Shown here piece by piece: positions 1 to 32,000 of a stretch of 32,000 nucleotides of DNA. The number at the start of each line of letters is the position of its first letter. Position 1 is the first letter of the stretch. The DNA lies in assembly GCA_016205145.1 (NCBI GenBank), contig JACQJH010000001.1, positions 90,001 through 122,000 of the forward strand. Reading direction: 5' to 3'. Under the pieces are notes generated by a model. That model had not been told where the DNA came from and ran no database searches. It saw nothing but the letters and a program-made list of their open reading frames with translations. The stretch comes from Candidatus Iainarchaeum sp. (GTDB lineage: Archaea > Iainarchaeota > Iainarchaeia > Iainarchaeales > JACQJH01). The position numbers were made by a program, and so were the translations under genes.

Positions 1-196
1 GCACGAATTCAATGTCCGAAATGCCGGTTTCTTCCATGACTTCGCGCCGGATGGTCTGCTCCTCGGTTTCGTTTGCCTCGACATGGCCTTTTGGGAAATC
101 CCAGTGGCCCTTGATGTAATGCAGGAGCAGGAACAGTGTTTCGCCTTTCGCGCCTTTCCTGAAAACCACGGCGCCGGCAGACTTTTCCTTGGGCAT
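1..196 (-). CDS. Nudix hydrolase (Ap4A-hydrolase-like); N-terminal 65 codons only, gene runs off the window start
   Basis: Reverse translation from the ATG at 196-194 gives MPKEKSAGAVVFRKGAKGETLFLLLHYIKGHWDFPKGHVEANETEEQTIRREVMEETGISDIEFV. GHVEANETEEQTIRREVMEETGI is a complete Nudix box (GX5EX7REUXEEXGU). It is absent from the ORF track because the window edge truncates it. Confidence 0.8.
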   Translation of the reverse strand, partial: MPKEKSAGAVVFRKGAKGETLFLLLHYIKGHWDFPKGHVEANETEEQTIRREVMEETGISDIEFV

Positions 197-327
197 GACA
201 GACAAAGAAAGCGAAATTGTTTTAAGCGACAACGCCCTTCGATTTTTTTTTTGGATTTATCTGATGAGGGAATGCCGCGCAAGGTCCGGATGGGCGCGTT
301 TATTAACTTCAGCGCGGTTATTTTTTT

Positions 328-666
328 ATGCGAAAGAGGCCTTCCAGGAATGCGCCAAGGCCGGTGAGGCGCCCCAAGGGTGTTGGGGCTGTCGGTTTTG
401 GAAGGCGCCGCATACTGGCAGACGCGGCTCAGGAAAACAGGCCGCTCCTGCAGGGTTATGACCTGCGGGAACCGCCAGTGGAATTGATATCAGCTTTTAG
501 AACGCTTTATGACCTGCATCGCAAGGAATATGACGGTCTTATGGCCGACCCTTCGCTGCACCAGCTCTTTGACTTTTATCTCGGCCAGGGCTTGAATCCG
601 GGGCAGGCTGCAAGAAAGGCGCTCGGATGGAAGCGGAAAACTTCCGGGGCGGCGGCCGTCAAATGA
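328..666 (+). CDS. hypothetical small protein (doubtful, start uncertain)
   Basis: ORF-track ORF. Only the C-terminal ~65 aa look protein-like (ELISAFRTLYDLHRKEYDGLMADPSLHQLFDFYLGQGLNPGQ). The N-terminal third is Arg/Pro-rich. It overlaps the convergent 659-1345 gene by 8 nt. No family recognised. Confidence 0.2.
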   Translation: MRKRPSRNAPRPVRRPKGVGAVGFGRRRILADAAQENRPLLQGYDLREPPVELISAFRTLYDLHRKEYDGLMADPSLHQLFDFYLGQGLNPGQAARKALGWKRKTSGAAAVK

Positions 667-1345
667 ACTGCTCATAATTCTTGCTGTTGAACTTGTACAG
701 GAAGCCCTTTATTTTGGCCCCGTTGCACGAGTATTCCGCCAAAACCTTTTCCTTTTCGCCGGAAAATTTTTCGAATTCGTGTTTCTGGCTCGGGTCGAAC
801 AAAAAGAATTTTCCGCTGATTTCGGTTATGGCGAACGCATGCGTTTCAAGGTTGTCCAGTTCCGCGATTACGACTTCGGCTTTTTCGTCGCCCAGGCCTG
901 CAAGCAGCGAACACAGGAACACTGCGAGGTCCTCGTCGTCGCCGAGCCTTTCAGACATTATTTCCGCGGGGGTCAGCCAGTAGTTGAGGCTCAGCTTTGG
1001 ACTGACAAATCTTATTTCGCTGCACACGAATGCGAACGCCTTTTTCGCGGCTTCGGCGTAATTTTTTTCGAATTCGAAGCCTTCGGGCTTTATCTGTTCG
1101 AGCGCGGACTGGATTGTCAGGTCATCGCCTGAAACCATGGACTTGATTTCGCCGATTGTGCGCTTTTCCCTTTCGTTGATGATGTCCGCGTATTTTTCAA
1201 GCAGCATGCGGAAAAGCCTCAGCTCGAGTTTTTCCATTGGGTCCGCGTTTTCCTGTCCGGTGTTTGGCGGGGCAGTTTCCGCTTTTTTCGCGGTTTCCGC
1301 ATCCGCGGCGCTTTCCGATAGCTTTGTCTGCTTTTCAACGGGCAT
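659..1345 (-). CDS. transglutaminase-like (papain-fold) domain protein, function unknown
   Basis: 228 aa. The C-terminal half has Cys, His and Asp in the order and spacing of the transglutaminase-like core: DLAVFLCSLLAGLG ... ETHAFAI ... FFLFDP. The N-terminus is acidic and low-complexity. Last gene of a same-strand run with coaE and coaD. Family call rests on motif recall only. Confidence 0.5.
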   Translation of the reverse strand: MPVEKQTKLSESAADAETAKKAETAPPNTGQENADPMEKLELRLFRMLLEKYADIINEREKRTIGEIKSMVSGDDLTIQSALEQIKPEGFEFEKNYAEAAKKAFAFVCSEIRFVSPKLSLNYWLTPAEIMSERLGDDEDLAVFLCSLLAGLGDEKAEVVIAELDNLETHAFAITEISGKFFLFDPSQKHEFEKFSGEKEKVLAEYSCNGAKIKGFLYKFNSKNYEQFI

Positions 1346-1430
1346 ACAAATGAAAGCCGTAGAAAATGCTTTTTAAGCAATGGAAATTGCAAGGCAGACG
1401 CTTTTTTCGTCAGTTGACGTGGCATGCAGT

Positions 1431-1910
1431 TCATGCCAGTTTTTTCTTGAGCCTTTTTTCAACGCCTTCCGGCACGAAGCCTGAAACGCTGCCCTTGAGT
1501 TTGGCGATTTCCTTGACGGTGCTTGAGCTCAGGTAAAAGTATTCCGCGCTTGTGACAATGAAAACCGTTTCGGTCTGCGGCGACAGCTGCCTGTTCACTG
1601 TCGCCTGCTGGAATTCGAATTCGAAATCCGAGAGTTCGCGCATTCCCCTCAGTATTACAGAGCATTTTTTTGCCCTCACATAGTCTACGAGCAGGCCTTT
1701 GAAGGAATCGACTTCTATGTCCAGGCCTTTCGCCGCGTTCTGAATCATTTCCTTTCTTTCCTGGACCGAAAAAAGCGGTTTCTTGTTCGGGTTGTCGGTC
1801 ACTGCAACGATTATTTTGTCGAAAATCTTGAGGCCGCGTTTTATGACATCAAGGTGCCCGAGTGTTATCGGATCAAAGGTTCCGGGATAGACCGCGGTTT
1901 TTTCAGACAT
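1431..1910 (-). CDS. coaD: phosphopantetheine adenylyltransferase, bacterial type
   Basis: 159 aa, collinear with bacterial PPAT: AVYPGTFDPITLGHLDVIKRG (nucleotidyltransferase T/HxGH motif), ILRGMRELSDFEFEFQ, YLSSSTVKEIA. Its start overlaps the coaE stop by 8 nt (AATGTCTGA). Confidence 0.9.
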   Translation of the reverse strand: MSEKTAVYPGTFDPITLGHLDVIKRGLKIFDKIIVAVTDNPNKKPLFSVQERKEMIQNAAKGLDIEVDSFKGLLVDYVRAKKCSVILRGMRELSDFEFEFQQATVNRQLSPQTETVFIVTSAEYFYLSSSTVKEIAKLKGSVSGFVPEGVEKRLKKKLA

Positions 1911-2475
1911 TTTTTATTCCCGCCTTTTCAAGGAATCTGCGCACCCCGGCTTCCAGGCTTTTTTCCGCGCCCGCATTATTTATGCTGAAATCCGCCTTTT
2001 TAACCTTCTGTGAAAGCGGCATCTGCGCCCTGACGCGCTGGAGGGCCTGCTTTTCCGTCAGGCCTTTTTTTTCCAGCCTCGCGACCTGCTGGGTTTGCCT
2101 GCAGTAGACCGCAACGCTTTTGGAGAAGCAGTTTTCAAGCCTTGCCTCGAAAAGCAGTGGAACGTCGACAAAGATTATGGCGCATTTCCTGCGTTCCAGG
2201 GCGGAAAATTTTTTGAGCAGTTCCCTGAGCACGAGCGGGTGGAGTATGCGTTCAAGCCTTTCCCTCGCCTTTGCGTCGGAAAAGATTTTTTCGGCCAGCT
2301 TTTTCCTGTCATTCGAGCCGAACTCTTTTTTCACGCGCTTTTTGACTTCCGGCTTTTTGTGCAGCTGCGCGACTATTTCGTCGCAGTCAACGGTTTCAAA
2401 GCCCCTGCGTTGCAGGATTTTGAGTACGGTCGACTTGCCGCACGCTATGCCGCCCGTCAGCGCGATTGTCTGCAT
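1903..2475 (-). CDS. coaE: dephospho-CoA kinase, bacterial/eukaryotic type
   Basis: 190 aa. P-loop IALTGGIACGKST, followed by DCDEIV, ILHPLV and FVDVPLLFE in the order seen in CoaE. Confidence 0.85.
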   Translation of the reverse strand: MQTIALTGGIACGKSTVLKILQRRGFETVDCDEIVAQLHKKPEVKKRVKKEFGSNDRKKLAEKIFSDAKARERLERILHPLVLRELLKKFSALERRKCAIIFVDVPLLFEARLENCFSKSVAVYCRQTQQVARLEKKGLTEKQALQRVRAQMPLSQKVKKADFSINNAGAEKSLEAGVRRFLEKAGIKNV

Positions 2476-2510
2476 GCAAGAATTGTTTTTGCGGAAAAAA
2501 GAAAAAGGCG

Positions 2511-3830
2511 CTAGTCGGAGGAAATGACGACTTCCTTTCCGCTGATTTTTTTGGCAATCGCCTGAAGGCTTTCACGCTTTTGCTCAACCGATGATTTGAG
2601 CCTGAACTGCTCTGACTTGAGCTGGGCCAGTCCATTGGTGGTTTTGGCGATGTCCTTTTCGTGGTCTGAGGCCTTTCTTTCGGCGTAAGCCATTTCCCTG
2701 GCTGTTTCGCTGTCGTTCAACTGCTTTTCCGCGGCTGCAAGCCCGACTTTCAGCCTGTTCATTTCCCAGAAAATGTTTTCGAAAAAATCGAATGCTTCAA
2801 GCTGCCTCAGTTCAAGCAGCCTCTTCTCCTTTTCCGCTTCGGCCTTGAACGAAATGCTTCCCTCTTCTATGGATTTCCTTGCCTGTGCGGCTATTTTTTT
2901 GAGGTGCTCGCCTTTCGGGTCGCGCTGCAAGGCATTGAAGGGCCTGGCCACGTACATTTCCGCGAGTTCAAGCATTTCGCCCGCAAGCAAATGCTTTGCC
3001 TTCGCGAGCTTTGTGAATTTGCGCAAAGGCTTTTCAGCGGAAAGAATTTTTGCCGTAGCCTTTTCTTTGAGCGCTTCCATTCCCGCTTCGAGCTCCGCTT
3101 TCTTTTCCCTCACTGATGCCAGGGCGGAGAACTCCTCCGACTTTTGCAGGGCATTCACTTTCGCGAGGTTTTCGGAGTGCGAGTCCTCGATTTCCTTCAG
3201 TTCAATCATAAGCTTCTGCTGCTGCGCAATGCTTTCCCTGTGGCTTTGTTCGGCCGAGAGCAGGTCTTCAACGGCTTTTTTCGCGCTTCCAGCCAGAAAA
3301 ACGTTTTCATTTTTAGCGAACTCCGCGTTCAGGCCTGAAAAAATGTCCTGCAGTTCCGCGACGTGCGAGCCGATTTCCTTGAGCTCGTCCTTCAGGTAAA
3401 CAGTCGAATACGCTATGTTCTTGCCCGCCGAAAAAATCTCCCGGTTCACAAGGCTGAATGATTCGCGCGAGTATGCCGCGGCTTCCTCCATGGAATAGAT
3501 TTTGGGCGGCTCAAGCCTTTTGGCGAGGCTCCCGATTTTTGCCATTGCGAGCCTGCTGCTCGTCGAAACGATTTTTTTGAGCTGTTCGTTCTGTTTTTCC
3601 TCGAGTGAAACAGACTTTGCGCCCTCGACGCCCGATTCAATGGCCCTGAGCAGGTGCTTTATCTCCGCGAAACGCATGGCGACTCTTTTTTGCAGTTCTT
3701 CTTTGCGCGGCGCGGTTTCGCTTTCAAGGAATTCAGCAACGTCCCCTGCTTTCAGCGAAACTTTCTTTTCTGCAGGAGTTTCCCCCGCCCTGCCCCTGAA
3801 CAGGCCTGAAAAAAAGTCCTTCAACGCCAT
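2511..3830 (-). CDS. long coiled-coil protein of unknown function
   Basis: 439 aa, rich in E/K/A/L with heptad-like stretches throughout. The N-terminus MALKDFFSGLFRGR looks amphipathic. First gene of the minus-strand run 3830->659. No family recognised. Confidence 0.6.
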   Translation of the reverse strand: MALKDFFSGLFRGRAGETPAEKKVSLKAGDVAEFLESETAPRKEELQKRVAMRFAEIKHLLRAIESGVEGAKSVSLEEKQNEQLKKIVSTSSRLAMAKIGSLAKRLEPPKIYSMEEAAAYSRESFSLVNREIFSAGKNIAYSTVYLKDELKEIGSHVAELQDIFSGLNAEFAKNENVFLAGSAKKAVEDLLSAEQSHRESIAQQQKLMIELKEIEDSHSENLAKVNALQKSEEFSALASVREKKAELEAGMEALKEKATAKILSAEKPLRKFTKLAKAKHLLAGEMLELAEMYVARPFNALQRDPKGEHLKKIAAQARKSIEEGSISFKAEAEKEKRLLELRQLEAFDFFENIFWEMNRLKVGLAAAEKQLNDSETAREMAYAERKASDHEKDIAKTTNGLAQLKSEQFRLKSSVEQKRESLQAIAKKISGKEVVISSD

Positions 3831-3855
3831 TCAAACCGAGGCAATTGTGCGGGAA

Positions 3856-3870
3856 AGGTTTTGAAAACCT
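3856..3870. promoter_or_regulatory. 15-bp palindrome AGGTTTTGAAAACCT in a divergent intergenic region
   Basis: aggtttt-g-aaaacct is a perfect palindrome centred ~33 nt upstream of the minus-strand ATG at 3830. It could be the TATA/BRE region or a regulator site for the coiled-coil/coaE/coaD operon. Confidence 0.3.
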
Positions 3871-3918
3871 ATTCTTCCTAAAACGCTTTTCTTTCACCGG
3901 CAGCCCGCCCGCCAAACC

Positions 3919-3928
3919 ATTAAAATAA
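3919..3928 (+). promoter_or_regulatory. TATA-like box for the RecJ-like gene (leaderless geometry)
   Basis: attaaaataa is centred ~26 nt upstream of ATG 3950, and no Shine-Dalgarno sequence lies between them. Confidence 0.45.
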
Positions 3929-3949
3929 CGCCTTTGCAGGAATGTTTTC

Positions 3950-5425
3950 ATGCCTGGAAACGCCAATGATAATGCCTTGACCCAGGTGCACAGCCCGCCC
4001 GCGCGCGATTTCAATGCGATGCAGTCGCGCCTTTCGGCAATGTCCGTGGAAGTGAAAAAGTGGAAGGAATGCGTTGTAGTGCACCACCATGACGCCGACG
4101 GGATTTCAGCAGGCTCGATTGCTGTGCAGGCCCTGCTGCGCAAAGGCATTGCAGTGAAGCACAAGGCGATAAAGCAGTTGTACAGGGAAGACTTTGAAAT
4201 GCTCCTCGCATTGGGCGAAAACTTTGTCTTTGTCGACTTCGGTTCCGGCCAGCTCTCGGATTTGAAAAAACATTTTCCGGAAAATTTTCTAGTTTTGGAC
4301 CATCATGCGCCGCAGGAAGACGAAAGCGGCAGGATTGTCGAACACGCATTCCATGCAAACCCCCTGCTTTTCGGCTTTGACGGCGGAAACGAGCTGTCGG
4401 GGGCGGGCATGGCGTACATTTTTGCGAAAACGCTTGATGCAAACAACAATGATTTGGCGGCATTGGCTGTTGTCGGGGCTGTGGGAGACATGCAGGACCT
4501 CGCATCCGGAAAGCTTGTCGGCCTGAATTCGGAAATCGTTTTGAAGGATGCGGTCGAAGCAGGCGTTCTTGGAGTGAAAAACGATTTGCGCCTGTACGGA
4601 AGGATTTCAAGGCCCCTGGTGCAGATGCTGTTGTTTTCAACCTCGCCCGTGTTGCCCGACCTCACTGCGCGCGAGGAGAACTGCAAGTCGTTCCTGCACG
4701 GCGCGGGCATCACCCTGTCGGATGAACACAATGCTTTCAGGAGCTATGAGGATTTGGCCATTGAGGAAAAGAAAAGGCTTTCAACAGCGCTTGTATTGCA
4801 CATGAATTCCTTCAATGTTCCCGAGTGGAAGATCCAGGAATTGTTCGGCGAAGTCTACACGCTTTTGCATGAAGGCAGAAAAAGCCCTCTGCGCGACGCA
4901 AAAGAATTTTCGACATTGCTGAACGCAGTCGGAAGGCACGGCGAACCCGATCTTGGCCTGGCCGTCTGCCTCGGGAACCGTGAAGAAGCGTATGGCAATG
5001 CGCTTGCATTGCTTGCCGAGCACCGCAGGCAACTCGCGCAAGGAATCGAGCTTGTTTCCGGAAACGGTCTGCAGGAATTCGAATCGTTTTATTTTTTTGA
5101 CGCGGGCGAAAAAATCAGGGACTCGATTGTCGGCATCGTTGCAGGCATGCTTTATTCAAGCGGAATCATCGGCACAGACAGGCCGATAATCGCGATGGCA
5201 AGGTATGACGACGGCACAATCAAGGTGAGCGCGCGCGCAACCAAAGACCTGGTGAGAAAAGGCCTGCATCTCGGAAAGGCTTTGCGAAGCGTCTGCGACA
5301 AATTGGGGGGCATTGCCGAAGGAGGGGGGCATGCGATTGCGGCAGGCTGCAAGATCGGGGAAAACGAAAAGGAAAGGTTTCTTGAACTGATGAATGAAGA
5401 GGTAAAGAATTATTTACGCGGCTGA
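3950..5425 (+). CDS. DHH-family phosphoesterase, archaeal RecJ/GAN-like nuclease
   Basis: 491 aa. DHH motifs occur in order: VVVHHHDADGISAG (I), FVDFGSG (II), LVLDHH (III), and GGGHAIAAG (DHHA1-type GGGH). Confidence 0.8.
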   Translation: MPGNANDNALTQVHSPPARDFNAMQSRLSAMSVEVKKWKECVVVHHHDADGISAGSIAVQALLRKGIAVKHKAIKQLYREDFEMLLALGENFVFVDFGSGQLSDLKKHFPENFLVLDHHAPQEDESGRIVEHAFHANPLLFGFDGGNELSGAGMAYIFAKTLDANNNDLAALAVVGAVGDMQDLASGKLVGLNSEIVLKDAVEAGVLGVKNDLRLYGRISRPLVQMLLFSTSPVLPDLTAREENCKSFLHGAGITLSDEHNAFRSYEDLAIEEKKRLSTALVLHMNSFNVPEWKIQELFGEVYTLLHEGRKSPLRDAKEFSTLLNAVGRHGEPDLGLAVCLGNREEAYGNALALLAEHRRQLAQGIELVSGNGLQEFESFYFFDAGEKIRDSIVGIVAGMLYSSGIIGTDRPIIAMARYDDGTIKVSARATKDLVRKGLHLGKALRSVCDKLGGIAEGGGHAIAAGCKIGENEKERFLELMNEEVKNYLRG

Positions 5426-5444
5426 ACCTATACTTTTTTGTGAA

Positions 5445-6161
5445 ATGATGCCGCTGAGAATTTTGCGTGAAAGGCGTGTCCCGGAGGAACGGCTCAAGGC
5501 GTTCTGGTGCGATTATGACAAGGGAAAAAGGCGTTCCACGACAAGAAGCAGGAGCAATGATCCCCGTGAACTGCCAAAGGCGTGGTTCGACCAGACCGGC
5601 GAAAGAAAACACGAGCCCATGGCGGTTTCGCTTGCCCCGCCATTGCCCGGAAGGGTCAGGAGCTTTTACGGCCAATCGCATCTGACGGCTTATCTTGCCG
5701 CGGCGGAGTTCTGCAACAGCGTCGGGAAAACCGGCGATTTGAAGTTTGCGGTTTTGCAGCCAACCCACATTCTCGGCGTCGACAGGCCGAATTTCAGGCT
5801 TGTTGAAAGGGTTTTTCACGCGCCCACGGTGGACAACGTTTTGTCTAATTCCGGCGGAAGCCTTTCGGGCGTTTCATTGTATGGCAAGGCCTTCGAGGAC
5901 AAAATGAAACGGAAAGGATTCGGCCTTTCCGGCAGGGAAAACTTTGAGAAACTGCGGTCCGACGTCCGGCGCGCTTATTCCGAACTTCGTGAAGCGCTTG
6001 TCGGCACTTTTGTGATGAAGCACAAAGGCGACCCGACAGTATTCGACTTCAAGGAACACAATTTCCTGGTCTTGGATTATGCGCCGGAAACCGGAAAGGT
6101 TTTGCTGGCGGTCGTAGATTACCTCAGCGACACCGCATTTTTGGGCATTAACCCGTTTTGA
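5445..6161 (+). CDS. hypothetical protein (start uncertain)
   Basis: 238-aa ORF. The C-terminal ~150 aa look globular (FVMKHKGDPTVFDFKEHNFLVLDYAPETGKVLLAVVDYL). The N-terminal ~60 aa are basic and low-complexity, so the true start may be the internal Met near 5619. Overlaps the MFS gene 3' end by 14 nt. No family recognised. Confidence 0.4.
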   Translation: MMPLRILRERRVPEERLKAFWCDYDKGKRRSTTRSRSNDPRELPKAWFDQTGERKHEPMAVSLAPPLPGRVRSFYGQSHLTAYLAAAEFCNSVGKTGDLKFAVLQPTHILGVDRPNFRLVERVFHAPTVDNVLSNSGGSLSGVSLYGKAFEDKMKRKGFGLSGRENFEKLRSDVRRAYSELREALVGTFVMKHKGDPTVFDFKEHNFLVLDYAPETGKVLLAVVDYLSDTAFLGINPF

Positions 6162-7257
6162 TTTCAGGGCTGATTTTTTCCGCTATTACAAGTGAAACAA
6201 CCGAGCCTGCCGCCGCGAACAGGAAAACGCTTTGCATTCCGAAAGCCTGCGCTATCGCCCCGCCGAGCAGGGGGCCGATGATGAGAGCGAGGCTTTGTAT
6301 GCTTCCAAGCAGGCCGGTCGCGGTCGCCTTTTCCGCGTTGTTTTCGGATAAGTTTATGAGGCAGCCCACGAATAGCAGGCTGAAAGACGCGGCGATTATC
6401 ATCTGGATCGGGATGATGTGGAAGTAGTCTGATACGAAGCCGAGGGCGAGGAAAGCGATTGCGGTTGCAATCGTTCCCGCCTTGATGAGTTTCCTGCTGT
6501 CCGTTGAATGCTTTTCCGCATAGCCGCCTATCGCGTGCATGAGAATGAACTGCGTCAGGGGGTTGACCGCCCATATTATGCCGAGCCAGAAGTTGCTTGC
6601 GCCGAGGCTTTTGAAAAACAATGGATAGACGACCCAGACCGAGTTCGCGGAAGTGTGCCTAACGAGGAATGTGAGGTAAACGGGCCAGTTTTTTTTCAAC
6701 AGCTGTTTGGGAAATTTCGGCACCGACATTTTTTGCGACCCGATTTCGGGCAGGAACAGGGAAACGATGAACGCGAGGAAAAAGAACAAAGCGCTTGCAG
6801 TGAAAATCTGCCCGCTTCCGGCAAGGAACGCGAAGATTATTCCACCAAAAAACCAGCCGAAACTTCCCCAAGCCGAAATGCCTGAAAGAGATTTTCTGGC
6901 TTTTTCGTGCCTTGAAGCCGCGGCCATGAGGGGAAAGGAGAAAATGCCGACGGCAAGGCCGGCGAAAAAGCGGATGACTGCCATTGAATAAAAGTCTGTA
7001 ATGAACAATTGCGCCAGGAATGCGAGTGAACTGGCAAGCAGGCCGGCCTTGATGAACGTATCGCGCCTGCCGGAGATGTCCGACCACCTGCCGAAAGCGT
7101 AGTATGAAAGGAAACTGCCCAAACCGAAAGCCGTGCCCGCCAGGCCGATTTCAAACAGCGAGAGGCCCAGGTCTTTTCCGAACAACGGGATGAAAAGATA
7201 GCAGAGCGCGTAGGCAACGTATGCCAGGAAGTATGATGCGCGCAGCCGCTTGTCCAT
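6148..7257 (-). CDS. MFS transporter
   Basis: The track ORF runs to 7599, but that extension would cover the divergent promoter and gene. The first sensible Met is at 7257 (MDKRLRASYFLAYVAYALCYLF...). About 12 hydrophobic segments and an MFS motif-A-like GRWSDISGRRDTF. Confidence 0.8.
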   Translation of the reverse strand: MDKRLRASYFLAYVAYALCYLFIPLFGKDLGLSLFEIGLAGTAFGLGSFLSYYAFGRWSDISGRRDTFIKAGLLASSLAFLAQLFITDFYSMAVIRFFAGLAVGIFSFPLMAAASRHEKARKSLSGISAWGSFGWFFGGIIFAFLAGSGQIFTASALFFFLAFIVSLFLPEIGSQKMSVPKFPKQLLKKNWPVYLTFLVRHTSANSVWVVYPLFFKSLGASNFWLGIIWAVNPLTQFILMHAIGGYAEKHSTDSRKLIKAGTIATAIAFLALGFVSDYFHIIPIQMIIAASFSLLFVGCLINLSENNAEKATATGLLGSIQSLALIIGPLLGGAIAQAFGMQSVFLFAAAGSVVSLVIAEKISPEIKTG

Positions 7258-7280
7258 GAATTGCTTGCAGGGCGTTAACA

Positions 7281-7290
7281 ATTTAAAACA
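7281..7290. promoter_or_regulatory. single A/T box shared by two divergent, apparently leaderless genes
   Basis: atttaaaaca is the only A/T-rich element in the 54-nt spacer 7258-7311. Its centre lies ~26.5 nt from ATG 7312 (+) and ~28 nt from ATG 7257 (-). Confidence 0.45.
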
Positions 7291-7311
7291 CTTGCCGCAA
7301 TCTTTGTTTGC

Positions 7312-8370
7312 ATGTCCGTTGAAGACGCATTGAAGCAGAACAAGCCGAAAATCGACCGGGAACTTGAAAAAATTCTGCCGCGCAAAATCGGCAAAGCCTG
7401 GGTCGAATGGTTTCTGGGCAGAAGCGCCTACGACTGTGATTATGAAACACTGACAAAATCCGTTTCGGAACCGATTTGGGATTTTTTGGACCGCGGCGGG
7501 AAAAGATGGCGCCCTACCCTGATGCTCTGGAGCCTTGAAGCCGTGGGCGGAAAACCGGAACAATTCTACGAGTTCACGGCGATGCCCGAATTCATTCACA
7601 CTGGCACCATTGTCGCCGATGATTTGGAGGACAATTCAACCGAAAGAAGGGGAAAGCCCTGCATGCATCTCTTATACGGTCTTGACATAGCATTGAACGA
7701 TTCCAACATAATGTACTTTTTGCCTGCCGTGCTCTTGTACCGCAACAAAAAGCTTTCTCCGGGCCAGAAGGAAAAAATTTACGATTTGTTTGCCGAGGAA
7801 ATGATGCGCGTTTCCATCGGCCAGGCCATGGACATATACTGGCACAGGCACCAGTCAGTGAAAGTTTCAGAGGCGAACTACCTGCAGATGTGCGCCTACA
7901 AGACGGGTGTTTTGGCAAGGTTTTCAGCCAGGCTCGGCGCGATTCTCGGCAACGCTTCCGAAAAGCAGGTTGAAGCTTTGGGCAAGTTCGGCGAAAGCCT
8001 TGGAGTTGCCTTCCAGATACAGGATGACATTCTCAACCTGAAGCCGGAGTCCGGAGAGTGGGGCAAGGAAGTGGGCGACGACATCCAGGAAGGCAAGAAG
8101 ACTTTGCTTGTGATCCACGCCCTTGCAAACGCGCCCAGGGAAAAGGCAAAGCGCCTGGCGGAAATTCTTGAAAAGCACAGTTCCGGCAAAAAGGATATTG
8201 CAGAGGCCATTGCAATAATGGATGAAGCCGGCTCTTTCGCCTACGCGGCAAAAATGGCTCTCGGAATAGTCGAAAAAAGCTGGGCGGAAGCCGAAAAGGT
8301 TTTGCCTGAAAGCATGGCGAAGGGAAAACTGCGCGAGTTCGCGTTCTTTGCCGTGAAAAGAAAGGTATAA
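7312..8370 (+). CDS. trans-polyprenyl diphosphate synthase (probably geranylgeranyl diphosphate synthase)
   Basis: 352 aa. First and second Asp-rich motifs are IVADDLEDNSTERRGKP and FQIQDDILNL, and GKKTLL is also present. Product chain length cannot be read by eye. Confidence 0.85.
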   Translation: MSVEDALKQNKPKIDRELEKILPRKIGKAWVEWFLGRSAYDCDYETLTKSVSEPIWDFLDRGGKRWRPTLMLWSLEAVGGKPEQFYEFTAMPEFIHTGTIVADDLEDNSTERRGKPCMHLLYGLDIALNDSNIMYFLPAVLLYRNKKLSPGQKEKIYDLFAEEMMRVSIGQAMDIYWHRHQSVKVSEANYLQMCAYKTGVLARFSARLGAILGNASEKQVEALGKFGESLGVAFQIQDDILNLKPESGEWGKEVGDDIQEGKKTLLVIHALANAPREKAKRLAEILEKHSSGKKDIAEAIAIMDEAGSFAYAAKMALGIVEKSWAEAEKVLPESMAKGKLREFAFFAVKRKV

Positions 8371-8408
8371 AAACAACGGAGCCGTTTTTTGATTGAACGG
8401 TCTTTTTT

Positions 8409-10781
8409 ATGAACGCACGCCTTGTTTTTGTCCTGCTGCTTGCGTTGCTTGCATTGGCTGGCTGTGCCGCGGTCGACAAGAAGACAATCGAGGCGTTCAA
8501 GGCAATTCCTGAAGTGCAGTCTTTTCTCGCGCAGAACCCCGATGCGCAGGTAACAGGCTATTCGCTTGACAAGCTGACGGTTGAAGGGTCCAAAAAGGAG
8601 CTCCTGAAGCAGTGCCCTGACCTGGAAATCAAGGACTATTTCCTGGTTTCGGCGAAATCCAAGGACGAAAGGCTTGAGGCATTGCTTGACAGGAAGTCAA
8701 GGGAAGTTGCCTGCATTTTGCGCACTAAAACCGCGAGGTGCGCCCTGGACGACTTCAAGTGCAGTGAAAGCGCCGGTCAGGGACAGGCAAAGCCGAAGTG
8801 CGTGGAAGGCGAGGTTTTGTGCAGCAACCAGTGCGTTGTCCCGTTGTGCGCATCTAACAGCGAATGCAACGACAATGACGCCAAAACCACTGACACGTGC
8901 AGCAGCGCGGGCAAATGCAATGCGAAATGCTCCAACAAGGAGGTGACCTGCAGGCCCAACCAGCTTTTGTGCAACGGCGCGTGCAAGAATGTTGCGTGCA
9001 GGGAGGACAAGGACTGCAATGACAGGGAAAGCCTTACAACTGACAAGTGCAGGAAACCGGCGTCATGCGAATCCTTCTGCGAAAACACGCCTTCAAGATA
9101 CCCGGTAAAAGTAAGCGTGCTGTCCGTTGACGATTTTTCGCCCAAGGTTGACGGCCCAATCAGCATTTTTGTCGGAGTAGCCAATCCTGACAACCACCAG
9201 TTGCAGTATACCCTGTTTGCCGGCAAGAAGGCGTTTTCAAACGTTGCCGCCATCAAGACGACAATCCTTGATTCAGGAAAGCAGAAAATCAAGGCGGTAA
9301 TCCACGACGTTGAAGCGGACGAGAACGTTTCCAAGGAAATCGAAATCAATGTGCGGCCGGCAACCGCAACTTCCCTGTGCGCGATTGACGAGAACTGCGA
9401 CGACGGCATAGACGGATCAGTCGACAAGTGCGAGAAGGCAGGCACCTGGGATGCACTGTGCAGGAACACTTACGCTGATTCTTCGCAAAAAGCGCTTCCA
9501 TCGATAGCGGGCTTTTCAAAGGCAAAAACCGAAAGCCTGAAATGGATTGAAGGCGGAACAAAAACCGTTTACTCGAAAGGCGGCGTGTCGGTTGAAGTGC
9601 TTGTCCTGCCGCTCAAAAACCATTTCCTGGCACTGGATTTTGCTTCAAAAAGCCTTGACACGTTCCAGAAAAAAACCTTTGTCGACGAAAACGGCGGCTA
9701 TTTCACTGCAAGCTATTTCACCTATTCAAAGGTTTTCTGGGTATCCGGCAACAACGCTGTAGCAGTAATGGCCCTGAACAAGGAAAAAGTCGACCTGGAG
9801 CAGTTCAGGAGCGCGCTCTTTGAAGTGCTTCCAAGCAATTCTGCTGCGCAGGGCATCTGCAGGCGCGGCGAGATTGCCTGCAACAACGAGTGCATCAAGC
9901 CTGTCTGCGTTAAGGATCTGGACTGCAATGACAAGAACACTGGCACTGATGACAGGTGCGAGAAGTCAAACAGCTGTGAAGCGGAGTGCAAGCATTCTGA
10001 TTTCGCTTTGCCTCCCGCCATAGACTATGTTTCATCGGATGTTTTCCGGCCAAATGCCGGGCAGAACTTTTCAGTCGCAATGTCCGCTGTCAGCGTTTCC
10101 GGCAACGCCCTGGATTACTCGATTGCCTTCGGGTTGAACGAGTTCAAGGGCAAGCCATCCGCAACGAATTGGTTTTCAAAAGCAGGCAAGCAGAAAGTGA
10201 AGCTGACTGCAAGAGACGTTGTTTCGGGAAAAACAGCAGTCAAGGAGCTTGAATTCAATATCCTTGCCACCACCGCGGCGCCGAGGTGCACTGCGGATGC
10301 CAACTGCTCCGACGGCATAGCAACGACAATCGATTACTGCCAGGGTTCAGGCACCGCCGGCTCGTTCTGCAAGAACATCCCTGAGACCAGCGAGGAAAAG
10401 CAGTTTGCCCCGAAGCTCGGCGGTTTCAAGCTTTCGGTTTTGCCGGACGTCGTTTTCCCGGTCCCGGCAAGAAAAGCGGTTTACGAGAACAACGGCCTGA
10501 AGGCGGAGGTTTTCATAGCTGAATTTGAAAGCCACGAGCGCGCTCTCGATTTTGTTTACAACGGCCTGAAGACCTTCCCGAAAGAGGGAACCGAAACTTT
10601 CAAGCAGAGTTTCGGCGGCTACTTCCAGCGCAGTTACCTGTCTTACCGCAAGGTTGCATGGGTTTCCGAGAACAAGGCAGTGCAGGTTTCGTCCTACAAC
10701 GCGGAAGCGCTTGACCTCAACGCCTTGTCCGACTATTACATGATAAATTATCCGAGCAAGACAGCCCAGCCGGCAAGCTAA
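8409..10781 (+). CDS. secreted Cys-rich lipobox protein with an internal ~300-aa duplication
   Basis: 790 aa. Signal plus lipobox: MNARLVFVLLLALLALAGC. Three 8-Cys modules (e.g. CRPNQLLCNGACKNVACREDKDCNDRESLTTDKCRKPASCESFCEN). The unit 8-Cys module / Ig-like segment / short 4-Cys module / alpha-beta domain occurs twice (8949-9836 and 9858-10760). Confidence 0.75.
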   Translation: MNARLVFVLLLALLALAGCAAVDKKTIEAFKAIPEVQSFLAQNPDAQVTGYSLDKLTVEGSKKELLKQCPDLEIKDYFLVSAKSKDERLEALLDRKSREVACILRTKTARCALDDFKCSESAGQGQAKPKCVEGEVLCSNQCVVPLCASNSECNDNDAKTTDTCSSAGKCNAKCSNKEVTCRPNQLLCNGACKNVACREDKDCNDRESLTTDKCRKPASCESFCENTPSRYPVKVSVLSVDDFSPKVDGPISIFVGVANPDNHQLQYTLFAGKKAFSNVAAIKTTILDSGKQKIKAVIHDVEADENVSKEIEINVRPATATSLCAIDENCDDGIDGSVDKCEKAGTWDALCRNTYADSSQKALPSIAGFSKAKTESLKWIEGGTKTVYSKGGVSVEVLVLPLKNHFLALDFASKSLDTFQKKTFVDENGGYFTASYFTYSKVFWVSGNNAVAVMALNKEKVDLEQFRSALFEVLPSNSAAQGICRRGEIACNNECIKPVCVKDLDCNDKNTGTDDRCEKSNSCEAECKHSDFALPPAIDYVSSDVFRPNAGQNFSVAMSAVSVSGNALDYSIAFGLNEFKGKPSATNWFSKAGKQKVKLTARDVVSGKTAVKELEFNILATTAAPRCTADANCSDGIATTIDYCQGSGTAGSFCKNIPETSEEKQFAPKLGGFKLSVLPDVVFPVPARKAVYENNGLKAEVFIAEFESHERALDFVYNGLKTFPKEGTETFKQSFGGYFQRSYLSYRKVAWVSENKAVQVSSYNAEALDLNALSDYYMINYPSKTAQPAS

Positions 10782-10985
10782 GCTTGGTTGAAGCAGCGGT
10801 TCGTTCGCCTATGCATGGGAAATGCCAAAAGGCTTTGATGCTTGAGTTGCGTGCGGACATCTTCACCAGTTGCCGAAAAACAGCATGCGGACGCTCCATT
10901 GCATTTATGAAACCATAAATATAAATATGCGGAATGCCTTTAACCGTATAAAATTAACCAAGATTTTTTTTTTGGAGGCGGAAAA

Positions 10986-11948
10986 GTGAAAAAAACAAGG
11001 ACGATTTTTATTCCACTAATACTGTTTGCCGCATTGGTCTTTGCGGGCTGCACACAGGCAAACGAAAAAACGGGTTTGCTGACACTCAGCGCCAACGAAC
11101 GCGTAAACATTCTTGACGGTGACAGGTACTGGTCATTAGGAGCAGGAAAAGCCGACGGCATAACAGGACAACCGTTGCAGGACACTTCAACAATCTACCC
11201 CGGCTCATTTTCAATAAGAGACCTCTGGGTGCAAAAAGACAGATTATTCATTGACAGAACCGGCAGAATCGGAATCGGAACAACAGCCCCAGAAGTCAAA
11301 CTTGACATAAAAGAATCCGACCAAACATACCCGCCCTTAAGAATAACCAACACGAAAAACGATGGTTACGCAGGCATCGTCTTTGGCACAGATAGCGGCA
11401 TACAAGGGCACATGGGAGCCGCAGGTTATTATGCTGCCAATCAAAAGCTGAGAAACTCCGTTTATTTCGGGTCGACAGGGGACAAAAGAGTGGTAATAAC
11501 CGCAAACGGGATTCCCAGGATGTTCATTGAGCCGACATACTTTCAAAGCTTTATAACAAATTCGCCAGATGCAAATGGATCTACATCCTTTTCTGCCTCA
11601 ACGACCATGACTGCCGGAAACCAAGGAAGAGGAATATATTTTAGGGTAATGGATATTCAGGGAACTCGGACAGCATTGAGCGTCTCATTAGATGCAGGGG
11701 GGTCCACCGGAGTTTTCAGCGTAAACGCCCAAAAACTGGAAACAAGTGGCGGTACTTCATTCACGGCACCACAGACCGCCTTGTCTGTAACACCGGAAAC
11801 AATAAGGTTAACATTACTGAATGGCGCAAGAATAAAGATAGCGTCCTCCGCACCGGCTAACAGGCAGCTTTGTATTACTGGACAGCAAGAATTGGGTTTC
11901 TGTTCGAGTGTAAATGCGGATGGTACGTGCACATGCGTGCCAGTTTAA
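10986..11948 (+). CDS. lipobox surface protein with a tail-fibre-like GIGTT motif; paralog of 31240-32000
   Basis: GTG start 7 nt after GGAGG. MKKTRTIFIPLILFAALVFAGC is a signal plus lipobox. Contains DRTGRIGIGTTAPEVKLDIKESD and a C-terminal 4-Cys motif CITGQQELGFCSSVNADGTCTC. A 200-nt stretch is ~90% identical to the inverted copy at the window end. Confidence 0.7.
   Translation: MKKTRTIFIPLILFAALVFAGCTQANEKTGLLTLSANERVNILDGDRYWSLGAGKADGITGQPLQDTSTIYPGSFSIRDLWVQKDRLFIDRTGRIGIGTTAPEVKLDIKESDQTYPPLRITNTKNDGYAGIVFGTDSGIQGHMGAAGYYAANQKLRNSVYFGSTGDKRVVITANGIPRMFIEPTYFQSFITNSPDANGSTSFSASTTMTAGNQGRGIYFRVMDIQGTRTALSVSLDAGGSTGVFSVNAQKLETSGGTSFTAPQTALSVTPETIRLTLLNGARIKIASSAPANRQLCITGQQELGFCSSVNADGTCTCVPV
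11217..11416 (+). repeat. left arm of an inverted repeat pair (partner 31796-31995)
   Basis: Hand alignment of 11217-11416 against the reverse complement of 31796-31995 gives 19 mismatches in 200 nt, with identical runs up to 32 nt (gacataaaagaatccgaccaaacatacccgcc). Confidence 0.85.
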
Positions 11949-11963
11949 ATTAGGCAAAACTTT

Positions 11964-11998
11964 AAGCCGGTTTACAGCCGGCTTTTCTTTTTTTCTTC
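11964..11998 (+). terminator. hairpin plus T-tract downstream of 10986-11948
   Basis: aagccgg-tttacag-ccggctt forms a 7-bp stem and is followed by ttctttttttctt. Confidence 0.5.
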
Positions 11999-12106
11999 CA
12001 AAGGTTCCGTGTGTCGCCTGTCCATCTATGGAATTCCTGCGCGGCTGATTTTTTTTCCACAAAAGCGTTAAAATAGTTTCTCCGCTTTTTTTAATCCGGT
12101 GAAAGC

Positions 12107-13363
12107 ATGGCGTTTGAACTGAGCGAAACCACCAGGAAATGGCTTCCGTCCGCAACCTTGGGCGTGAAGGAGCAGATAACAAGGACGGAAAAGGAACTGC
12201 AGGCACTGCACAGCAAATCCGATTACAAAATAGTCGTGCTTACAGCCGGCCAGCCGCATTTCAAGCCGACCGATGATGTCATTGCCGCGCTCAGCGAAGG
12301 CGGAAAGTTCACGCCCTACCAGCCTGTTTCAGGCTATCCTGAACTGAAAAGCCTTGTCGCTGAAATGGTTTCAAAGCAGGCCGGCAATTCTTATTCAGCT
12401 GAAAATGTGCAAATTTCCGTTGGAGGAAAGGAAGCGCTCTACAATGTTTTCGGCGCAATCACGAATGAGGGAGACGTTTTTTTTGTGCCCGCGCCTTATT
12501 GGGTTAGCATTCCAACGCAGATTGAAAGCTTCGGCGGAAAAGTTGTTGTCGTTGAGCCGGATGACAGCCTGAAGATTTCCGCACACGCACTTGAACAAGC
12601 CATAAAAAACGCGCCGCACGGGAAAAAGGTTGCATTGTACCTGAATTCGCCGTCCAATCCGACCGGCATGGTTTACTCGAAAGAAGAGCTTGAAGCAATA
12701 GCTGTGGTGTGTAAAAAGCACAGCCTTGACGTGGTTTCCGACGAATGTTACACGTCGCTCACTTTTGACGGCCTGGGCGTTGCTCCAAGCATTGCCTCGC
12801 TTGAAGGAATGGCTGAACGCACCGTAATCATTGGCACGATGTCAAAGCAATTCTGCGCGCCAAGCTACCGTGTAGGATGGGCAGTCGGGCCGAAAGACCT
12901 GATTTCCGGAATGAACAAAAGGCAGGCTGACATCAGTTCAGGCACTTCAATGCCTGCGCAGTTCGCGTGCTGCGTTGGGTTGAAAAGCGCCGCGGCAAAG
13001 GCGCGCACAGAGGAAATGGTTGAATATTACGAGAAGGCGCGTGACAATTTCATTGCAGGATTGTCGAAAATAATGGTCGGAGGAAAGCATGCATTCAAAA
13101 TAAACCAGAAACCGCAGGGTGCGTTCTATTTGTTTCCGGACGTGAGCGAGATTTACGGAAAAAGCTACGAATTCAACGGCCAGAAATTCAAAATCAACGG
13201 CTCCGAGGACTGCCAGCTTTTCTTCATGCGTTCCGGAGTGGCGTGCGTCAACGGAAAGTCTTTCGGCGCTGACAAGTGCGTGCGCTTTTCCTACGCTACA
13301 ACGAATGAAACGCTTGCGTTGGCGGTTGAAAGGTTCAGGGAAGCGATTGGAGCGCTCAAGTGA
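12107..13363 (+). CDS. class I/II PLP-dependent aminotransferase (aspartate aminotransferase-like)
   Basis: 418 aa. LNSPSNPTGMVYS, DECY and the PLP-lysine motif GTMSKQFCAPSYRVGW (SKxxxxxxxRxG). Confidence 0.85.
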   Translation: MAFELSETTRKWLPSATLGVKEQITRTEKELQALHSKSDYKIVVLTAGQPHFKPTDDVIAALSEGGKFTPYQPVSGYPELKSLVAEMVSKQAGNSYSAENVQISVGGKEALYNVFGAITNEGDVFFVPAPYWVSIPTQIESFGGKVVVVEPDDSLKISAHALEQAIKNAPHGKKVALYLNSPSNPTGMVYSKEELEAIAVVCKKHSLDVVSDECYTSLTFDGLGVAPSIASLEGMAERTVIIGTMSKQFCAPSYRVGWAVGPKDLISGMNKRQADISSGTSMPAQFACCVGLKSAAAKARTEEMVEYYEKARDNFIAGLSKIMVGGKHAFKINQKPQGAFYLFPDVSEIYGKSYEFNGQKFKINGSEDCQLFFMRSGVACVNGKSFGADKCVRFSYATTNETLALAVERFREAIGALK

Positions 13364-13372
13364 GATGATGCA

Positions 13373-13927
13373 ATGCCGGTGAATGAAGCTTTTGACCCTG
13401 GCCTGGTGCGCCAGCTTCTTGATTCCGCGCTTGCCCGCATGTCTGAGCAGGAACCGCAGCCTCAAAAGCCCGTTGACTGGAACATGGTTTTTGCCAACGC
13501 CGAAGCGGCAATAGCCGGCGGCGACAGAGCGAAAAGGGAGGCGGCCTTGGATTTTTTCCGCCTTGTCGACAAATATGCGTTGATTGCCGGGCATGAAACC
13601 GAAATAAGGCGGCTGCGCAAAGGCGCCAAGTATTTGGTGCCGGGAACGAGGATTGTGGATGTTTCCGGCTCTGTACTGCGGAAAATTTCGCTTCAGGCAG
13701 ACCTCATCCAGCGCAACAGGTTTCCTGCGGCCGAAGAATCGCGCCAGGCACTGGAGTTTGCCGATCGTTGCAGGACAAAAGTTTTGGGAATTCTTGTGCG
13801 CGCCTCACCCAACGCCAAAGAAATATTGGCGCGGGGCGGGAGAATAGAACGCGCCTTGAAGGCGGGGCGCAGGCCGCGGGACGCGTTGCCGCGAGCCACG
13901 AAATCCATGCGCCGCCCTCTGCAATAA
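13373..13927 (+). CDS. hypothetical protein
   Basis: 184-aa ORF starting 9 nt after the aminotransferase stop. Very basic C-terminal tail. No family recognised. Its stop is 2 nt from the convergent ppdK stop. Confidence 0.45.
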   Translation: MPVNEAFDPGLVRQLLDSALARMSEQEPQPQKPVDWNMVFANAEAAIAGGDRAKREAALDFFRLVDKYALIAGHETEIRRLRKGAKYLVPGTRIVDVSGSVLRKISLQADLIQRNRFPAAEESRQALEFADRCRTKVLGILVRASPNAKEILARGGRIERALKAGRRPRDALPRATKSMRRPLQ

Positions 13928-13929
13928 AA

Positions 13930-16590
13930 TCATTTTGCCTTTTTTTCCTTCAAAGCCGCCTGTGCAGCTGCCAGCCTTGCAATCGGAACCCTGTAAGGCG
14001 AGCAACTCACGTAATTCAGCCCGATGGTGTGGCAGAATTCCACGCTGGATGGCTCGCCGCCGTGTTCGCCGCAAATCCCGATTTTCAGGTTTTCGCGTTT
14101 CGAGCGGCCTTTCTGCACCGCGGTCCTGATTAGCTGGCCCACGCCTTCCTGGTCGAGCACCTGGAATGGATCATGCTTTATGATTTTCTTTTCCATGTAA
14201 GCCGGAATGAATTTTGCGGCATCGTCCCTTGAATAGCCCCAGGTCGTCTGCGTCAGATCGTTTGTGCCGAAAGAGAAAAATTCCGCGTACTCCGCGATGT
14301 CATCCGCTGTAAGGCATGCCCTCGGCAGTTCCATCATCACGCCAATCAAGAAATCAAGGTCGGCTTTCTTTTCCGACAGCACCTGCTTGGCAGTCGCGTC
14401 CACCAATGCCGCCATGTTTTTCATTTCATTGACATGGTTCAGGACCGGAATCATTATTTCGGGCCTGACGTCGACGCCTTTTTCCTTTGCCTCGACCGCT
14501 GCCTCGATTATTGCGCGAACTTGCATTTCGTTGATTTCAGGGAAGACGATGCCGAGGCGGCAGCCCCTGAATCCGAGCATCGGATTTATTTCGTGCAATG
14601 ACGCGATTTTCGCCTTGATTTTTTCCACGCTTACGCCCGTGCTCTGCGCGATTTCCGCGATTTCCTTTTCGCCTTCGGGCAGGAATTCGTGCAGTGGCGG
14701 GTCAAGCAGCCTTATCGTTACCGGCAGACCATCCATTGCCTTGAAAATGCCCTTGAAGTCCTCGCGCTGGAATGGAAGCAGTTTGTCCAAGGCCTTGCGC
14801 CTCTCCGCGGTTGTTTCCGCCAGAATCATTTCACGCATTGCCTTGATGCGGCTGCCCTCGAAAAACATGTGCTCGGTCCTGCACAAGCCTATGCCTTCGG
14901 CGCCGAACTTTCTCGCAACATCGGAGTCATGCGGCGTATCCGCATTCGTCCTCACTTTAAGCTTTCTGACCGCGTCAGCCCATTCCATCAATGTCCCAAA
15001 ATCGCCTGAAAGCTTTGGCTCGACAAGCGGCAGTTTTCCGAGATAGACCTTGCCAGTGCTTCCGTCCAGGGAAACCCAGTCGTTTTCCTTGACCGCAATT
15101 TCCCCTTCCGCGGTCTTCACCGAAAACCTGTTGTCCTTGTATGAAACGTGGATGTCATTGCTTCCGGCAACACAGCATTTGCCCATGCCGCGCGCTACGA
15201 CTGCAGCATGACTGGTGCTTCCGCCGCGCGCAGTGAGAATGCCCTGCGCAACGTTCATTCCTTCAATGTCTTCGGGCGTTGTCTCGACGCGCACGAGAAT
15301 AAGTTTTTTGTTTGCGTCCGCGTCATGCAATGCCTTCGCCTTTTCCGCTGTGAAAACAACCTGGCCGACTGCCGCGCCCGGCGAGGCGGCTATGCCGGAG
15401 GCAATGGCTTTTGCCTTCTGTGCCTCTTTTTCGTCGAACTGCTTGTGCAATAGCTGGTCGAGCTGTTCCGGCTTGACGCGCATGATCGCGGTTTCCCTGT
15501 CAATGAGCTTTTCCTTTTCCATGTCGACCGCAATTTTCACCGCCGCCTTTGCGGTGCGCTTTCCGCTTCTTGTCTGCAAAAGGAACAGCTTTTCATGCTC
15601 GAAGGTAAACTCGAAGTCCTGCAAATCGCGGTAATGCTTTTCAAGAATGTCGTAAACCTTCAGCAGTTCAGCGTAAACCTTTGGATGAGATTTTTTCATT
15701 TCGTCGACGGGCTGGGGCGTCCTTATGCCCGCAACGACGTCCTCGCCCTGCGCGTTGATCAAAAATTCGCCGTAATGCTCCTTCTCGCCGGTTGCGGGAT
15801 TGCGCGTGAAGGAAACGCCTGTTCCGCAGTCTTCTCCCATGTTTCCGAAAACCATTACCTGCACGTTCACGCCCGTTCCGGCGTCCTCTTTCAGCTTGTT
15901 GATGCGCCTGTATGACACAGCCCTCGGAACGTTCCATGAACTAAAGACGGCGTTGATGCCCATTTTCAGCTGCTCGAACGCTTCATTGGGAAAGCTTTTG
16001 CCCGCGTGCTTCTGCACGATTGCTTTGTACTCTTCAACCAAAACCTTGAGGTCTTCGACGGAAAGTTCCGTGTCAAGCTTCACGCCTTTCCCTGCCTTGA
16101 GCGCATGAATGGCTTCCTCGAAATGCTCATGCTGGACTCCCATGACAACGTCGCCGAACATGTGTATGAAGCGCCTGTAAGAGTCATACGCGCCCCTTTC
16201 ATTTTTGGTCGAGTGCGCCAATCCCTTGACGGTTTCGTCGTTCAAACCCAAGTTGAGGACAGTGTCCATCATTCCCGGCATTGAAACGTAAGAGCCGGAG
16301 CGCACGGAAAACAGCAATGGATTTTCCGGGTCGCCGAACTTTTTTCCGATTTTGGCTTCGGTTTTGGCAAGGCATTCTTTTACCTGTGATTCAAGGCCTT
16401 CCGGCCATTTTTTGCCCGAATCATAGAATTCATTGCAGGCCTCGGTTGAAACGGTGAATCCCGGTGGCACGGGCAGTCCGATTGAAGTCATTTCCGCGAG
16501 CTGTGCGCCCTTGTTGCCCAGCCTGAAAATCCATTCTTCCGAATTCGCATTTTTGACCTCATCAAACAAATACACGTACTTCTTTGCCAT
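13930..16590 (-). CDS. ppdK: pyruvate, phosphate dikinase
   Basis: 886 aa from MAKKYVYLFDE at ATG 16590; the track ORF extension to 16743 is rejected. Motifs: RLGNKGAQLAEM, the phospho-His loop GGSTSHAAVVARGMGK, CRTEHMFF and IGICGEHGGEPSS. aaggggtg lies ~8 nt upstream of the start. Confidence 0.95.
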   Translation of the reverse strand: MAKKYVYLFDEVKNANSEEWIFRLGNKGAQLAEMTSIGLPVPPGFTVSTEACNEFYDSGKKWPEGLESQVKECLAKTEAKIGKKFGDPENPLLFSVRSGSYVSMPGMMDTVLNLGLNDETVKGLAHSTKNERGAYDSYRRFIHMFGDVVMGVQHEHFEEAIHALKAGKGVKLDTELSVEDLKVLVEEYKAIVQKHAGKSFPNEAFEQLKMGINAVFSSWNVPRAVSYRRINKLKEDAGTGVNVQVMVFGNMGEDCGTGVSFTRNPATGEKEHYGEFLINAQGEDVVAGIRTPQPVDEMKKSHPKVYAELLKVYDILEKHYRDLQDFEFTFEHEKLFLLQTRSGKRTAKAAVKIAVDMEKEKLIDRETAIMRVKPEQLDQLLHKQFDEKEAQKAKAIASGIAASPGAAVGQVVFTAEKAKALHDADANKKLILVRVETTPEDIEGMNVAQGILTARGGSTSHAAVVARGMGKCCVAGSNDIHVSYKDNRFSVKTAEGEIAVKENDWVSLDGSTGKVYLGKLPLVEPKLSGDFGTLMEWADAVRKLKVRTNADTPHDSDVARKFGAEGIGLCRTEHMFFEGSRIKAMREMILAETTAERRKALDKLLPFQREDFKGIFKAMDGLPVTIRLLDPPLHEFLPEGEKEIAEIAQSTGVSVEKIKAKIASLHEINPMLGFRGCRLGIVFPEINEMQVRAIIEAAVEAKEKGVDVRPEIMIPVLNHVNEMKNMAALVDATAKQVLSEKKADLDFLIGVMMELPRACLTADDIAEYAEFFSFGTNDLTQTTWGYSRDDAAKFIPAYMEKKIIKHDPFQVLDQEGVGQLIRTAVQKGRSKRENLKIGICGEHGGEPSSVEFCHTIGLNYVSCSPYRVPIARLAAAQAALKEKKAK

Positions 16591-16813
16591 CCACAAAACA
16601 CCCCTTAATTGTCGAAGCCGCTTTCGTCCGGCGGTTTCGTCCGCCGGGTCCGAAGCTAAGGCCGTCCACTGTTGTGAACGGCCGAGCCGTTCGGCAAAAG
16701 CCAAACAGACAGCCTCAAAAGCCAATGAACCGATTTCCTGCAAAAAAGGGTTTTAAAGGGTTTTGGAAACTTGACCGCGGCAGGCTTTTAACCGCCGAAG
16801 CCGTATACTGGTA

Positions 16814-18424
16814 GTGGATCAAAACCTTCCAAAAGGCCAGTCCGCCATAGAATATCTTTTGCTGTTGGGCGCCGCGATTTTGATTGCCGCGGTTGTCGTT
16901 GCCTTGATTATTTTTGTGGGTTCCGGGGGCAAGCAGTCGGCGCAAAGAGGGTCGCAGACTGTTGCTGTAGCGCAGGGGAATCTTTCCAAATCCCTTGGCC
17001 TGCCAGGCCCCATCACCGACCGCGGCGGCGGAATTTTTGATTTGAAAAAGGATTTTGGCGCGAAAGGCGACGGGGTTTCCGACGATTATGAATCGTTCAT
17101 TGCTGCTGCGGCCAAGCTGAGCGGTTCGACTGACGCAACGCTTGTCATTCCTGCAGGGGACTATAAGATTGACCGGTACAAGATTTTGGCTGCGACTTCC
17201 GACGGCAGGCTTCCAAATGGCGTAACCGACATCAAGTTTTCCGGATGCAACGGCCTGGAAATTGTCGGCTTGGGAAAGGACGCATCGGGAAACTACAAGG
17301 CAAAAGTCGAGGTCAAGGGCGACTTTTACAGGTCGGCGGACCGCAGTGCCGTCAATGCCGCGGGCGTGACGGTGTGGAGTTCCAATTCCGGTTCGGTCAC
17401 GCCGTTTTATTTCGATCACTGTAACGGATTTTCCATTTCCGGCTTGGAATTGTACGGCAACAACGACAAGATGTCGCACGATCCGCGCGTCAGAGAACAC
17501 CCGTCAGGAATGGGCATTGCGACTTATGGCTGCAAAAATTATTCGATTTCCGACATTTTTGTGCACAACTTCCAGACGGACGGCATTTACCTTGGCGGCT
17601 CGGCAAGCCCCGTGGATTCGGGCGCAACCGTTGACGGCGTGGTTTCAAGCAGCAACGGCAGGCAGGGCCTCAGCATAATTCAGGTGAAAAACTCGACAAT
17701 AAAAAACAGCGTTTTCAAGGACACCGGCATTACGGGCGGAAGCGACACAGGATATAATCCGAGGGCCGGCGTTGACATCGAGCCGAACGTGAACGTCCCC
17801 AACATAACCGAAAATCTTGTTTTTGAAAACGACGAGTTCAGCAACAACCGCGGCTACCAGATTGTTTCAAGCGCTTATGTTGGCGGAATCGTGGTCAGGA
17901 ATTCAAGGGTTTTTTCGGGAAACCAGCGCAAGCTCGCCTATTTCAGGGTGAACGGCATTACAATCGAGGGCTCCGAATTCAAGACTTCTGCAAGGGAGTT
18001 TGCCCAGGACTGGGACAAGAGCGGATTCGGGGTCACTCTCATGGCGGGCGGAACCGCGCTTATAAAAAACAATCTCATAGAGGCATCCTCGTTGGCGTAT
18101 CCTGTGAAAACCGTTGGAATCCACAGGCCTTACGTGCACTTCTTTTCGGGAAGCGGGATAACCTTTGCGGGCAACAGAATTTCCACCGACTCAAGCTTTT
18201 TTTATCCCATTTCAGGGCAGGCTTATGACACCGCAATTTATTTGAACGTCGGCGAATCCTCGAACAACACTTTTTCGACCGGCATGACCGGCTTAAACCA
18301 TTTCGCAGTCGTTTACGGCCCGGCCACAAAAGTCGTTTCAGACGCGTTTTTGCCGCGGGACAATTTCAGGCCGCAGCCGGGATATGTTTGGACTGGCGCA
18401 GGCAACTCTTATTCGCAGAACTGA
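16814..18424 (+). CDS. class III (prepilin-type) signal peptide fused to a right-handed beta-helix, pectate-lyase-superfamily domain
   Basis: GTG start. N-terminus MDQNLPKG/QSAIEYLLLLGAAILIAAVVVALI (basic residue-Gly, then Q at +1, E at +5, then a hydrophobic helix). Followed by FDLKKDFGAKGDGVSDDYESF..VIPAGDY and repeated PbH1-like turns: NGFSISGLELYGNN, YSISDIFVHNFQTDGIYLGG, GLSIIQVKNSTIKNSVF, LVFENDEFSNN. Confidence 0.8.
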   Translation: MDQNLPKGQSAIEYLLLLGAAILIAAVVVALIIFVGSGGKQSAQRGSQTVAVAQGNLSKSLGLPGPITDRGGGIFDLKKDFGAKGDGVSDDYESFIAAAAKLSGSTDATLVIPAGDYKIDRYKILAATSDGRLPNGVTDIKFSGCNGLEIVGLGKDASGNYKAKVEVKGDFYRSADRSAVNAAGVTVWSSNSGSVTPFYFDHCNGFSISGLELYGNNDKMSHDPRVREHPSGMGIATYGCKNYSISDIFVHNFQTDGIYLGGSASPVDSGATVDGVVSSSNGRQGLSIIQVKNSTIKNSVFKDTGITGGSDTGYNPRAGVDIEPNVNVPNITENLVFENDEFSNNRGYQIVSSAYVGGIVVRNSRVFSGNQRKLAYFRVNGITIEGSEFKTSAREFAQDWDKSGFGVTLMAGGTALIKNNLIEASSLAYPVKTVGIHRPYVHFFSGSGITFAGNRISTDSSFFYPISGQAYDTAIYLNVGESSNNTFSTGMTGLNHFAVVYGPATKVVSDAFLPRDNFRPQPGYVWTGAGNSYSQN

Positions 18425-18483
18425 CGTTTGCCTTTTGTGCACTTGGGCGTGCCAAAGGATTTAATTTGTGTGAATGATATTTG

Positions 18484-20031
18484 ATGGTGAAACCGATGTT
18501 TTCCCGTGGCCAGTCCGCAATCGAGTATCTGCTGTTGCTTGGCGCCGCGATTTTGATTGCCGCGGTTGTCGTTGCCTTGATTTCTTTTGTGGGTTCGGGC
18601 GGAAAGACTTCGGCGCAGGAATCAGGCGTGCAGCAGAGGCTGGCAATGCAGAACCTTGCGGCTGTTGGGGGCATGGGTTTCTCCTATTCCTGTGTTGCTA
18701 ATGGTGTCTGCGAAGCCGATGAAACAATGCAGTCCTGTTCCGCGGACTGTGCTGGCAAGCCTTTCAGGCAGTACCTGCATTTTTATTCGGCGGAGGCGGG
18801 GGGTTCTGAGGTTTCTTCCGTGCCGGCGCCCATGCTTAACGTGCCCGCTTCGGGTTTGCGGCATTATATCTATGTCGAGCTTTCCGAAATGCACGGGCAT
18901 CTCAGTGTTTACCGTTCCGCCACCGTAAACAATGCGAATAACCGGTCTGTCGCGCTTTCACCCGGCGAAATCGACGCGCTGTTCAATCTTTACGGCGTGG
19001 AAACGGGCAATCCTGTTAGAGGGAAGAGCATGAACATGAGCATACTGCAGCGTGCCGACGTGCAGAAAATCCATCATGAACTTGCACAAGGCAATCCTGC
19101 GTATAATGCAAAGTACGGCAATGGCGGCCTGGAAACAGGGGTCGGGCTTGACGGTTCCGGAATGCCCGTTCTTGATGCTTCCGACAAGCTTGTGCCGGAC
19201 AGACCGGTACAGGATTACCAAGACGGCAAAACAATGCTGTGGCCGTTTTACTACAATGCCAGCGGCAAGCATAAGATGAGGGTTCTCTGGAACCTTAACA
19301 GCCCGGCGGTCAGGGAATATCTTGTGCGGTACGGCGTGAAAACCGCCTCTTTCAGTCCAAGCGGCGACCTGTTTATTGACAACACTATTTTTCCGGGCCA
19401 GGTGCTGGAGGATTATTCATATGTTTTTTCAGGTGCAAGGAACGGCCTTGCGGCGCATCTTTCCGGCATTACATTGGAAATTCGGGCAGAAATCGTGAAA
19501 CGGCTTGACGGAAAGGGGCTGATAATGAACGCTCTCAGGTTCACAAACTCCGACAATGAGATATTTTCTGATGCTGTTGTTGATTCCGGCCAGTTTGACG
19601 GTTTGATGGCCGAAAACCAGTTTTGGCGTGATGGCATTGCCATTGGCGGTTCTCCAAGGGGTGCGACGTCCGTTGCATGGTACCGGGATTTGACGCAGAA
19701 AATGAAATCAAAAGGCAAAAAGATTCTTTTTACGGCCTCCGGCTCCGGTTTTACGCGGGCTGATCCCTCAAAGATTTTGCCAGTTTGGTTATGGTTGCAC
19801 TTGGTTGCTGATGACAGCACGTATTTTCTATTGCCGGGCAATGGAGCCGATGGCGATTCGTTTGATAACCAGTTCCTTCCGTTTGTTTTTCCGCTCGGCT
19901 ATCCGCTTGACCAAGCACCGGTGCAGGACGGCAGTGTGTGGAGCAGGCGCTATGAGCGCGGCACGATTGTTTTTGACATTTCAAGCGGAAGGCTTGACGC
20001 CATAAGGTTCGAGGAAAACCCGCCCGGGTGA
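18484..20031 (+). CDS. class III (prepilin-type) signal peptide fused to a Cys mini-module and a GH-like domain; paralog of 26452-28209
   Basis: N-terminus M(VKPM)FSRG/QSAIEYLLLLGAAILIAAVVVALI; alternative ATG at 18496. 18541-18582 is 42/42 identical to 16868-16909. CVANGVCEADETMQSCSADC is followed by ~430 aa collinear with the 26452 gene (SGQFDGLMAEN, WLWLHLVADD, GYPLDQAPVQDGSVWSRRYERGTIVFD). The enzymatic family is not confidently named. Confidence 0.8.
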   Translation: MVKPMFSRGQSAIEYLLLLGAAILIAAVVVALISFVGSGGKTSAQESGVQQRLAMQNLAAVGGMGFSYSCVANGVCEADETMQSCSADCAGKPFRQYLHFYSAEAGGSEVSSVPAPMLNVPASGLRHYIYVELSEMHGHLSVYRSATVNNANNRSVALSPGEIDALFNLYGVETGNPVRGKSMNMSILQRADVQKIHHELAQGNPAYNAKYGNGGLETGVGLDGSGMPVLDASDKLVPDRPVQDYQDGKTMLWPFYYNASGKHKMRVLWNLNSPAVREYLVRYGVKTASFSPSGDLFIDNTIFPGQVLEDYSYVFSGARNGLAAHLSGITLEIRAEIVKRLDGKGLIMNALRFTNSDNEIFSDAVVDSGQFDGLMAENQFWRDGIAIGGSPRGATSVAWYRDLTQKMKSKGKKILFTASGSGFTRADPSKILPVWLWLHLVADDSTYFLLPGNGADGDSFDNQFLPFVFPLGYPLDQAPVQDGSVWSRRYERGTIVFDISSGRLDAIRFEENPPG

Positions 20032-20108
20032 ATTTTCGCCCAAGTCGGAATTCGGTGGCCCGGAAAGCTTTTTATATGGTTTTACACTATTTTCTATTGT
20101 GTTTTAAT

Positions 20109-20357
20109 ATGAATTTGACCGTCAATTTTTCCGGCCACGTTGAAGACGTAATTGAACGCCTCGTTGAAAAAGGCGTTGTCAAAACGAAATCCGAAGCGCT
20201 TCGGCTTGGCATTCTGAAGCTTGAAGAGCAGTATCTGCGCAGCCTTGACGCAGATGACCTGATTTTGGCTGAAAAGGCATGGGATGATTTCAAAGCAGGC
20301 AAGAACAAATCTCTGTCGGAAAGGGAGTTCTACTCTAAAACAGGCCTGAAAAAATGA
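20109..20357 (+). CDS. putative antitoxin (ribbon-helix-helix-like) of a RelE-family toxin
   Basis: 82 aa from ATG 20109; the track ORF starts at 20028. MNLTVNFSGHVEDVIERLVEKGVVKTKSEALRLGILKLEE has a strand-helix-helix pattern. Its stop overlaps the toxin start (ATGA, 20354-20357). Confidence 0.6.
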   Translation: MNLTVNFSGHVEDVIERLVEKGVVKTKSEALRLGILKLEEQYLRSLDADDLILAEKAWDDFKAGKNKSLSEREFYSKTGLKK

Positions 20358-20605
20358 GTTTTGAAGCGGTTTTTCTTGAATCTTTTGCCGATGACGTGGC
20401 AAGGCTTGACGGCAGCCAAAAAACGCTTGTTGAAAAAAGGCTCCGCAGGCTCACTGCAAACCCGTTTTCCGAAAAGCCACTTCACGGCCAGAAACGGTTT
20501 TGGGCTTCGAGGATCCTGAACCTGAGAATAATTTACCGCATTGAAGGGCAAAAAATATTTTTTGCCAGGGTTTCAAGCAGGAAAGACGTTTACAAAAACC
20601 TGTAG
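20354..20605 (+). CDS. relE: RelE/ParE-superfamily type II toxin
   Basis: 83 aa. FADDVARLDGSQKTLVEKRLRRLTANPF..PLHG....SRILNLRIIYRIEGQKIFFARVSSRKDVYK matches the RelE/StbE pattern (...RiiY.i......i..v.hRkdvY). Confidence 0.8.
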   Translation: MSFEAVFLESFADDVARLDGSQKTLVEKRLRRLTANPFSEKPLHGQKRFWASRILNLRIIYRIEGQKIFFARVSSRKDVYKNL

Positions 20606-20608
20606 CTG

Positions 20609-20642
20609 AAATTTTGGCAGGTTTGAAGACCTGCCAAAATTT
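20609..20642. terminator. perfect 14-bp hairpin between convergent stop codons (probable bidirectional terminator)
   Basis: aaattttggcaggt-ttgaag-acctgccaaaattt. It starts 4 nt after the relE stop (20603-20605) and ends 2 nt before the stop of the minus-strand gene (20644-20646). T-runs flank it on both strands. Confidence 0.6.
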
Positions 20643-20643
20643 T

Positions 20644-21639
20644 TCACGCAAGGATTTTTGGCACGAAGTCCGCCATTGTTTTCAGGCCGGCGCCCGCCGA
20701 GAATGCGACCGGAACCATGTTGACCGCGATCGCGGCCGTTGCCCTGTCGCCGTGAGTTCCGCCCGAGATTTTCATGTCGATTGGCGGCACGCCGTGGATT
20801 TTGACTGCGTCAAACGATTCCGCTTCCCCGATGCCGGCGCGGAAATTCATGGAAATTATTTCTTTTCCGTTCACTTTCGCCGAGGCAGTCTGCTTCACGC
20901 CGCGAACGCTTCCCATACTTATCGTTCCCCAGCTTAACGCAATCTCCTTGTCCGAGATTATCGGGCTGATTGTCTGGCTGAACTCGAAATCCTTAAAGCC
21001 AAGGCAGTGCGCTATCATTGAAAGCGATTCAGGCAGGCCGACGTGCCTGATTGTGCCTTCCGCAACCTTTTTGTCGAACTCTTCAACCGAAAGCGTGGAA
21101 CCGATTTTTTTCTGGAAGGGAACGCGCCTGTTCGAGGCGTCAATCTGCCTCGTGATTTCGATTTTTTCGATTTTCTGGCATGGCGCTGTAAGCATCAATG
21201 GCAATGCGTCCATTACAAAGCCGGGGTTGACTCCGACACCAAGCACGCTGACGTTGTTTTTGCCGGCGATTTTGTCCAAGCGCTCCGCGATTTTCCTGTT
21301 CTCGCCTATGGGGAAAGAAAGCTCTTCGGTTGTCGAAACCACGTTCAGGCCCGATTCAAGCGCTTCGATGATCTGCGGTTCTGCCTTGGCAAGGCTTGAA
21401 ACGGTTGTGTGAACAACAACGTCCGCTTTTGCCCCGGAGAAAACTTTTTTCGCGCTGTCAGAAACCGTTACGCCTGCACGTTTTCCATTGCACAGTTCTC
21501 CGGCATCCTTTCCGGCTTTTTGCGGGTCGATGTCAATCGCGCCAGCCAATTCAAGTGACTGCTTTTCAAGGCAAAGCCTCGCGGTTTCCATTCCAATAGT
21601 TCCCAAACCGTATTGAATGACCCTGATTTTTTTTGCCAT
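20644..21639 (-). CDS. DapB-like NAD(P)-binding oxidoreductase (2,4-diaminopentanoate / amine dehydrogenase-like family)
   Basis: 331 aa from MAKKIRVIQYGLGTIGMETARL (Rossmann GxGxxG) at ATG 21639, which is preceded by GGAGG. Also VVHTT, NVVSTTEE and C-terminal ISGGTHGDRATAAI. The gene is 26 nt downstream of the ThyX-like gene. Confidence 0.65.
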   Translation of the reverse strand: MAKKIRVIQYGLGTIGMETARLCLEKQSLELAGAIDIDPQKAGKDAGELCNGKRAGVTVSDSAKKVFSGAKADVVVHTTVSSLAKAEPQIIEALESGLNVVSTTEELSFPIGENRKIAERLDKIAGKNNVSVLGVGVNPGFVMDALPLMLTAPCQKIEKIEITRQIDASNRRVPFQKKIGSTLSVEEFDKKVAEGTIRHVGLPESLSMIAHCLGFKDFEFSQTISPIISDKEIALSWGTISMGSVRGVKQTASAKVNGKEIISMNFRAGIGEAESFDAVKIHGVPPIDMKISGGTHGDRATAAIAVNMVPVAFSAGAGLKTMADFVPKILA

Positions 21640-21665
21640 GCTTTTTTCCTCCCATTCCAAAAAAA

Positions 21666-23285
21666 TTATTTTTTGCCAATGCGCTCCAGCTTTTCATCCG
21701 CCTTCTTTTCCGCTTCCAGCCTTTCCAGGCCCGCGCCTTTCTCGTAGACGAATTTCATGAGTTCGAAGACAAGCGGGGTCGCCTTTTTCGCCTGATGGAA
21801 CATTTCGATTGAAACCCTTCGGTAGTCGGCGTGTCCCTGCGGCGTCGACCTCAGCTCAACCAAGTGGTACATTTCACGCGCGTTGAGAGTGAAATACCAT
21901 CTTATTTTGTACGCGAGCGGGACAACGTATTGTGCCTGCAACGGCATTTCCTTCGCGATTTTATCGTAAGTTTCCTTCGCTCCTGCCATTGCCTTTTCAA
22001 ATTCCTTCAAAACGCCCGCCTTTTCCAGTTCGGGATAAGTGTCATAGCCGAAGTTTGCCGTCAAAAGCTGGCGTTCCTGTGTAAGCTGGCGATGTCGGTG
22101 CAAGTCACGGAAGCCGCCGTAATTTGAGAGCAAGTCGAAAGTGTAGTATGCGTTTTCGAAGCTTCGCAAAGGCTTGTGCCTGCGGTTCTGCCTGTGCGCA
22201 AGAGATGCATGGATGACTTTGCGCTTTTCCTCTTCGCCCATTGCGGCAACGATTTTTTTGAGCTGGTGCAGGGGCTTGTCGCTGTGCGCGTAAAGCAGCG
22301 CGCAAACGATTTTGTTGTCGGCTTCCATGTCAAAGTCGACCAGTTCCACTTCCTTTGCCTGCTCCGCATGTTTGCCTGCAAGCAGTTCTTTTGCGGTTGC
22401 GTCAAGGTTTGCGTTCGCCTGCCTGAAAAAATCCTGTGTCGGGCCGCCGTATTTTCCGGCCGCGCGCTTGACGAAAGAAGGAATGTAAGTCAAAAGCTCT
22501 TCGTGCAATGAAGAAGCGATGCCGTTGATTTCCTTCAATGGCGAGGCGTGCATTTTGAGTATGAGGTATTCGAACGCCCTGCCATTGCCGTACAGGCCGA
22601 GGTTTGTCAGCGTTGAAGCAGGCAGGAGGCCGCGCAGGAGGTCGCAGGTTTTAGCCTTGATTGTCGACTTGTACGCGCGGTCGGTTGTCTCGGAGTCCTG
22701 CGGAAACCATTCCTCGGCCTGTGTTCTCACTTTCGGCACGAGTTCGGCGTACGTGCCGAACAGCAAATCGCACGTTTCCACGTAATCCTTTTCGAATGCC
22801 GACTGCATTATGCCAGGCTCGAGCAGGTACTGGTATCGGCCGCCCTCTTTCTCGTCAAAGTAAACGTAGCGCGTGCTTTTTTCCAGGGGGGAGAGGCCAA
22901 TGCGTGAATCCTCGAGGACTTTGCTTGCGATGATTGAAACCTTTTCGCATGCGACGTGCGCTCCGCCTAATTCCGCGACGGAATCGTCGCCGTAGCCGAC
23001 CAGAACGCGGTCGTAAAACTCTTCGGCTTTCTTGGTTGCGATTGCCTGCTGTTCTCCGTTTCCAAGTGAATAGTTGACGATTTCCCGGAAGCCGGATTCC
23101 TTGTCGGCAATGAATTCGTCGAGCAAAAGCCTGCGCAATGGTTTCGGCGAGCGCGAATAGCGCGAGAACAGTGCGCCTGAAACGACTTCGGGCAGGTTTT
23201 TGAGGACAAAGACGTTTTTGTCCATGTTCGAAAAAAACGGTTCCAGGATTTTCCGCTCTTCCGAGGAAAAAGAATTTTCCGCCAT
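21666..23285 (-). CDS. long-form ThyX-like (Thy1-fold) protein, putative FAD-dependent thymidylate synthase
   Basis: 539 aa. The C-terminal half has FRDLHRHRQLTQERQ and TLNAREMYHLVELRSTPQGHADYR, which align with the ThyX RHR motif and NxRxLxxxxxLR...H/Q region. N-terminal GALFSRYSRS suggests a second, degenerate copy. Confidence 0.6.
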   Translation of the reverse strand: MAENSFSSEERKILEPFFSNMDKNVFVLKNLPEVVSGALFSRYSRSPKPLRRLLLDEFIADKESGFREIVNYSLGNGEQQAIATKKAEEFYDRVLVGYGDDSVAELGGAHVACEKVSIIASKVLEDSRIGLSPLEKSTRYVYFDEKEGGRYQYLLEPGIMQSAFEKDYVETCDLLFGTYAELVPKVRTQAEEWFPQDSETTDRAYKSTIKAKTCDLLRGLLPASTLTNLGLYGNGRAFEYLILKMHASPLKEINGIASSLHEELLTYIPSFVKRAAGKYGGPTQDFFRQANANLDATAKELLAGKHAEQAKEVELVDFDMEADNKIVCALLYAHSDKPLHQLKKIVAAMGEEEKRKVIHASLAHRQNRRHKPLRSFENAYYTFDLLSNYGGFRDLHRHRQLTQERQLLTANFGYDTYPELEKAGVLKEFEKAMAGAKETYDKIAKEMPLQAQYVVPLAYKIRWYFTLNAREMYHLVELRSTPQGHADYRRVSIEMFHQAKKATPLVFELMKFVYEKGAGLERLEAEKKADEKLERIGKK

Positions 23286-23350
23286 TGCCCCACCAGACTA
23301 AATTAAAGCAATGGCAATGGTTAAATATTTCACTTTTGATTATTGTTTTC

Positions 23351-26300
23351 ATGCCCCATAAAACCGGCCGGCCGCGCCATTATTCCGACAGGGCCATTAA
23401 GCGGCCCGGAAGAGGCTTTTCGCATGGCCAGGGCTCTTTGGACCGCCTGATTCTCCTCGGAATCGTGGTTTTGGTTTTCGCAGTCATAATGCTTGTTGCC
23501 TTTTCCCGTCCGCATGAAAGGGCTGACGGGAAAGTGCAGGCCTATTATGCGGGGAATGGGCGGAGTGGCGTTCGTGAAGTGTTCGACTTTTTGGGCGTGC
23601 TAAAATTTGGCATGAATTCCGGTTCCGGCGGCCCTGAAATTAAGCCCGCCGTCATTCCGGGTGACGTGAACCAAAGCAAAAAGCCGGATGTCGTGCCCGC
23701 AACAGGCACTGACAAGGAACCCGTGATTCGGGCCTGCAGCAATGACTGTTCTTCCGCCGGCTTGAGGCAGTGTTCCGGTTCCGGCTATAATGTCTGCGGA
23801 AACTTTGACGAAGACGACTGCCTTGAATGGGGTTCCTGGACAGGCTGTCCTGACGGCCGGGCGTGCGCCAACGGAAACTGCGAAGTTTCTCGCGGGGTTT
23901 TTTCTTCTGAGGGCCTTGTTTCATACTGGCGTTTTGATGATTTGTCGGATTCGTTTGGTTCAAATGATTTGGTTATGTCCGGCAATGTTGTTGCGGGTTC
24001 TTCGCCTGATTGCGCTTTCGGCGGCTGCCTTGCCCTTGATTCTTCTTCCGGGCAGGCCGAAGCCAGGGGTTTGCCGGATTCGGGCGGTTTGTCTGATTTG
24101 TCGATTGCGTTGCGCGTCAAGTTTGGCGCCGGTGGCGATACTGCCACCCGGGCCTGGGTGGCGGGCTGGGCCGATGCGCAGGGCCAGGGCGTAGGTTTTT
24201 ACCGCTATGGCGCCAGCCAGCTTGTTTTTTTCGCCAACGGCGCGGATGGCAGTTTGACTGATTGCTGGAGTTCCGCCTTGAATGACGGCAAATGGCACCG
24301 GCTGGCGGGCGAGGCGTCTGAACAGCACATAACCTTGTTTGTGGACGGGTTTCCTCTTTGTTACAAGGCGCGTTCCGGCGCATTTCTTTCCGGCGCCAGC
24401 TTCAAGGCCGGCGGCCCGGTTTCCCCATCTGGCAGCGTTCTTGTTGACGAGCTGATGGTTTTCGACCGTTCGTTCACGCAGTTCGTTCACCCGCAGGCCG
24501 GTTACACTTTGCTGGGCGCTTTGCCATCCAACGCGCTTGGCATGAGGGGGCCGGTTATAGGCGCCGGCGGCGCGGTGCCGGGCGTGTACCTGTTTGACGG
24601 CAAAATATACTTTTTTTCCAGCATGGACGCATACAACTATTATAGCCTTTGCAGTTACGCCGTTTCAGGCAGCTCCGCGCGCTCTTTTGCTGTCGAGTAC
24701 GGTGATCGTTACAATACCTTCTTCGTGGACGGGGGCTTGGTGTGTGCGTGGCCGGCAAACCGCGGGCTCGCCGTTGCGCGTCCGCCTGACGACGGCTATG
24801 CCAATGAAGGGGCGGCCGCAACCACGCGGCTGCAGGCGGGCACGTTCCTGTCAACGGCCGGCCTTGACGGGCTGCCCGTGCACCGCAAGCGCCTAATTAC
24901 CGCGGGCTGGCTCAGCCCTGATTTGAAGTCCTTAAAGGAAGACCTTGGCGTGTACGACGAGTCCGGATTCGACGGCATCGCGATAGACGACGAGGTATTC
25001 TTCAATGAACCGGGCAGGCCGTGGCCATTGAATATATTTCAGAAGACCGCCTTAAGCACGGGCCGCAGGTACCGGGAAGGGCAGTTTGACGCCGTCGCCG
25101 GAGAAGTCGGGCAGGCCCTGGGAAAAGCGAAGAACCTGAAGCATAATTACATGGTACTCTATCTGGGCTGGACGCATTCGTCGGTTCTCGGCAACCACCT
25201 GAGCCCGGTGCTCGATGCGGACGGGATACCGGTATTCGACGCCAACGGCCTTAAGCTCCATAACCTGACTGCGGACGAGCAATGGCAAATCATTGCCGGC
25301 AACGCGCGGGTTGCAGCAGGGCTGGCGAAAAAGGCCGGCCTTGAAGGAATCATAATTGATACTGAACAGAACTATTCGGTCAACACCCAGGACCCCGGTT
25401 ACATTGCTTACAAGGGTTCTCCGCTTACCCTCAGCTACGAACAATCCGTGCCGGTCAATCCGGCGCCGTTCGCCGAGTACGAGGCCGCGGCCCGCCAGCG
25501 GGGGCAACAATTGGCATCCGCGATGGCCGAGGAGTATCCGGACATGACCGTGCTCTTCCATTTTGCGTACAGCCTGTACAGCGACAAGGACAGAAAGGAA
25601 ACAGGCGGAATCGACCAAAAGAGTTATTTGGAACGGTATACCCTACTGCCTGCCTTCATCGACGGCATGCTCGAAGGCGCTCCGGGCATCCGGTTCATTG
25701 ACGGCGACGAGTGGACCTACACCATCCGGCGGCGCGGGCAACTGCTTGACCGCAAGAAGCATTTCCTTGAAAACGCGCTTGAAAAATCCGCCACAAACAC
25801 GCCCGGGAACCGACAGATTGAATACGGTCAAGAGCTGTGGGCTACCGTGCTTGAGCAGACGCCCGATGATGCAGCTTGGGTTGATGTAAACTTTATTCCC
25901 GAAGATGAGATTGAATTGGCTAAGCAGTTCGGATACGGAATCCGCGACGCCTTGCGCGCAAGCGAGGGCATGGTTCTGATTTGGCACGCACAGCGTCCGC
26001 CGTGGCCGGTCTACCGGACTGCAAGAAATGGGCAGAGGTACCGCGCCCAGGGCGTGATGCCCGATTCTTTCAGACAGGCGATAAAGGATGCGCGCAAGAA
26101 TGTCGAGGGCAACACCAATCCGGTGATGCCGGTTGTCGGTTTTGTTTCGGCAGGCACGGGGGAAAAAGTTTCAATCACTTTGCCTGAGGCAAGCGACGCC
26201 GACGGGGATTCCTTGATTACCTGGGTTGACGGCCTGCCGGAAGGCGCGTCTTACGAGCCGCTTTCCCGCACAATCGAATGGCCGAACCCGCGCGCGGGAA

Positions 26301-26377
26301 TCTACTCCCTGTCTTACGGCGCTTCCGACGGCTTTTTGGAAGCCGCGGCACAGTTCAGCCTTGTGATTTACGGCTAG
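23351..26377 (+). CDS. large secreted multidomain protein: possible degenerate class III signal, Cys-rich module, LamG/ConA-like lectin domain, ~550-aa putative TIM-barrel-like domain, C-terminal Ig/cadherin-like domain
   Basis: 1008 aa from ATG 23351; the track start 23285 would abut the divergent gene. FSHG/QGSLDRLILLGIVVLVFAVIMLV. CSNDCSSAGLRQCSGSGYNVCGNFDEDDCLEWGSWTGCPDGRACANGNC. LamG-type GLVSYWRFDDLSDSFGSNDLVMSGN...WHRLAG...LFVDG...VDELMVFDRSF. GFDGIAIDDE and GLEGIIIDTEQNY. C-terminal ITLPEASDADGDSLITWVDGLPEGASYEP...GIYSLSYGASDG. Confidence 0.8.
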   Translation: MPHKTGRPRHYSDRAIKRPGRGFSHGQGSLDRLILLGIVVLVFAVIMLVAFSRPHERADGKVQAYYAGNGRSGVREVFDFLGVLKFGMNSGSGGPEIKPAVIPGDVNQSKKPDVVPATGTDKEPVIRACSNDCSSAGLRQCSGSGYNVCGNFDEDDCLEWGSWTGCPDGRACANGNCEVSRGVFSSEGLVSYWRFDDLSDSFGSNDLVMSGNVVAGSSPDCAFGGCLALDSSSGQAEARGLPDSGGLSDLSIALRVKFGAGGDTATRAWVAGWADAQGQGVGFYRYGASQLVFFANGADGSLTDCWSSALNDGKWHRLAGEASEQHITLFVDGFPLCYKARSGAFLSGASFKAGGPVSPSGSVLVDELMVFDRSFTQFVHPQAGYTLLGALPSNALGMRGPVIGAGGAVPGVYLFDGKIYFFSSMDAYNYYSLCSYAVSGSSARSFAVEYGDRYNTFFVDGGLVCAWPANRGLAVARPPDDGYANEGAAATTRLQAGTFLSTAGLDGLPVHRKRLITAGWLSPDLKSLKEDLGVYDESGFDGIAIDDEVFFNEPGRPWPLNIFQKTALSTGRRYREGQFDAVAGEVGQALGKAKNLKHNYMVLYLGWTHSSVLGNHLSPVLDADGIPVFDANGLKLHNLTADEQWQIIAGNARVAAGLAKKAGLEGIIIDTEQNYSVNTQDPGYIAYKGSPLTLSYEQSVPVNPAPFAEYEAAARQRGQQLASAMAEEYPDMTVLFHFAYSLYSDKDRKETGGIDQKSYLERYTLLPAFIDGMLEGAPGIRFIDGDEWTYTIRRRGQLLDRKKHFLENALEKSATNTPGNRQIEYGQELWATVLEQTPDDAAWVDVNFIPEDEIELAKQFGYGIRDALRASEGMVLIWHAQRPPWPVYRTARNGQRYRAQGVMPDSFRQAIKDARKNVEGNTNPVMPVVGFVSAGTGEKVSITLPEASDADGDSLITWVDGLPEGASYEPLSRTIEWPNPRAGIYSLSYGASDGFLEAAAQFSLVIYG

Positions 26378-26417
26378 CGGCCTATAACCGTTTGGCATTC
26401 TTTCATGGGCATGCTTT

Positions 26418-26492
26418 CTGTTTTAAAAAACCTTTCAGGGCAATCGTTTTTATGCATCCAAGCGACGCCATCAAGGGAACCGCGTCAAAAAG
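26418..26492 (+). repeat. direct repeat copy A: promoter plus first 13 codons (partner 28245-28320)
   Basis: ctgttttaaaaaacctttcagggcaatcgtttttatgcatccaagcgacgccatcaagggaaccgcgtcaaaaag is ~84% identical to copy B, with an identical 21-nt core cgtttttatgcatccaagcga. The TATA-like ttttaaaaaa (26421-26430) lies ~26 nt upstream of the conserved ATG at 26452. Confidence 0.85.
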
Positions 26493-28209
26493 ATTTTTCA
26501 TGCCGCATTTGAAACCGGTTGTTGTCTGCGCATTTGTGTTGCTTGTTTTGCTTTCCGGTTGCACCGCCACAAAAAGCAAAGGCGTGGAAAAGCCGGTTGA
26601 TTCCGACAAAAACTTTTTGGATTCAAACCAAGCCAAGTCCGCGCCCGAAACTGGCGGGCCGCGACAGCCGCCAACCACGGAATTGGTTGCTGAACAACCG
26701 GACGCCAATGTTCCGGATGCAAACGCCGGCGCACCCGACGTGAATGCAGCGGCTGCTGTCGTGTTTTGTAACCGGAACGGCGCCTGCGACACAAACGAGT
26801 CCGCGGTTTCCTGTCCGGCCGATTGTGCCATTCTTTCCGGAGGCGGAGGAGGCGGCAATTCGCCACAGCCGCCGTCAGGAAACGATAGCGGTTCGTGCAA
26901 TTCGGACGGCGCATGCAACGGAAACGAGGACACAGCTTCATGCCCTGCTGACTGCAGTGTAAGGCAGTTCAGGCATTATTTGCGGTTTTATGCTTTGGAT
27001 TACTATAATCGGTTTTCAACAAAGCCGCCGGCGCCGGAAGGGCTGGTTGAATTCACCATCACGCAGGGCACGCCTTTTGGCAACCTGCAGGATTATACTC
27101 ATTTTAATGTGACGGATTCCGGCCATGTTGTTTTGACAACTTCCACTGCGCCCAAAACTCTTGTTGCGTTGAGCCAAAGCGAGCTTGACGGCTTGTTTGC
27201 GCAGTATGGTTTTGGCGGGGATAAAAACAACATCTATTCTGGCGTGATTGCAAGGGCTGAAGTCGGGAAAATCCATGAGGAACTTGTAGAACGCCATCCG
27301 GAGCTTTTTCCGAACGGCACTGAATTGTTTGTCGGCGCCGTCATAGGGCCGGACGGGTTGCCCGAGCTCGTGGACAACTTTCCGGTCAGGGAAAGAAGCG
27401 ACATTGCCGACTACCAGCTTGGCAAAACAATGGTTTACCCGCTTCCATATTCGCCGGTCGGCTACGGGCGGTACCGGACGCTTTGGAATCACGGCAGCTG
27501 GGCGGTCAGGGTATATCTTGCAAGAAGGGCCAATAAGCTGGTGAATGGCGTTCCAGGCGTGGAGAATATTTTTTTGGATAACGTGCAATTGCCGGCTTAT
27601 ATCAAATATCTTGGCTCCCGTGTTGGTTCGGTTCCGGTGCCAAATTATGTTTCGCCCGGAAGCAGGGATGAACAGTTTGCTGTTTATGCGAACAATTTTG
27701 TTTCGGTTCTTACTGCCGTTCGCGTAAAAACCGGCGCAAAAATGCTTCTTAACGGTTTGTATGAAGTGAAGGCTAACCAAAGCATTTTTTTTCAAAAACT
27801 AATTGCGTCCGGCCAGTTTGACGGCCTTATGACGGAAAACGGGTTTTTTGCTGACGGCGTGGAAAACAATTTGGGCGGCAGCGCGGCAAGCGTGCAATGG
27901 TACTGGGATCAGGTGCAGTGGTTGAAGCAAAACGGCAAAAACGCGGTTTTTTTGGCGGGCGGGAAGGACGCTTCGAAGGCATCCAAGGCCTGGCTTTGGG
28001 TGCATTTAGTTGCTGACACCAATGTTTTCTTTTCGACCAATCCCAATGAACATTTTGACGTTTACGATTCTCCTTTGGGGTATCCTCTTGACCAGGCTCC
28101 GGTAAAAAACGGCAGCGTGTGGAGCAGGCGCTACGAGCGCGGCACGATTGTCTTTGACGTTTCGGGCGGAAGGCTTGACGACATAAAGTTTGTCGAAGGC
28201 CCGGCATAG
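26452..28209 (+). CDS. lipobox-anchored GH-like protein with two Cys mini-modules; paralog of 18484-20031
   Basis: MHPSDAIKGTASKRFFMPHLKPVVVCAFVLLVLLSGC; alternative start at 26500. FCNRNGACDTNESAVSCPADCA, a GGGGGG linker and CNSDGACNGNEDTASCPADCS. The body is collinear with the 18484 gene (SGQFDGLMTEN, WLWVHLVADT, GYPLDQAPVKNGSVWSRRYERGTIVFD). Confidence 0.8.
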   Translation: MHPSDAIKGTASKRFFMPHLKPVVVCAFVLLVLLSGCTATKSKGVEKPVDSDKNFLDSNQAKSAPETGGPRQPPTTELVAEQPDANVPDANAGAPDVNAAAAVVFCNRNGACDTNESAVSCPADCAILSGGGGGGNSPQPPSGNDSGSCNSDGACNGNEDTASCPADCSVRQFRHYLRFYALDYYNRFSTKPPAPEGLVEFTITQGTPFGNLQDYTHFNVTDSGHVVLTTSTAPKTLVALSQSELDGLFAQYGFGGDKNNIYSGVIARAEVGKIHEELVERHPELFPNGTELFVGAVIGPDGLPELVDNFPVRERSDIADYQLGKTMVYPLPYSPVGYGRYRTLWNHGSWAVRVYLARRANKLVNGVPGVENIFLDNVQLPAYIKYLGSRVGSVPVPNYVSPGSRDEQFAVYANNFVSVLTAVRVKTGAKMLLNGLYEVKANQSIFFQKLIASGQFDGLMTENGFFADGVENNLGGSAASVQWYWDQVQWLKQNGKNAVFLAGGKDASKASKAWLWVHLVADTNVFFSTNPNEHFDVYDSPLGYPLDQAPVKNGSVWSRRYERGTIVFDVSGGRLDDIKFVEGPA

Positions 28210-28244
28210 GTCAGCCGTTTTGTTCGCTGTTTGTCGTATCCGCG

Positions 28245-28320
28245 CTGTTTTAAAAATCCTTTTCCGGCCATTCGTTTTTATGCATCCAAGCGAAGCAATC
28301 CGGGCTTCCGCGTCAAAAAG
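28245..28320 (+). repeat. direct repeat copy B: promoter plus first 13 codons of coaBC
   Basis: ctgttttaaaaatccttttccggccattcgtttttatgcatccaagcgaagcaatccgggcttccgcgtcaaaaag. The TATA-like ttttaaaaa (28248-28256) lies ~28 nt upstream of ATG 28280. Confidence 0.85.
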
Positions 28321-29482
28321 CCTTTACGGAAAGCTCATAGTGTTGGGAGTTTCATCAAGCATTGCCGCAGTGAAGACTGTTGAAATTGCAAGGGAACTGA
28401 TCAGGCACGGCGCGGAAGTGCAGGCAGTGATGTCAAAGGGCGCGGAAGACATCATTGCGCCGGGGGCGCTGGAGTTTGCCACGGGGAAGCCTGTCATAAC
28501 GCATCTCAGCGGAATGGTCGAGCACGTCGACCTGTTCGGAGCGCATGGAAAAGCCGATTTGCTTTTGTTGTGCCCTGCAAGCGCAAACGTGATTGGAAAA
28601 ATCGCGAATGGCATAGCTGATGATGCCCTGACAACCATTGCAATGACTGTTGTTGGGGTGAAAAAGCCAGTCCTGGTCTGCCCGGCAATGCATTTGGAAA
28701 TGTGGCAGAACACTGCCGTCAGGGTGAACGTCGAAAAGCTTGGCGTGCTGGGCGCGGAATTCGTGCCGGCGAAAAGCCTTGAAGGCGCGGAAAAAATCGC
28801 GGACAAGGAAACGATTGTGCTGTTTGTGGAACGGGCGCTTTCCGGCAAAAGGCTTGCAGGCAAAAAGGTTGTCGTTTGCGCCGGCGCAACGCGCGAGGAA
28901 ATCGATCCCGTGCGCGTGCTGACAAACAAGGCATCGGGAAAAACCGGCGAGGAAATCGCAAAAGAGGCTTTCAGGCAGGGCGCACAAACCACACTTATAC
29001 ATAATCGGGATTGTTTTGTTTCCGGCATCAAATGCGTGCAGGCGCAAACCATCGAGGAATTCCGCAAGGCAATCCTTTCGGAGCTTGAAGGCGCGGATGT
29101 TTTCGTCTCGGCGGCGGCAATCGGCGATTTTGTAGTGGAAAAGGCGAAGGACAAGCTTGCTTCGGAAAAAGGCGTTGAATTGAAGTTCAGGCCCGCCCCT
29201 AAAATCCTCGCGGAAGTCGTGAAGAAATTTCCCGATTTGTTCGTTGTCGCGTTCAAGGCGGAAACGAACAAGGGGACGGAAGAGCTTGAAAAAATCGCAA
29301 AGGAAAAGCTGAAGGAACTGAAGCAGGGCTTTGTGGTTGCGAACGACGTGGCACATGGTGGAATGGGAACGGATGAAAATTCGGTTTTGATCGTCGGCAA
29401 AAACTTTTCGGAAAGCGTTTCAGGAAAGAAAAGCCTGATTGCCAGAAAAATCGTGGAAAAAATTGAATGCGGTCTGCCATAA
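28280..29482 (+). CDS. coaBC: bifunctional phosphopantothenoylcysteine decarboxylase / phosphopantothenate-cysteine ligase
   Basis: 400 aa from MHPSEAIRASASKSLYGKLIVLGVSSSIAAVK. CoaC region: PASANVIGKIANGIADDALT. CoaB region: VCAGATREEIDPVRVLTNKASGKTG and AAAIGDF. The start is chosen at the conserved ATG of repeat B rather than the track start 28190. Confidence 0.9.
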   Translation: MHPSEAIRASASKSLYGKLIVLGVSSSIAAVKTVEIARELIRHGAEVQAVMSKGAEDIIAPGALEFATGKPVITHLSGMVEHVDLFGAHGKADLLLLCPASANVIGKIANGIADDALTTIAMTVVGVKKPVLVCPAMHLEMWQNTAVRVNVEKLGVLGAEFVPAKSLEGAEKIADKETIVLFVERALSGKRLAGKKVVVCAGATREEIDPVRVLTNKASGKTGEEIAKEAFRQGAQTTLIHNRDCFVSGIKCVQAQTIEEFRKAILSELEGADVFVSAAAIGDFVVEKAKDKLASEKGVELKFRPAPKILAEVVKKFPDLFVVAFKAETNKGTEELEKIAKEKLKELKQGFVVANDVAHGGMGTDENSVLIVGKNFSESVSGKKSLIARKIVEKIECGLP

Positions 29483-29596
29483 TTTCCTTTGCGGAACCAA
29501 TTGTTTCACCAACCGAAAATGTCGGCACTGCCCGCCGCTAGGTTAACTGCCATATTTATATAGTACTTTGTTTCATGCTAATTTCGTTGTCTGCAA

Positions 29597-31009
29597 ATGC
29601 CGGCCGCGGTTGGAGTTGATTCGTTGAAAAAAAGCATGTTTTTCGTTTTGCTGTTTTTTGGTGTTGTTGTTTCGGGCTGCCTTCAAACTGACTCTGAAAA
29701 AGCCGCCATTGAGCTTTCAGCTTCGACTGTTGAAGGAAAACTCGCCAAGACCCTGATGGAATCGCTGAAAAAGACAGGCGAGTGCAGCGTATCGGATTAT
29801 GCCGGGGTTGCCGGCCCGGCCAACCCGCTGATAAGAAACATGGGCTTTAACGTTTCTCTTCCGACACAGGAGACCGAAGCCGCCGAATTGGTTGAAAATG
29901 CAAAAGAATGCAATGTGCAATTGCTGCGGAACGTTTTGGAAGTCGAAAAGGACAAAAAATACCAGGTCAACTACACTGCAAAAGTTGACAGTTCCTGCAA
30001 ATACTCCGGCCTAAAACCGGTTTTGTCGGCTTATATTTTGACGATTTCGGTCGACCTTGAGGAAAAAACAGCGGTTGTTGAAAAGGGAAAGCTTAAGGAC
30101 AGCATTGCACAGCAGGTATCAGAGTTCCAGCCGGCTTTTATGCTCATGGGAAAGTGCGCGGCTCCAATACTGCTCGGCATTGGATTTTTCGGGGACTTTT
30201 TGGGTTCAGACAGCGGCCCGGGCTTAGACGGCGGTCCAGACGAAGGGGAAAAGATAGCTTACGGCTTTGACGCTTTCTGGGATGATTCGAAACAAAACCC
30301 GATTCAGCTGTCGTGGAATCACGCCCAAAGTGACGGCCAGTACTATGTCGCAATTGAAATGTGGGCCACCGGCAACAGTTCGCCGCTTGGTTCAATTGAA
30401 ACGACCATAGAGAACTTAAAGGACGGCCCGGCGTTCCCGTTGGGCCACGTTTTCAGTTATGACCTGGACGGCGGGGAAATTTATTATGGCGGGCAGCTGT
30501 CATACCCGCACGAATTCAAGGTCGATGCCTATCTTTTGGACAGTGAATACAGCATTGTGGAAAAGTTCGGCTACAAGGAATTTTCAATTGGCGCGCCCCA
30601 ACAGCAGGAGGCGCCGGATGCAGCAGGCGTTGTTTCGAATTTTGTTGCAAGATGGGACGCCGAAGACAGCCAGAACCCCCTGAAGTTTACATGGGATTTT
30701 GTTCCGCAGGGCGGCCAGTATTTTGTGGCGCTTGACATGTGGAATACCGGCAACAGTTCGCCGCTTGGTTCGATTGAAATGACCATAGAGCGGTTAAAGG
30801 AGGGCTCGCCGTTCCCGTTGGGCCATGTTTATGCCGCGGAAGACGGAAGCGGCTCGCTTTATTGGGGCGGGCAATACACTTATCCGGACGTGTTCAGGAT
30901 ACACGCATACCTCTTGGACGAATCATATGATTTGGTCGGGGAAACAGCGTATGTTGAATTGACAAGAAACAATGCTGACGAAAGCCCGACATCGGTTCCC
31001 ATCGGATGA
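29597..31009 (+). CDS. lipobox protein with a C-terminal tandem 126-aa repeat
   Basis: 470 aa. ...KKSMFFVLLFFGVVVSGC is a signal plus lipobox; an in-frame TTG at 29624 is an alternative start. Two repeat units share W(D/N)xxQxxGQY(Y/F)VAx(E/D)MWxTGNSSPLGSIExTIExLK(D/E)GxxFPLGHV...YxGGQxxYPxxFxxxAYLLD. Confidence 0.75.
   Translation: MPAAVGVDSLKKSMFFVLLFFGVVVSGCLQTDSEKAAIELSASTVEGKLAKTLMESLKKTGECSVSDYAGVAGPANPLIRNMGFNVSLPTQETEAAELVENAKECNVQLLRNVLEVEKDKKYQVNYTAKVDSSCKYSGLKPVLSAYILTISVDLEEKTAVVEKGKLKDSIAQQVSEFQPAFMLMGKCAAPILLGIGFFGDFLGSDSGPGLDGGPDEGEKIAYGFDAFWDDSKQNPIQLSWNHAQSDGQYYVAIEMWATGNSSPLGSIETTIENLKDGPAFPLGHVFSYDLDGGEIYYGGQLSYPHEFKVDAYLLDSEYSIVEKFGYKEFSIGAPQQQEAPDAAGVVSNFVARWDAEDSQNPLKFTWDFVPQGGQYFVALDMWNTGNSSPLGSIEMTIERLKEGSPFPLGHVYAAEDGSGSLYWGGQYTYPDVFRIHAYLLDESYDLVGETAYVELTRNNADESPTSVPIG
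30260..30964 (+). repeat. tandem intragenic repeat, two units (30260-30589 and 30638-30964), period 378 nt
   Basis: Core blocks at 30371-30452 and 30749-30830 are ~88-90% identical at the nucleotide level (ggcaacagttcgccgcttggttc.attgaaa.gaccatagag...gttcccgttgggcca.gttt). Confidence 0.8.
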
Positions 31010-31182
31010 AAAACCGTCCTGAACAGAAAAGGGCACGGCTTGTTGGCATCGTTCCGGTCTGGCCGGGCTTTGTTCGGGTGTTGCGCCTGTTTTTGCGGCA
31101 ACAGTTATTGTGCGTCTTCTTTTTTTGGCGTAGTTGCCCAAGGAATTTTCAGCCGGACCCAAATGCGCCGGGCTGACCGGGA

Positions 31183-31224
31183 ATCGTAAAATAAAAAAGA
31201 AAAAGGCGCCGGCAAACGCCGGCG
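31183..31224 (-). terminator. GC hairpin plus U-tract downstream of the minus-strand paralog
   Basis: On the minus strand, cgccggc-gttt-gccggcg (7-bp stem, 31207-31224) is followed by cctttttcttttttatttt. It starts 16 nt after the stop at 31240-31242. Confidence 0.55.
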
Positions 31225-31239
31225 TTGAAGTGTTTTATT

Positions 31240-32000
31240 TCACTGGCAGCCGCACGTGCCGTCAGCGTTCGGCGCGGTCGAGCAGACGCCGAGCTTATTG
31301 TCCGGGGTAATACACACGATTTTGTTTCTTGCCCCGACCTGGAAGCCGGTGGTTGGCCTATGCCCTCTGTAGCTAAGCAATACGTCTCCGCCCAGCTCAA
31401 TTTGCTTCGCGTCGAGAAAAATATTGCTTTTGCGGCCAACGTAACCGCTTGCCCCATTATTTTCCATGGTAATGCCGGCATAATCATTTGAGCCGGCACT
31501 GCCGGACGGCGCAACAAACTGTTCGTTGCCCTGCTGTCGCAGTTCTATTCTATCGGCACTCACTGAGATACTTGAGTACAAAATGTTTCCGTCTGTCAGG
31601 GGTTGTTTCCGGTCTTCCATGTAAATCCCCCTCTGCACGTGATTTGGCATCCCAGTATTAAGCGATGAGTTCAAGCGAATATATGTAAAACCGTCGGCAT
31701 TTTTCGTCGCTATTTTGGTTGGAATGTCGGCATTTGTGCTGCCAAAATAGACCGAGTTTCTAAGCGTTTCGTTCGCCGCGTTCGGCCCGGCAACGCCCAT
31801 GTGCCCTTGTATGCCGCTGCCCGTGCCAAAGATGAGGCCAGCGTAACCGTCGTTTTTCGTGTTGGTTATTCTGAGCGGCGGGTATGTTTGGTCGGATTCT
31901 TTTATGTCGAGTTTTACTTCCGGTGTTGTGGTTCCGATTCCGATTTTGCCGGTTCTGTCAACGAATAATCTGTCTTTTTGCACCCAGAGGTCCCTGATTG
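31240..32000 (-). CDS. tail-fibre-like GIGTT-motif protein, paralog of 10986-11948; 5' end beyond the window
   Basis: The reading frame stays open to the window edge (..IRDLWVQKDRLFVDRTGKIGIGTTTPEVKLDIKESDQTYPPLRITNTKNDGYAGLIFG...). The C-terminal CITPDNKLGVCSTAPNADGTCGCQ has the same 4-Cys motif as the paralog. The Met at 31983 in the track is internal, judged from the paralog alignment. Confidence 0.7.
   Translation of the reverse strand, partial: IRDLWVQKDRLFVDRTGKIGIGTTTPEVKLDIKESDQTYPPLRITNTKNDGYAGLIFGTGSGIQGHMGVAGPNAANETLRNSVYFGSTNADIPTKIATKNADGFTYIRLNSSLNTGMPNHVQRGIYMEDRKQPLTDGNILYSSISVSADRIELRQQGNEQFVAPSGSAGSNDYAGITMENNGASGYVGRKSNIFLDAKQIELGGDVLLSYRGHRPTTGFQVGARNKIVCITPDNKLGVCSTAPNADGTCGCQ
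31796..31995 (-). repeat. right arm of the inverted repeat pair (partner 11217-11416)
   Basis: See the left arm: ~90% identity over 200 nt in inverted orientation. Confidence 0.85.

Follow-up and report, generated by a model that had tools for sequence, protein, structure and literature searches.

A bacterial-type coaE–coaD gene pair in Candidatus Iainarchaeum is shared with many other DPANN archaea

Introduction

The canonical late route to coenzyme A (CoA) in archaea consists of the bifunctional CoaBC that is usual in this domain, a phosphopantetheine adenylyltransferase (PPAT) of the COG1019 type (TK2128) and a GTP-dependent dephospho-CoA kinase (DPCK) of arCOG04076 (TK1697), a family with a thiamine-pyrophosphokinase-like fold rather than a P-loop (Shimosaka et al., 2019, PMC6650551). 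Nanoarchaeota and some of the remaining DPANN are reported to lack the arCOG04076 kinase, which has been put down to host dependence or parasitism (Shimosaka et al., 2019), and complete CoA pathways are rare in Woesearchaeota (Huang et al., 2021). DPANN have also acquired bacterial systems laterally, namely DnaK-DnaJ-GrpE, GroEL, the MEP pathway, Ack/Pta and queuosine synthesis (Castelle et al., 2021, PMC8204110).

A stretch of 32,000 nt from Candidatus Iainarchaeum sp. (GCA_016205145.1, JACQJH010000001.1, positions 90,001–122,000), which as a whole is referred to here as the window, carries a coaE and a coaD gene that resemble those of bacteria, and raises the question of how an archaeon came to have them. 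An earlier note on this DNA had considered the pair a candidate inter-domain transfer, on the premise, in agreement with the literature, that the PPAT of archaea is normally of another kind and their kinase GTP-dependent (Shimosaka et al., 2019). A literature search with enzyme names, KO/COG numbers and DPANN phyla found no paper describing bacterial-type CoaD or CoaE in DPANN. The features of the window that bear on the question are collected in Table 1.

Table 1. Features of the window around the coaE–coaD pair, and the distant coaBC gene.
Feature	Position	Strand	Basis
228-aa transglutaminase-like ORF (DUF553/CEP76 peptidase-like), downstream of coaD	659..1345	-	PF24656 28 bits, PF04473 27 bits (weak)
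coaD, bacterial-type PPAT, 159 aa	1431..1910	-	TIGR01510 191 bits, Pfam CTP_transf_like 92 bits
8-nt overlap ATGTCTGA, coaE stop and coaD start	1903..1910 (read 1910-1903)	-	sequence
coaE, P-loop (bacterial/eukaryotic-type) DPCK, 190 aa	1903..2475	-	TIGR00152 138 bits, Pfam CoaE 130 bits
T-rich tract TTTTTCTTTTTT between the 439-aa ORF stop and the coaE start	2495..2506 (read 2506-2495)	-	sequence
439-aa ORF, no assigned function, directly upstream of coaE	2511..3830	-	conserved neighbour, Iainarchaeota-like lineage
RecJ/GAN-type nuclease, archaeal	3950..5425	+	NF053576 RecJ_archaeal 498 bits (cutoff 360); Pfam DHH, DHH_CID, DHHA1
coaBC, bifunctional PPCS/PPCDC, archaeal affinities	28280..29482	+	TIGR00521 337 bits; NCBI 400-aa product 100% identical

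Host Assignment and Integrity of the Contig

The source of the window is a Diapherotrites/Iainarchaeota (DPANN) archaeon. The NCBI entry with an identical CoaD protein is labeled "MAG: Candidatus Diapherotrites archaeon" and belongs to a 613-kb contig, and MAGs of Candidatus Diapherotrites are placed by the NCBI taxonomy in Archaea, Nanobdellati, Candidatus Iainarchaeota. The archaeal RecJ lies 120 bp past the 439-aa ORF upstream of coaE, on the opposite strand, and together with the identical CoaD it bears out the earlier supposition that the replicon is archaeal. A scan of the window for tRNA and Rfam families as taxonomic markers found none.

The sequence is MAG-derived and its coaD and coaE are of bacterial type, as they would be if bacterial DNA had been misjoined or misbinned with archaeal sequence. 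However, the order RecJ, 439-aa ORF, coaE, coaD and DUF553-type ORF is identical in three independent Logan assemblies (SRR12113383, SRR12113384, and SRR12113385), so that the junctions to the archaeal RecJ are the same in each, and in other genomes coaD adjoins the genes for ribosomal protein S17e, RpoK or Bud32. The adjacent archaeal RecJ, the three concordant assemblies and a base composition that is even throughout the window make a chimera very unlikely, and the probability that the locus is an assembly or binning artefact is practically nil.

CoaD and CoaE Belong to the Bacterial Families

CoaD reaches 191.1 bits against the TIGR01510 coaD equivalog model (cutoff 103.3; E 1e-56) over model positions 1–154 of 155, and aligns at full length with the solved bacterial PPATs of B. 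subtilis (1o6b, 160 bits), T. maritima (1vlh), and E. coli (1b6t), hence the end-to-end match to bacterial PPAT that had been noticed earlier is confirmed. The marks of a PPAT, which we take to be the nucleotidyltransferase T/HxGH motif together with conserved K42, R88/R91 and S128-130 (E. coli numbering), are intact: PGTFDPITLGH19 (with T16-L-G-H19), K43, R88/R91, and S128-S-S130 are in register with 1o6b and 1vlh. In contrast, the archaeal PPAT model NF001985 (PRK00777; COG1019) gives 19.4 bits to the N-terminal 38 residues only and its cutoff of 104 is not reached. As judged from its sequence, CoaD is thus a bacterial-type PPAT and not one of the archaeal/eukaryote-like kind. It is collinear with the bacterial enzyme (CoaD/KdtB; TIGR01510, COG0669) over all of its 159 residues, shares with it T/HxGH, K42, R88/R91 and SSS, and is ~50–58% identical to the enzymes of Desulfobacterales, Atribacterota and Aminicenantes, while it differs in residing in an archaeal genome and in being preceded by an overlapping coaE, as against bacterial contexts such as recG-coaD in locus L031.

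The description of CoaE as the P-loop bacterial/eukaryotic type holds equally well. The protein scores 138.3 bits over the full TIGR00152 model (cutoff 65.55) and 130 bits, vs. 27, with Pfam CoaE (PF01121), and its best solved relatives, T. thermophilus 1uf9 and A. aeolicus 2if2, align with it from end to end. In this alignment the P-loop G8-GIACGKST16, D30-C-D32, H79-P80, VPLLFE and R147/R149 are all present, among which we presume the Walker A motif (GxxxxGKS/T), the DxD acceptor-site motif and the lid arginines to play their usual parts. The Pfam scan of CoaE returned CoaE, AAA_18 and AAA_28 only, with no sign of arCOG04076/DUF359 homology, and no DPCK of the arCOG04076/DUF359 type was matched among the other ORFs scanned in the window. 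Full-length match and nucleotide-kinase motifs are therefore those of the bacterial/eukaryotic P-loop kinase (TIGR00152, PF01121), whereas the archaeal host and the physical coupling to coaD set the protein apart, and it is fast-evolving, with ≤50% identity outside its own lineage. The model scores, which lie far above anything chance would give, the full-length structure matches and an NF001985 score far below its cutoff make "bacterial-type" the correct label for both proteins. In the public annotation, coaD and coaE are already correctly named.

CoaE might nevertheless be some other P-loop kinase without a DPCK role, in the manner of the arCOG01045 proteins TK1334 and TK2192, as archaeal DPCK-like P-loop proteins can lack DPCK activity (Shimosaka et al., 2019, PMC6650551) and some Aminicenantes and Acidobacteria have weakly CoaE-like small P-loop kinases upstream of coaD. 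This is quite improbable: the window protein has twice the TIGR00152 equivalog cutoff across the full model, retains the P-loop, DxD, HP and PLLFE motifs, is coupled to coaD, and is ~40% identical to bacterial CoaE, whereas TK1334 and TK2192 have 14–16% identity to E. coli DPCK.

An Archaeal CoaBC and a Mosaic Pathway

The window also encodes CoaBC, far from the pair. It scores 336.7 bits against TIGR00521 (Dfp; cutoff 219.7), both the flavoprotein (PPCDC; PF02441) and the DFP (PPCS; PF04127) domain are found, and the start at 28280 proposed earlier agrees with the 400-aa product annotated by NCBI. The bacterial-type label that the earlier note had extended to this gene did not hold, as the nearest named relatives, at 44–48% identity, are from Thermococcus eurythermalis, T. 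guaymasensis, T. celer, T. pacificus, an ANME-1 archaeon and Halococcus. With CoaBC archaeal-type while CoaD and CoaE are bacterial-type, the pathway is a mosaic.

The reaction steps of CoaBC, CoaD and CoaE are established for these families. By family membership, the archaeal-type CoaBC of Candidatus Iainarchaeum would convert 4'-phosphopantothenate and cysteine to 4'-phosphopantetheine, the substrate for CoaD; the bacterial-type CoaD would transfer AMP from ATP onto 4'-phosphopantetheine, yielding dephospho-CoA; and the bacterial-type P-loop CoaE would phosphorylate the 3'-hydroxyl of dephospho-CoA to give CoA. As a source of 4'-phosphopantothenate, neither PanK nor PoK with PPS was found in the ORF scans of the window. 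The route shares its three reactions and an archaeal-lineage CoaBC with the canonical archaeal pathway, but its PPAT and DPCK genes are bacterial-type and non-orthologous, the PPAT being distantly related and the DPCK unrelated to the archaeal enzyme.

Layout of the Pair and Its Immediate Neighbors

The overlap of coaE and coaD that had been pointed out earlier exists: the two reading frames have the 8 nt ATGTCTGA in common, from the start of coaD to the stop of coaE, and translational coupling of the two genes is likely from this arrangement. Overlaps of 4–19 nt between coaE and coaD are also seen in seven other loci (L004, L005, L006, L009, L010, L084, and L088). On the upstream side, the 439-aa ORF has no match in Pfam, NCBIfam or PDB, and L004 and L006 each have a homolog of it (32–33% identity) upstream of their coaE. 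On the downstream side, the transglutaminase-like neighbor mentioned in the earlier note was found as the 228-aa ORF, with weak DUF553/CEP76 matches; a PDB sequence search with it gave nothing useful, and homologous DUF553-type ORFs lie nearby in L004 and L088, which makes it a syntenic neighbor.

The same note had placed the pair in one operon with both of these neighbors, which is not supported. The T-rich tract TTTTTCTTTTTT that comes after the 439-aa ORF and before coaE is possibly an archaeal terminator or an A/T-rich promoter element, and a TATA-like TTAAAAA at 1376-1370, 25–31 nt 5' of the ATG of the 228-aa ORF, suggests that this ORF probably has its own promoter. With these two elements co-transcription of the four genes is unproven, and coupling is well supported for coaE and coaD only.

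Conservation of the Pair across DPANN Lineages

Relatives of the window CoaD were sought in one genome per GTDB species, the genome of the window itself not being among these, by a scan that was driven by peptide patterns and not exhaustive, and in which eight of the nine best loci were archaeal MAGs with 55–61% identity. Their labels are Iainarchaeum, Woesearchaeota, "archaeon" and, once, "Methanosarcinales"; bacterial CoaDs (Desulfobacterales, Atribacterota, Aminicenantes, and others) rank after them with 49–58% identity. The closest CoaD relatives outside the species are archaeal, with up to 64–66% identity. In all eight archaeal GTDB loci coaE is upstream of coaD, with an overlap of 4–11 nt or a gap of 14–18 nt, and in L012 one ORF lies between the two genes. 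Four further contigs were taken via metagenome matches (L084, L085, L086, and L088), three of which were assessable and all have coaE upstream of coaD; the fourth, L085 (Micrarchaeota), ends at the coaD start and was left out of the archaeal count. The flanks of the window, namely polyprenyl synthase, DUF553, phosphoglucomutase and GAPDH genes, recur in L084 (64% identity) and in the TARA marine contig L088, while in L086 (Nanoarchaeota) one opposite-strand MFS gene lies between coaE and coaD.

Taken together, a bona fide coaE is found directly upstream of coaD, on the same strand, in 12/12 archaeal loci (the window and 11 others, from Iainarchaeota, Woesearchaeota and Nanoarchaeota), and beside coaD in 0/68 assessable bacterial loci, which are those with the closest bacterial CoaDs (Fisher p = 1.7e-14, for loci that are not phylogenetically independent). 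All of the other archaeal partner proteins tested (8/8) pass TIGR00152, with 121–160 bits. Archaeal markers are present on the DPANN contigs that carry the pair: Bud32 adjoins coaD in L009, ribosomal protein S17e and Rpb6/RpoK adjoin it in L086, and L008 has A/V-ATPase subunit I; in the Woesearchaeota/Nanoarchaeota group the order Lhr helicase, coaE, coaD recurs. The coaE–coaD pair is not peculiar to this replicon but a module conserved among DPANN archaea.

A relaxed search had brought up eight loci of Aminicenantes, Acidobacteria and Chrysiogenales as a potential bacterial precedent for the arrangement. These were rejected, as the genes upstream of coaD encode generic P-loop kinases that have 26 bits or no score against TIGR00152 and that best match the kinase-like domain of anti-phage dCTP deaminase.

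Composition and Age of the Acquisition

The GC/GC3 values in the window are 0.49/0.61 for coaD and 0.53/0.66 for coaE, equal to those of the neighboring genes, and across the window and nine other archaeal loci the GC content of the pair follows that of the respective host locus over a range of 0.29–0.51 (0.29–0.49 in the nine). This match of GC and GC3 to the host points to long residence in each lineage. Family scans found no mobile-element genes flanking the pair within the window.

These observations bear on the scenario implied by the earlier note, a recent and lineage-specific transfer from bacteria into this replicon. It would account for two genes that are clearly of a bacterial family and for bacterial CoaDs with up to 55–58% identity, but it is highly improbable: closer CoaD relatives (64–66%) are archaeal, the related MAGs represented by L084 and L088, marine and other, have the same pair with the same flanks, and neither the composition of the genes nor their surroundings in the window show traces of recent arrival. 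Of the proposed inter-domain transfer, the part that stands is the presence of bacterial-family genes in an archaeal replicon; any such transfer is old and shared across DPANN, as follows from the archaeal distribution of the pair and its host-matched composition. With the pair present on marker-bearing archaeal contigs of Iainarchaeota, Woesearchaeota and Nanoarchaeota, the genes sit in a well-populated archaeal group, the very outcome that the earlier note had named as speaking against its proposal.

Phylogeny and the Number of Origins

Trees were computed by a distance method (neighbor joining, NJ) with bootstrap, from 196 and 95 CoaD and 129 CoaE sequences. In the tree of 196 CoaDs, all named archaeal sequences fall on one side of a split with just two bacterial ones, with a bootstrap below 5%. 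In the tree of 95 sequences of known origin, the window CoaD is part of a 13-sequence clade of Diapherotrites/Iainarchaeota/Micrarchaeota (bootstrap 46%), the other group being a Woesearchaeota/Nanoarchaeota core. Joint monophyly of the DPANN CoaDs is recovered in 0.4% of the bootstrap replicates when applied strictly, and in 15% when up to five bacteria are allowed inside. The CoaE tree has 9/9 archaeal sequences together, with a bootstrap of 2%. The phylogenies that the earlier note had proposed put the window CoaD in an archaeal clade, with weak bootstrap support, and bring the archaeal sequences together or almost so, while they give negligible support to joint archaeal monophyly.

Comparison of an archaeal-only with a bacterial HMM favors the archaeal one for both window proteins, by 18 bits for CoaD (254 vs. 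236) and by 7 bits for CoaE; the window CoaE has a mean identity of 34% to other archaeal CoaEs vs. 39% to its best bacterial matches, in a sample that is biased. A search for archaeal signature residues in CoaD and CoaE yielded one archaeal-specific column per protein, too few to use. Two bacterial CoaDs (L031 and L087) branch near the archaeal sequences; that these are mislabeled archaea was considered and dropped, as the contigs are truly bacterial, with recG, pta, ackA and plsX in one and sigma-70 and FlhF/FlhG-like genes in the other. From the sequences compared, we conclude that the window genes belong to a well-populated archaeal clade; the bacterial ancestry of the family is clear.

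Several independent transfers of coaD and coaE into DPANN lineages, from bacteria or from other DPANN, could stand in place of a single ancestral acquisition. In accordance with this, the archaeal CoaDs split into a Diapherotrites/Micrarchaeota clade, the Woesearchaeota/Nanoarchaeota core and L012, which stands by itself, with bacterial sequences in between and very low joint support, CoaE identity across the two groups is 28–33%, and bacterial genes are frequent in DPANN (Castelle et al., 2021, PMC8204110). However, both groups share the derived layout with coaE directly upstream of, and often overlapping, coaD, which none of the 68 bacterial loci has; the two CoaD groups correspond to the two DPANN clans that have been reported (Dombrowski et al., 10.1101/2020.03.05.976373); and a protein of 159 aa offers little phylogenetic resolution either way. 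We therefore regard several origins as rather unlikely, and while support in the trees is negligible, gene order favors a common origin of the DPANN pair.

Discussion

The reading that we prefer, with a probability of roughly 0.7, is that the archaeon of the window has a mosaic CoA route, whose coaE–coaD pair is an old bacterial acquisition that has been inherited within DPANN and has probably displaced the archaeal PPAT and DPCK. Its gain from bacteria most likely dates to an early stage of DPANN evolution, and the canonical archaeal enzymes that it probably replaces are the COG1019-type PPAT and the GTP-dependent arCOG04076 DPCK. The identities of the genes, their archaeal setting, the recurrence of the pair in several DPANN lineages, its host-matched composition and the archaeal affinity of CoaBC are observed, whereas we infer enzymatic activity, the direction and the age of this transfer, the number of its origins and the loss of the archaeal enzymes to displacement.

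What has been found is a resident bacterial module in DPANN, a known phenomenon, and neither a novel nor a recent transfer. Like the systems compiled by Castelle et al. (2021, PMC8204110), it is a bacterial-type module embedded in several DPANN lineages, while the text and two supplements of that study do not mention a CoA module. The enzymes are ordinary and the host domain is unexpected; one more bacterial module is added to the known DPANN list, and given the public annotation the advance is modest.

A more far-reaching version, which we hold to be possible but doubtful, is that one ancient transfer from bacteria into the DPANN ancestor brought in the coupled module, which then took the place of both archaeal enzymes, the PPAT and the GTP-dependent DPCK, throughout the superphylum. 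If this were true, the "missing DPCK" of DPANN (Shimosaka et al., 2019, PMC6650551) would reflect non-orthologous displacement rather than CoA auxotrophy, and the module would count as a shared derived trait in the dispute over DPANN monophyly.

Although many DPANN are considered dependent on their hosts for cofactors, they retain a bacterial-type two-gene module for the final steps of CoA synthesis, which suggests that a replacement DPCK may be present in at least some of them. Such a replacement would alter metabolic reconstructions, with respect to the CoA autonomy of DPANN or their salvage of 4'-phosphopantetheine.

Gene neighborhoods of coaE-coaD in archaeal relatives

A gene for an Lhr-type helicase lies immediately upstream of coaE-coaD and is conserved in this position across the Woesearchaeota/Nanoarchaeota group (PRK13767 scores of about 1170-1190 bits for the three proteins scanned), whereas the gene pair is flanked differently in the Iainarchaeota lineage. 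In the window, coaE is preceded by a 439-aa ORF, for which searches of Pfam, NCBIfam and PDB returned no match, and homologs with 32-33% identity likewise precede coaE in two metagenome-assembled genomes (MAGs; loci L004 and L006) of related archaea. One MAG with the helicase arrangement, represented by locus L009 (contig CAZKBD010000035.1), is labeled as 'uncultured Methanosarcinales archaeon'; it groups with the Woesearchaeota/Nanoarchaeota loci by CoaD, by the Lhr/coaE/coaD synteny and by its GC content of 0.36, and the MAG may be wrongly labeled or wrongly binned.

IS200/IS605-type elements are located no more than a few kb from coaE-coaD in two relatives (L084 and L086), the former encoding a Cas12f-like OrfB/TnpB together with the Y1 transposase; no element of this type is present in the window. 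Besides coaE and coaD, further genes characteristic of bacteria or eukaryotes are found near the pair, namely those for pyruvate,phosphate dikinase and, just past the edge of the window, for GAPDH of the Gp_dh_N/Gp_dh_C type.

Coordinates of the features discussed, in the window and in comparison loci (L numbers)
Feature	Locus	Coordinates	Strand	Remark
Lhr-type helicase gene	L007	128-2995		
Lhr-type helicase gene	L009	2814-5399		
Lhr-type helicase gene	L012	403-3003		
Lhr-type helicase gene	L086	5516-8113		
439-aa ORF	window	2511-3830	-	upstream of coaE
439-aa ORF homolog	L004	5-694		
439-aa ORF homolog	L006	2-1138		
Y1 transposase and OrfB/TnpB	L084	6291-7867		
Y1 transposase	L086	2579-3076		without OrfB/TnpB
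Pyruvate,phosphate dikinase	window	13930-16743	-	TIGR01828, 1386 bits
GAPDH	L002	7090-8094		
GAPDH	L088	14989-15993		
MFS transporter ORF	window	6148-7599	-	mechanical call, 483 aa from GTG start
ThyX ORF	window	21666-23285	-	539 aa
Secreted/surface-type ORFs	window	18481-20031, 23285-26377, 26278-28209	+	
coaD-adjacent kinase gene	L059, L063, L076, L083	5442-5993		
coaD-adjacent kinase gene	L078	5424-5960		
coaD-adjacent kinase gene	L069	1546-2094		
coaD-adjacent kinase gene	L074	473-1009		
coaD-adjacent kinase gene	L075	1500-2072		

Further ORFs of the window

The Thy1 match of the ThyX ORF falls in two stretches, mainly within residues 315-504, and TIGR02170 scores 63 bits, below its cutoff of 88 bits; the ORF therefore either carries an unexplained N-terminal region of ~300 aa or is a degenerate tandem ThyX. 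On a Logan contig of identical sequence, from an independent assembly, the MFS transporter gene was called with 369 aa rather than 483 aa, so its true start is probably internal, near position 7257. Large ORFs of secreted or surface type are clustered in the window: one weakly matches an archaeal class III (pilin-like) signal peptide, a second encodes a Laminin_G_3 protein of 1030 aa, and weak GHL15 matches also occur in the cluster. A giant Laminin_G_3 protein resembling that of the window is encoded near coaE-coaD in L084.

A P-loop kinase gene upstream of bacterial coaD

In genomes of Aminicenantes, Acidobacteria and Chrysiogenales, a gene for a P-loop kinase of ~180 aa directly precedes coaD. 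Its product matches AAA_17 and AAA_18 in Pfam, resembles CoaE weakly and within the N-terminal 90 aa only, and does not pass the dephospho-CoA kinase (DPCK) model TIGR00152 (26 bits or no match). For the two kinases scanned against NCBIfam (L083 and L074), the top matches were to the anti-phage dCTP deaminase model NF041025, in its kinase-like domain, and to PRK08356. The bacterial coaD-adjacent kinase may represent either a divergent form of DPCK or a nucleotide kinase unrelated to it.

Follow-up and report, generated by a model that had tools for sequence, protein, structure and literature searches.

In archaea, the TATA box is bound by TBP, and transcription takes its direction from the way the TBP-TFB-DNA complex is oriented, an orientation that the contacts of TFB with the BRE determine. 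The closest described systems to the one studied here belong to the bidirectional BRE-TATA-BRE class of Pyrococcus, Thermococcus and Haloferax. In T. kodakarensis, divergent start sites lie 52 bp apart around a shared TATA (TTATAAA), and divergent start-site pairs of similar spacing surround a shared TATA in Haloferax volcanii (Warman et al., bioRxiv 10.1101/2020.01.31.928960). The BRE-TATA-BRE promoter of P. furiosus PF1918 directed transcription both ways in vitro, giving nearly equal amounts of two transcripts from one TATA element with their start sites separated by 49 bp (Grünberger et al. 2019, PMC6640164). The latter analysis was limited to head-to-tail genes, and the second transcript was an antisense RNA, probably non-functional according to its authors (PMC6640164). 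In bacterial bidirectional sigma-70 promoters, as described for E. coli (PMC12825309), symmetry of the core elements allows RNAP to bind in two orientations, the binding of one excluding the other; reciprocal stimulation at bacterial bidirectional promoters is also reported in the preprint by Warman et al. (bioRxiv 10.1101/2020.01.31.928960). The bacterial case involves overlapping -10 elements in place of a TATA bound by TBP and TFB, and it serves here as an analogy only.

We examined a 54-nt spacer (7258-7311, GAATTGCTTGCAGGGCGTTAACAATTTAAAACACTTGCCGCAATCTTTGTTTGC) between two divergent genes in a 32,000-nt stretch of archaeal DNA (hereafter the window). It separates a gene for an MFS transporter on the minus strand from a gene for a polyprenyl (geranylgeranyl) diphosphate synthase of the GGPPS type on the plus strand (Table 1), with 55 bp from ATG to ATG. 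The plus-strand CAT at 7255-7257 gives the MFS ATG with its A at 7257, and the ATG of the GGPPS gene occupies 7312-7314. Both starts and the interval between them agree exactly with the initial annotation, and its assignment of the products as an MFS protein and a prenyltransferase is borne out by their Pfam matches (Table 1). Products of the same lengths (369 and 352 aa) were called in three independent assemblies (Logan SRR12113383-85). The host belongs to Candidatus Diapherotrites (Iainarchaeota, DPANN): the nearest database proteins are named Candidatus Diapherotrites or Iainarchaeum archaeon, a 100%-identical MFS protein belongs to a Candidatus Diapherotrites archaeon MAG, and the NCBI lineage of Diapherotrites reads Archaea; Nanobdellati; Candidatus Iainarchaeota. 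The TBP and TFB genes lie outside the window, and the use of archaeal TBP, TFB and RNAP as a frame is justified because the proteins of the window match those of Diapherotrites and Iainarchaeota.

Table 1. Coordinates of the two divergent genes and of the elements identified or predicted in and around their common spacer
Feature	Position	Strand	Description
MFS transporter gene	6148..7257	-	369 aa; Pfam MFS_1, E=1.6e-30
Polyprenyl (geranylgeranyl) diphosphate synthase gene, GGPPS type	7312..8370	+	352 aa; Pfam polyprenyl_synt, E=7.4e-69
Putative shared TATA box, 8-mer ATTTAAAA / TTTTAAAT	7281..7288	both	-31..-24 from both ATGs; core TTTAAA
Candidate BRE position, GGPPS side	7274..7280	+	GTTAACA, -38..-32; placed by analogy with BRE-TATA geometry
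Candidate BRE position, MFS side	7289..7296	-	GGCAAGTG, -39..-32; placed by analogy with BRE-TATA geometry
Predicted GGPPS start-site zone	7310..7312	+	G7310 or A7312, each after a pyrimidine; leader 0-2 nt
Predicted MFS start-site zone	7257..7259	-	A at 7257 after C; leader 0-2 nt
Substitution-free block relative to strain L006	7229..7328		100 nt; spacer plus the 5' ends of the MFS gene (29 nt) and the GGPPS gene (17 nt)

The sole A/T run of at least 5 nt in the spacer is AATTTAAAA (7280-7288), which lies within the string caatttaaaaca (7279-7290) quoted in the initial annotation. Read off position by position, it is indeed the single A/T-rich element that had been placed 26-28 nt from both ATGs. 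The palindrome TTTAAA (7282-7287) at its core has its centre at 7284.5, the exact midpoint of the spacer, and thus lies at -30..-25 from both ATGs. Two other registers of the box, GTTAAC and TTAACAAT (7275-7283), were also considered. For the MFS gene they would lie at -26..-19 and place the start site inside the gene, and for the GGPPS gene they would lie at -37..-30 and predict a 6-10-nt leader without SD; they were rejected because they fit the local promoter pattern more poorly. Alignment of 13 window promoters yielded no BRE consensus, so that the flanks GTTAACA (plus) and GGCAAGTG (minus) could not be scored. A search with 6-nt seeds detected no inverted or direct repeats and no operator-like palindromes in 7200-7370. 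Structured RNA and tRNA genes were considered as well, and neither Rfam (gathering thresholds) nor ARAGORN gave a match in the window.

Compared with the described systems, the locus resembles the Thermococcales promoters in having a near-symmetric TATA midway (with a TTTAAA core in P. furiosus), their start sites being 49-52 bp apart and the ATGs here 55 bp apart. In P. furiosus the mRNAs are usually leadered and the second transcript is antisense, whereas here, as read from the sequence, both directions would serve coding genes and both mRNAs would be leaderless. In P. furiosus a BRE flanks the TATA on both sides, whereas here a BRE could be recognised on neither side. H. volcanii is a leaderless-dominated archaeon with divergent start sites of similar spacing around a shared TATA, a pattern that the present host would share; it differs in its unusual TATA consensus (TTWT) and GC-rich genome, the present host being a DPANN archaeon with a TTTAAAA-type box.

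Both start codons are supported by comparison with homologues. Of 17 GGPPS homologues in the alignment (53-61% identity), the majority have an N-terminus that falls 0-3 residues from M1. The MFS ATG, like those of nine homologues, lies a few residues ahead of the first transmembrane helix; the MFS_1 profile match begins at residue 8. The MFS frame is open upstream to 7599, and its sole nearby in-frame alternative is a TTG at -24..-22, inside the A/T box. No SD-like pentamer is present in -22..-1 of either gene, and three other window genes have one. With no SD, a box at -31..-24, which is the local mode, and supported start codons, both mRNAs appear to be leaderless. The zones in which their start sites are predicted (Table 1) were derived from the position of the TATA box, the 49-52 bp spacing in other archaea and the pyrimidine-purine preference. 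Archaeal start sites favour a purine after a pyrimidine, and both ATGs have a C just before them.

To place these distances in context, the upstream regions of the window genes were anchored on their start codons. Promoters of one class have a box starting at -28 to -32 and no SD; they comprise those of 1345-, 3950+, 26452+, 28280+, 16814+, 328+ and 23351+, that of the NUDIX gene (which lies immediately to the left of the window and was seen in L007) and that of PPDK, whose membership assumes that TTG 16725 is the start. The promoter of 3830-, also without SD, is a member too, with its box starting at -35. Promoters of a second class have a box at about -40, or at -45, together with an SD (10986+, GGAGG; 12107+, GGTGA; 23285-, GGTGG). 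Seven of 11 TATA-like hexamers upstream of window genes start at -32..-29, and A/T content is maximal at -30..-25, so that both genes flanking the spacer have the modal box-to-ATG distance of the window. TTTAAA occurs at only 5 sites in the 32 kb. TTTAAAA has 4 sites in the window (6 strand-matches vs 12.6 +/- 4.1 expected, i.e. about two-fold depletion), and all four lie 30-32 nt upstream of the start of a long ORF. This depletion, together with placement at promoters only, suggests selection against stray TATA boxes within genes. Four of 10 oriented TTTAAA sites are followed at +30/+31 by the ATG of an ORF of 300 aa or more, whereas for a random oriented position the probability is 0.22% (0.0022; P ~4.5e-9), a P value that overstates independence because two of the four matches are the shared box itself and two come from a paralogous pair. 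The starts deduced from the boxes at 26452 and 28280 agree with independent gene calls (585 aa and 400 aa, respectively). The simplest reading is that TTTAAAA-like boxes are the TATA boxes of this organism and that many of its mRNAs are leaderless.

We also ranked the box against all other candidate sites. A 23-nt PWM was over-fitted, its own training sites heading the list, and we relied instead on a 12-nt core PWM. Built from 13 other window promoters, a small and hand-aligned set whose results are supporting, not decisive, the core PWM placed the shared box 16th (plus orientation) and 64th (minus orientation) among 63,976 positions. Within 6900-7700, the next best site on the minus strand upstream of the MFS gene ranked 269th; for the GGPPS gene, plus-strand sites upstream of the box ranked ~490th at best. 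By this measure, neither gene has a better TATA-like site than the box within ~400 nt. In the GGPPS orientation it reads TTTAAAAC, the better match to the consensus; in the MFS orientation it reads TTTAAATT, a weaker match with TTTAAAT where the consensus has TTTAAAA followed by C. The initial annotation had named a distant upstream promoter or a different start codon as findings that would speak against a shared box. As far as sequence allows, neither emerged: the neighbourhood holds no better TATA-like site within ~400 nt, and homologue N-termini and concordant gene calls uphold both start codons.

Comparative data come mainly from a sister strain, L006 (ENA ERZ4903072), which keeps the divergent pair; the MFS proteins are 94% identical and the GGPPS exteins ~90%. 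Across their coding DNA, the two strains diverge by 10.8%, and at third codon positions by 22.8%. The spacer shows no substitution and differs by one 1-nt insertion, in L006 at -10 of the GGPPS gene; there the box-to-ATG distance on the GGPPS side becomes 31, equal to the spacing of the 28280+ promoter. The 100-nt run that includes the spacer (Table 1) is the longest without substitution in the 6.7-kb alignment (753 substitutions, 11.2%), a statistic not to be over-read since divergence is heterogeneous and other substitution-free runs of 95 nt and 80 nt occur in the same alignment. Such conservation agrees with a spacer in which nearly every base serves one promoter or the other, and with leaderless mRNAs whose first codons are under constraint; the block could alternatively be a low-divergence or recombination tract and owe nothing to selection. 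Among the loci scanned, the MFS-GGPPS pairing was found only in this species and L006, and the promoter comparison is informative only with L006. The sole match in a scan of the genome collection was an archaeal GGPPS of 50% identity (L001); the gene upstream of it points the same way, and the GGPPS start is SD-led. A metagenome scan gave 80 GGPPS loci at <=55% identity, with other neighbours and non-homologous upstream regions; none of these loci carried the MFS gene. A histogram of divergent-pair spacing (43 pairs from 39 archaeal loci, with a first-ATG ORF caller) was underpowered and showed no interpretable peak. Logan contigs carrying the proteins at the window ends terminate inside the window, and no further promoters were gained from them.

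Taken together, these observations are probably best explained by one bidirectional core promoter, with a shared TATA, that gives rise to two leaderless mRNAs. The 54-nt spacer would then be a minimal bidirectional archaeal core promoter, in which TBP would bind the single near-palindromic box and TFB and RNA polymerase could assemble on it in either orientation. Transcription would start at, or 1-2 nt upstream of, each ATG, yielding leaderless mRNAs for MFS (minus) and GGPPS (plus) with start sites ~51-55 bp apart. The ATG-to-ATG distance is 3-6 bp above the published start-site spacings and is compatible with them provided that transcription begins 0-2 nt ahead of each ATG. Each pre-initiation complex is expected to cover the box and roughly 20-30 bp on its own side. 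Because both complexes would need one TBP-TATA complex and overlapping DNA, they would be mutually exclusive at any instant, and on steric grounds only one orientation would be occupied at a time. The two genes would accordingly share promoter accessibility and compete for each initiation event. The initial annotation had proposed that one box may serve divergent complexes. A single quasi-symmetric TATA at the canonical distance from both genes is present, as that proposal requires, and has precedent in archaea; use of the box in both directions is the part that we infer.

A different view, which we regard as unlikely, is that the box is effectively unidirectional and drives the GGPPS gene, while MFS transcription is weak or comes, with a long leader, from a separate promoter within the GGPPS coding sequence. 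The plus orientation does score higher with both PWMs (10.8/8.4 vs 6.5; 9.7 vs 8.0) and has TTTAAAAC in common with the PPDK promoter, and many opposite-direction Pyrococcus transcripts from such boxes are viewed as non-functional by-products (PMC6640164). A/T-rich minus-strand sites at ~7367-7374 and 7490 might supply the alternative promoter; however, alternative minus-strand sites rank 269th or lower, compared with 64th for the shared box. Moreover, the box is at exactly the modal -30..-25 distance from the MFS ATG, which lacks the SD expected for a leadered mRNA, and the MFS-proximal half of the spacer is conserved as perfectly as the GGPPS half.

It is also conceivable, with very low probability, that one or both start codons are wrong, or that both mRNAs are leadered, in which case the symmetry would be an artefact of annotation. 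In metagenome-assembled genomes start codons are predicted, and the MFS frame, as noted above, is open far upstream and includes an in-frame TTG; that TTG falls inside the TATA box, however, and the N-termini of homologues agree with both starts (GGPPS within 0-3 residues of M1, MFS before the first transmembrane helix), as do the MFS_1 match from residue 8 and the identical gene calls in three independent assemblies. Just as improbable, in our view, is that the central A/T block is a coincidence of compaction without promoter function and that its conservation reflects a recent recombination tract. DPANN genomes are compact, which favours such a coincidence, as do the other long substitution-free runs in the L006 alignment; by our own estimate, the chance that a box falls within +/-1 nt of the centre of a 54-nt spacer is roughly 6%. 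Yet each gene must have a promoter, and the vicinity offers no other candidate; in this window TTTAAAA is scarcer than expected and confined to promoter positions, and on either side the box stands at the locally modal distance from the ATG. A bidirectional core promoter with a shared TATA remains the preferred reading.

An extension of the bidirectional promoter, which we consider rather doubtful, is that the spacer is a selected orientation switch in which competition of TFB and RNAP for the two orientations of one TBP-TATA complex sets a fixed or regulated ratio of GGPPS to transporter. What raises it is the L006 alignment, where no substitution-free block is longer than the one that comprises the spacer and the first codons of both genes. 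If true, it would couple the synthesis of isoprenoid lipid precursors to a membrane transporter in a streamlined DPANN genome and would go beyond a by-product of TATA symmetry.

The idea of a shared-TATA promoter is not new and restates the bidirectional class known from Pyrococcus, Thermococcus and Haloferax; only details set the present case apart, namely that both products are coding, that the mRNAs are apparently leaderless and that the host is a DPANN archaeon. It illustrates current understanding and leaves it unchanged. If confirmed, it would be a very compact case of a shared TATA, with two coding leaderless genes, their ATGs ~55 bp apart, and no rival candidate for a promoter, and it would add an uncultured DPANN lineage to the Thermococcales and haloarchaea in which this architecture is known. 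For the study of how an archaeal pre-initiation complex chooses its orientation without an evident BRE, the 54-bp fragment would offer a handy minimal template.

Besides this locus, a second divergent pair in the window has a 65-nt spacer (23286-23350), which separates 21666..23285(-), encoding a Thy1-domain (ThyX-type) protein, from 23351..26377(+), encoding a 1008-aa membrane-anchored protein. The element TTAAATATTT (23321-23330) lies at -30..-21 of 23351+, as in the leaderless type, and at -45..-36 of 23285-. The latter gene carries a GGTGGGG SD at -9, which would suit a leader of ~14 nt. This spacer is likely a second example of a shared TATA in the window. Two separate boxes are present at each of three further divergent junctions: 3830-/3950+ (119 nt), PPDK/16814+ and NUDIX/328+.

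Some further features of the window were recorded. An ~80-nt near-identical duplicate (26418-26495 and 28246-28323) consists of an TTTTAAAAA box, a 23-24-nt spacer and the first ~14 codons (MHPSDAIKGTASKR and MHPSEAIRASASKS, respectively). It heads two adjacent, otherwise unrelated genes, 26452..28209 (585 aa) and 28280..29482 (CoaBC-type, 400 aa), and appears to be a copied module of promoter and N-terminus. At its 3' end, the MFS gene overlaps a convergent gene, 5448..6161 (237 aa, no Pfam match), tail to tail by 14 nt (6148-6161). Between the GGPPS stop and the next gene (8371-8408), a terminator-like hairpin, CCGTT...AACGG, lies between T-runs; it directly abuts the next ATG (8409) and is kept in L006 save for one T. 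The gene that follows (8409-10781) encodes a 790-aa protein with a signal-peptide-like N-terminus, repeated internal Cys-rich modules and no Pfam match.

The GGPPS gene of L006 (L006:904-3369, minus) encodes 821 aa and contains an intein of ~469 aa (Pfam Hint, Intein_splicing, LAGLIDADG_3). To our knowledge, an intein in an enzyme of isoprenoid synthesis is unusual. It is inserted after ...EFIHNG, begins with Cys and ends with ...THN before Thr. The insertion site corresponds to the junction between G98 and T99 of the window protein (window 7605/7606), four residues before ADDLED, the first Asp-rich motif of GGPPS, and the window allele is intein-free.

Follow-up and report, generated by a model that had tools for sequence, protein, structure and literature searches.

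Within the window analyzed here (32,000 nt), the plus strand carries, as the original prediction had described, an open reading frame at 8409–10781 that encodes a 790-aa protein; it starts with ATG, and the protein contains 37 Cys residues. The product corresponds to NCBI MBI4052502.1, a "hypothetical protein" from a Candidatus Diapherotrites archaeon MAG (lineage Nanobdellati; phylum Iainarchaeota), in keeping with the DPANN setting that had been guessed from the sequence. An archaeal origin is further supported by a RecJ_archaeal equivalog match above cutoff and by class III signal peptides in the genes neighboring the reading frame. Because the gene was reproduced at 100% identity by two independent Logan assemblies, an assembly artifact was rejected. 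The gene lies outside any operon with transporters or enzymes, and the gene order polyprenyl diphosphate synthase, lipoprotein gene, aminotransferase is kept in the locus of its relative. No paralog of the 790-aa protein was found elsewhere in the window, and scans for Rfam families, tRNAs, and promoters or terminators yielded nothing informative. At the protein level, scans of Pfam, NCBIfam, and PHROGs retrieved no family above threshold. Sequence searches of the PDB with the full protein, a profile of its terminal α/β domain (the head), or a profile of its Cys modules gave either nothing or chance matches at E > 0.1.

Table 1. Features of the gene for the 790-aa predicted lipoprotein, in order of position within the window.
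Feature	Position (nt)	Strand	Remarks
Signal peptide and lipobox	8409..8465	+	aa 1–19, MNARLVFVLLLALLALAG followed by C; lipidation predicted at Cys19
N-terminal, membrane-adjacent domain	8466..8798	+	aa 20–130; Cys69, 102, 111, 118
8-Cys module 0 (extra copy)	8799..8930	+	aa 131–174; exact regex match
8-Cys module 1	8949..9080	+	aa 181–224; exact regex match; starts unit 1
PKD-like Ig domain 1	9081..9377	+	aa 225–323; homologous to copy 2 (z = 15.7, hhalign E = 1e-9)
Core Cys module, 4-Cys variant 1	9378..9461	+	aa 324–351; C-x5-C-DD-x8-C-x9-C
Orphan α/β terminal domain (head), copy 1	9462..9857	+	aa 352–483; AF2 model
8-Cys module 2	9858..9989	+	aa 484–527; exact regex match; starts unit 2
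PKD-like Ig domain 2	9990..10286	+	aa 528–626; AF2 model, PKD fold
Core Cys module, 4-Cys variant 2	10287..10370	+	aa 627–654; C-x5-C-SD-x8-C-x9-C
Orphan α/β terminal domain (head), copy 2	10371..10781	+	aa 655–790, stop codon included

The architecture consists of an N-terminal domain and an 8-Cys module, followed by two copies of a unit that comprises an 8-Cys module, a PKD-like domain, a 4-Cys core, and an α/β domain (Table 1). Sequence comparison indicates that both ~300-aa units stem from one ancient tandem duplication. Unit 1 (aa 181–476) and unit 2 (aa 484–784) align with a Smith-Waterman score of 467 and 97 of 283 positions identical (34%), against 36 ± 5 for shuffled controls (z = 86). 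Each sub-domain is also significant between the units when taken separately (8-Cys module, z = 12; PKD domain, z = 16; 4-Cys module, z = 12; terminal domain, z = 32). Profile–profile alignment of the two units with hhalign extends over 299 columns at a probability of 100% and E = 1.8e-43. At the DNA level, only remnants of the duplication, spaced 909–912 nt, persist, and a recent DNA-level tandem repeat was rejected.

A single ortholog (P0001), 70–71% identical, was retrieved among about 15 billion sequences; all 37 Cys are conserved in it, with identical spacing. The only extra match of the exhaustive search (P0003; E = 4e-4) turned out to be the translation of a tandem repeat and was dismissed as spurious. 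Relative to the ortholog, dN/dS was about 0.14 overall and 0.09–0.30 in ten segments, with two further segments saturated in dS; these figures represent one pairwise comparison at a dS of about 1.5, near saturation. The conservation statistics derive from this one comparison because only two members of the family are known. All parts of the 790-aa protein appear to be under purifying selection. The original prediction had called the duplication old and maintained and had proposed a repeat-detection check of it; the duplication proved significant by that check, and both attributes hold up given the divergence between the units and the dN/dS values of the ten estimable segments.

The 8-Cys pattern that had been proposed, C-x6-C-x3-C-x4-C-x5-CND-x8-C-x5-C-x3-C, matches exactly three times when run as a regex, including the extra copy ahead of unit 1 that had likewise been anticipated. 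This extra copy (module 0) aligns to modules 1 and 2 with hhalign E values of 2.8e-10 and 1.8e-13. The predicted 4-Cys modules are also present, with the last spacing corrected from x8 to x9 (C-x5-C-x10-C-x9-C), but their status as a separate module has to be abandoned: they are the core element that the 8-Cys module carries in its second half. Against an HMM of the 8-Cys second halves, variants 1 and 2 score 23.6 and 19.0 bits, respectively; the former value was reached by 0 of 500 Cys-fixed shuffles and the latter by 0 of 500 shuffles. Variant 1 moreover aligns to positions 16–44 of 8-Cys module 1 with an hhalign probability of 93.8% (E = 1.7e-7). The 4-Cys module is thus best read as the core that the 8-Cys module also contains (28 aa; C-x5-C-[NDS]D-x8-C-x9-C) and as no separate type; variant 2 reads C-S-D, not C-[ND]-D. 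It follows that the 790-aa protein carries five cores. The 36 Cys other than Cys19 are arranged in even-numbered modules of fixed spacing.

Neither kind of module matched known Cys-rich families (EGF, LDL-A, MopE [PF11617], and others) in Pfam at E ≤ 10, and a PDB profile search with the Cys-module alignment (A4) returned 0 matches. A word-index homology search with the N-terminal domain or A4 also returned 0 matches, the known ortholog being missed as well. The EGF-like, LDL-receptor class A, and TNFR Cys-rich domains of eukaryotes are disulfide-rich modules that serve as rigid ectodomain spacers. The Cys modules described here resemble them in being small (28–44 aa), in spacing their Cys at fixed intervals, and in conserving acidic residues; however, the spacing itself is different, and common ancestry is unsupported by any Pfam or PDB sequence match at E ≤ 10.

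The N-terminus, MNAR-LVFVLLLALLA-LAGC, displays the features of the lipoprotein class, namely a Sec-type signal peptide with a positive n-region and a hydrophobic h-region that ends in a lipobox. The tetrapeptide LAGC fits the pattern [LVI][ASTVI][GAS]C with Cys at position 19, which confirms the lipobox of the original prediction. The signal peptide is the sole hydrophobic segment of the protein (KD19 maximum of 2.6 at aa 5), and the lipobox Cys is conserved, as LSGC in the ortholog and as FSGC in a relative from Methanoperedenaceae LFW-24. The relative is a 353-aa lipoprotein encoded in the LFW-24 MAG to which the N-terminal domain is 34% identical over 100 aa, Cys69 and Cys102 included. The sole Pfam match of the N-terminal domain, to DUF6656 (PF20361; 17.6 bits, E = 0.0029), falls below the cutoff of 27, and the domain is not assigned to that family. 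We also considered it as a degenerate copy of the head or the PKD domain and rejected this, since hhalign showed it to be unrelated to any other domain of the protein (probability ≤1.1%). In Haloferax volcanii, lipoproteins carry thioether-linked archaeol in an AliA/AliB-dependent manner, and AliA, the enzyme of lipidation, is found in both Euryarchaeota and DPANN (PMC12462473). The protein shares with these archaeol lipoproteins a canonical lipobox signal peptide, a predicted extracellular location, and a lipobox Cys kept in relatives. It differs in that it comes from a DPANN archaeon, its lipidation is predicted, and its mature part is unlike any characterized lipoprotein.

For the middle domain of each unit, the original assignment as PKD/Ig-like is upheld by structural modeling of copy 2, which indicates a PKD-type β-sandwich fold. 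The AF2 model of PKD domain 2 (pLDDT 75–91) was matched by Foldseek to ColG PKD domains (4tn9, 4jrw, 2y72, and 4aqo) at a TMt of 0.81–0.84, an rmsd of 1.7–1.9 Å, and E values from 1e-4 to 7e-4. The likeness in fold to the Clostridium histolyticum domains (4tn9, 2y72, and 4aqo) spans 87–89 columns. Also among the fold matches was a Methanosarcina surface-layer protein with PKD domains (1l0q). In contrast to fold, sequence identity to known PKD domains is only 19–22%, and the domain differs from them further in being flanked by Cys-rich modules on both sides. The Pfam PKD model (PF00801) matched copy 2 only (aa 543–614; 18.3 bits, E = 0.0023), short of the 23.5 threshold, and had no match in the ortholog.

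The head was modeled by AF2 from a 4-row alignment with moderate confidence (copy 1: pLDDT 72.9, pTM 0.72) and is predicted to adopt a ββ-α-ββββ-α topology; the order of secondary structure elements in copy 2, taken from the unit-2 model, is the same. The two copies are 35% identical (hhalign E = 1.5e-17), and H54, D59, E45, K34, Y37, S84, S95, N97, and E108 are invariant across four head copies. This ~125-aa domain had not been recognized from its sequence, and the database searches agree: 1.84 billion representative proteins include no relative of it, Pfam contains no match (for the LolA-clan models, not even at E ≤ 10), and Foldseek finds none in the PDB and BFVD at E ≤ 0.001. Its best Foldseek neighbors, all sub-threshold (E ≥ 0.015, rmsd 7–8 Å), are RseB/MucB (probability 0.99, TMq 0.39–0.42), Corynebacterium Dip2269 (TMq 0.52), and Treponema TP0453. 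RseB chains reappear among the weaker matches of the whole unit (E ≥ 2.3e-3, rmsd of about 22 Å). An antiparallel sheet packed on a helix is common to the head, the LolA/RseB/MucB folds (2v42, 2v43, and 6in9), and Dip2269 (3v7b). Nevertheless, the head has about half the strands of the LolA/RseB/MucB folds and shares no sequence signal with them. For a LolA/LolB/RseB-like fold, we looked for a Foldseek E ≤ 1e-3, a TM ≥ 0.5, or a clan sequence match; the observed values (E = 0.015, TMq 0.39–0.42) place the structural match below significance.

We favor, with moderate confidence, the interpretation of this protein as an archaeol-anchored, disulfide-stabilized DPANN surface lipoprotein that presents two diverged binding heads, an inferred function. 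By analogy with the Haloferax lipoproteins, Cys19 would be thioether-linked to archaeol. The small Cys modules would be rigid spacers held in shape by disulfide knots, and their conserved motif, D-x-D-C-[ND]-D...T-x-D-x-C, might include a Ca2+ site. Acting jointly, spacers and PKD domains would keep the two ~125-aa heads at a distance from the membrane, where the heads may bind an extracellular partner, such as the envelope of another cell, a polymer, or a hydrophobic ligand. The two units have diverged asymmetrically, which suggests that their heads have come to differ in specificity. Counting against a surface lipoprotein is the presence of only three N-glycosylation sequons in the 790 residues.

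Several alternatives assign a different role to the heads. They could carry lipids or other hydrophobic ligands in the manner of LolA, RseB, or LppX, and shuttle or take up surface lipids, with the rest of the protein as a stalk. The identity of the best sub-threshold structural neighbors (RseB, MucB, Dip2269, and TP0453) points in this direction, as does the polyprenyl diphosphate synthase gene that adjoins the lipoprotein gene in both known loci. Many DPANN archaea, moreover, depend on external lipids. Still, the TM values for RseB stay below 0.5 at a high rmsd, the LolA clan is absent from the Pfam matches, and the adjacency to the synthase may be chance. LolA/RseB barrels have about 11 strands, whereas only 6 are predicted for the head, and we regard a lipid carrier as rather unlikely. 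The invariant polar residues in the four head copies (H54, D59, E45, and others) could instead belong to an enzyme acting outside the cell, such as a hydrolase of polymers or of a host envelope that uses invariant His, Asp, Glu, Ser, Lys, and Tyr. Secreted proteases and glycosidases often have PKD domains, and the top PKD matches in Foldseek were a collagenase and PrtV. An enzymatic head is nonetheless quite improbable to us, given that Pfam, NCBIfam, and the PDB offered no match to a catalytic family, that conservation in the head mainly affects aromatic or hydrophobic core positions, and that two diverged copies of a 125-aa domain of this topology are more typical of a binding module.

Other alternatives concern the stalk or the protein as a whole. 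Rather than forming disulfide knots, the Cys modules could ligate Zn or Fe-S clusters in a metal-binding or redox surface protein, as the 36 conserved Cys might suggest. A general parallel comes from a 2026 survey of "dark" domains in archaea, in which binding of several metal ions was proposed for small domains that have eight conserved Cys (PMC13607799). Groundwater habitats, which we assume may be anoxic, would suit such a role, and in one further protein (L006; see below) the core module occurs alongside putative metal-binding motifs of the MopE type. On the other hand, the spacings (x6, x3, x4, x5, x10, x5, x3) contain no C-x2-C knuckles or ferredoxin pattern, an even number of Cys is kept in the 4-Cys variant, the modules have no conserved His, and the predicted location is extracellular; we give metal ligation little credence. 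A structural S-layer-type envelope protein without a specific ligand would also be large, anchored, modular, and PKD-containing, and the surface-layer protein 1l0q is among the fold matches. Such proteins, however, are usually broadly conserved in their lineage, in contrast to the single ortholog found here, and no lattice-forming domain signature was detected, which makes this reading very improbable.

The protein is real and well conserved, yet it is a lineage-specific orphan and represents no new kind of system; its general importance is limited because it is known from two sequences. The genomes of DPANN archaea are very small, and these organisms rely on surface binding; the majority of their surface proteins, however, are orphans that lack annotation. 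The protein described here, in which a predicted lipid anchor is combined with rigid spacers of the Cys-rich and PKD types and with orphan heads in two diverged copies, provides a cleanly dissected case. If the head turned out to function in recognition or lipid handling, it would offer a concrete pull-down or structural target for Diapherotrites surface biology. A bolder proposal, which we consider unlikely, is that the head constitutes a new fold or family for partner or host recognition and, at the same time, that the 28-aa core defines an undescribed disulfide- or Ca2+-stabilized spacer family that is widespread in the cell-surface proteins of ultra-small bacteria and archaea. If so, the duplicated heads would be a tractable handle on how Diapherotrites cells attach to, or sample, their surroundings.

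The 28-aa core could itself become a family model for annotating further Cys-rich surface proteins. It occurs, as C-x5-C-[ND]D-x8-C-x(5)-[C]-x(3)-C, in two other Cys-rich repeat proteins from metagenomes, which share with the lipoprotein the possession of a signal peptide. P0002 (JGI 3300033388) combines at least seven modules in tandem with an Ig-like region and has, in place of the lipobox, a TM helix at the C-terminus as its anchor; its genomic context was uninformative. The second (L006 7724–11764; JGI Ga0209542) is a 1346-aa protein with 114 Cys, in which a longer variant and MopE motifs accompany the core; the MopE matches fall in segments other than the core modules. Both differ from the lipoprotein in having neither the α/β head nor the N-terminal domain, and neither has been characterized. 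The occurrence of the core in other secreted or anchored proteins fits a generic role as an extracellular spacer.

The ORF listing returned the target gene at 8409..10781(+), with an ATG start and a 790-aa product, as predicted. The protein contains 37 Cys residues and begins with a signal peptide bearing a canonical lipobox; no further hydrophobic segment is present. It has already been deposited, only as "hypothetical": the exact sequence is NCBI MBI4052502.1, on a 613-kb contig of Candidatus Iainarchaeota (Archaea; Nanobdellati, DPANN). The 8-Cys pattern C-x6-C-x3-C-x4-C-x5-C-N-D-x8-C-x5-C-x3-C occurs exactly three times (aa 131-174, 181-224, and 484-527), and back-translating these matches to nucleotides reproduced the module positions of the original prediction. 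The proposed duplication of a unit of two domains and two Cys modules also stands. Residues 181-476 can be aligned with residues 484-784 over their full length, broken by just two small gaps, and 97 of 283 columns are identical (34%). The Smith-Waterman score of 467 compares with 36 ± 5 over 300 shuffles (z = 86), and all four sub-segments of the unit are significant singly (z of 12 to 32). Using profiles built from the window sequence and its ortholog, hhalign matched the units over 299 columns (probability 100%, E = 1.8e-43), so both methods detect a significant internal duplication. The DNA sequence itself retains just faint traces of 17-40 nt, some of which lie 909-912 nt apart; no tandem-repeat signal was found in the gene, and two independent Logan assemblies carry it at 100% identity. 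The duplication is therefore old, and an assembly artefact is ruled out as its source.

A full-length query against 5.8 billion clusters retrieved two proteins only. P0001, the sole ortholog, is a 793-aa protein from an ENA metagenome that is 70-71% identical to the target and keeps 37 of 37 Cys with unchanged spacing. The likeness of the second, P0002 (791 aa), is confined to the Cys modules. The target itself was not retrieved, probably because its 90%-identity cluster is represented by a 52-aa Xanthomonas UvrD fragment (P0005), which appears to be a clustering artefact. Between the target and P0001, dN/dS is 0.14 overall and 0.09-0.30 across the ten segments with estimable dS (Nei-Gojobori), although these ratios are rough because overall dS for this single gene pair is about 1.5, near saturation; dS is saturated in 8-Cys module 1 and PKD copy 2. 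These values agree with the prediction that the duplication has been maintained, and all parts of the modular ectodomain appear to be under purifying selection. The units diverge asymmetrically, with the PKD and head domains better conserved in unit 1 (77-78% identity to P0001) than in unit 2 (61-70%).

The 4-Cys element had been proposed as a module type of its own with a final gap of x8. Its spacing is instead C-x5-C-x10-C-x9-C, and it is no type of its own: the 8-Cys module's second half shows the same spacing and conserved residues. The common core is C-x5-C-[NDS]-D-x8-C-x9-C, with one additional Cys within the x9 stretch in the 8-Cys form. An HMM built solely from 8-Cys second halves gave the 4-Cys modules scores of 23.6 and 19.0 bits, values reached by 0 of 500 shuffles per module that preserved composition and Cys positions. 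Moreover, hhalign placed the 4-Cys module on positions 16-44 of the 8-Cys module (probability 93.8%, E = 1.7e-7), and a DNA repeat family joins nt 8892, 9042, 9423, and 9951, which lie in the cores of three 8-Cys modules and of one 4-Cys module. On this basis, the 28-aa core occurs five times in the target, and three of these copies carry an N-terminal C-x6-C-x3-C extension. AlphaFold2 models 8-Cys and 4-Cys cores alike: the D-x-D-C-N-D motif is predicted to form a short helix or turn, and a β-hairpin comes after it. The core recurs in P0002, in at least seven tandem copies between a signal peptide and a TM anchor at opposite ends, and in a 1346-aa, 114-Cys secreted protein of a 32%-GC organism, where four exact cores, C-x5-C-[ND]D-x8-C-x9-C, lie among MopE motifs; three independent proteins are all that sample its distribution here. 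In the last of these (7724-11764 of JGI contig Ga0209542_10002838; L005 is identical), the MopE "putative metal-binding" motifs number three, and a longer variant of ~42 aa, C-x5-C-G-x-D/N-G...C...C, is present in seven copies. The next large gene on that contig (12525-14534) shares an N-terminal region with it.

The Ig part of the unit 2 model (pLDDT 75-91; whole-unit mean 68, from a 4-row alignment) matched the PKD domains of ColG collagenase best in a Foldseek search of the PDB (TMt 0.81-0.84, rmsd 1.7-1.9 Å), followed by PrtV, Epp, and archaeal PKD domains. The Pfam PKD score is below threshold (18.3 versus 23.5 bits). The middle domain, predicted to be Ig/PKD-like, is therefore modeled as a PKD fold, though by sequence it is no certified PF00801 member. 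Head copy 1, modeled alone (pLDDT 72.9, pTM 0.72), has the topology bb-a-bbbb-a, and copy 2 shows the identical order of elements in the unit 2 model. The original reading of this domain as unrecognized holds in the libraries searched: Pfam, NCBIfam, PHROGs, and PDB sequence searches returned nothing, and Foldseek found no significant neighbor in PDB or BFVD. In the PDB, the best matches are RseB, at E = 0.015 with a TMq of about 0.4, and Dip2269, with a TMq of 0.52; the best in BFVD has E = 0.017, and all of them fall below significance. An exhaustive hmmsearch of 1.84 billion representatives with a 4-row head profile recovered only P0001, standing for the target's own family, and a spurious translated repeat, which was discarded. 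The head domain is an orphan.

Over 100 aa, the N-terminal domain shares 34% identity with the beginning of a 353-aa lipoprotein from LFW-24, a Methanoperedenaceae MAG (PMC8561730), in a match that takes in the lipobox Cys, Cys69, and Cys102. This lipoprotein (L004, 9983-11044) has only that domain in common with the target; the domain may therefore be a reusable membrane-adjacent module of archaeal lipoproteins. Two ~115-aa repeats follow it, weakly matching PF07790 (archaeal type IV pilin N-terminal, E = 1.3e-7).

In archaeal lipobox proteins, archaeol is thioether-linked to the lipobox Cys as an anchor, and the AliA enzyme family is present in DPANN (PMC12462473). Cys19 would tether the target to the membrane's outer face, and the Cys-rich modules, putative disulfide-locked spacers that may also bind Ca2+ through conserved acidic and Asn residues, would together with the PKD domains hold out two diverged heads for binding an external partner. 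That the target is an anchored, extracellular, duplicated modular protein is very probable. Binding or adhesion by the heads is a tentative assignment, and the statement as a whole is somewhat favored. Excluding the lipobox Cys, the 36 Cys split 4 + 8 + 8 + 4 + 8 + 4 along the protein, an even number in every module, as disulfide pairing would predict; metal ligation by these clusters in place of disulfides is improbable. Lipid handling by the heads draws on their weak likeness to RseB/LolA and on the conserved position of a polyprenyl synthase gene beside the target, and is unlikely, if slightly less so than metal ligation. The gene order synthase-target-aminotransferase is kept in L001, the contig of the only relative, and the neighborhood of the target gives no pathway hint. 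An unrecognized extracellular enzyme is as improbable as metal ligation, and a purely structural envelope protein is very improbable.

Compared with known surface proteins, the target is of a familiar kind, lipid-anchored and modular with Ig-like domains and Cys-rich spacers, and nothing in it would be surprising to someone versed in DPANN genomics. The 28-aa core, its 8-Cys elaboration, and the head domain are covered by no library. The domain layout is clear-cut, and the head truly lacks relatives; two known family members and the want of a functional handle limit its importance.

Archaeal origin agrees with the RecJ match and with the class III (pilin-type) signal peptides that begin two genes downstream of the target (Table).

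Table. Genes accompanying the target in the window.
Feature	Coordinates	Strand	Remarks
CoaD	1431-1910	-	TIGR01510, 191 bits
CoaE	1903-2475	-	TIGR00152
RecJ_archaeal	3950-5425		Above equivalog cutoff, 498 vs 360 bits
Polyprenyl diphosphate synthase			38 nt upstream of target
320-aa lipobox ORF	10986-11948	+	Inserted between target and aminotransferase
Class I/II aminotransferase			Downstream of target
Class III signal-peptide gene	16814-18424	+	Right-handed beta-helix domain
Class III signal-peptide gene	18481-20031	+	
ThyX-like ORF	21666-23285	-	539 aa, two matched Thy1 stretches
Laminin_G_3 protein	23285-26377		1030 aa
Paralog of 18481-20031	26278-28209	+	About 36-37% identity over about 470-515 aa
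CoaBC	28190-29482	+	TIGR00521
Third lipobox protein	29597-31009	+	VVSGC, 470 aa
Paralog of 320-aa lipobox ORF	31240-31983	-	43% identical over about 250 aa

The 320-aa lipobox ORF is missing from syntenic L001, and its 'GIGTTAPEVKLDI' region weakly matches a PHROG tail fibre (E = 3.6e-4). An inverted patch of about 121 nt, about 92% identical, links nt 11212-11333 and 31880-32000; both Logan contigs end there. The third lipobox protein has an internal duplication of its own, a ~130-aa unit in which ...FWDDSKQNPIQLSWNH...GQYYVAIEMWATGNSSPLGSIETTIENLKDGPAFPLGHVF... is repeated, and has no NCBIfam match at E<=1e-5. The adjacent class III genes, whose signal peptides are near-identical (GQSAIEYLLLLGAAILIAAVVVALI), form a surface-protein cluster with the paralog of the second and the Laminin_G_3 protein. 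The unusual length of the ThyX-like ORF and its two Thy1 stretches point to fusion or duplication of the thymidylate synthase ThyX; the exact sequence of the ORF is absent from the protein collection, possibly through another start call. CoaD and CoaE are presumably bacterial-type CoA enzymes, which would point to horizontal acquisition of CoA biosynthesis in this DPANN genome.

What the first reader, a model, noticed from the sequence alone, without database searches (positions are those of the whole stretch)
11217..31995. Inverted paralogous genes with ~90% identical 200-nt arms flank a 19.3-kb segment
11217-11416 and the reverse complement of 31796-31995 differ at 19 of 200 positions and contain identical runs up to 32 nt. 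They lie within two convergently oriented tail-fibre-like genes. Each gene is followed on its inner side by a GC hairpin and T-tract. Inverted repeats of this quality are substrates for recombination that would invert everything between them (aminotransferase, ppdK, the surface-enzyme locus, the ThyX-like gene, coaBC). Recombination would also exchange the variable C-terminal parts of the two surface proteins behind a conserved N-terminal part, a shufflon-like effect without a dedicated recombinase.
Basis: partly seen in the sequence, partly recalled or inferred. Interest (0 to 1): 0.55.

Follow-up and report, generated by a model that had tools for sequence, protein, structure and literature searches.

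The report
Paralogous fibre-like lipoprotein genes, inverted
The inverted repeat is real, but it is the shared front end (upstream leader, signal peptide, fibre-like domain) of two duplicated surface-lipoprotein genes in a small DPANN archaeon; it shows old gene-conversion footprints and no sign of acting as a DNA-inversion switch.

Summary
11217-11416 and the reverse complement of 31796-31995 differ at 19/200 positions. The repeat is longer than reported: about 538 nt at 87% identity (window 10933-11470 vs 31742-32276, the latter running past the window end). It starts 53 nt upstream of both GTG start codons and covers codons 1-162.

The genes are HY394_00520 and HY394_00590 of a Candidatus Diapherotrites MAG. 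Both encode about 320-aa lipobox proteins with three parts: one unit of the beta-helix repeat of Bdellovibrio MAT/tail-fibre proteins, a hypervariable centre, and a conserved 4-Cys C-terminus.

In the arm, dS between the copies is about 0.4; it is saturated in the rest of the genes. Site patterns change at about 11330-11336, the end of the 32-nt identical run (0/5000 permutations). So part of the gene has been exchanged in the past. That exchange is about as old as the divergence between related strains.

Gene A is a 1.27-kb presence/absence cassette, missing from one related genome. Two related contigs that carry a B orthologue show the same linkage as this genome.

An inversion would leave both genes intact, each behind an equivalent leader and N-terminus. 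The shufflon analogy therefore fails. No recombinase is present. This is an ordinary paralogue pair, with a modest lead on DPANN adhesins.

The parts
10933..11470 (+). Arm A of the inverted repeat: 53 nt of 5' leader (TATAAAA and GGAGG motifs), the GTG start, and codons 1-162 of gene A
   Evidence: 87% identical to arm B. Identity falls to background upstream of -53 and downstream of about +485.
31742..32000 (-). Arm B, the part inside the window. The full arm runs to 32276 in coordinates extended with Logan contig L007.
10986..11948 (+). Gene A (HY394_00520, P0001, 320 aa): lipobox signal peptide (LVFAGC), MAT/tail-fibre-type beta-helix repeat unit (aa 82-153), variable region (aa ~164-290), 4-Cys C-terminus
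31240..32000 (-). Gene B (HY394_00590, P0002, 328 aa), lacking its first 75 codons in the window. The complete gene is 31240-32226.
11304..11335 (.). Longest identical run (32 nt; its partner is 31877-31908). Every Logan k=31 contig from three sequencing runs ends here. The recombination breakpoint inferred from site patterns lies at its right edge (~11330-11336).
31877..31908 (.). Partner of the 32-nt identical run, in arm B
11471..11867 (+). Variable region of gene A. It cannot be aligned at nucleotide level with B or with the B orthologues.
31318..31741 (-). Variable region of gene B. It is 86-100% identical per 50-nt window to the orthologue in contig L013, but cannot be aligned with the orthologue in L001.
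11868..11945 (+). Conserved Cys-rich C-terminus of A (LCITGQQELGFCSSVNADGTCTCVPV)
   Evidence: dS between A and B is saturated here, unlike in the arm.
31243..31317 (-). Conserved Cys-rich C-terminus of B (VCITPDNKLGVCSTAPNADGTCGCQ)
11964..11994 (+). GC hairpin plus T-tract after gene A
31197..31224 (-). GC hairpin plus T-tract after gene B. It is conserved in the L001 orthologue.
10782..12057 (+). Gene A cassette, a 1.27-kb presence/absence polymorphism. In related contig L014 the stop codon of the 790-aa gene is followed after 44 nt by the aminotransferase start. No target-site duplication was seen.
11471..31741 (.). Segment between the arms (20,271 nt). It holds core metabolic genes (aminotransferase, ppdK, ThyX, coaBC, a DAP-dehydrogenase-like gene), a ParDE pair, and several secreted or surface proteins.

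Best explanation
The arms are the shared 5' module of a two-member gene family. The module holds a 53-nt upstream leader, a GTG start, a lipobox signal peptide and an N-terminal domain of about 140 aa. That domain contains one beta-helix repeat unit of the kind that builds Bdellovibrio MAT fibres and phage tail fibres.

Both genes encode small lipoproteins that are probably surface-anchored. Each has a conserved stalk-like N-terminus, a hypervariable centre and a conserved disulphide-rich C-terminus. I infer that they are adhesins.

The second copy (A) sits in inverted orientation about 20 kb from the syntenic copy (B). It lies in a 1.27-kb cassette that is absent from a related genome. Its 5' 540 nt shares a much more recent ancestor with the B lineage than its 3' part does. 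So either segmental gene conversion or a chimeric duplication homogenised the 5' module. This happened roughly when the sampled sister strains diverged, and short conversion patches have occurred since.

The inverted repeat is a by-product of this history. It is not a programmed switch. A crossover between the arms could in principle flip the 20-kb core segment, but that would not change which proteins are made.

Shown: repeat extent, gene structure, dS contrast, breakpoint, cassette indel, conserved synteny. Inferred: lipid anchoring, fibre or trimer architecture, adhesin role, and the direction and timing of conversion.
For: Repeat and genes:
-.

Organism and family size:
- Only four full-length members were found (A, B, P0003, P0312), after searching 5.8e9 and 1.8e9 proteins, JGI metagenome contigs and IMG/VR.

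Fibre motif:
- The family profile (aa 85-153) matches PDB 8OND, the Bd2133 MAT fibre, at E=4.4e-7, and 8OML, Bd1334, at E=0.018.
- 16,109 proteins carry the repeat, up to 43 stretches per protein.
- Remote hits carry Peptidase_S74 or H-lectin domains. PHROG tail fibre E=3.6e-4.
- PMC10769870 describes MAT paralogues with 75%-identical N-termini and exchanged C-termini.

Partial homogenisation:
- A-B dS is 0.26-0.57 across the arm and saturated in codons 164-318, including the constrained C-terminus.
- The 5' leader is also conserved.

Mosaic structure:
- Three-sequence max-chi2 breakpoint at +345/351, with 0/5000 permutations reaching the observed value.
- Four-sequence informative sites are AC|BD 6 (all left of +301), AD|BC 7 (5 within +352..438) and AB|DC 3 (2 inside the 32-nt run).

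Age:
- Over codons 1-115, arm dS is 0.39 for A vs B in this genome, 0.26 for A vs the L013 B orthologue, and 0.255 for B vs the L013 orthologue.
- Between-strain background dS is 0.2-0.45 (L013), 0.40 (L014) and 0.34-0.98 (L001/L015).

Cassette indel:
-.

Synteny:
- HMGR, small lipoprotein, B, (470-aa gene), coaBC in this genome.
- HMGR, small gene, P0003, coaBC in L001.
- HMGR, small gene, P0312 with a B-type variable part in L013.
Against: - No reads were available, so a minority inverted sub-population cannot be excluded. All Logan contigs break at the 32-nt run and carry no phasing information.
- Whether the cassette was gained here or lost in the L014 genome is not polarised.
- With only four sequences, some conflicting sites may be homoplasy.
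- Fibre or trimer architecture is unproven. AlphaFold models were poor (pLDDT 31 and 51), and the Foldseek hits to MAT fibres were not significant (E>=0.016).
- Only one or two repeat units are present, against dozens in true fibres.
- Lipid anchoring rests on a lipobox-like motif read by eye.
Confidence: 0.7

Rival explanations
1. One reading: the arms are active substrates for recombinase-independent homologous recombination. This recurrently inverts the 20-kb segment and swaps the variable C-terminal parts, giving shufflon-like surface variation.
For: - The arms are inverted, in frame and free of gaps in the coding part. They are 87% identical, with identical runs of 32, 30, 30, 28 and 25 nt.
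- Past recombination within the arms is detectable, with a breakpoint at the edge of the longest identical run.
Against: - Both copies have their own equivalent 5' leader, start codon, signal peptide and N-terminal domain, so a swap changes at most about 13 of the first 146 residues and silences nothing.
- Arm dS of about 0.4 equals between-strain divergence, and arm A is no closer to its genome-mate than to another strain's B. Exchange is therefore rare and old.
- The two related contigs with a B orthologue keep the same linkage between the 5' flank and the B-type 3' part or coaBC.
- Independent assemblies of three runs match the MAG arm sequences at 100%, with no chimeric arms recovered.
- No recombinase was found.
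Confidence: 0.07
2. There has been no recombination. The two genes are old duplicates, and the arm is similar only because the N-terminal domain is under strong purifying selection while the rest evolves freely.
For: - The N-terminal domain is strongly conserved at protein level in all four members (dN 0.03-0.06).
- aa 97-146 is nearly invariant even in the distant L001 orthologue.
Against: - Synonymous divergence in the arm (0.26-0.57) is far below the saturated dS of the equally constrained C-terminal Cys motif.
- The non-coding 53-nt leader is part of the repeat.
- Between +55 and +250, A and B are 86-92% identical, while B and its syntenic orthologue in L001 are only 53-73% identical.
- The branch-length pattern changes abruptly at +345/351 (0/5000 permutations).
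Confidence: 0.08
3. Gene A is not an intragenomic duplicate. It is an allele captured from a related strain by horizontal acquisition of a 1.27-kb cassette. The arm similarity then reflects the 5' module conserved across the population rather than paralogue-to-paralogue conversion in this genome.
For: - The cassette is absent from related contig L014, with a clean junction.
- Arm A is at least as close to the L013 strain's B as to this genome's own B (dS 0.26 vs 0.39).
- The L013 gene shares A-type states at +352..438.
- Orthologous B genes already carry unrelated central regions in different strains (L001 vs this genome).
Against: - No donor with an A-type variable region exists in any database searched.
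- No mobile-element features or target-site duplication are present.
- Two sites inside the 32-nt run are shared only by A and B of this genome, which suggests at least one local conversion patch.
- This rival concerns origin only. It leaves the functional verdict unchanged.
Confidence: 0.25

Closest known systems
Bdellovibrio bacteriovorus MAT (mosaic adhesive trimer) fibre proteins, e.g. Bd2133 and Bd1334 (Caulton et al. 2024, PMC10769870)
   Same: - The same beta-helix repeat motif (..R..ID..G.(I/V)GIGT..P..KL.V) is detected by profile search (E=4.4e-7).
- Paralogues have near-identical N-terminal parts and exchanged or divergent distal parts.
- A surface adhesin role is proposed, in an organism that may likewise depend on other cells.
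   Different: - These proteins are about 320 aa with one or two repeat units, against 800-1,150 aa with long multi-repeat stalks.
- They are archaeal and have a lipobox N-terminus.
- They have no S74 chaperone and none of the solved tip folds.
- The variable part lies in the centre and is followed by a conserved 4-Cys C-terminus.
- Trimer formation is untested.
Phage tail-fibre / receptor-binding protein modular exchange (conserved N-terminal anchor, swapped C-terminal tip)
   Same: - Mosaic conservation, with a sharp identity drop after the N-terminal module.
- Weak hits to PHROG tail-fibre families.
- Recombination breakpoints fall inside the conserved module.
   Different: - The context is a cellular core genome, not a virus. 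There are no hits in IMG/VR and the neighbours are housekeeping genes.
Shufflons and invertase-driven tail-fibre switches (R64 Rci/sfx; Mu Gin, P1 Cin)
   Same: - Inverted repeats lie inside genes for surface or fibre proteins, so an inversion would recombine the N- and C-terminal parts.
   Different: - There is no site-specific recombinase.
- The arms are 538 nt of diverged coding sequence, not short crossover sites.
- Both gene copies are complete and carry the same upstream leader and start, so there is no constant-region/silent-cassette logic.
Segmental gene conversion between dispersed paralogues (concerted evolution of part of a gene, e.g. tuf genes or surface-antigen families)
   Same: - dS is low in one tract and saturated elsewhere.
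- Phylogenetic signal is incongruent along the gene.
- A breakpoint lies at the edge of an identical run.
   Different: - Homogenisation here is old (dS about 0.4) and not maintained.
- The paralogues are not closer to each other than to a sister strain's orthologue.

Membership tests
Shufflon (R64-type multiple inversion system) | Adjacent site-specific tyrosine recombinase (Rci) | tested here: not met
   The window ORFs scanned with Pfam (from 659 onward) and the L007 products (three scanned here; the others with precomputed Pfam calls) show no recombinase, integrase, invertase, transposase or reverse-transcriptase domain. The 112-aa ORF at 328-666 has no precomputed Pfam hit.
Shufflon (R64-type multiple inversion system) | Several short (~19 bp) inverted crossover sites bounding multiple invertible segments | tested here: not met
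   Only one long inverted pair exists. The other inverted matches are 34-41 nt at 71%.
Shufflon (R64-type multiple inversion system) | One expressed constant N-terminal region fused alternately to otherwise silent C-terminal segments | tested here: not met
   Both copies have their own conserved 53-nt leader, GTG start, signal peptide and terminator.
Inversion by homologous recombination between inverted paralogues | Both orientations seen within a population or among close relatives | tested here: not met
   - L001 and L013 show the same flank linkage as this genome.
- L014 lacks copy A.
- Logan contigs break at the 32-nt run and give no phasing information.
- Read-level data could not be accessed.
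Inversion by homologous recombination between inverted paralogues | Arms with long tracts of identity that are kept homogeneous | tested here: inconclusive
   The arms are 87% identical over 538 nt, with a longest identical run of 32 nt. Arm dS of about 0.4 is similar to between-strain dS.
Segmental gene conversion / concerted evolution | Synonymous divergence much lower in the tract than in the rest of the gene | tested here: met
   dS is 0.26-0.57 in the arm and saturated in codons 164-318.
Segmental gene conversion / concerted evolution | Change of phylogenetic signal along the alignment (breakpoint) | tested here: met
   Max-chi2 34.4 with a breakpoint at +345/351 and 0/5000 permutations. 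Conflicting informative sites are spatially clustered.
Segmental gene conversion / concerted evolution | Paralogues within a genome closer to each other than to orthologues in sister genomes | tested here: inconclusive
   This is met against L001 (+55..+250: 86-92% vs 53-73%). It is not met against L013 (dS A-B 0.39, A-D 0.26, B-D 0.255).
MAT fibre / tail-fibre-domain proteins | Beta-helix repeat motif (..ID..GN(V/I)GIGT..P..KL.V) | tested here: met
   8OND Bd2133 E=4.4e-7 and 8OML E=0.018. 16,109 repeat-bearing proteins match aa ~85-140. The consensus appears in A3.
MAT fibre / tail-fibre-domain proteins | Long multi-repeat stalk | tested here: not met
   These proteins are 320-337 aa with one clear unit and one weak unit (aa 45-110 and 82-153). 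Library hits are typically 1,000-7,700 aa (a few under 800) with up to 43 matched stretches.
MAT fibre / tail-fibre-domain proteins | Homotrimeric fibre architecture | not testable with these tools
   Only monomer AF2 was available. Models were poor (pLDDT 31 and 51), and Foldseek hits to MAT fibres had E>=0.016.
MAT fibre / tail-fibre-domain proteins | C-terminal S74 intramolecular chaperone (S74 subfamily) or a known tip domain | tested here: not met
   There is no Pfam or NCBIfam hit on A, B or P0003.
Diversity-generating retroelement target | Reverse transcriptase plus a template/variable repeat pair with adenine-specific mismatches | tested here: not met
   There is no RT domain, and no direct repeat involves the variable regions.

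The most novel reading that the evidence does not exclude
These are lipid-anchored 'mini-fibres', an archaeal counterpart of the Bdellovibrio MAT and phage tail-fibre adhesins. A DPANN archaeon would use them to recognise its host or a surface. Their central tip region would be replaced wholesale between strains, and a second tip variant would be added as a cassette, through recombination within the conserved 5' module. Host-recognition diversification in DPANN would then work by the same modular logic as in phages and bacterial predators.
Probability: 0.3. Interest if true: 0.55.

Novelty: new member of a known kind. Interest (0 to 1): 0.3.

Why it matters
As posed, a recombinase-free shufflon that flips 20 kb of core genome, the finding does not hold up. 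It should not be carried forward as a switch.

Two things remain. The first is a clean small example of partial-gene homogenisation and cassette gain or loss in a surface-protein family of a reduced DPANN genome. The second is a lead: a motif otherwise known from phage tail fibres and predator MAT adhesins occurs in tiny lipobox proteins of an archaeon, with a strain-specific hypervariable centre.

A 2024 cryo-ET study states that the molecular details of host recognition by DPANN remain unknown (PMC11329633). These two genes are reasonable candidates to test. The family is very small, though (four sequences), and its function is inferred.

Tried and rejected
- **Whole-genome DNA.** The genome-contig scan returned only two distant bacterial loci (L002, L003), not this MAG. 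I extended the window with Logan contigs instead.
- **Exact look-up of P0002.** It was not on record.
- **Orientation from Logan contigs.** All contigs from three runs end at the shared 32-nt run (11306, 11332/3, 31879/80, 31906), so they give no phasing.
- **More family members.** The JGI metagenome scan gave only a signal-peptide look-alike (L016), and the IMG/VR scan gave nothing.
- **Structure prediction.** The 3-sequence alignment gave pLDDT 31. The 26-sequence alignment gave pLDDT 51, with only aa 71-115 confident. The Foldseek PDB search had no hit at E<=0.001, although the top ranks were all Bdellovibrio MAT fibres. I treated this as weak corroboration only.
- **RNA genes.** Rfam and tRNA scans found nothing in the window.
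- **Composition.** GC and GC skew follow coding strand, with no island or inversion signature.
- **Family databases.** Pfam and NCBIfam found nothing on A or B.
- **Alternative mechanisms.** A DGR, a site-specific invertase and a mobile-element origin were each considered and rejected for lack of RT, recombinase or target-site duplication.
- **Failed scripts.** One script call did nothing, and one (42) timed out and was rerun.

Full report

Yes. 11217-11416 aligned to the reverse complement of 31796-31995 gives 19 mismatches in 200 columns with no gaps. An unbiased repeat scan finds the pair as 11212-11470 / 31742-32000 (259 nt, 85%), cut off by the window end. The next-best inverted matches are 34-41 nt at 71%.

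Logan assemblies of three sequencing runs (SRR12113383, -84, -85) are 100% identical to the window. One of them (L007) overlaps 31879-32000 and continues for 6.3 kb. With it, gene B is complete (31240-32226, minus strand). The full repeat is 10933-11470 vs 31742-32276, with 468/538 positions identical (87%). The only gap is 3 nt in a T-run of the 5' leader. Identical runs are 32, 30, 30, 28 and 25 nt.

The two GC hairpins with T-tracts on the inner sides are there (11964-11984; 31224-31207). The distance between the arms is 20,271 nt.

**2. What the genes are**

The window is from a Candidatus Diapherotrites (DPANN archaea) MAG, on a 612,963-nt contig. Gene A is HY394_00520 (P0001, 320 aa) and gene B is HY394_00590 (P0002, 328 aa). 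Fourteen locus tags separate them, which matches the ORFs I annotated.

Both proteins begin MKKTRTIFIPLILFAAL(V/L)FAGC, a lipobox-type signal peptide (read by eye). They are about 91% identical over residues 1-146 (13 differences). They then diverge to near-unalignable. Both end in a shared four-cysteine motif, C-x-T-x4-LG-x-C-S-x3-4-ADGTC-x-C.

Pfam and NCBIfam find nothing. A profile of the family matches the solved Bdellovibrio bacteriovorus fibre Bd2133 (8OND, E=4.4e-7) and Bd1334 (8OML, E=0.018) through the motif DR-x-xID-x-xG-x-IGIGT-x-xP-x-xKLD (aa 85-153). The same stretch matches 16,109 proteins in the 1.84-billion library. Most of the best hits are giant, with up to 43 repeats of the unit. 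Smaller remote hits carry Peptidase_S74 or H-lectin domains, or are named 'tail fiber domain-containing'. PHROG tail-fibre families hit weakly.

So 'tail-fibre-like' is right at the level of one repeat unit. The MAT paper describes exactly this family logic: paralogues with 75%-identical N-termini and exchanged C-terminal tips (PMC10769870).

Structure prediction was not informative (pLDDT 31 and 51). Foldseek put MAT fibres at the top, but with non-significant scores.

**3. The family is tiny, but the relatives are informative**

Across all searches there are four full-length members: A, B, P0003 and P0312.

- **L001 (ENA ERZ27293400).** P0003 lies between an HMG-CoA reductase plus small-gene pair and coaBC. 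coaBC is 90% identical in nucleotides to the window copy.
- **L013 (ENA ERZ4903072).** P0312 lies behind the same HMGR plus small-gene pair. It is 91% identical to B over the entire gene, variable part included.
- **This genome.** The extension shows B, then a 141-aa lipoprotein, HMGR, an HMG-CoA-synthase-like gene (ACP_syn_III domains) and thiolase on the outer side. The 470-aa gene and coaBC lie on the inner side.
- **Consequence.** Both are syntenic orthologues of B. In both, the outer flank is linked to the same inner side as here. No fixed inversion separates the three genomes.
- **L014 (ENA ERZ28563625).** The stop codon of the 790-aa gene is followed after 44 nt by the aminotransferase start. 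The whole of window 10782-12057 (gene A with its own upstream and downstream spacers) is missing, with no target-site duplication. Gene A is therefore a 1.27-kb presence/absence cassette.

**4. Has the arm been homogenised?**

- A-B dS is 0.26 (codons 1-17), 0.40 (18-96) and 0.57 (97-146). It is saturated in codons 164-318, including the constrained Cys motif.
- The 53 nt upstream of the start codon belong to the repeat. Identity collapses upstream of that point.
- Between +55 and +250, A and B are 86-92% identical, while B and its syntenic orthologue in L001 are only 53-73% identical. Beyond +316, B and the L001 orthologue are 93-97% identical and A is the odd one out.
- Counting which of the three sequences (A, B, L001 orthologue) alone differs at each variable site gives 14, 18 and 64 unique changes left of +345/351, against 12, 0 and 2 to its right. 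Max-chi2 is 34.4, reached by 0 of 5000 permutations.
- With L013 added, the 2:2 informative sites conflict and cluster in space. AC|BD has 6 sites, all left of +301. AD|BC has 7 sites, 5 of them within +352..438. AB|DC has 3 sites, 2 of them inside the 32-nt run.
- The breakpoint coincides with the right edge of the longest identical run (window ~11330-11336).

This is good evidence that segments of the 5' module have been exchanged among family members.

**5. The exchange is old and not specific to the genome**

Over codons 1-115, dS is 0.39 for A vs B (this genome), 0.26 for A vs the L013 orthologue, and 0.255 for B vs the L013 orthologue. The background dS between this genome and the L013, L014 and L001/L015 genomes is 0.2-0.45, 0.40 and 0.34-0.98 respectively.

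The three arms form a near-trichotomy dating to about the time these strains split. Frequent crossover or conversion between the two arms of this genome would have made them the closest pair. They are not.

**6. Why the shufflon analogy fails**

A shufflon, or a Gin/Cin switch, works because one expressed constant region is joined alternately to different, otherwise silent, C-terminal segments by a dedicated recombinase. Here each copy has its own copy of the same 53-nt upstream leader, the same GGAGG motif, start codon, signal peptide and N-terminal domain. The coding parts of the arms are collinear and in frame.

A crossover would rebuild two intact genes that differ from the present ones by at most about 13 residues in the N-terminal 146. 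It would flip 20 kb of mostly housekeeping genes, each with its own upstream region.

No recombinase, invertase, transposase or reverse transcriptase was found in the window or in the genes with Pfam calls over 6.3 kb beyond it. Inversion remains physically possible. It would have no obvious phenotype, and no data show it.

**7. Best explanation**

This is a two-member family of small lipobox proteins that are probably surface-anchored. Each has a MAT/tail-fibre-type N-terminal unit, a strain-specific hypervariable centre and a conserved disulphide-rich C-terminus.

Copy B is the ancestral, syntenic copy. Copy A is a cassette inserted, or retained, about 20 kb away in inverted orientation. Its 5' 540 nt was derived from, or converted by, a B-lineage sequence around the time the sampled strains diverged. 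Small patches have been exchanged since.

An adhesin or recognition role is inferred from three things: the fibre motif, the predicted export, and the wholesale replacement of the central region between orthologues (L001 vs this genome) at otherwise roughly 80-90% nucleotide identity.

**8. Novelty and score**

The repeat is a new member of a known kind: paralogous fibre or adhesin genes with a conserved N-terminal module, a swapped distal part, and segmental gene conversion.

The only moderately novel aspect is finding this motif and this modular logic in tiny lipoproteins of a DPANN archaeon, where the molecular details of host recognition are described as unknown (PMC11329633). Interest is 0.3.

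Noticed in passing
window 26421-26497 and 28249-28325: A 77-nt direct repeat (79% identical). Each copy holds about 30 nt of upstream sequence (TTTTAAAAA motif), an ATG and the first ~15 codons (MHPSDAIKGTASKRF / MHPSEAIRASASKSL). One copy starts coaBC (28280-29482). The other starts an unrelated secreted GHL15-like protein (26452-28209), in frame ahead of its signal peptide. So a second upstream-plus-leader module is duplicated onto two different genes, echoing the A/B arms.
   Followed up: partly
window 29597-31009: A 470-aa ORF with a lipobox-like signal (VVVSGC) and an internal duplicated domain of about 125 aa (DNA repeat 30334-30452 / 30712-30830, 85%). It has no family hit in Pfam or NCBIfam. 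It is absent from related contig L001, where coaBC directly follows the B orthologue. This is another strain-variable surface protein, next to gene B.
   Followed up: partly
window 16814-18424, 18481-20031 and 26452-28209: Paralogous secreted proteins lie inside the 'invertible' segment. The first two share a 110-nt 5' end (85%) with weak archaeal class-III (pilin-like) signal-peptide hits. The second and third share about 1 kb of 3' sequence at 72-82% (repeat families D1, D5-D7). The first carries a right-handed beta-helix domain.
   Followed up: no
window 20028-20605: A ParD-like antitoxin (weak TIGR02606 hit) and a ParE toxin pair sit among core metabolic genes of a roughly 0.6-Mb DPANN genome.
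   Followed up: no
window 21666-23285: The ThyX gene encodes 539 aa. The best Thy1 match covers residues 315-504, with a second matched stretch whose position was not examined, so there may be a long unexplained N-terminal extension or a duplicated domain.
   Followed up: no
L007:492-917 (just beyond the window end; extended coordinates 32370-32795): A small, acidic, low-complexity lipobox protein (141 aa) lies divergently next to gene B. It evolves very fast between strains (dN 0.38-0.41 against the L001 genome, vs about 0.05 for neighbouring enzymes).
   Followed up: partly
window 11282-11297 (+297..+312 of gene A) and its partner in arm B: Five of the ten changes unique to B of this genome fall within 16 nt of the arm (positions 297, 301, 303, 306, 312 of the alignment). 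This looks like a short multi-nucleotide patch from an unsampled source rather than independent substitutions.
   Followed up: partly

Follow-up and report, generated by a model that had tools for sequence, protein, structure and literature searches.

A lipobox protein family with a single fibre-shaft unit, replaced middle regions and a conserved four-cysteine tail in a Candidatus Diapherotrites genome

The closest described counterparts of the protein considered here are the mosaic adhesive trimer (MAT) fibres of Bdellovibrio bacteriovorus, whose non-S74 group includes Bd2133 (PDB 8OND) and Bd1334 (Caulton et al. 2024, PMC10769870). In the Bdellovibrio fibre structures a short motif element, named the "capping loop", opens each beta-helix domain of the trimeric fibre and also occurs in S74-type phage fibres, and a mosaic of conserved parts and swapped tips was described both for MAT fibres and for phage receptor-binding proteins (PMC10769870). 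The S74 group consists of phage tail fibres and tailspikes such as K1F endosialidase and T5 pb1, which end in the intramolecular chaperone and autoprotease domain Peptidase_S74 (PF13884), and of Bd3182 (8ONC). The same repeat unit is found in giant bacterial "GNVGIGTT" proteins with lengths of up to 7,725 aa and up to 43 units. A further point of reference is the foldon of T4 fibritin, a small C-terminal unit able to register three chains.

With the MAT fibres the archaeal family shares the shaft unit with its capping loop, a conserved N-terminal part followed by exchanged and mutually unrelated tips, and a C-terminus that is not of the S74 type, and its members are likewise cell-encoded, probable surface proteins rather than parts of a virion. 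Unlike the MATs, which are bacterial, about 1,000 aa long and built of many repeats, the members of the family are 320-337 aa long, contain one repeat, begin with a lipobox anchor and carry a four-Cys tail after the variable part, and their tips show no similarity to the beta-sandwich, TNF-like or C-type lectin tips of the MATs. The S74 fibres have the repeat and the capping loop in common with the family (RIGIGTTAPEVKLD in the target protein, RVGVGTTAPTSALH in Bd3182), as well as a longer 70-residue unit found in the S74-type protein P0080, and the best matching predicted viral folds belong to S74 proteins; in contrast to the phage fibres, the archaeal proteins are non-viral and possess an N-terminal lipobox, a predicted lipid anchor, in place of baseplate docking. 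The giant "GNVGIGTT" proteins, which form the bulk of the matches reported below, differ in size and copy number and do not have the frame of lipobox plus Cys tail. The likeness to the foldon is an analogy concerning the tail only, in that a fibrous region is followed by some 27-28 conserved residues at the C-terminus; the foldon, unlike the family tail, has no Cys, the two show no sequence similarity, and any shared role would be purely hypothetical.

The two paralogous genes and their surroundings

The target ORF (10986-11948, plus strand) codes for a 320-aa protein identical to HY394_00520 of the NCBI protein collection, from a metagenome-assembled genome (MAG) of Candidatus Diapherotrites, a DPANN archaeon, and starts with GTG. 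Its parts are listed in Table 1, numbered within the window, by which we mean the whole 32-kb stretch of DNA that was analysed. The paralogue HY394_00590 (P0002, 328 aa; 31240 to 32000, minus strand) is cut by the end of the window, which contains its residues 77-328 only, and the full sequence was taken from P0002. The two proteins match with a BLASTP E-value of 4e-60, their identity being about 87% at residues 77-165 and about 25% after that; their genes share a stretch of 259 nt as an inverted repeat (11212-11470 and 31742-32000, 85% identical) with the copies 20 kb apart. Both consist of the same four parts, namely a signal peptide with a lipobox, a conserved N module, a middle that cannot be aligned and a Cys tail. 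The 5' region of the target gene is also present upstream of its relative in contig L001, a 4.6-kb ENA metagenome contig, and may act as a promoter, while the paralogue, like the target, ends in a hairpin followed by a T-run.

Table 1 Features of the target gene and of its paralogue, with positions in the window
Feature	Position	Strand	Remarks
Conserved 5' region of target	10917..10985	+	10917 is the 5' limit of blastn homology to L001
TATA-like A/T-rich boxes	~10916-10928, ~10947-10954	+	Read from sequence
GGAGG	10974-10978	+	8 nt before the GTG start of target
Signal peptide with lipobox (residues 1-22, MKKTRTIFIPLILFAALVFAG-C22)	10986..11051	+	PS51257-style rule
Conserved N module (residues 23-165)	11052..11480	+	Short linker and one fibre-shaft repeat unit
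Capping-loop motif DRLFIDRTGRIGIGTTAPEVKLDIKES (residues 85-111)	11238..11318	+	Sole copy in target; motif HMM 29.1 bits
Variable middle, putative "tip" cassette (residues 166-291)	11481..11858	+	Orphan sequence
Conserved tail (N292...C296-x9-C306-x8-C315-x-C317) and stop	11859..11948	+	Invariant Cys, G, ADGT, N
Terminator-like hairpin (AAGCCGG / CCGGCTT), then T-run	11964..11994	+	Read from sequence
Paralogue N module, part in window (residues 77-165)	31732..32000	-	Inverted repeat I1, 85% DNA identity
Paralogue capping-loop motif	31894-31974	-	
Paralogue variable middle cassette (residues 166-300)	31327..31731	-	No protein similarity to the other types
Paralogue Cys tail, stop and terminator region	31193..31326 (tail 31243-31326, stop 31240-31242)	-	83% DNA identity to L001 3456-3590

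The family turned out to be very small. The earlier note had suggested counting its members in the genome; in about 15 billion proteins the architecture was found only four times, in the two paralogues, in P0003 from contig L001 (337 aa) and in P0163, a 94%-identical variant of P0002. When the family profile was searched against 1.84 billion cluster representatives, only P0001 and P0003 were covered over the full length of the profile among the best 150 of 16,109 matches. The scan of GTDB genomes and JGI metagenomes revealed no further family member; its matches were two multi-repeat bacterial proteins and an unrelated lipoprotein signal peptide.

The lipobox signal proposed earlier for these proteins stood up to inspection: the N-terminus passes a rule in the style of PROSITE PS51257, with K or R within the first seven residues, an uncharged hydrophobic stretch and a Cys, here Cys22, between positions 15 and 35, although position -3 is occupied by F instead of the strict [LVI]. 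The signal peptide is 91-100% identical across all family members. A high prevalence of lipoproteins has been reported for DPANN archaea, in which AliA/AliB carry out the lipidation (PMC12462473). The window codes for another three proteins with a lipobox and for two with a class III (archaeal pilin-type) signal, and surface proteins of both kinds are among the neighbours of the target. Apart from the lipobox Cys, the mature target protein contains four Cys, an even number as in most of the neighbouring secreted proteins, which is compatible with extracellular disulfides but only suggestive of them. Judging by these features, we infer that the protein is exported and lipid-modified.

The location in a cellular genome, which had also been claimed, was confirmed. 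The MAG contig is 612,963 bp long, and the genes in the window include those for GGPP synthase, an aminotransferase, PPDK, ThyX, CoaBC and a DHH-CID protein along with the class III signal-peptide proteins; no genes for capsid, portal, terminase or integrase were detected within the 32 kb, and neither Rfam nor the tRNA scan gave a match in the window. This bears on the suggestion that the target is derived from a virus, being either the protein with which an integrated or degraded archaeal virus bound its receptor, or a lipoprotein captured from a virus that serves as a decoy or in superinfection exclusion. Phage tail-fibre families are indeed among the closest annotated relatives, and PHROG matches at the level of the signal peptide were obtained to Cor and spanin lipoproteins, although with E-values of 0.27-0.9 they are not significant. 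On the other hand, both copies lie among housekeeping genes with no virus genes around them, the locus by coaBC is conserved in a related organism, and the GC content of positions 11001-12000 is 0.47, the lowest value, compared to 0.48-0.61 in the other 1-kb windows. Furthermore, the tblastn search of 50,697 phage records with the N module gave no match at E<=0.01. A prophage origin was rejected on the last of these grounds and on the lack of virus genes in the 32 kb, and a viral derivation of any kind is considered very improbable.

Several other genes in the window code for putative surface proteins. Directly upstream of the target, at 8409-10781 (+), there is a 790-aa lipobox protein with 37 Cys in modules of the type C-x5-C-x10-C-x6-C-x3-C, two internal duplications and a weak PKD match (E=0.0023), by its appearance a Cys-rich surface protein. 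The two adjacent class III signal-peptide proteins at 16814-18424 (+) and 18481-20031 (+) share 85% DNA identity at their N-termini (repeat D3); the former carries a right-handed beta-helix or pectate-lyase-like domain and the latter a GHL15-like C-terminal part, which has a paralogue in the C-terminus of the lipoprotein encoded at 26500-28209 (repeats D1 and D5). The 1030-aa protein at 23285-26377 (+), located in the 20 kb between the paralogues, begins with a membrane segment, contains a Cys-rich stretch as well as a Laminin_G_3 or concanavalin-like lectin domain (E=2e-7), and is a candidate for another surface binding protein. Between the paralogue and coaBC lies a gene at 29597-31009 (+), internally duplicated (30334-30452 and 30712-30830, 85%) and coding for a lipobox protein of 470 aa; it is missing at the equivalent position of L001 (3543-3590), a gene-sized indel at a surface-protein locus. 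Finally, a 77-nt direct repeat (26421-26497 and 28249-28325, 79% identical, core TTTTTATGCATCCAAGCGAnGCnATC...GCGTCAAAAAG) has its copies just 5' of the likely starts of the lipoprotein gene at 26500 and of coaBC, and may represent a shared promoter, leader or small regulatory element.

The N module and its relatives among fibre proteins

The motif DRTG(R/K)IGIGTT(A/T)PEVKLDIKESD, noted earlier in both paralogues, is present in each of them at residues 90-112, and the general capping-loop pattern x-G-x-[VIL]-G-[VIL]-G-T-x-x-P-x-x-x-L-x-[VI] occurs once in the target, at residues 85-111. A motif HMM built from 3,245 motif instances finds one copy in each of three members with scores of 27-29 bits, which argues against a chance match. 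The same HMM gave 0.2 bits or less for two further stretches considered as a second, degenerate capping loop, one before the tail (GARIKIASSAPANRQLCI) and one at KRVVITANG, and both were rejected. No model in Pfam or NCBIfam covers the GIGTT motif. PHROG 9942, annotated as "tail fiber protein", matches residues 85-112 of the target with E=3.6e-4, and PHROG 18345 is a second tail-fibre family that matches it.

Among the sequences of solved structures, the target alone as a phmmer query retrieved Bd2133 (8OND) with E=1.6e-5 and Bd3182 (8OJN/8ONC) with E=0.14, the latter through the alignment of RIGIGTTAPEVKLD with RVGVGTTAPTSALH, and the family profile retrieved 8OND with E=4.4e-7 and 8OML with E=0.018. 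Residues 85-153 of the target align to chain residues 14-84 of 8OND, i.e. to its first beta-helix domain. In the large database the profile matched 16,109 protein clusters at E<=1e-3, all of them through profile positions of about 70-150, and most of these clusters consist of giant proteins, in which as many as 43 stretches match. Out of ten shorter matches scanned with Pfam, three end in Peptidase_S74 and one in an H-type lectin; on the paralogues themselves no Pfam family, Peptidase_S74 included, gave a match at E<=1, and none did at E<=10 on their distal halves. Hence the likeness of the GIGTT motif to a tail-fibre element, proposed in the earlier note, goes beyond mere resemblance, and by these sequence comparisons the N module is homologous to fibre shafts.

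The extent of the shaft unit is suggested by P0080, a protein with Peptidase_S74 that matches residues 38-108 of the target twice (E=3.8e-29) and in which a longer unit (ILDGxRYWxLGAG...FAIRDAW...GNVGIGTT) occurs twice, and the stem from residue ~38 to ~165 was therefore regarded as one such unit. Outside the family P0080 is the closest match to the stem; it is a small S74-type fibre of 427 aa with 70-residue units, encoded on an ENA contig rather than in the window. Its C-terminus, ...KKIVCKGHPEEKHCQ, faintly resembles, perhaps by coincidence, the NKIVC...C-x-CQ with which P0002 and P0003 end; the target itself ends in ...TCTCVPV. Between the family members the N module shows 71-87% amino-acid identity and dS of 0.64-0.87, and dN/dS values of 0.14-0.28 indicate that it is under purifying selection.

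Structure prediction adds to this picture within limits. The full-length AF2 model from an alignment of three sequences had a pLDDT of 31 and was unusable. For the N module, a 31-row alignment of repeat units from the distant matches was used as the input, and the monomer model (pLDDT 69.8, pTM 0.41) is a beta-hairpin meander, open rather than closed globular. It had been proposed to compare the fold with those of fibre and spike proteins, and the best Foldseek matches of this model are indeed fibres: in the PDB Bd2133 (E=0.017) and Bd3182 (E=0.06), followed by T4 gp34 and the Mu tail fibre, and in BFVD (best E=0.008) mainly proteins of the fibre type, above all S74 "intramolecular chaperone" proteins and gp37-type tail fibres. 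None of the matches is significant, however, and the TM scores are low. The model is consistent with a monomer lifted from a trimeric fibre, which by itself is a weak indication.

The same results can be read as describing a monomeric beta-rich secreted binding protein or enzyme in which GIGTT is a local stable turn taken from a repeat protein, with neither trimer nor fibre. The homology is confined to some 70-110 residues, the E-values of the fold search are not significant, and AF2 reaches a pLDDT of about 70 for the monomer without partner chains, all of which would suit such a protein. Nevertheless, all solved or annotated relatives of the shaft unit belong to trimeric fibres, the model with its open meander and low pTM is not a closed globular fold, and no enzyme family matches the target, so we consider a free monomer quite improbable.

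The four-cysteine tail and the replacement of the middle

The middle of the proteins is as divergent as the earlier note had described it: between members its identity is 16-26% with many gaps, and the three types have no pairwise similarity in BLASTP. For the distal half of the target no match was found in Pfam (E<=10), PHROG or PDB, fibre and spike proteins included, nor among the distant relatives. The proposal of diversifying selection, by contrast, could not be upheld, for the synonymous sites of the middle are saturated, compared to dS of 0.64-0.87 in the flanks, and the alignment is arbitrary, which precludes an estimate of dN/dS.

The comparison of the two orthologous loci beside coaBC points to another process. 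P0003 and the paralogue P0002 both adjoin coaBC, and the coaBC genes of the two loci are 88% identical (92% over the MAFFT codon alignment) with dS of 0.34. The DNA of the paralogue matches L001 at 88% over positions 31992-31787, then the match is interrupted for about 460 nt (~31328-31786), and it resumes at 83% over 31327-31193, that is, over the tail and the terminator. In P0163 the 19 substitutions relative to P0002 are distributed evenly over the stem and the middle, with none in the tail. Because the middles are dissimilar, the breakpoints in the DNA are abrupt and the substitutions of P0163 are evenly spread, the pattern was attributed to cassette replacement and not to point-mutational diversification. 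The sequences thus indicate at least three unrelated tip cassettes between conserved 5' parts (putative promoter, signal, stem) and 3' parts (tail, terminator), and a variable distal domain on a conserved proximal part is a feature of the family. Hypervariation of the DGR type was considered as well and rejected, as the variable regions have no repeat partner or template in the window and no reverse transcriptase is encoded among the ORFs.

The replacement matters for an explanation in which the target is a structural lipoprotein of the envelope, for example a spacer or anchor of the S-layer or wall that reuses the fibre-shaft unit as a rigid beta scaffold, its variable middle reflecting relaxed constraint or contact with variable components of the cell itself rather than with foreign cells or particles. 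The lipobox and the surface-protein neighbourhood suit such a role, as do the shortness of the protein with its one repeat and the failure to find a lectin or any other known binding domain, and the conservation of the tail could reflect docking to a partner that is itself conserved. Nonetheless, full replacement of a cassette in genomes as close as those compared here (coaBC dS 0.34) typifies receptor-binding proteins and not spacers, and in proteins that share a cassette type the middle and the stem are equally conserved, which argues against relaxed constraint. A structural role of this kind is thus regarded as unlikely.

The tail comprises the last 28 residues of the target, and its four Cys are invariant in all family members. 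The conserved Cys ending reported before, putatively a knot, is therefore real, but its spacing has to be corrected: the target has C-x9-C-x8-C-x-C and the paralogue C-x9-C-x9-C-x-C, where x10 followed by x9 or x10 had been given. A profile of the tail scores 69-93 bits on the family members and found nothing in Pfam, PDB or PHROGs; among 155 distant relatives there were only unrelated Cys-rich tails (P0047, P0110) with no HMM similarity to that of the family. A search of the large database with the tail profile produced zero matches, but as the family's own members were missed too, despite their scores in the local search, this result carries no weight. Neither the distal half nor the tail has a homologue in the collections searched, which counts against the adhesin reading as far as ligand binding is concerned.

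Proposed arrangement of the protein and its meaning for DPANN archaea

Taken together, the evidence leans modestly towards the target being a short, lipid-anchored and probably homotrimeric fibre-like surface adhesin with exchangeable tips, in which the Cys tail serves as a clasp or folding nucleus. The Sec signal peptide would be cleaved before Cys22, and a lipid on this Cys would tether the protein to the membrane. Residues from ~38 to ~165 may correspond to one shaft unit, including the sole capping loop, of an intertwined homotrimeric beta-helix, on which residues 166-291, wholly different between the members, would make up the distal domain and likely the ligand-binding tip. The 28-residue tail with its four Cys could then act as the C-terminal clasp or folding nucleus in place of the S74 chaperone or a foldon, with disulfides or a metal site keeping the three chains in register. 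New specificities would arise when recombination within the flanking conserved parts swaps the tip cassette. That the chains trimerise, that the protein adheres and that the tail works in this way are inferences. A typical fibre of about 1,000 aa or more consists of many tandem shaft repeats, 10-40 in the relatives, as opposed to the single unit of the target; one shaft unit may not form a fibre, which counts against the fibre reading.

The repeat itself, of the S74/MAT type, is known and very common, and what appears to be new, as far as the sequences tell, is its minimal archaeal form with a lipobox and an orphan Cys tail. Diapherotrites are not known for certain to be host-attached, a further point against the adhesin reading. 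A bolder and rather doubtful extension of the adhesin reading is that the family is a device by which DPANN archaea recognize a host, a particle or prey, in the form of a minimal trimeric fibre with a lipid anchor, its tip cassette being exchanged by recombination between the stem and a "foldon-like" four-Cys clasp. If so, it would be an archaeal counterpart of the Bdellovibrio MAT fibres and of phage receptor-binding proteins, and its Cys tail a module for trimerisation or folding that has not been described before and takes the place of the S74 chaperone. Should the tail prove to be a self-contained unit of this kind, it would also offer a compact new tool for fibre engineering.

The fibre-shaft repeat of phages and MATs thus extends to archaeal cellular genomes, where it occurs as a minimal single unit with a predicted lipid anchor. 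The family provides a testable lead on partner recognition in DPANN archaea, namely an expressible candidate of about 300 aa whose stem has a known fold type and whose tips have been swapped in nature.

What the first reader, a model, noticed from the sequence alone, without database searches (positions are those of the whole stretch)
16814..20031. Two adjacent enzyme-like proteins share one almost identical archaeal prepilin (class III) N-terminus
Both genes open with [K/R]-G / QSAIEYLLLLGAAILIAAVVVALI. That is a basic residue and Gly at -2/-1, Gln at +1, Glu at +5 and a hydrophobic helix, which is the layout of archaeal type IV pilin-like signal peptides. The segment is conserved at the DNA level (42/42 nt identical, 16868-16909 vs 18541-18582), while the mature parts are unrelated. 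One is a right-handed beta-helix with the DFGAKGDGVSDD pectate-lyase-superfamily opening. The other is a ~430-aa GH-like body. The known precedent is that Sulfolobus sugar-binding proteins carry class III signals and assemble into a bindosome. I know of no described system that places depolymerase-like catalytic folds on a shared pilin N-terminus. One hypothesis is that they are processed by a prepilin peptidase and displayed on, or assembled into, a pilus-like fibre that acts on a host or partner cell envelope, or on an exopolymer.
Basis: partly seen in the sequence, partly recalled or inferred. Interest (0 to 1): 0.8.

Follow-up and report, generated by a model that had tools for sequence, protein, structure and literature searches.

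The report
Pilin-type leader on two glycan enzymes
Two neighbouring genes of a tiny DPANN archaeon attach the same pilus-subunit-type N-terminal leader and helix to two unrelated, sugar-polymer-cutting-type enzyme bodies, which suggests that this organism mounts enzymes on its surface with its pilus export route; the idea extends a known principle and is not a wholly new one.

Summary
Gene A (16814-18424) and gene B (18481-20031) share a 37-codon N-terminal module, including an exact 42-nt run. Their bodies are unrelated.

**The module.** It is a genuine archaeal class III (prepilin-type) N-terminus. Its closest relatives are hundreds of small pilin-like proteins. One of them lies in a complete type IV pilus locus with an ATPase, two platform proteins, four class III proteins and a prepilin peptidase. 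Between A and B the module differs by 11 synonymous and only 2 non-synonymous changes, so the peptide is under selection in both genes.

**The bodies.**
- A is a confidently predicted right-handed beta-helix of the phage tailspike / polysaccharide lyase-epimerase type.
- B is a GHL15 TIM barrel of the GH114/GH168/GH191 type, with an invariant Asp/Glu pair.
- No other detectable homologue of either body carries this N-terminus. A paralogue of B 6 kb away uses a lipobox-type signal instead.

**Not shown.** Cleavage, filament incorporation, enzyme activity, and the presence of a prepilin peptidase or pilus machinery in this genome.

**Verdict.** This is a new variant of a known kind (bindosome-type class III cargo proteins, modular pilins). 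Interest is moderate.

The parts
16786..16795 (+). TATA-like element (GCTTTTAACC) about 20-28 nt upstream of the gene A start; a possible archaeal promoter for a leaderless transcript
   Evidence: Read directly from the sequence. This is an inference and was not tested.
16814..18424 (+). Gene A: a 536-aa protein made of a class III leader, a hydrophobic helix, a disordered stalk and a beta-helix body
   Evidence: The ORF is. It is 100% identical to P0004, which NCBI names 'right-handed parallel beta-helix repeat-containing protein [Candidatus Diapherotrites archaeon]'.
16814..16837 (+). Gene A leader peptide MDQNLPKG; cleavage is predicted after Gly8 (between 16837 and 16838)
   Evidence: The K-G|Q motif is present. 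138 of the 149 closest N-terminal relatives (93%) have [KR][GA]Q, and 143 match the looser leader pattern used; the median leader is 6 aa. Cleavage itself is inferred.
16835..16945 (+). Shared N-terminal module, copy in A (G8..Q44: GQSAIEYLLLLGAAILIAAVVVALIIFVGSGGKQSAQ); it contains the exact 42-nt run 16868-16909
   Evidence: It scores 46.7 bits against an HMM of related pilin N-termini (circular for A and B, see the report). Pfam Class_IIIsignal gives 16.7 bits, below the 23.7 cut-off.
16922..17032 (+). Gene A stalk, residues 37-73: Gly/Ser/Gln-rich and predicted disordered
   Evidence: AlphaFold2 pLDDT is below 50 for residues 37-60 and 62-65.
17033..18352 (+). Gene A body, residues 74-513: a right-handed parallel beta-helix. 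Family-invariant polar residues are D256, R283 (nearly invariant N281, Q284; motif NGRQGLS), D321/E323 (AGVDIEPN) and N345
   Evidence: - Pfam Beta_helix 2.6e-10.
- AF2 mean pLDDT 83.
- Foldseek PDB matches: AlgE4/AlgE6 epimerases, RbmB lyase, tailspikes.
- BFVD matches: phage pectate-lyase-superfamily proteins and depolymerases, TM 0.61-0.65.
- The family profile hits crAss001 tail fibre gp22 at 8e-35 and shares the two motifs.
- Invariant columns are listed.
18457..18468 (+). TATA-like element (GGATTTAATTTG) about 15-25 nt upstream of the gene B start codons
   Evidence: Read directly from the sequence. This is an inference and was not tested.
18481..20031 (+). Gene B: a 516-aa protein (TTG 18481; alternative ATG at 18484 or 18496) made of a class III leader, a hydrophobic helix, a Cys-rich stalk and a GHL15 TIM-barrel body
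   Evidence: The ORF is. Homologues are P0001, P0002, P0003 and P0053-56.
18481..18510 (+). Gene B leader peptide (M)MVKPMFSRG; cleavage is predicted after Gly10
   Evidence: The R-G|Q motif is present. Cleavage is inferred.
18508..18618 (+). Shared N-terminal module, copy in B (G10..Q46); it contains the exact 42-nt run 18541-18582
   Evidence: It scores 47.4 bits against the pilin N-terminus HMM. Pfam Class_IIIsignal gives 18.8 bits, below the cut-off.
18595..18768 (+). Gene B stalk, residues 39-96: predicted disordered, with one Cys-rich motif CVANGVCEADETMQSCSADC
   Evidence: AF2 pLDDT is below 50 for residues 38-96. The same motif occurs twice in the paralogue P0001.
18769..20028 (+). Gene B body, residues 97-516: a GHL15-family (beta/alpha)8-like glycoside-hydrolase fold. 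The candidate catalytic pair is D300 (19378-19380) and E378 (19612-19614)
   Evidence: - 7 of 8 family members hit PF14885 GHL15, best 1.9e-13.
- AF2 pLDDT is mostly 70-95 from residue 130 onward.
- Foldseek matches: GH168 endo-fucanases, PbFucA, GH191, GH156, E 7e-9 to 1e-4.
- D300 and E378 are invariant in all 8 members and sit at the ends of predicted strands.
- The Asp/Glu pair in GH114/GH191/GH166/GH135 is described in PMC12054363.
23351..26377 (+). Probable third class III-type cargo gene of the same neighbourhood: a 1008-aa Laminin_G_3 protein with ..RGFSHG|QGSLDRLILLGIVVLVFAVIML
   Evidence: It is the only other ORF in the window that matches the pilin N-terminus HMM: 12.9 bits, E 0.0016, against a next best of 2 bits. 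Laminin_G_3 scores 2.1e-7. His replaces Lys/Arg at -2, so the assignment is uncertain.
26453..28209 (+). Paralogue of gene B (P0001 = HY394_00575, 37% identical body) that carries a lipobox-like signal (LLLSGC) instead of the class III module

Best explanation
A and B are surface-exposed, polysaccharide-active enzymes of a Diapherotrites (DPANN) archaeon. A is a tailspike-like beta-helix of the lyase / epimerase / hydrolase type. B is a GHL15 TIM-barrel glycosidase of the GH114/GH168/GH191 type. Each body has been fitted with the same pilin-type N-terminal module: a class III signal, a 23-28-residue hydrophobic helix, and a GSGGKxSAQ hinge.

**Proposed mechanism**
1. The precursor inserts into the membrane through its hydrophobic helix (inferred).
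2. A PibD/EppA-type prepilin peptidase removes the 8-10-residue leader after Gly, exposing Gln+1 and Glu+5 (inferred from the motif and from homology).
3. The mature enzyme is held by the pilin-type helix, with its catalytic body on a 35-60-residue flexible stalk outside the cell (the stalk and fold are shown by prediction).
4. The enzyme then either stays as a membrane-tethered ectoenzyme, or the type IV pilus machinery lifts it into a filament as a minor or tip subunit, as proposed for the Sulfolobus bindosome. I consider the second option less likely (about one in three).

**Likely role.** The enzymes probably cut or remodel exopolysaccharide, capsule or cell-envelope glycans of a partner organism or of the biofilm matrix.

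**Origin.** The module was copied locally between the two adjacent genes onto bodies of bacterial or phage type. It has since been kept by purifying selection, and its core was homogenised by gene conversion.
For: **The module is pilin-type**
- A profile of the two N-termini finds 413 representatives at E<=1e-3. In the top 149 the median length is 103 aa, 138 of 149 have [KR][GA]Q (143 match the looser leader pattern used), and the consensus is KGQGALEYLLLIGGAVLIAAIVIALL..SAQ.
- Ten longer relatives all pass Pfam Class_IIIsignal, at 24-33 bits.
- Relative P0060 lies in a locus with T2SSE, T2SSF, T2SSF, four class III proteins and a prepilin peptidase carrying the D.RYRIIPN and GGDLKLF motifs.
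- Other relatives lie within 10 kb of Peptidase_A24 or of T2SSE plus two T2SSF genes.

**The lineage has pili**
- The related GQSAxEYL motif marks more than 120 DPANN loci. Most encode 130-170-aa pilins.
- 33 of those loci encode T2SSE and 56 encode T2SSF. Twelve of the loci are Iainarchaeum.

**The peptide is under selection**
- The module shows 11 synonymous against 2 non-synonymous differences. Gly-1, Gln+1 and Glu+5 are kept despite synonymous change at codons +3 to +5.

**The bodies look like enzymes**
- Both families have invariant acidic residues.

**The module was grafted**
- None of 47 A-homologues and none of 7 B-homologues carries this N-terminus. They carry Sec, Tat or lipobox signals, or phage-like N-termini.
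Against: - No prepilin peptidase, pilus ATPase or platform gene lies in the 32-kb window or in about 5 kb of extra flank.
- In at least 18 related Iainarchaeia loci the pilin and pilus genes lie directly downstream of the PPAT-CoaE pair. In this genome that place holds other genes. The machinery may therefore have moved or been lost.
- A and B themselves fall below Pfam's PF04021 cut-off: 16.7 and 18.8 bits against 23.7.
- There is no globular pilin head between the helix and the cargo, unlike structurally characterised modular pilins.
- Among the 16 closest N-terminal relatives of 200 aa or more, the 10 that were scanned carry binding-type cargo (LamG, PKD, Lcl_C, CHB_HEX_C), not catalytic cargo.
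- Enzyme activity, cleavage and localisation were not measured.
- The B model is only of moderate confidence (pLDDT 69.7, 8-sequence alignment).
Confidence: 0.6

Rival explanations
1. The N-terminus is only an uncleaved signal-anchor. It derives from a pilin gene but now serves as a plain transmembrane tether inserted by Sec/SRP, with no peptidase and no pilus machinery involved.
For: - No pilus or peptidase genes lie in the window or its flanks.
- The syntenic pilus position is empty.
- The hydrophobic stretch is of membrane-spanning length, 23 residues with a mean Kyte-Doolittle value of 2.7-2.9.
- There is no pilin head domain.
Against: A plain anchor would not need the cleavage-site residues. 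K/R-G, Gln+1 and Glu+5 are nonetheless kept in both copies across 11 synonymous changes. They also match the motif of 138 of 149 relatives, including pilins beside a prepilin peptidase.
Confidence: 0.2
2. The bodies are non-catalytic adhesins or glycan-binding modules. The proteins would then be ordinary adhesive pilin-like surface proteins, as in bacterial modular pilins and the LamG-bearing relatives.
For: - Beta-helices also serve as adhesins; PfbA is among the top structural matches.
- The closest solved sequence relative of A is a phage tail fibre with no demonstrated activity.
- The cargo of N-terminal relatives is mostly of binding type.
Against: - A's family keeps an invariant polar cluster (D256, R283, D321, E323, N345), which is typical of an active-site groove.
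- B's family keeps an Asp/Glu pair at strand ends with the spacing seen in the GH114/GH191 clan.
- All top structural matches of B are characterised glycoside hydrolases.
Confidence: 0.15
3. The N-termini are ordinary Sec signal peptides removed by signal peptidase I, which would release free secreted enzymes.
For: The n-region is short and basic, and it is followed by a hydrophobic region.
Against: - The hydrophobic region is 23-28 residues long, far more than a typical cleaved h-region.
- It is followed by GSGGK, not by an AxA-type site.
- The sequence is homologous to pilin N-termini.
Confidence: 0.04

Closest known systems
[quoted passage not shown]
   Same: [quoted passage not shown] The genes lie away from the pilus locus. 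One machinery is proposed to serve several cargo proteins.
   Different: The cargo here is CAZyme-like (a beta-helix and a GHL15 TIM barrel), not an ABC-transporter binding protein. There is no adjacent ABC transporter. The organism is a DPANN archaeon. No Bas-like assembly genes could be examined.
Bacterial modular type IV pilins (S. sanguinis PilB/PilC; Raynaud et al. 2021, PMC8179133)
   Same: A functional module is grafted onto a pilin N-terminus so that a filament can present it. Architectures with predicted peptidase modules (S74, M26) are listed in that work.
   Different: Characterised modular pilins keep a complete pilin module (alpha1 plus a globular head) before the extra module. 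A and B have only the helix and a disordered stalk. The signal is of the archaeal type, with K/R at -2 and no bacterial N-methylation motif.
Epd/Flp-like archaeal type IV pilus loci with helix-only and small pilins ('system 1': one ATPase and two platform proteins)
   Same: The A/B module is homologous to pilins of such loci: L128 has T2SSE, two T2SSF genes, class III proteins of 61, 172, 153 and 63 aa, and a prepilin peptidase.
   Different: A and B are 3-9 times larger than those pilins. They lie outside any such locus.
Phage tailspike / tail-fibre depolymerases and exopolysaccharide lyases or epimerases (crAss001 gp22, Vibrio phage pVa5 pectate-lyase-superfamily protein, RbmB, AlgE4)
   Same: The beta-helix fold is shared, together with the DFGAKGDG start motif and the NGRQG.S / AG.D.EPN core motifs.
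   Different: Those proteins are virion-borne or secreted with Sec or Tat signals. A is anchored by a pilin-type helix. Its substrate and reaction type are unknown.
GHL15 (PF14885) and the GH114/GH166/GH135/GH191/GH168 TIM-barrel glycosidases that act on galactosaminogalactan, Pel and fucans
   Same: B has a predicted (beta/alpha)8 fold and an invariant Asp/Glu pair. Its family members match PF14885.
   Different: B itself does not reach PF14885 at E<=0.01. No GHL15 member has a demonstrated activity as far as I know. B has an added Cys-rich stalk and the class III module.

Membership tests
Archaeal class III (prepilin-type) signal peptide / type IV pilin-like N-terminus | A short basic leader ending in [K/R]-[G/A], followed by Gln/Ala/Ser at +1 | tested here: met
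   A has ..PKG|Q (8-aa leader) and B has ..SRG|Q (10-aa leader, or 6-9 from the internal ATGs). 138 of the 149 closest relatives have the same motif.
Archaeal class III (prepilin-type) signal peptide / type IV pilin-like N-terminus | An acidic residue at +5 and a hydrophobic alpha-helix of about 20 residues directly after the cleavage site | tested here: met
   Glu is at +5 in both. AF2 predicts helices at 11-36 (A) and 13-38 (B). The mean Kyte-Doolittle value is 2.7-2.9 over 23 residues.
Archaeal class III (prepilin-type) signal peptide / type IV pilin-like N-terminus | A score above Pfam PF04021's gathering threshold (23.7 bits) | tested here: not met
   A scores 16.7 bits and B 18.8 bits. 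For calibration, ten homologous N-termini score 24.4-32.9 bits, while four bona fide DPANN GQSALEYLMTYGWA pilins do not hit PF04021 at all at E<=1.
Archaeal class III (prepilin-type) signal peptide / type IV pilin-like N-terminus | Sequence homology to pilins encoded in type IV pilus loci | tested here: met
   The profile search finds 413 hits at E<=1e-3. P0060 (3.6e-8) lies in a locus with T2SSE, two T2SSF genes, pilins and a prepilin peptidase. P0109 and P0104 lie near T2SSE/T2SSF or Peptidase_A24.
Archaeal class III (prepilin-type) signal peptide / type IV pilin-like N-terminus | A prepilin peptidase (PibD/FlaK/EppA) encoded in the same genome, and actual cleavage after Gly | not testable with these tools
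   The window and its flanks lack one.
Modular type IV pilin (sensu Raynaud et al. 2021) | A complete pilin module (alpha1 helix plus a globular beta-sheet head) preceding the grafted module | tested here: not met
   In A the helix (11-36) is followed by a disordered 37-65 stretch and then the beta-helix from residue 74. In B the helix is followed by a disordered, Cys-rich 38-96 stretch and then the barrel. By contrast, DPANN GQSA-type large pilins keep the head domain.
Modular type IV pilin (sensu Raynaud et al. 2021) | Incorporation into a type IV filament | not testable with these tools
   This needs microscopy, proteomics or a multimer model with the cognate major pilin, which is unknown for this genome.
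Bindosome-type class III cargo protein | A class III signal and helix placed directly on a non-pilin functional domain | tested here: met
Bindosome-type class III cargo protein | The cargo is a substrate-binding protein linked to an ABC transporter | tested here: not met
   The cargo domains are Beta_helix and GHL15-like. No ABC transporter genes lie next to them.
Pectin-lyase-fold right-handed beta-helix (PF13229 / PF12708) | A Pfam match above threshold and a predicted right-handed parallel beta-helix | tested here: met
   PF13229 scores 40.6 bits against a 25.9 cut-off; PF12708 scores 25.4, just under its cut-off of 27. The AF2 model has pLDDT 83 with a beta-helix at 74-513. Foldseek probability is 1.0 to AlgE4, RbmB, GH110 and tailspikes.
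Pectin-lyase-fold right-handed beta-helix (PF13229 / PF12708) | An identifiable catalytic machinery of a specific enzyme family (lyase, epimerase or GH28-type) | tested here: inconclusive
   The invariant residues D256, R283, D321, E323 and N345 are shared with crAss001 gp22. No characterised enzyme with these motifs was found, so the reaction type cannot be assigned.
GHL15 (PF14885) / GH114-GH168-GH191 TIM-barrel glycosidases | A match to PF14885 | tested here: inconclusive
   B itself has no hit at E<=0.01. It is clearly homologous (E 7.5e-66 to 3.5e-36) to proteins that do match, and 7 of the 8 family members match, best 1.9e-13.
GHL15 (PF14885) / GH114-GH168-GH191 TIM-barrel glycosidases | [quoted passage not shown] | tested here: inconclusive
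   The AF2 model is of moderate confidence. Foldseek gives E 7e-9 and TM 0.46-0.51 to GH168 and PbFucA. D300 and E378 are invariant and sit at strand ends, 78 residues apart, against 58-69 in GH114/GH191/GH166. No residue-level superposition was possible.

The most novel reading that the evidence does not exclude
The archaeon builds an 'enzyme-armed' type IV filament. A and B, and perhaps the LamG protein at 23351-26377, would be incorporated through their shared pilin helix at the tip of, or along, an Epd/Flp-like pilus. The fibre would then carry a glycan-binding module and two different depolymerases to a partner cell's envelope or exopolymer. This would be a catalytic pilus used for attachment, penetration or foraging by an ultra-small archaeon, and it has not been described in any domain of life.
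Probability: 0.22. Interest if true: 0.85.

Novelty: new variant of a known kind. Interest (0 to 1): 0.55.

Why it matters
DPANN archaea have tiny genomes and are thought to live on or with other cells. How they contact, open or feed from a partner's envelope is largely unknown.

If pilin-type N-termini are a general carrier for mounting imported polysaccharide-degrading enzymes on the cell surface or on a filament, three things follow:
- The bindosome idea would extend from nutrient binding to catalysis.
- There would be a concrete, testable set of effector candidates for DPANN-partner or DPANN-biofilm interaction.
- Export-module shuffling would be shown at work, because the same GHL15 body appears in this one genome with either a class III signal or a lipobox signal.

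The result also shows that PF04021-based screens miss such proteins.

Tried and rejected
- **Narrow DNA scan.** An exact-motif scan for GQSAIEYLLL found nothing in 185k genomes. In JGI metagenomes it found only two chance-like hits. The exact module therefore seems confined to this organism.
- **Looking up gene A's contig.** It is not on record. Only short Logan contigs of the source runs SRR12113383-5 were found. The rest of the MAG could not be searched for a peptidase or pilus genes.
- **NCBIfam.** No hits for A, B, their relatives or the LamG protein.
- **Sequence search of B's family against PDB.** Nothing significant; the best GH114-like hit had E 0.84. Only the fold comparison was informative.
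- **P0159.** This 366-aa relative by N-terminus was tested as a possible second GHL15-type cargo. It is unrelated (hhalign probability 0.5%).
- **P0056.** This B-family member was tested for a Pfam pilin N-terminus. None was recognised, so the idea of a recurrent pilin-GHL15 association stays unproven.
- **Prepilin peptidase queries.** Searches against the 120 DPANN pilin loci gave no hits at 1e-3. The peptidase is usually not next to those pilins.
- **Recent-duplication explanation.** I rejected the idea that the shared N-terminus merely reflects a recent whole-gene duplication, for two reasons. The bodies are unrelated, and the module carries 11 synonymous differences.
- **Literature.** Searches for archaeal enzymes with class III signals found no precedent. 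Szabo et al. 2007 (PMC1797317) could not be read.

Full report
**1. The observation**

Two same-strand ORFs lie 56 nt apart. Gene A is 16814..18424 (536 aa) and gene B is 18481..20031 (516 aa).

Their 5' ends share an exact 42-nt run, 16868-16909 = 18541-18582. It is unique to these two sites even with three mismatches allowed, against 0 matches in 100 shuffles.

In frame, the shared unit is 37 codons long: G-QSAIEYLLLLGAAILIAAVVVALI[I/S]FVGSGGK[Q/T]SAQ, at 16835-16945 and 18508-18618. Of these codons, 11 differ synonymously and only 2 non-synonymously. Similarity then stops abruptly. The body-to-body alignment score is 59, against 42 +/- 8 for shuffles.

**2. Source and setting**

Gene A is 100% identical to a protein of a 'Candidatus Diapherotrites archaeon' MAG on a 612,963-bp contig. 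The paralogue of B in the window is that MAG's HY394_00575.

The window otherwise holds housekeeping genes: PPDK, ThyX, CoaBC, PPAT, CoaE, a GAN-type DHH nuclease and a polyprenyl synthase. It also holds several predicted surface proteins with lipobox-like signals.

**3. What the shared N-terminus is**

The layout is that of an archaeal class III signal. A short basic leader ends in K/R-Gly, followed by Gln+1, Glu+5 and a 23-28-residue hydrophobic helix.

Pfam's Class_IIIsignal model scores both proteins below its cut-off: 16.7 and 18.8 bits against 23.7. That test is insensitive in this lineage, because four undoubted DPANN pilins do not hit the model at all.

Homology settles the question:
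- A profile of the two N-termini, searched against 1.84 billion representatives, finds 413 proteins at E<=1e-3.
- The best 149 have a median length of 103 aa. 138 of them carry [KR][GA]Q (143 match the looser leader pattern used), after a median 6-residue leader.
- Their consensus is KGQGALEYLLLIGGAVLIAAIVIALL..G.SAQ, which matches A and B even through the hinge.
- Ten longer relatives all pass PF04021, at 24-33 bits.
- Relative P0060 lies in a textbook archaeal type IV pilus locus. It contains T2SSE, T2SSF, T2SSF and four class III proteins of 61, 172, 153 and 63 aa. It ends with a polytopic protein carrying the prepilin-peptidase motifs D.RYRIIPN and GGDLKLF.
- Two other relatives lie within 10 kb of a Peptidase_A24 gene, or of a T2SSE plus two T2SSF genes, on archaeal contigs.

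Most encode 130-170-aa pilins. Of those loci, 33 encode the ATPase and 56 a platform protein.

An HMM of the related N-termini scores A and B at 46-47 bits. This is circular, because those sequences were selected by similarity to A and B. The same HMM singles out only one further ORF in the window, the 1008-aa LamG protein at 23351-26377, at 12.9 bits and E 0.0016.

**4. What the bodies are**

*Gene A.*
- It matches Pfam Beta_helix at 2.6e-10.
- The AlphaFold2 model is confident (pLDDT 83). It shows an N-terminal helix at 11-36, a disordered stalk at 37-65 and a right-handed beta-helix at 74-513.
- Structural neighbours in PDB are the mannuronan C5-epimerases AlgE4 and AlgE6, the Vibrio biofilm polysaccharide lyase RbmB, GH110, alginate epimerase/lyase and tailspikes.
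- Among viral models the neighbours are phage pectate-lyase-superfamily proteins and capsule depolymerases, with a best E of 4.6e-16 and TM 0.61-0.65.
- By sequence profile the closest solved relative is the crAss001 tail fibre gp22 (8e-35). It shares the family's invariant motifs NGRQG.S and AG.D.EPN. No activity is described for gp22.
- PHROGs gives phage families of unknown function and tailspike families.

*Gene B.*
- Its family has only eight detectable members, and 7 of the 8 match Pfam GHL15.
- The model is of moderate confidence overall (pLDDT 69.7) and good over residues 130-516.
- It matches GH168 endo-fucanases, PbFucA, GH191 and GH156 TIM barrels, with E from 7e-9 to 1e-4.
- D300 and E378 are invariant and sit at the ends of predicted strands. 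This fits the Asp nucleophile / Glu acid-base pair of GH114, GH191, GH166 and GH135 (PMC12054363). I could not superpose residues, so this remains an inference.

Both folds belong to enzyme groups that act on capsules, biofilm matrix and other exopolysaccharides. The exact substrates cannot be named.

**5. How the arrangement arose**
- None of the other 47 A-homologues, and none of the 7 B-homologues, carries this N-terminus. They carry Sec, Tat or lipobox signals, or phage-like N-termini.
- B's own paralogue 6 kb downstream has the same body with a lipobox-like signal.
- A's N-terminus is by far the closest relative of B's: 106 bits, against 52 bits for the next hit.

The module was therefore copied locally onto two imported bodies.

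The 11:2 ratio of synonymous to non-synonymous changes shows two things. The copying is not very recent, and the peptide, including the cleavage-site residues, is under purifying selection in both genes.

The 14 consecutive codons without a single synonymous change sit between flanks where most codons differ. Taking roughly 60% of flanking codons as changed, my back-of-envelope estimate of the chance of this is about 3e-6. The run is best explained by a gene-conversion tract (inference).

Each gene has its own TATA-like element about 20-25 nt upstream of its start codon (inference).

**6. The machinery question**

This is the main gap. The window and about 5 kb of extra flank recovered from Logan contigs contain no prepilin peptidase, pilus ATPase or platform gene.

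In at least 18 related Iainarchaeia loci, the pilin and pilus genes lie immediately downstream of the PPAT-CoaE pair. Here that position holds a transglutaminase-like gene, NUDIX, PGM and GAPDH. The MAG's long contig is not indexed, and the collection scans were exhausted.

**7. Mechanism and rivals**

The best-supported reading (confidence 0.6) is as follows. Both proteins are exported ectoenzymes. Their class III leader is removed by a prepilin peptidase, and they are held by the pilin-type helix, with the catalytic body on a flexible stalk.

Whether they remain membrane-tethered or are lifted into a filament is open. Given the missing head domain and the unknown machinery, I put filament incorporation at roughly one in three.

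The rivals are:
- a degenerate, uncleaved signal-anchor (0.2), which is argued against by the conserved cleavage motif;
- non-catalytic adhesins (0.15), argued against by the invariant acidic residues and the hydrolase neighbours;
- SPase I-cleaved secreted enzymes (0.04), argued against by the length of the hydrophobic region and the homology to pilins.

**8. Relation to what is known**
- Class III signals on non-pilin cargo are established for Sulfolobus sugar-binding proteins. A 2026 preprint reports them as widespread for binding proteins in archaea, including some beta-helical ones, but it does not mention enzymes.
- Bacterial modular pilins are widespread and include predicted peptidase modules.
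- Tad and type IV pilus tips that carry variable domains are documented.
- DPANN genomes themselves hold large GQSA-type pilins with LamG, beta-helix, beta-propeller or Hint modules behind a full pilin domain.

The new features here are:
- the CAZyme-like, phage- or bacterial-type catalytic cargo;
- the absence of a pilin head;
- the sharing of one module by two unrelated adjacent genes;
- the parallel use of a class III signal and a lipobox signal for paralogous bodies.

I found no paper that describes an archaeal enzyme with a class III signal. The library is incomplete, however, and the key 2007 FlaFind paper could not be read.

I classify the finding as a new variant of a known kind, of moderate interest.

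Noticed in passing
window 23351-26377 (+): A 1008-aa Laminin_G_3 protein whose N-terminus (..RGFSHG|QGSLDRLILLGIVVLVFAVIML) is the only other ORF in the window to match the pilin N-terminus HMM (12.9 bits, E 0.0016). It is probably a third class III-type cargo protein. His replaces Lys/Arg at -2 and the leader is about 37 aa long. The gene's GC content is 0.58, against 0.52 for the window.
   Followed up: partly
window 26453-28209 (+): A GHL15 paralogue of gene B (P0001 = HY394_00575, 37% identical). It has a lipobox-like signal (LLLSGC) and two copies of the Cys-rich motif C..G.C...E....SCPADC, which occurs once in B's stalk. The same catalytic-type body is therefore used with two different anchoring signals in one genome.
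   Followed up: partly
window 8409-10781, 10986-11948, 29597-31009 (+): Three more predicted surface proteins have lipobox-like N-termini (..LALAGC, ..VFAGC, ..VVSGC). Lipoprotein-type signals appear to be common in this DPANN genome, although archaeal lipobox processing is poorly understood.
   Followed up: no
window 10986-11948 (+) and 31240-31983 (-): Two paralogous genes share QKDRLF[IV]DRTG[RK]IGIGTT.PEVKLDIKE. The first gives a weak PHROG hit to a tail fibre protein (E 3.6e-4).
   Followed up: no
window 20109-20605 (+): A small RHH-like gene is followed by a ParE-family toxin gene (PF05016, 5.7e-7). This type II toxin-antitoxin pair lies directly after gene B; the longest ORF of the first gene overlaps B's stop codon.
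   Followed up: no
window 1431-2475 (-) compared with L012, L047, L038, L083, L085, L010 and others: The PPAT-CoaE pair is syntenic with at least 18 Iainarchaeia loci, in which a GQSALEYL pilin and a pilus locus (two T2SSF genes, or T2SSF plus T2SSE) follow directly. In this genome that position holds a transglutaminase-like gene, NUDIX, PGM and GAPDH. The pilus locus has therefore moved or been lost.
   Followed up: partly
window 21666-23285 (-): ThyX is 539 aa long and has two Thy1-domain stretches, which suggests a tandem-domain (fused) flavin-dependent thymidylate synthase.
   Followed up: no
P0057 (ENA protein, 233 aa), matching window about 19640-20028: A database protein joins an unrelated membrane-protein N-terminus to the last ~130 residues of B at 96% identity. 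It is either an assembly chimera or a rearranged allele in a related strain.
   Followed up: no
P0056 (ENA protein, 629 aa; B-family member): Another GHL15-family protein starts with a different pilin-like N-terminus (MIKMKKRSISAIVAMVLIILITVAG) followed by an extra domain of about 190 aa. Pfam does not recognise it. If it is real, GHL15 bodies have been joined to pilin-like N-termini more than once.
   Followed up: partly
L128 1567-7645 and L129 1-4644: Two unrelated archaeal contigs share the gene order RFC small subunit, T2SSE, T2SSF, T2SSF. In L128 this is followed by four class III proteins and a prepilin peptidase. The linkage of RFC to a pilus locus is conserved and unexplained.
   Followed up: no
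gene B, window 18481-20031: No identical protein to B is present in the 5.8-billion-protein collection, although A and the neighbouring genes of the same MAG are. B may be unannotated or flagged as a pseudogene in the public record, even though the ORF is intact here.
   Followed up: no

Follow-up and report, generated by a model that had tools for sequence, protein, structure and literature searches.

The described enzymes closest to two of the proteins reported here are the endo-alpha-1,3-L-fucanases of glycoside hydrolase family 168 (GH168, = Pfam GHL15) from marine Bacteroidota and Planctomycetota (Fun168A, PbFucA, Rho5174; PDB 8YA6, 8RG3-5, 9F9V, 9JOC, 9NHF). In GH168 enzymes, a TIM barrel is combined with a beta subdomain at the C-terminus (PMC12534559, PMC11685898), and the published catalytic residues of Rho5174, D152 and E228, lie 76 positions apart (PMC11685898). 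Cwp19, a GHL-family TIM-barrel enzyme, is encoded in a cell-wall polymer locus (PMC5765458). Like Bacteroidota polysaccharide-utilisation loci and other CAZyme gene clusters, the locus studied here, part of the window (the whole 32,000-nt stretch of DNA analysed), holds several secreted glycan-related proteins within about 11 kb. Unlike them, it has no SusC/D-like transporter or regulator and no conserved gene order, its surface genes are interspersed with housekeeping genes and a toxin-antitoxin pair, and each gene appears to have a promoter-like box of its own. With respect to export, the system of bioRxiv 10.64898/2026.04.22.720090 likewise has a pilin-type signal and a hydrophobic helix in front of a large functional ectodomain, and neither its genes nor those of the window are near a pilus-assembly locus. 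Its cargo is a solute-binding protein, whereas the predicted cargo here is an enzyme-like domain (GH168-like or beta-helix); also unlike that system, no ABC transporter adjoins the window genes.

The window proteins were identical to proteins of an NCBI MAG (locus tags HY394_00540 to HY394_00575). These carry the name 'Candidatus Diapherotrites archaeon', which supports a small-genome (DPANN) archaeon as the source. The region of interest (16814-28209) contained the following features:

16814..18424, + strand: right-handed beta-helix protein, 536 aa, GTG start (MBI4052507.1; exact protein in NCBI), Pfam Beta_helix
18484..20031, + strand: paralog A, 515 aa (HY394_00545), GH168/GHL15-like
20109..20357, + strand: RHH/ParD-like antitoxin, 82 aa (HY394_00550), weak NCBIfam ParD-type match (E = 0.0036)
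20354..20605, + strand: RelE/ParE-family toxin, 83 aa, Pfam ParE_toxin 30.5 bits (cutoff 23), NCBI name RelE/ParE family toxin
20612..20645, no strand: hairpin (TTTTGGCAGGT / ACCTGCCAAAA) with a T-run after it, identified by inspecting the sequence and situated where the RelE and dehydrogenase genes converge
20644..21639, - strand: housekeeping Ord/DapB-like NAD(P) dehydrogenase, 331 aa, DAP_DH_C E = 2e-34, NCBIfam Ord 265 bits (cutoff 400)
21666..23285, - strand: housekeeping double-domain ThyX-type thymidylate synthase, 539 aa, Pfam Thy1 E = 2e-39 over two matched stretches
23351..26377, + strand: orphan surface protein, 1008 aa (HY394_00570), Laminin_G_3
26452..28209, + strand: paralog B, 585 aa (HY394_00575), GH168/GHL15-like

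The initial annotation had reported four secreted proteins, a RelE/RHH pair and two housekeeping genes on the opposite strand. All of these genes were real and correctly placed, and export or anchor signals were present in all four surface proteins. Its genes, domains and anchors were upheld, but the sharing of Cys modules, the strength of an Ig-like domain, a TIM barrel in the 1008-aa protein and the status of the region as a distinct island were not. The four surface proteins are separate genes among housekeeping genes and not a conserved gene cluster; the dehydrogenase gene (20644..21639) is outside the surface set. We consider it probable that, in this region, a DPANN (Diapherotrites) archaeon encodes surface-anchored, glycan-directed proteins in genes that are transcribed independently of one another. 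Housekeeping genes and a mobile RelE/RHH pair lie between them, and on this reading they form no operon or conserved cluster.

Paralogs A and B were confirmed as a paralogous pair (37% identity, E = 2e-79). Paralog A comprises, in order, a class III signal, a linker, one four-Cys mini-module (18691-18750), a GH168/GHL15-like TIM barrel and a C-terminal beta subdomain. Paralog B comprises a lipobox, a Pro/Ala/Asp-rich linker, two four-Cys mini-modules (26767-26826, 26896-26955) and a GH168/GHL15-like domain. The module spans 20 aa (C-x4-G-x-C-x8-C-x2-DC). The statement that three of the four proteins share Cys-rich mini-modules was overstated, because the four-Cys module is common to paralogs A and B only; the LamG protein has a different one of about 50 aa with eight Cys, and the beta-helix protein has none.

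An exhaustive HMMER search showed the paralogs' family to be very rare, with 62 clusters among 1.84 billion representatives. Unlike the marine GH168 enzymes, its members come from non-marine metagenomes (DPANN archaea, CPR bacteria, Sedimentisphaerales, Clostridia) and lie outside polysaccharide-utilisation loci. Among the other members there are N-termini with a lipobox, an archaeal pilin-type signal or a bacterial N_methyl pilin signal, and in family members the domain occurs together with binding-type modules, LamG and PKD among them.

A family profile of 46 sequences, searched against PDB structures, matched the GH168 structures 9F9V (8.2e-13), 9JOC/9JOF (~1e-6) and 9NHF (6.6e-6; titled both 'GHL15 protein' and 'family 168 glycoside hydrolase'). 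These matches did not cover the first ~200 residues of the domain. Pfam GHL15 (PF14885) was matched at E<1e-3 by 34 of the 46 members, some of them above the curated 27-bit threshold (P0009 at 38.3, P0020 at 40.1). Paralog A (14-15 bits) and paralog B (21.3 bits) did not reach this threshold and, on these scores, sit at the edge of the GHL15 family. The AF2 model (cited for paralog A; pLDDT 89.5, pTM 0.91) showed a (beta/alpha)8 TIM barrel, with alternating strands and helices, and a small C-terminal beta-sheet subdomain formed by C-terminal strands at 389-420. Its best 12 Foldseek matches in the PDB were all GH168 (E 1e-10 to 1e-7; next ones E~1e-3), and the GH168 endo-fucanases were the sole confident structural matches of the paralogs, with TM-scores of only 0.45-0.53 and sequence identities of 12-17%.

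In the AF2 model, an Asp, a conserved Asn and a Glu are each located at the C-terminal end of a strand (204-208, 255-258 and 282-286). In the profile alignment, the family Asp (beta4) and Glu (beta6) fall on D155 and E231 of 9F9V (chain index), which are 76 apart, as in Rho5174. The paralogs have in common with GH168 the (beta/alpha)8 barrel, the small C-terminal beta subdomain, the aligned beta4 Asp and beta6 Glu, and the beta5 Asn. They differ in an N-terminal half that is divergent and ~75-100 residues longer, in anchoring by a pilin-type signal or lipobox, and in their four-Cys mini-modules. Both paralogs belong to the GH168/GHL15 lineage as divergent members; they are distantly related to fucan-cutting enzymes of bacteria and have kept the catalytic residues. 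By analogy with GH168, their most likely activity is the cleavage of an alpha-linked polysaccharide through retaining double displacement, in which the beta4-terminal Asp would act as nucleophile and the beta6-terminal Glu as acid/base:

19378-19380: paralog A, predicted nucleophile D299
19612-19614: paralog A, predicted acid/base E377 (conserved Asn, N349)
27577-27579: paralog B, predicted nucleophile D376
27835-27837: paralog B, predicted acid/base E462

It is very improbable that the paralogs are catalytically dead adhesins in which a glycosidase-like fold serves glycan binding only. Their strong divergence from characterised GH168 enzymes, their sub-threshold Pfam scores and the LamG and PKD binding-type modules of family members would suit such a role, but the Asp was invariant and the Glu and beta5 Asn were at least 90% conserved across the 46 diverse family sequences, including both window paralogs. 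The substrate need not be fucan; the specificity of GH168 is not transferable to the paralogs because of the sub-threshold GHL15 scores, the low TM-scores and identities, and the unmatched N-terminal residues.

We infer the modes of export and anchoring of the paralogs and the beta-helix protein from their N-terminal motifs. The initial annotation had distinguished the paralogs by a pilin signal in one and a lipobox in the other. The pilin-type signal of paralog A (RG/QSAIEYLLLLG; the slash marks the site) was confirmed, although it is not unique to A among the four proteins, as the beta-helix protein carries one too (KG/QSAIEYLLLLG; site listed as KG/QSAIEYLLLLGAAILIAAVVV). Both N-termini have the features of class III signals, namely a short charged N-region, a [KR]G site, an acidic residue at +5 and a hydrophobic helix of ~20 aa, with sub-threshold scores of 16.7 and 18.8 bits for the beta-helix protein and paralog A against PF04021 (Class_IIIsignal, cutoff 23.7). 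In metagenomes, the motif GQ[ST]AIEYLLL recurs almost only in short pilins of 33-140 aa. A prepilin peptidase, for which no gene was found within the window, would cut both proteins after the Gly, and the hydrophobic helix would keep them in the membrane or in a type-IV-like filament. The lipobox of paralog B was confirmed (VLLVLLSGC; Cys37 at 26560-26562), matching [LVI][ASTG][GAS]C after a hydrophobic stretch; Cys37 would lipid-anchor the protein. The linkers and small four-Cys modules would space the catalytic domains away from the cell.

Such predicted retention on the producing cell, through a pilin helix or a lipid and without release, would also suit autolysin-like enzymes that trim or turn over the archaeon's own S-layer, pilus glycans or exopolysaccharide in growth or filament assembly, and do not serve feeding or attack. 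Cwp19 is a precedent for a GHL-family TIM-barrel enzyme that acts on its own wall (PMC5765458). We regard this role as unlikely: no glycosyltransferase, S-layer or pilus-assembly genes were found within the window, and accessory functions gained by transfer fit better than core envelope maintenance, since the paralogs' family is patchy, rare and spread over unrelated phyla. Under the preferred reading of independently transcribed surface genes, the paralogs would be active enzymes, and the biological role of the set would be to scavenge extracellular or partner glycans.

The beta-helix protein matched Pfam Beta_helix above the family threshold (E = 2.6e-10, 40.6 bits, cutoff 25.9) and Pect-lyase_RHGA_epim below that family's own threshold (25.4 bits, cutoff 27). 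Its N-terminal cap, the only part matched by solved structures, resembles AlgE4 and polygalacturonases, and generic tailspike-type PHROG matches were also found. It probably depolymerises or binds a polysaccharide.

The 1008-aa protein comprises an N-terminal anchor (HG/QGSLDRLILLG), possibly of class III, the 8-Cys module (23735-23887), a LamG (concanavalin-A-like lectin) domain (~24089-24481), a central stretch of ~500 aa and a weak Ig-like domain (~26111-26335). The LamG domain was verified (Laminin_G_3, 31.7 bits for the whole protein and 35.7 bits for the isolated segment, cutoff 27.6), and the protein probably binds glycan. The Ig-like domain remained below threshold (Big_9, E = 0.0014, 19.9 bits, cutoff 23.6). 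The possible TIM barrel suggested earlier found no support in Pfam, PDB sequence or profile searches: the central ~500 aa had no Pfam or PDB sequence match at E<=10, and hhalign gave a probability of 1% against the GHL15-like family. Among 5.8 billion proteins, the protein matched only itself.

The initial annotation had read the four genes as a possible coordinated, co-inherited and co-expressed toolkit with which an episymbiotic archaeon would bind and remodel its partner's envelope, and had proposed synteny and carbohydrate-active folds as checks. Carbohydrate-related folds or domains were found in three of the four proteins (GH168/GHL15-like TIM barrels, a pectin-lyase-type beta-helix, LamG). 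In favour of the toolkit reading, each of the four is directed to the surface, a DPANN archaeon is the source, and the beta-helix protein and paralog A have one anchor segment in common. The genes form two pairs, each co-oriented and close together, so that short spacers permit read-through from beta-helix to A to RHH-RelE and from LamG to B to coaBC. The family member P0026 fuses a GHL15-like domain with LamG in one protein, which mildly supports a functional link between the LamG gene and the adjacent paralog B.

The synteny comparison nevertheless went against genes that travel together; in relatives they were scattered or absent, an outcome that the initial annotation had named as refuting. 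All window proteins were compared by tblastn with seven loci with paralog relatives from archaea, Paceibacterota, Sedimentisphaerales and Clostridia, distant relatives of 29-37% identity, and the GHL15-like gene was the only window gene found there. No beta-helix or LamG homolog occurred within +/-10 kb in these other lineages, and the paralog relatives had tRNA synthetase, RFC, Cdc6, ribosomal and SecDF genes as neighbours; a conserved cluster with the same neighbouring genes was not found in these loci. The LamG protein is an orphan, and a close relative (94% nucleotide identity) is arranged differently: there, the A-type gene is followed downstream by another paralog where the window has the toxin-antitoxin pair. 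The set is broken up by housekeeping genes and that pair, a separate TATA-like box stands before each gene, and RelE is followed by a hairpin terminator. Nor is the region a distinct island: close to its borders there are four further genes for lipobox or secreted proteins (8409-10781, 10986-11948, 29597-31009 and 31240->32000), and the frequency of secreted genes was about equal inside (4/8) and outside (4/17; Fisher p=0.36). No tested evidence indicates a partner's envelope as the substrate. A toolkit of this kind is therefore unlikely, and independently transcribed surface genes are the reading we prefer.

The RelE/RHH pair was verified by a toxin above threshold and a small antitoxin gene upstream that overlaps it by 4 nt. 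A TATA-like box (TTTTTATAT) is located ~35 nt upstream of the antitoxin gene, and the hairpin at 20612..20645 is likely a bidirectional terminator, as read from its sequence. With its upstream overlapping antitoxin, own promoter-like box and terminator, the pair resembles type II RelE/ParE-RHH modules and has no unusual features. It seems to have been inserted independently; the corresponding position in the 94%-identical relative is without it.

Direct repeats connect several of the surface genes:

16835..16944, + strand: D3, signal and hydrophobic helix segment of the beta-helix gene, 110 nt, 85% nucleotide identity to 18508-18617 (paralog A)
19887..20022, + strand: D1, 3' end of paralog A, 82% nucleotide identity to the corresponding end of paralog B (28068-28203)
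26421..26497, + strand: D4, 77-nt element holding a TATA-like box (TTTTAAAAAA), paralog B's start codon (ATG at 26452) and its first 16 codons

The surface set would change by duplication, partial gene conversion and swaps of N-terminal anchor segments. Judged by its sequence, 19887..20022 is a partial gene-conversion tract over the C-terminal beta subdomain; identity between A and B at third codon positions was 63-80% in this 3' tract and ~13-60% elsewhere in the alignment. The 77-nt element is duplicated before coaBC (28249-28325, 79% identical), and its 21-nt exact core occurs twice, versus 0 expected.

ORF listing and domain scans established which genes lie between 16.8 and 28.2 kb. The region is covered by the locus tags HY394_00540 to HY394_00575, among whose products NCBI names a beta-helix repeat protein and a RelE/ParE toxin besides hypothetical proteins. 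The initial annotation had described this content largely correctly, and its assignment to a small-genome DPANN archaeon was right: identical public proteins are named Candidatus Diapherotrites archaeon.

Genes of the region and flanking lipoprotein genes, in window positions
8409-10781, Cys-rich lipoprotein, 790 aa (flanking)
10986-11948, lipoprotein, 320 aa (flanking)
16814-18424 (+), right-handed beta-helix protein, 536 aa (Pfam Beta_helix, 40.6 bits; cutoff 25.9)
18484-20031 (+), paralog A, 515 aa
20109-20357, RHH gene, overlapping the RelE/ParE gene
20354-20605, RelE/ParE gene (ParE_toxin, 30.5 bits; cutoff 23)
20644-21639 (opposite strand), Ord/DapB-like dehydrogenase
21666-23285 (opposite strand, -), double-domain ThyX
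23351-26377 (+), 1008-aa protein with a LamG domain
26452-28209 (+), paralog B, 585 aa
29597-31009, lipoprotein with a lipobox, 470 aa (flanking)
31240 to beyond 32000, paralog of the 320-aa lipoprotein (flanking)

ThyX is usually a single-domain protein of about 220-250 aa. At 21666-23285 (-), two Thy1 stretches were fused into one double-domain ThyX of 539 aa. Genes of the CoA pathway were split within the window (1431-2475 and 28280-29482); the presence of a cytidylyltransferase-like (PPAT-type) gene, coaE and coaBC suggests that CoA biosynthesis is retained in this DPANN genome. No Rfam families or tRNAs were detected in the window. A phage or mobile origin was considered and rejected, with only generic tailspike-type beta-helix matches among the PHROGs and nothing specific in a viral fold library.

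Paralogs A and B shared 37% identity (E = 2e-79). A word-indexed homolog search with paralog A returned just five proteins, and a profile of these five sequences added none. Only 62 relatives (44 below 1e-30) emerged when 1.84 billion cluster representatives were scanned exhaustively with HMMER, and the family is therefore very rare. The Pfam family GHL15 was matched at E < 1e-3 by 34 of 46 family members, while paralogs A and B scored 15 and 21 bits, below its 27-bit threshold. Single-sequence searches of the PDB gave marginal matches only, for the paralog, the beta-helix protein and the 1008-aa protein alike. A profile of the 46 family sequences matched 9F9V (Rho5174; E = 8.2e-13), 9JOC and 9JOF (approximately 1e-6) and 9NHF (6.6e-6), all of which are GH168 endo-fucanases. 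The entry 9NHF bears both names, "GHL15 protein" as deposited and "family 168 glycoside hydrolase" in a further title, so GHL15 and GH168 represent the same lineage.

In the profile alignment to 9F9V, the Asp of the family FxDN motif fell on chain residue 155 and the Glu of the xEN motif on residue 231, a spacing of 76. The published catalytic residues of Rho5174, D152 and E228, are likewise 76 residues apart (PMC11685898). The Asp was invariant (46/46 family members), and the Glu and the beta5 Asn were kept in at least 90%. An AF2 model built from five sequences was poor (pLDDT 57.5) and its fold search returned generic TIM barrels only; the model built from the 46-sequence alignment reached a pLDDT of 89.5 and a pTM of 0.91. 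In this model, each of the strands 204-208, 255-258 and 282-286 had one of these residues (Asp, Asn and Glu, in this order) at its C-terminal end, and a C-terminal beta subdomain was included. GH168 enzymes are described as combining a TIM barrel and a small beta subdomain at the C-terminus with a retaining Asp/Glu mechanism (PMC12534559; PMC11685898). The best 12 PDB fold matches of the model were all GH168 (E 1e-10 to 1e-7), followed by other TIM barrels at approximately 1e-3. Sequence profile and structural model together identify A and B as divergent, putative glycosidases of the GH168/GHL15 type that keep the catalytic machinery, with D299/E377 (paralog A) and D376/E462 (paralog B) as the predicted catalytic pairs and concrete targets for mutation. 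Because the TM-scores to GH168 were moderate (0.45-0.53), the identity was 12-17% and the N-terminal ~200 residues of the paralog domain found no match in the profile search, fucan specificity should not be assumed for either protein. To our knowledge, the GH168/GHL15 lineage has so far been characterised only in marine fucoidan degraders; if the paralogs are active, it extends far past these, to groundwater-type DPANN archaea and CPR bacteria.

This placement strengthened the label "glycan-active" for the paralogs; applied to the beta-helix protein and the LamG protein, the label is reasonable. In the beta-helix protein, a 'YG..HDP' stretch was considered as an AlgE/AlgG epimerase active-site motif, but this is not claimed, as the stretch lay outside every alignment. 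A search of 5.8 billion proteins detected no homolog of the 1008-aa protein, which was also not homologous to the large secreted proteins adjoining P0003, a protein from the homolog searches. The LamG domain predicted for the 1008-aa protein was confirmed above threshold, while the Ig-like domain proposed with it was recovered as a weak match below threshold; these were the only domains found, and the central ~500 residues, for which a possible TIM barrel had been proposed, matched nothing in Pfam, PDB sequences or the GHL15-like profile. The components belong to known kinds, in which they are new and divergent members.

The four secreted proteins had been proposed to form one toolkit locus. 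The density of secreted genes was 4/8 inside the region versus 4/17 outside (p = 0.36, Fisher), and secreted genes continued on both sides as the flanking lipoproteins. A TATA-like box was found ~22-35 nt upstream of each gene start, which suggests leaderless, separately initiated transcripts and makes every gene look like a transcription unit by itself. Directly 3' of RelE lay a hairpin with a T-run. Synteny was compared in loci from two related archaeal lineages (L004/L011 and L005/L010), Paceibacterota, Sedimentisphaerales and a Clostridia MAG, all distant relatives. There, the neighbours of the GHL15-like gene were tRNA synthetase, RFC, Cdc6, ribosomal-protein and SecDF genes, and no homolog of the beta-helix or LamG protein was encoded within 10 kb of it. 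Two GHL15-like copies per genome were common. The ThyX gene as a synteny query in JGI metagenomes found nothing. The 1465-bp contig L012 (ENA ERZ5996431), from a closely related population, matched the 3' end of paralog A with 94% nucleotide identity and was arranged differently: a second A-type gene (72% nucleotide identity, same pilin signal and Cys module) followed directly downstream, without the RHH-RelE pair. The first 414 nt of L012 had no match to the window and encoded an unrelated membrane segment. At the low coverage of 1.4, either a rearrangement or a chimeric assembly could account for this arrangement. The continuation of secreted genes outside the region, the separate TATA-like boxes, the different neighbours in relatives and the arrangement of L012 argue against a toolkit locus, and the four genes were not kept together in distant relatives, an outcome that the initial annotation itself had named as speaking against its proposal. 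The role in remodelling a partner's envelope that had been proposed along with the locus is conjectural. A run of secreted genes in a small genome of this type should be taken for an operon-like toolkit only where synteny or expression supports it.

The 3' ends of the paralogs (A 19887-20022, B 28068-28203; the last ~45 codons) shared 82-86% nucleotide identity, versus about 31-63% outside this tract. Third-position identity was 63-80% in the tract, versus about 13-60% in the remaining alignment. These values indicate a partial gene conversion between A and B over the C-terminal beta subdomain. A 77-nt element occurred before paralog B (26421-26497) and again before coaBC (28249-28325), in copies 79% identical with a 21-nt exact core. 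In it, a TATA-like box is joined to the ATG and the 16 initial codons, and two unrelated proteins, paralog B (a lipoprotein) and the coaBC product (cytoplasmic), therefore both begin with MHPS(D/E)AI(K/R). The element looks like a duplicated promoter and start segment. The region illustrates how the surface repertoire of a small genome may evolve: genes are duplicated and partly converted, and segments for anchors and promoters are used again.

The beta-helix protein (KG/QSAIEYLLLLG, with the slash marking the predicted processing position) and paralog A (RG/QSAIEYLLLLG) shared a pilin-type class III N-terminus; the 110 nt that encode it were 85% identical between the two genes, which are otherwise unrelated. 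Both proteins fell below threshold for the short Pfam model Class_IIIsignal. A pattern scan of metagenomes with GQ[ST]AIEYLLL yielded 25 loci, in nearly all of which the motif was the start of a pilin of 33-140 aa, marking it as a genuine pilin N-terminus. Paralog B carried a lipobox (LLSGC), and other family members were always surface-directed, with Sec signals, lipoboxes, or archaeal pilin-type or bacterial N_methyl pilin N-termini. In the 1008-aa protein, the N-terminus (23426-23470; HG/QGSLDRLILLG) resembled the class III G/QSAIEYLLLLG pattern and may be a third pilin-type signal, although Pfam does not call one there.

The most interesting possibility of the region is the pilin-style display of enzymes, which we regard as rather unlikely. 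The pilin-type N-terminus would be a swappable display segment: non-homologous putative enzymes carrying it (the beta-helix depolymerase, the GH168-like glycosidase and possibly also the LamG protein) would undergo pilin-like processing and end up on a type-IV-like filament or at its base. The shared 110-nt segment on two unrelated genes and the recurrent pilin-type N-termini in archaeal and bacterial family members would be its traces. If so, a tiny DPANN cell would gain an enzyme-bearing appendage cutting a partner's or environmental polysaccharides. A known parallel is the bindosome of Sulfolobales, in which solute-binding proteins carry class III signals (bioRxiv 10.64898/2026.04.22.720090).

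A 20-aa module with four Cys residues (C-x4-G-x-C-x8-C-x2-DC) occurred once in paralog A, twice in paralog B and, at varying positions, in at least seven other family members. The 8-Cys module of the LamG protein was of another type, and none was present in the beta-helix protein, so the statement that three of the four proteins share Cys-rich modules holds for the paralogs only. In P0026, a metagenomic paralog relative of 1315 aa, one polypeptide contained DUF7266, two four-Cys mini-modules, a GHL15-like domain and LamG, the last as a strong match (E = 7e-21); this fusion of domain types encoded by adjacent genes in the window mildly supports a link between the LamG gene and paralog B.

Among the flanking genes, the 320-aa lipoprotein gene and its paralog lay on opposite strands and contained an inverted repeat of 259 nt (11212-11470 and 31742-32000, 85% identical). 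Their common motif, 'DRLFIDRTG(R/K)IGIGTT.PE.KLDI', weakly matched phage tail-fibre families (PHROG E = 3.6e-4). The 470-aa lipobox protein had no family match and showed an internal tandem duplication of a ~125-aa domain (repeat 30334-30452 and 30712-30830, 119 nt, 85% nucleotide identity). The 790-aa lipoprotein (8409-10781) had an internally duplicated architecture with many Cys-rich modules and a weak PKD match. Its N-terminal region resembled a 1188-aa lipoprotein encoded ~5 kb from the GHL15-like gene in L010, and its Cys modules were also found fused C-terminally to a GHL15-like domain in the family member P0009.

Follow-up and report, generated by a model that had tools for sequence, protein, structure and literature searches.

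Two glycanase-like genes at one locus

The window, a 32,000-nucleotide stretch of DNA from a Candidatus Diapherotrites MAG, belongs to a small groundwater DPANN archaeon that carries two genes of interest here. Gene A (18484-20031, +) encodes 515 amino acids counted from the ATG, with a TTG start at 18481, and is laid out as a class III signal, one 4-Cys mini-domain and a predicted GHL15/GH168-like catalytic body. Gene B (HY394_00575; 26452-28209, +) encodes 585 amino acids and is laid out as a lipobox signal, a 68-amino-acid linker rich in acidic residues, Pro and Ala, two 4-Cys motifs and the same predicted type of body. A first-pass annotation of this DNA had described the two as collinear paralogs. 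BLASTP (with A taken as 18481/18484-20031) confirmed this, with 37% amino acid identity over 471 columns (E value of 6e-80) and collinearity from the Cys motif through the stop codon. Every shared motif quoted in that annotation was found in the global alignment of A and B: FRQYLHFY/FRHYLRFY, GKTMLWP/GKTMVYP, SGQFDGLMAEN/SGQFDGLMTEN, WLWLHLVAD/WLWVHLVAD and GYPLDQAPV..GSVWSRRYERGTIVFD. Over the body, dS was ~1.75 and dN 0.70, and in a neighbor-joining tree of the body alone, 73% of bootstraps paired A with P0023, a protein of another organism, and 17% paired it with B. A and B are probably paralogs of ancient divergence, or else homologs that were acquired separately.

The N-terminal signals of A and B

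The N terminus of A reads MVKPMFSRG|QSAIEYLLLLGAAILIAAVVVALISFV, and its signal (18505-18591, +) consists of R8-G9|Q10-S-A-I-E14 followed by a 22-residue hydrophobic helix. Pfam PF04021 (Class_IIIsignal) matched residues 8 to 31 of the TTG-start translation (18481) with an E value of 0.0016 and 18.8 bits, under the curated cutoff of 23.7 bits. On the motif RG|QSAIEY and this subthreshold match, the prepilin-type signal previously proposed for A is supported and is predicted to be of the archaeal class III form. A prepilin peptidase would cut A after Gly9, and the hydrophobic N-terminal helix left on the protein would retain the enzyme either in the membrane or within a pilus-like fiber. Like the class III-signal solute-binding proteins, A is a globular, non-filament protein whose class III signal is prepilin-like and whose N terminus has a hydrophobic helix; this arrangement is thought to anchor such proteins on type IV filament-like surface structures or to incorporate them there (bioRxiv 10.64898/2026.04.22.720090). 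The cargo differs, being a predicted glycanase in A (and a beta-helix enzyme in the neighboring gene) rather than a solute-binding protein, and the processing of A is a prediction. Neither ABC transporter nor filament assembly genes were found in the window.

In B, the N terminus (...MPHLKPVVVCAFVLLVLLSGC) contains the canonical lipobox L-S-G-C within LLSGC (26548-26562, +), with Cys37 (26560-26562) as the predicted lipidation site. The lipobox proposed earlier for B fits the published definition [LVI][ASTVI][GAS]C (PMC12462473), and the assignment is motif based. Similar lipoboxes were present on three other ORFs in the window, at 8409 (LAGC), 10986 (FAGC) and 29597 (VSGC), the F at -3 of the second falling outside that definition. 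As in the archaeal lipobox lipoproteins of the AliA/AliB pathway (Haloferax volcanii), L-S-G-C in B is preceded by a positively charged n-region and a 13-residue h-region, and AliA and lipoproteins are reported to be widespread, and lipoproteins prevalent, in DPANN (PMC12462473). B differs from them in an unusually long n-region (21 amino acids), because its first 15 codons are a duplicated coaBC start (see below), and its lipidation is predicted. Were Cys37 lipidated, the 68-residue acidic/Pro-rich linker and the two 4-Cys mini-domains (26767-26826 and 26896-26955, +) would space the enzyme from the membrane.

The single 4-Cys motif of A (CVANGVCEADETMQSCSADC; 18691-18750, +), read from the sequence, lies between signal and body. 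In P0005, P0007 and P0009, a motif of this type follows the body on its C-terminal side, and the copy in a further relative, P0036, matched the NCBIfam acidic double-disulfide repeat (E value of 5e-8); the A and B copies themselves had no match in the domain search.

The catalytic body resembles GH168

The GHL15/GH168 superfamily comprises endo-acting (beta/alpha)8 glycanases of the retaining type, in which an Asp serves as nucleophile and a Glu as acid/base. One of the known systems closest to A and B is the CAZy GH168 endo-alpha-1,3-L-fucanases (Fun168A, Fun168D/E, Rho5174 [PDB 9F9V] and PbFucA [8RG3]) together with Pfam GHL15 (PF14885). GHL15 was matched by 24 of the 29 family members, the scores of A and B being 14.3 and 21.5 bits, under the gathering cutoff of 27. 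The family profile matched Rho5174 (9f9v) and Fun168D with E values of 6e-12 and 2e-5, respectively. With the AF2 model (pLDDT 76, pTM 0.81), the top 14 Foldseek matches were all GH168 fucanases (probability of 1.0), with TM-scores that were moderate only (0.42 to 0.52) and sequence identity of ~14 to 16%.

The predicted nucleophile of A, Asp299 (LFIDN; 19378-19380, +), is invariant among 29 family sequences and aligns with the catalytic Asp of Rho5174 and Fun168D (PMC11685898, PMC12534559); the AF2 model puts it at the C terminus of a barrel strand. The predicted acid/base, Glu377 (LMAEN; 19612-19614, +), shows at least 90% conservation across the family; its counterpart in the alignment is E228 (QIEH) of Rho5174, an enzyme whose published catalytic residues, D152/E228, align with the invariant Asp and Glu. 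The corresponding predicted residues of B are D376 (27577-27579, +) and E462 (27835-27837, +). A and B share with GH168 the (beta/alpha)8 barrel (PMC11685898, PMC12534559), the Asp nucleophile on the F.D strand, a conserved Asn and the Glu acid/base on the.E. strand at matched spacing, and a C-terminal motif (pLG.Pl...g.vw.R.ye.g.v) with a small beta subdomain. They differ in an extra N-terminal beta region of ~130 residues and in their host, a groundwater DPANN archaeon as opposed to marine fucoidan degraders; the substrate is probably not algal fucoidan. The body is accordingly best described as a predicted, divergent GHL15/GH168-like (beta/alpha)8 glycanase that keeps the GH168 catalytic Asp and Glu, and the family is likely a small, patchily distributed branch of the superfamily.

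Module exchange beside gene A and at the start of gene B

Upstream of A lies P0004 (16814-18424, +), annotated as a right-handed parallel beta-helix repeat protein, which has the class III signal PKG|QSAIEY... before a pectate-lyase/rhamnogalacturonase-like body (Pfam Beta_helix, E value of 2.6e-10; Pect-lyase_RHGA_epim, 1.4e-5; Class_IIIsignal, 0.0073). P0004 and A therefore carry the same signal module on different bodies. The copy of the module in P0004 (16835-16944, +) has 85% nucleotide identity to 18508-18617 in A and includes a perfect run of 42 nt in the signal-peptide cores (16868-16909 and 18541-18582). In translation, 35 of 37 residues are identical; of 35 aligned codons for the same degenerate amino acid, 24 are identical, 14 of them consecutive (permutation P of 0.01).

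A second repeat links B to coaBC (28280-29482, +; MHPSEAIRASASKSLY...; Pfam Flavoprotein and DFP). One copy (26421-26497, +) comprises a TATA-like box, TTTTAAAAAA, ~27 nt before the ATG and the first 15 codons of B (MHPSDAIKGTASKRF); the other (28249-28325, +), 79 to 84% identical, comprises the native promoter-like box and the start of coaBC. The promoter and first 15 codons of B are a duplicate of the coaBC 5' end.

Near-identity of the 3' tails

Nucleotide identity between A and B was 0.4 to 0.6 across most of the body and 0.80 to 0.91 in the last ~45 codons. A repeat search aligned the tail of A (19887-20022, +; PLGYPLDQAPVQDGSVWSRRYERGTIVFDISSGRLDAIRF at 19891-20010) with that of B (28068-28203, +; motif at 28072-28191) at 82% identity. 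The first-pass annotation had noted two identical 17-nt runs here, GTGTGGAGCAGGCGCTA and GAGCGCGGCACGATTGT, and had attributed them to either strong constraint or recent gene conversion. Both runs are present; a third, TCCGGCCAGTTTGACGG, falls within the catalytic SGQFDG block, which means that the tail is not the only part of the genes with runs of this length.

The constraint option is well supported. The tail encodes C-terminal beta strands of the fold (389-420 of the AF2 model, pLDDT 84 to 91), and its motif is kept in all 43 members and aligns to the C termini of the GH168 crystal chains. By hand count, the tail of P0046, a fragment of an A-type ortholog from another organism, has 80% identity to that of A and likewise to that of B. 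P0013 and P0027, from separate clusters, have a tail identity of 0.85 and a body identity of 0.37, near the A-B values, and the tails of the intergenome pair L011-P0009 share a perfect run of ~34 nt, 20 of 27 codons being identical. Purifying selection on this motif (PLG.PL....G..W.R.Y.RGTI.FD), which completes the fold, would be the primary cause of the near-identity.

A misassembly, in which reads of one paralog were collapsed onto the other, is conceivable in a MAG-derived sequence, as assemblers can be misled by repeats. Three independent Logan assemblies (SRR12113383, SRR12113384 and SRR12113385) nevertheless cross the tails over 3.9 to 10.8 kb at 100% identity, indicating that the region is not an assembly artifact, and the tails differ at 21 of 126 positions and so were not collapsed; we give this explanation almost no credence. 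Only slightly less improbable is a functional DNA or RNA element in both 3' ends, such as an mRNA stability, termination or regulatory site. Both tracts do fall in the final ~100 nt of the respective gene, but Rfam had no matches within the window, the sequences past the two stops are unrelated, synonymous sites in the first half of the motif are saturated, and an A ortholog fragment, L002, tolerates synonymous changes in the tract (ACG>ACA, GAC>GAT and TAT>TAC). The control pair P0009/P0007 likewise lacks nucleotide-level conservation in the tail.

Synonymous divergence was not uniform along the alignment. In 19930-20010 (+; 28111-28191 in B), pS (NG86) was 0.28, compared with 0.68 elsewhere and 0.74 in the 15 equally conserved codons just upstream, and 17 of 22 codons were identical. 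This dip, which coincides exactly with the tract singled out previously, could be the trace of a short-patch ectopic conversion of roughly 75 to 130 nt that long postdated the split of A and B, the donor being either the other gene of the pair or a third paralog; in this lineage the tail may be a hotspot at which family paralogs exchange sequence repeatedly. The statistical outcome depended on the test. Taking the tract as a priori gave P of 0.0014, a permuted NG86 window scan gave 0.03, and a GENECONV-like test on all third positions gave 0.005 to 0.07. The tract was picked post hoc, however, and scan-corrected tests on identical-amino-acid codons gave 0.16 and 0.11, Fisher's test of the synonymous signal gave 0.19, and the strictest GENECONV-like test, on synonymous positions of identical-amino-acid codons, gave 0.8; amino acid constraint that is specific to clades confounds any significance in the all-site test. 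The dip is thus borderline once scan corrected.

Comparisons among relatives were similarly divided. Tail codons of A and B match position by position (Arg AGG, CGC, CGC and AGG; Gly GGC, GGC and GGA; Ile ATT and ATA), in a genome free of strong codon bias. For the tail, similarity is highest between A and B, while the body tree joins A to P0023; of 903 pairs, A-B has the largest residual of tail identity relative to body identity (z of 3.5). The tandem control P0009/P0007 showed no synonymous dip in the tail (7 of 15 codons identical). Against this, intergenome pairs attained like fragment scores and codon identity in the tail (L011-P0009; L011-L014 at 0.87), and the foreign A-type ortholog is as close to the tail of B as to that of A. 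L002, 94% identical to A, differs from it at 19 of 145 tail positions and 6 of 201 upstream, a fourfold higher density (P of 0.0005), and 7 of the 19 differing sites match B, including the cluster GTT TCG GGC; L002 is, however, a contig of 1.39x coverage with a chimeric-looking ORF. The 42-nt patch in the signal module of A, a second and clearer patch, shows that exchange occurs at this locus.

With scan-corrected P values of 0.03 to 0.8 and similar tail runs in intergenome pairs, recent gene conversion was not established, and a tail dS near 0.35 indicates that any conversion was old. Conversion at the tail is possible, and we hold it to be a minority explanation, well behind constraint. The codon likeness in 19930-20010, which is above the gene-wide background, would be within reach of constraint, shared codon usage and chance. 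Overall, the locus is best explained, with somewhat better than even confidence, by diverged glycanase copies with different anchors and a tail identity due mainly to constraint. Module shuffling at the locus is real and is clearer in the signal module and the coaBC 5' copy than in the tail.

Signal swapping across the family

On the tree of ~43 family members, proteins with Sec, lipobox, archaeal class III and bacterial prepilin signals are intermingled, indicating that signal swapping recurs. P0027 has the bacterial prepilin-type signal FTLIELMIV before the same catalytic body, showing an independent capture of a pilin-type signal; this is the signal of the bacterial prepilin-type N-terminal cleavage/methylation proteins (PF07963, N_methyl), which is of the G|FTLIE type, whereas that of A is of the archaeal QxSxE type. 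The earlier view of one glycoside hydrolase-like body with two anchoring modes is upheld, the same body standing behind other signals in other organisms. A and B would each have arisen by the joining of a separate export and anchoring module to one glycanase body, and the pair illustrates the modular evolution of surface proteins in a neat but unexceptional way.

Genes A and B probably encode GHL15/GH168-like endo-glycanases

The product of gene A (18484-20031) aligned with that of gene B (26452-28209; HY394_00575, annotated as a hypothetical protein) in BLASTP at 37% identity (E value of 6e-80), in agreement with the first-pass annotation, which had described the two as collinear paralogs and had quoted several shared motifs, all of which were found in the alignment. 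Nucleotide identity was 0.4-0.6 through the body, rising to 0.80-0.91 over the last ~45 codons, and a repeat search matched 19887-20022 with 28068-28203 at 82%. The region is not an assembly artefact, since 3.9-10.8 kb of it was reproduced at 100% identity in three independent Logan assemblies (SRR12113383, SRR12113384, and SRR12113385). The GC content is ~0.52, and there was no compositional break at gene A or gene B.

Pfam GHL15 (PF14885) matched A with 14.3 bits (E value of 0.04) and B with 21.5 bits (E value of 2.5e-4), both below the cut-off of 27 and, in B, limited to the C-terminal motif; NCBIfam returned no families for the full-length proteins. Among the aligned relatives, 24 of 29 matched GHL15 at E<0.01 (best E value of 1.9e-13). 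When compared with solved structures, the family profile matched the GH168 enzyme Rho5174 (9F9V, E value of 6e-12), Fun168D (E value of 2e-5), and a Muricauda GH168 annotated as "GHL15" (E value of 1e-4). An AlphaFold2 model of the body of A, built from an input alignment of 10 sequences, exhibited alternating strands and helices with a pLDDT of 76.4 and a pTM of 0.81. In a Foldseek search of the PDB with this model, ranks 1 to 14 were all GH168 endo-1,3-fucanases (probability 1.0, E values of 1e-9 to 4e-7, TM of 0.39-0.52), followed by GH191 and GH156, and the modelled fold is a (beta/alpha)8 barrel like that of the solved GH168 enzymes.

The catalytic Asp nucleophile and Glu acid/base of this family have been described as D152/E228 in Rho5174 and D206/E264 in Fun168A (PMC11685898, PMC12534559). 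Counting along the printed HMM alignments, we found that an invariant Asp (LFIDN; D299 in A, D376 in B) aligns with the catalytic Asp in both Rho5174 and Fun168D, that a conserved Glu (LMAEN/LMTEN; E377 in A, E462 in B) aligns on E228 of Rho5174, and that a conserved Asn (N349 in A) aligns on a conserved GH168 Asn. The earlier description of the body as GH-like was thus right and can be narrowed to GHL15/GH168 on the basis of the profile matches, the fold, and the aligned catalytic residues. From these alignments and the model, A and B are divergent members of the superfamily and probably retaining endo-glycanases. Considering the habitat (a groundwater DPANN MAG), their substrate is likely to be something other than sulfated fucan.

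The family is small, with just 65 relatives found when 1.84 billion representatives were searched exhaustively with its profile, and its distribution is patchy, the hosts being DPANN archaea, CPR bacteria (Vogelbacteria, Paceibacterota), a Sedimentisphaerales MAG, and a Clostridia MAG. Searches for related loci in genome contigs (7 loci) and metagenome contigs (15 loci) returned only distant relatives (29-43% identity), with no A-type and B-type orthologs together in one genome among them, and a degenerate DNA pattern for WSRRYERGT(I) gave 0 matches and hence no close relatives in the metagenome contigs. A and B are new, distant members of a known superfamily. On one related contig, L001, the family member P0002 (846-2366) and the 3' end of a gene for a Wzy-type O-antigen polymerase (PF14296) overlap, suggesting that some family members, at least, have a role in processing surface polysaccharides or exopolysaccharides.

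A and B carry different predicted N-terminal signals

The N terminus of A is MVKPMFSRG|QSAIEYLLLLGAAILIAAVVVALISFV, in which R8-G9|Q10-S-A-I-E14 places Gln at +1 and Glu at +5, ahead of a 22-residue hydrophobic helix. Judged from this motif, it is a putative archaeal class III (prepilin-like) signal. PF04021 matched A with an E value of 0.0016 and 18.8 bits, under the curated cut-off of 23.7 bits, and NCBIfam gave no match. The N terminus of B comprises MPHLK, a 13-residue hydrophobic core, and then L34-S35-G36-C37, a motif that fits the canonical lipobox [L/V/I][A/S/T/V/I][G/A/S]C as defined in PMC12462473, where lipoproteins and a candidate lipidation enzyme, AliA, are reported to be common in DPANN. 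Lipoboxes similar to that of B were observed in three other ORFs of the window. The different anchoring signals proposed in the first-pass annotation are thus borne out at the level of motifs. No PibD/EppA-type prepilin peptidase or filament assembly genes were found within the 32-kb window.

Beyond Cys37, B has a 68-residue acidic, Pro- and Ala-rich linker and two copies of a small motif with four Cys (the 4-Cys motif), of which A has one copy. An NCBIfam search with the 4-Cys motifs of A and B alone gave no matches, and the name "acidic double-disulfide repeat," taken from a match of the family member P0036, denotes resemblance only.

Recurrence of signal swapping across the family, a check proposed in the first-pass annotation, was assessed from the N termini of 43 near-full-length members. 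Many have plain Sec signals or transmembrane anchors. Canonical lipoboxes were found in P0014/15 (LIAGC), P0042 (LVGC), and P0056 (LAGC), with relaxed ones in several more, and archaeal pilin-type N termini were found in P0008 and P0036, the latter with weak UpsA and arch_flag_Nterm matches. P0027 has a bacterial prepilin N-methylation signal, FTLIELMIV (PF07963, E value of 1.5e-4), with GspH/ComGC-type matches. On a neighbor-joining tree of the family the signal types were interspersed, so that signal swapping recurs. The 4-Cys motif is likewise found on either side of the body, N-terminal in A, B, and P0008 and C-terminal in P0005, P0007, and P0009. Together, the varied signals and the varied position of the 4-Cys motif indicate that the family is a catalytic cassette repeatedly recombined with different targeting modules.

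A second archaeon has tandem family paralogs, P0009 and P0007 (45% identity), at 8237-11605 of contig L028. In both, the 4-Cys motif and a conserved extension, ...GYI.QWKRGEI(S/T)ML.LMQK...AGTGC, are C-terminal to the body, and it is in this extension that the two genes are most alike in nucleotide sequence (12/16 identical codons).

Conservation of the 3' tails

For the similar 3' ends of A and B, the first-pass annotation had offered either strong constraint or recent gene conversion, pointing to two 17-nt identical runs. Both runs are present in the tails, and a third 17-nt run was found in the catalytic SGQFDG block, indicating that such runs go with any strongly conserved motif in this pair. 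The tail motif was kept in every family member, aligned to the C termini of the GH168 crystal chains, and formed four confident beta strands in the AlphaFold2 model (pLDDT of 84-91), which match the small beta subdomain of GH168 (PMC11685898). When tail identity was set against body identity for 903 pairs, A-B stood out with the largest residual (0.85 in the tail, 0.33 in the body; z of 3.5), and nearly the same values were found for P0013 and P0027, which belong to separate clusters (tail 0.85 at body 0.37). By hand count, the tail of P0046, a fragment of an A-type ortholog from a different organism, was 80% identical to each of A and B. Given the family-wide motif and the tails of P0013, P0027, and P0046, purifying selection alone explains the tail identity at the protein level, and the constraint option is demonstrated.

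The synonymous positions were then considered. Among codons for the same degenerate amino acid in A and B, 22/35 were identical in the tail versus 64/129 in the body (Fisher p of 0.19), where window codon usage predicts a fraction of about 0.4. The best 21-codon window, with 17/21 identical, was exactly the tract singled out earlier (19930-20010 in A, 28111-28191 in B), with a permutation p of 0.16, or 0.11 with per-residue expectations; the p of 0.0014 obtained by treating the tract as chosen a priori does not apply, as it was not so chosen. Nei-Gojobori estimates gave a pS of 0.28 (dS of ~0.35) for 19930-20010, compared with a pS of 0.74 for the preceding 15 equally conserved codons and a pS of 0.68 (dS of ~1.75) for the rest of the gene, and a window scan on these values gave a p of 0.03. 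A dip in synonymous divergence is present in this tract, but its window-corrected significance in these scans is mixed (p of 0.03-0.16).

A maximal-fragment test of the GENECONV type, applied to a codon alignment of 20 family sequences, was similarly divided. Third positions gave p values of 0.005-0.07, whereas the synonymous positions of codons specifying the same residue in A and B gave a p of 0.8. With all polymorphic sites, the fragment 19900-20005 scored p<1e-4, a result that we rejected because it is inflated by subclade-specific amino-acid constraint, as indicated by the p of 0.8 on synonymous positions and by the similar scores of inter-genome pairs.

Gene conversion is not established, and with a dS of about 0.35 any such patch would be old rather than recent. 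A short, old gene-conversion patch in the two tails is possible, if somewhat doubtful. Consistent with it, codon choices in A and B agree position by position (Arg AGG, CGC, CGC, AGG; Gly GGC, GGC, GGA), even where the genes vary their codons for one residue, and A and B have the most similar tails although a body-only tree places A with P0023 in 73% and with B in 17%. The tandem paralogs P0009/P0007, with the same 50% codon background, have no tail dip (7/15). However, the tail signal also occurs in pairs from different genomes, which are unable to convert: the tails of L011 and P0009, which come from different metagenomes, agree without a mismatch over ~34 nt, with 20/27 identical codons and a fragment score of 25 (30 for A-B), and the codon identity of L011 and L014 in the tract (0.87) is above that of A and B (0.77). 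The ortholog fragment in contig L002, 94% identical to A, points both ways. It differs from A at 19/145 tail positions versus 6/201 upstream positions (p of 0.0005, or 0.02 without the last 13 nt), and 7 of the 19 tail differences match B, including the cluster GTT TCG GGC, but at 7 other sites A remains equal to B.

L002 was down-weighted as decisive ortholog evidence, as it has 1.39x coverage and its ORF fuses an unrelated N terminus to the A tail. This ORF (P0010, 56-757) comprises a membrane-helix-rich N terminus of 120 aa followed by the last 113 residues of the A ortholog, and may be a real gene that was truncated or recombined, or else the product of a chimeric assembly.

More generally, these results illustrate that identical nucleotide runs at the ends of paralogs can arise from constraint plus shared codon usage, and that an all-site GENECONV-type test alone would have given a false "p<1e-4" here.

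Module exchange near A and B

The class III signal module of A is common to the adjacent beta-helix gene (16814-18424), with 35/37 residues identical by hand count and 85% nucleotide identity over 110 nt. Its flanks are rich in synonymous differences, while its centre, the hydrophobic core, has a 42-nt perfect run (16868-16909, identical to 18541-18582) of 14 consecutive identical degenerate codons (permutation p of 0.01 given 24/35 identical codons, 0.0007 at a background of 0.5). In the A-like gene of L002 this core differs by five changes, of which three alter the amino acid, indicating that the core is not constrained at the nucleotide level. The 42-nt run is a stronger candidate for a short gene-conversion patch than the 3' tails. 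While the first-pass annotation had pointed to one body with two anchors, A and the beta-helix gene present the mirror case of one anchor on two bodies.

Gene B is flanked by a 77-nt direct repeat (26421-26497, before B, and 28249-28325, before coaBC; 79-84% identity) which contains a TATA-like TTTTAAAAA box ~27 nt 5' of the ATG and the first 15 codons (MHPSDAIKGTASKRF / MHPSEAIRASASKSL). It appears that B uses a captured copy of the coaBC promoter and start, the direction of copying being the one we infer, and this copy gives B a longer signal n-region (MHPSDAIKGTASKRF + MPHLK...). Read against what is generally known of archaeal promoters, the spacing between box and ATG suggests leaderless transcripts.

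The LamG protein (23351-26377, 1008 aa) has the N terminus ...RGFSHG|QGSLDRLILLGIVVLVFAVIML, which fits the QxSx(E/D)xxxL class III pattern, and on this motif it may be a third pilin-signal protein of the cluster; PF04021 was not among its Pfam matches. A profile-profile comparison (hhalign) with the family gave a probability of 0.4%, and the LamG protein was rejected as a third A/B paralog.

Other features of the locus

The neighbourhood mixes housekeeping genes (PPDK, ThyX, DapB-like, and CoaBC) with many predicted surface proteins, among them several lipobox proteins (ORF starts 8409, 10986, and 29597). Rfam and tRNA scans of the window were both empty, and a sigma-70 promoter/terminator scan was discounted as uninformative for an archaeon. 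Immediately 3' of gene A is a small-ORF (antitoxin)/ParE toxin pair (20109-20605). In its place L002 has, at 809-1465, another A-like gene, which shares the class III signal of A and has 72% nucleotide identity to its 5' half, so gene content beside A varies among close relatives.

The lipobox protein at 8409-10781 (790 aa, LALAGC) has repeated Cys-rich segments (C..D..C.D....T.D.C...C) and a weak PKD match and is another modular surface protein of the window. The ORFs 10986-11948 (+) and 31240-31983 (-), the latter of which may run past the window edge, are a mosaic pair of paralogous predicted surface proteins. Of their first ~60 aligned residues, 54 are identical by hand count (KDRLF.DRTG.IGIGTT.PEVKLDIKESDQTYPPLRITNTKNDGYAG...), with ~82% nucleotide identity over 165 nt; the remainder is diverged (43% overall), and a Cys-rich ...NADGTC.C motif ends both. 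The lipobox protein at 29597-31009 (470 aa), for which Pfam gave no family, contains an internal 119-nt repeat (30334-30452 and 30712-30830, 85% identity) with a spacing of 378 nt, indicating that a domain of about 126 aa was duplicated in tandem.

Proposed roles and implications

Starting from the homology, fold, catalytic residues, and signal motifs, a model for processing, localisation, and substrate can be proposed. Both A and B would be exported. A prepilin peptidase would cleave the signal of A behind Gly9, and the enzyme would then be retained through its hydrophobic helix, either in the membrane or in a scaffold resembling a type IV filament. Such a scaffold role has been proposed for the bindosome proteins of Sulfolobales and now for many archaeal substrate-binding proteins, with hydrolases not mentioned (bioRxiv 10.64898/2026.04.22.720090). 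B would be lipid-anchored at Cys37, with the linker and disulfide mini-domains keeping the enzyme off the membrane. Both may use a retaining Asp/Glu mechanism to cleave a polysaccharide with alpha linkages, possibly an acidic or sulfated one.

A wider reading, which we consider improbable, is that this DPANN archaeon displays polysaccharide-degrading enzymes on a scaffold resembling a type IV pilus or a bindosome. The GH168-like endo-glycanase, the beta-helix lyase/hydrolase, and possibly the 1008-aa LamG protein would share one class III signal module, the lipid-anchored paralog would cover the membrane-proximal zone, and short-patch conversion would homogenise the signal core and the C-terminal beta motif among unrelated or ancient genes. 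If true, this would constitute an "enzymatic pilus" toolkit for attack on host or biofilm glycans.

Modular signal swapping, class III signals on non-pilins, archaeal lipoproteins, and gene conversion between paralogs are already known, and the finding on A and B, while correct and useful as annotation, is unsurprising to a specialist. Two "hypothetical proteins" of a DPANN archaeon become predicted retaining endo-glycanases with assigned catalytic residues, and the GHL15/GH168 superfamily, known in marine organisms that degrade fucoidan, is extended to DPANN archaea and CPR bacteria. The repeated coupling of one catalytic body to Sec, lipobox, and pilin-type signals helps the prediction of surface proteomes and host interactions in ultra-small archaea.
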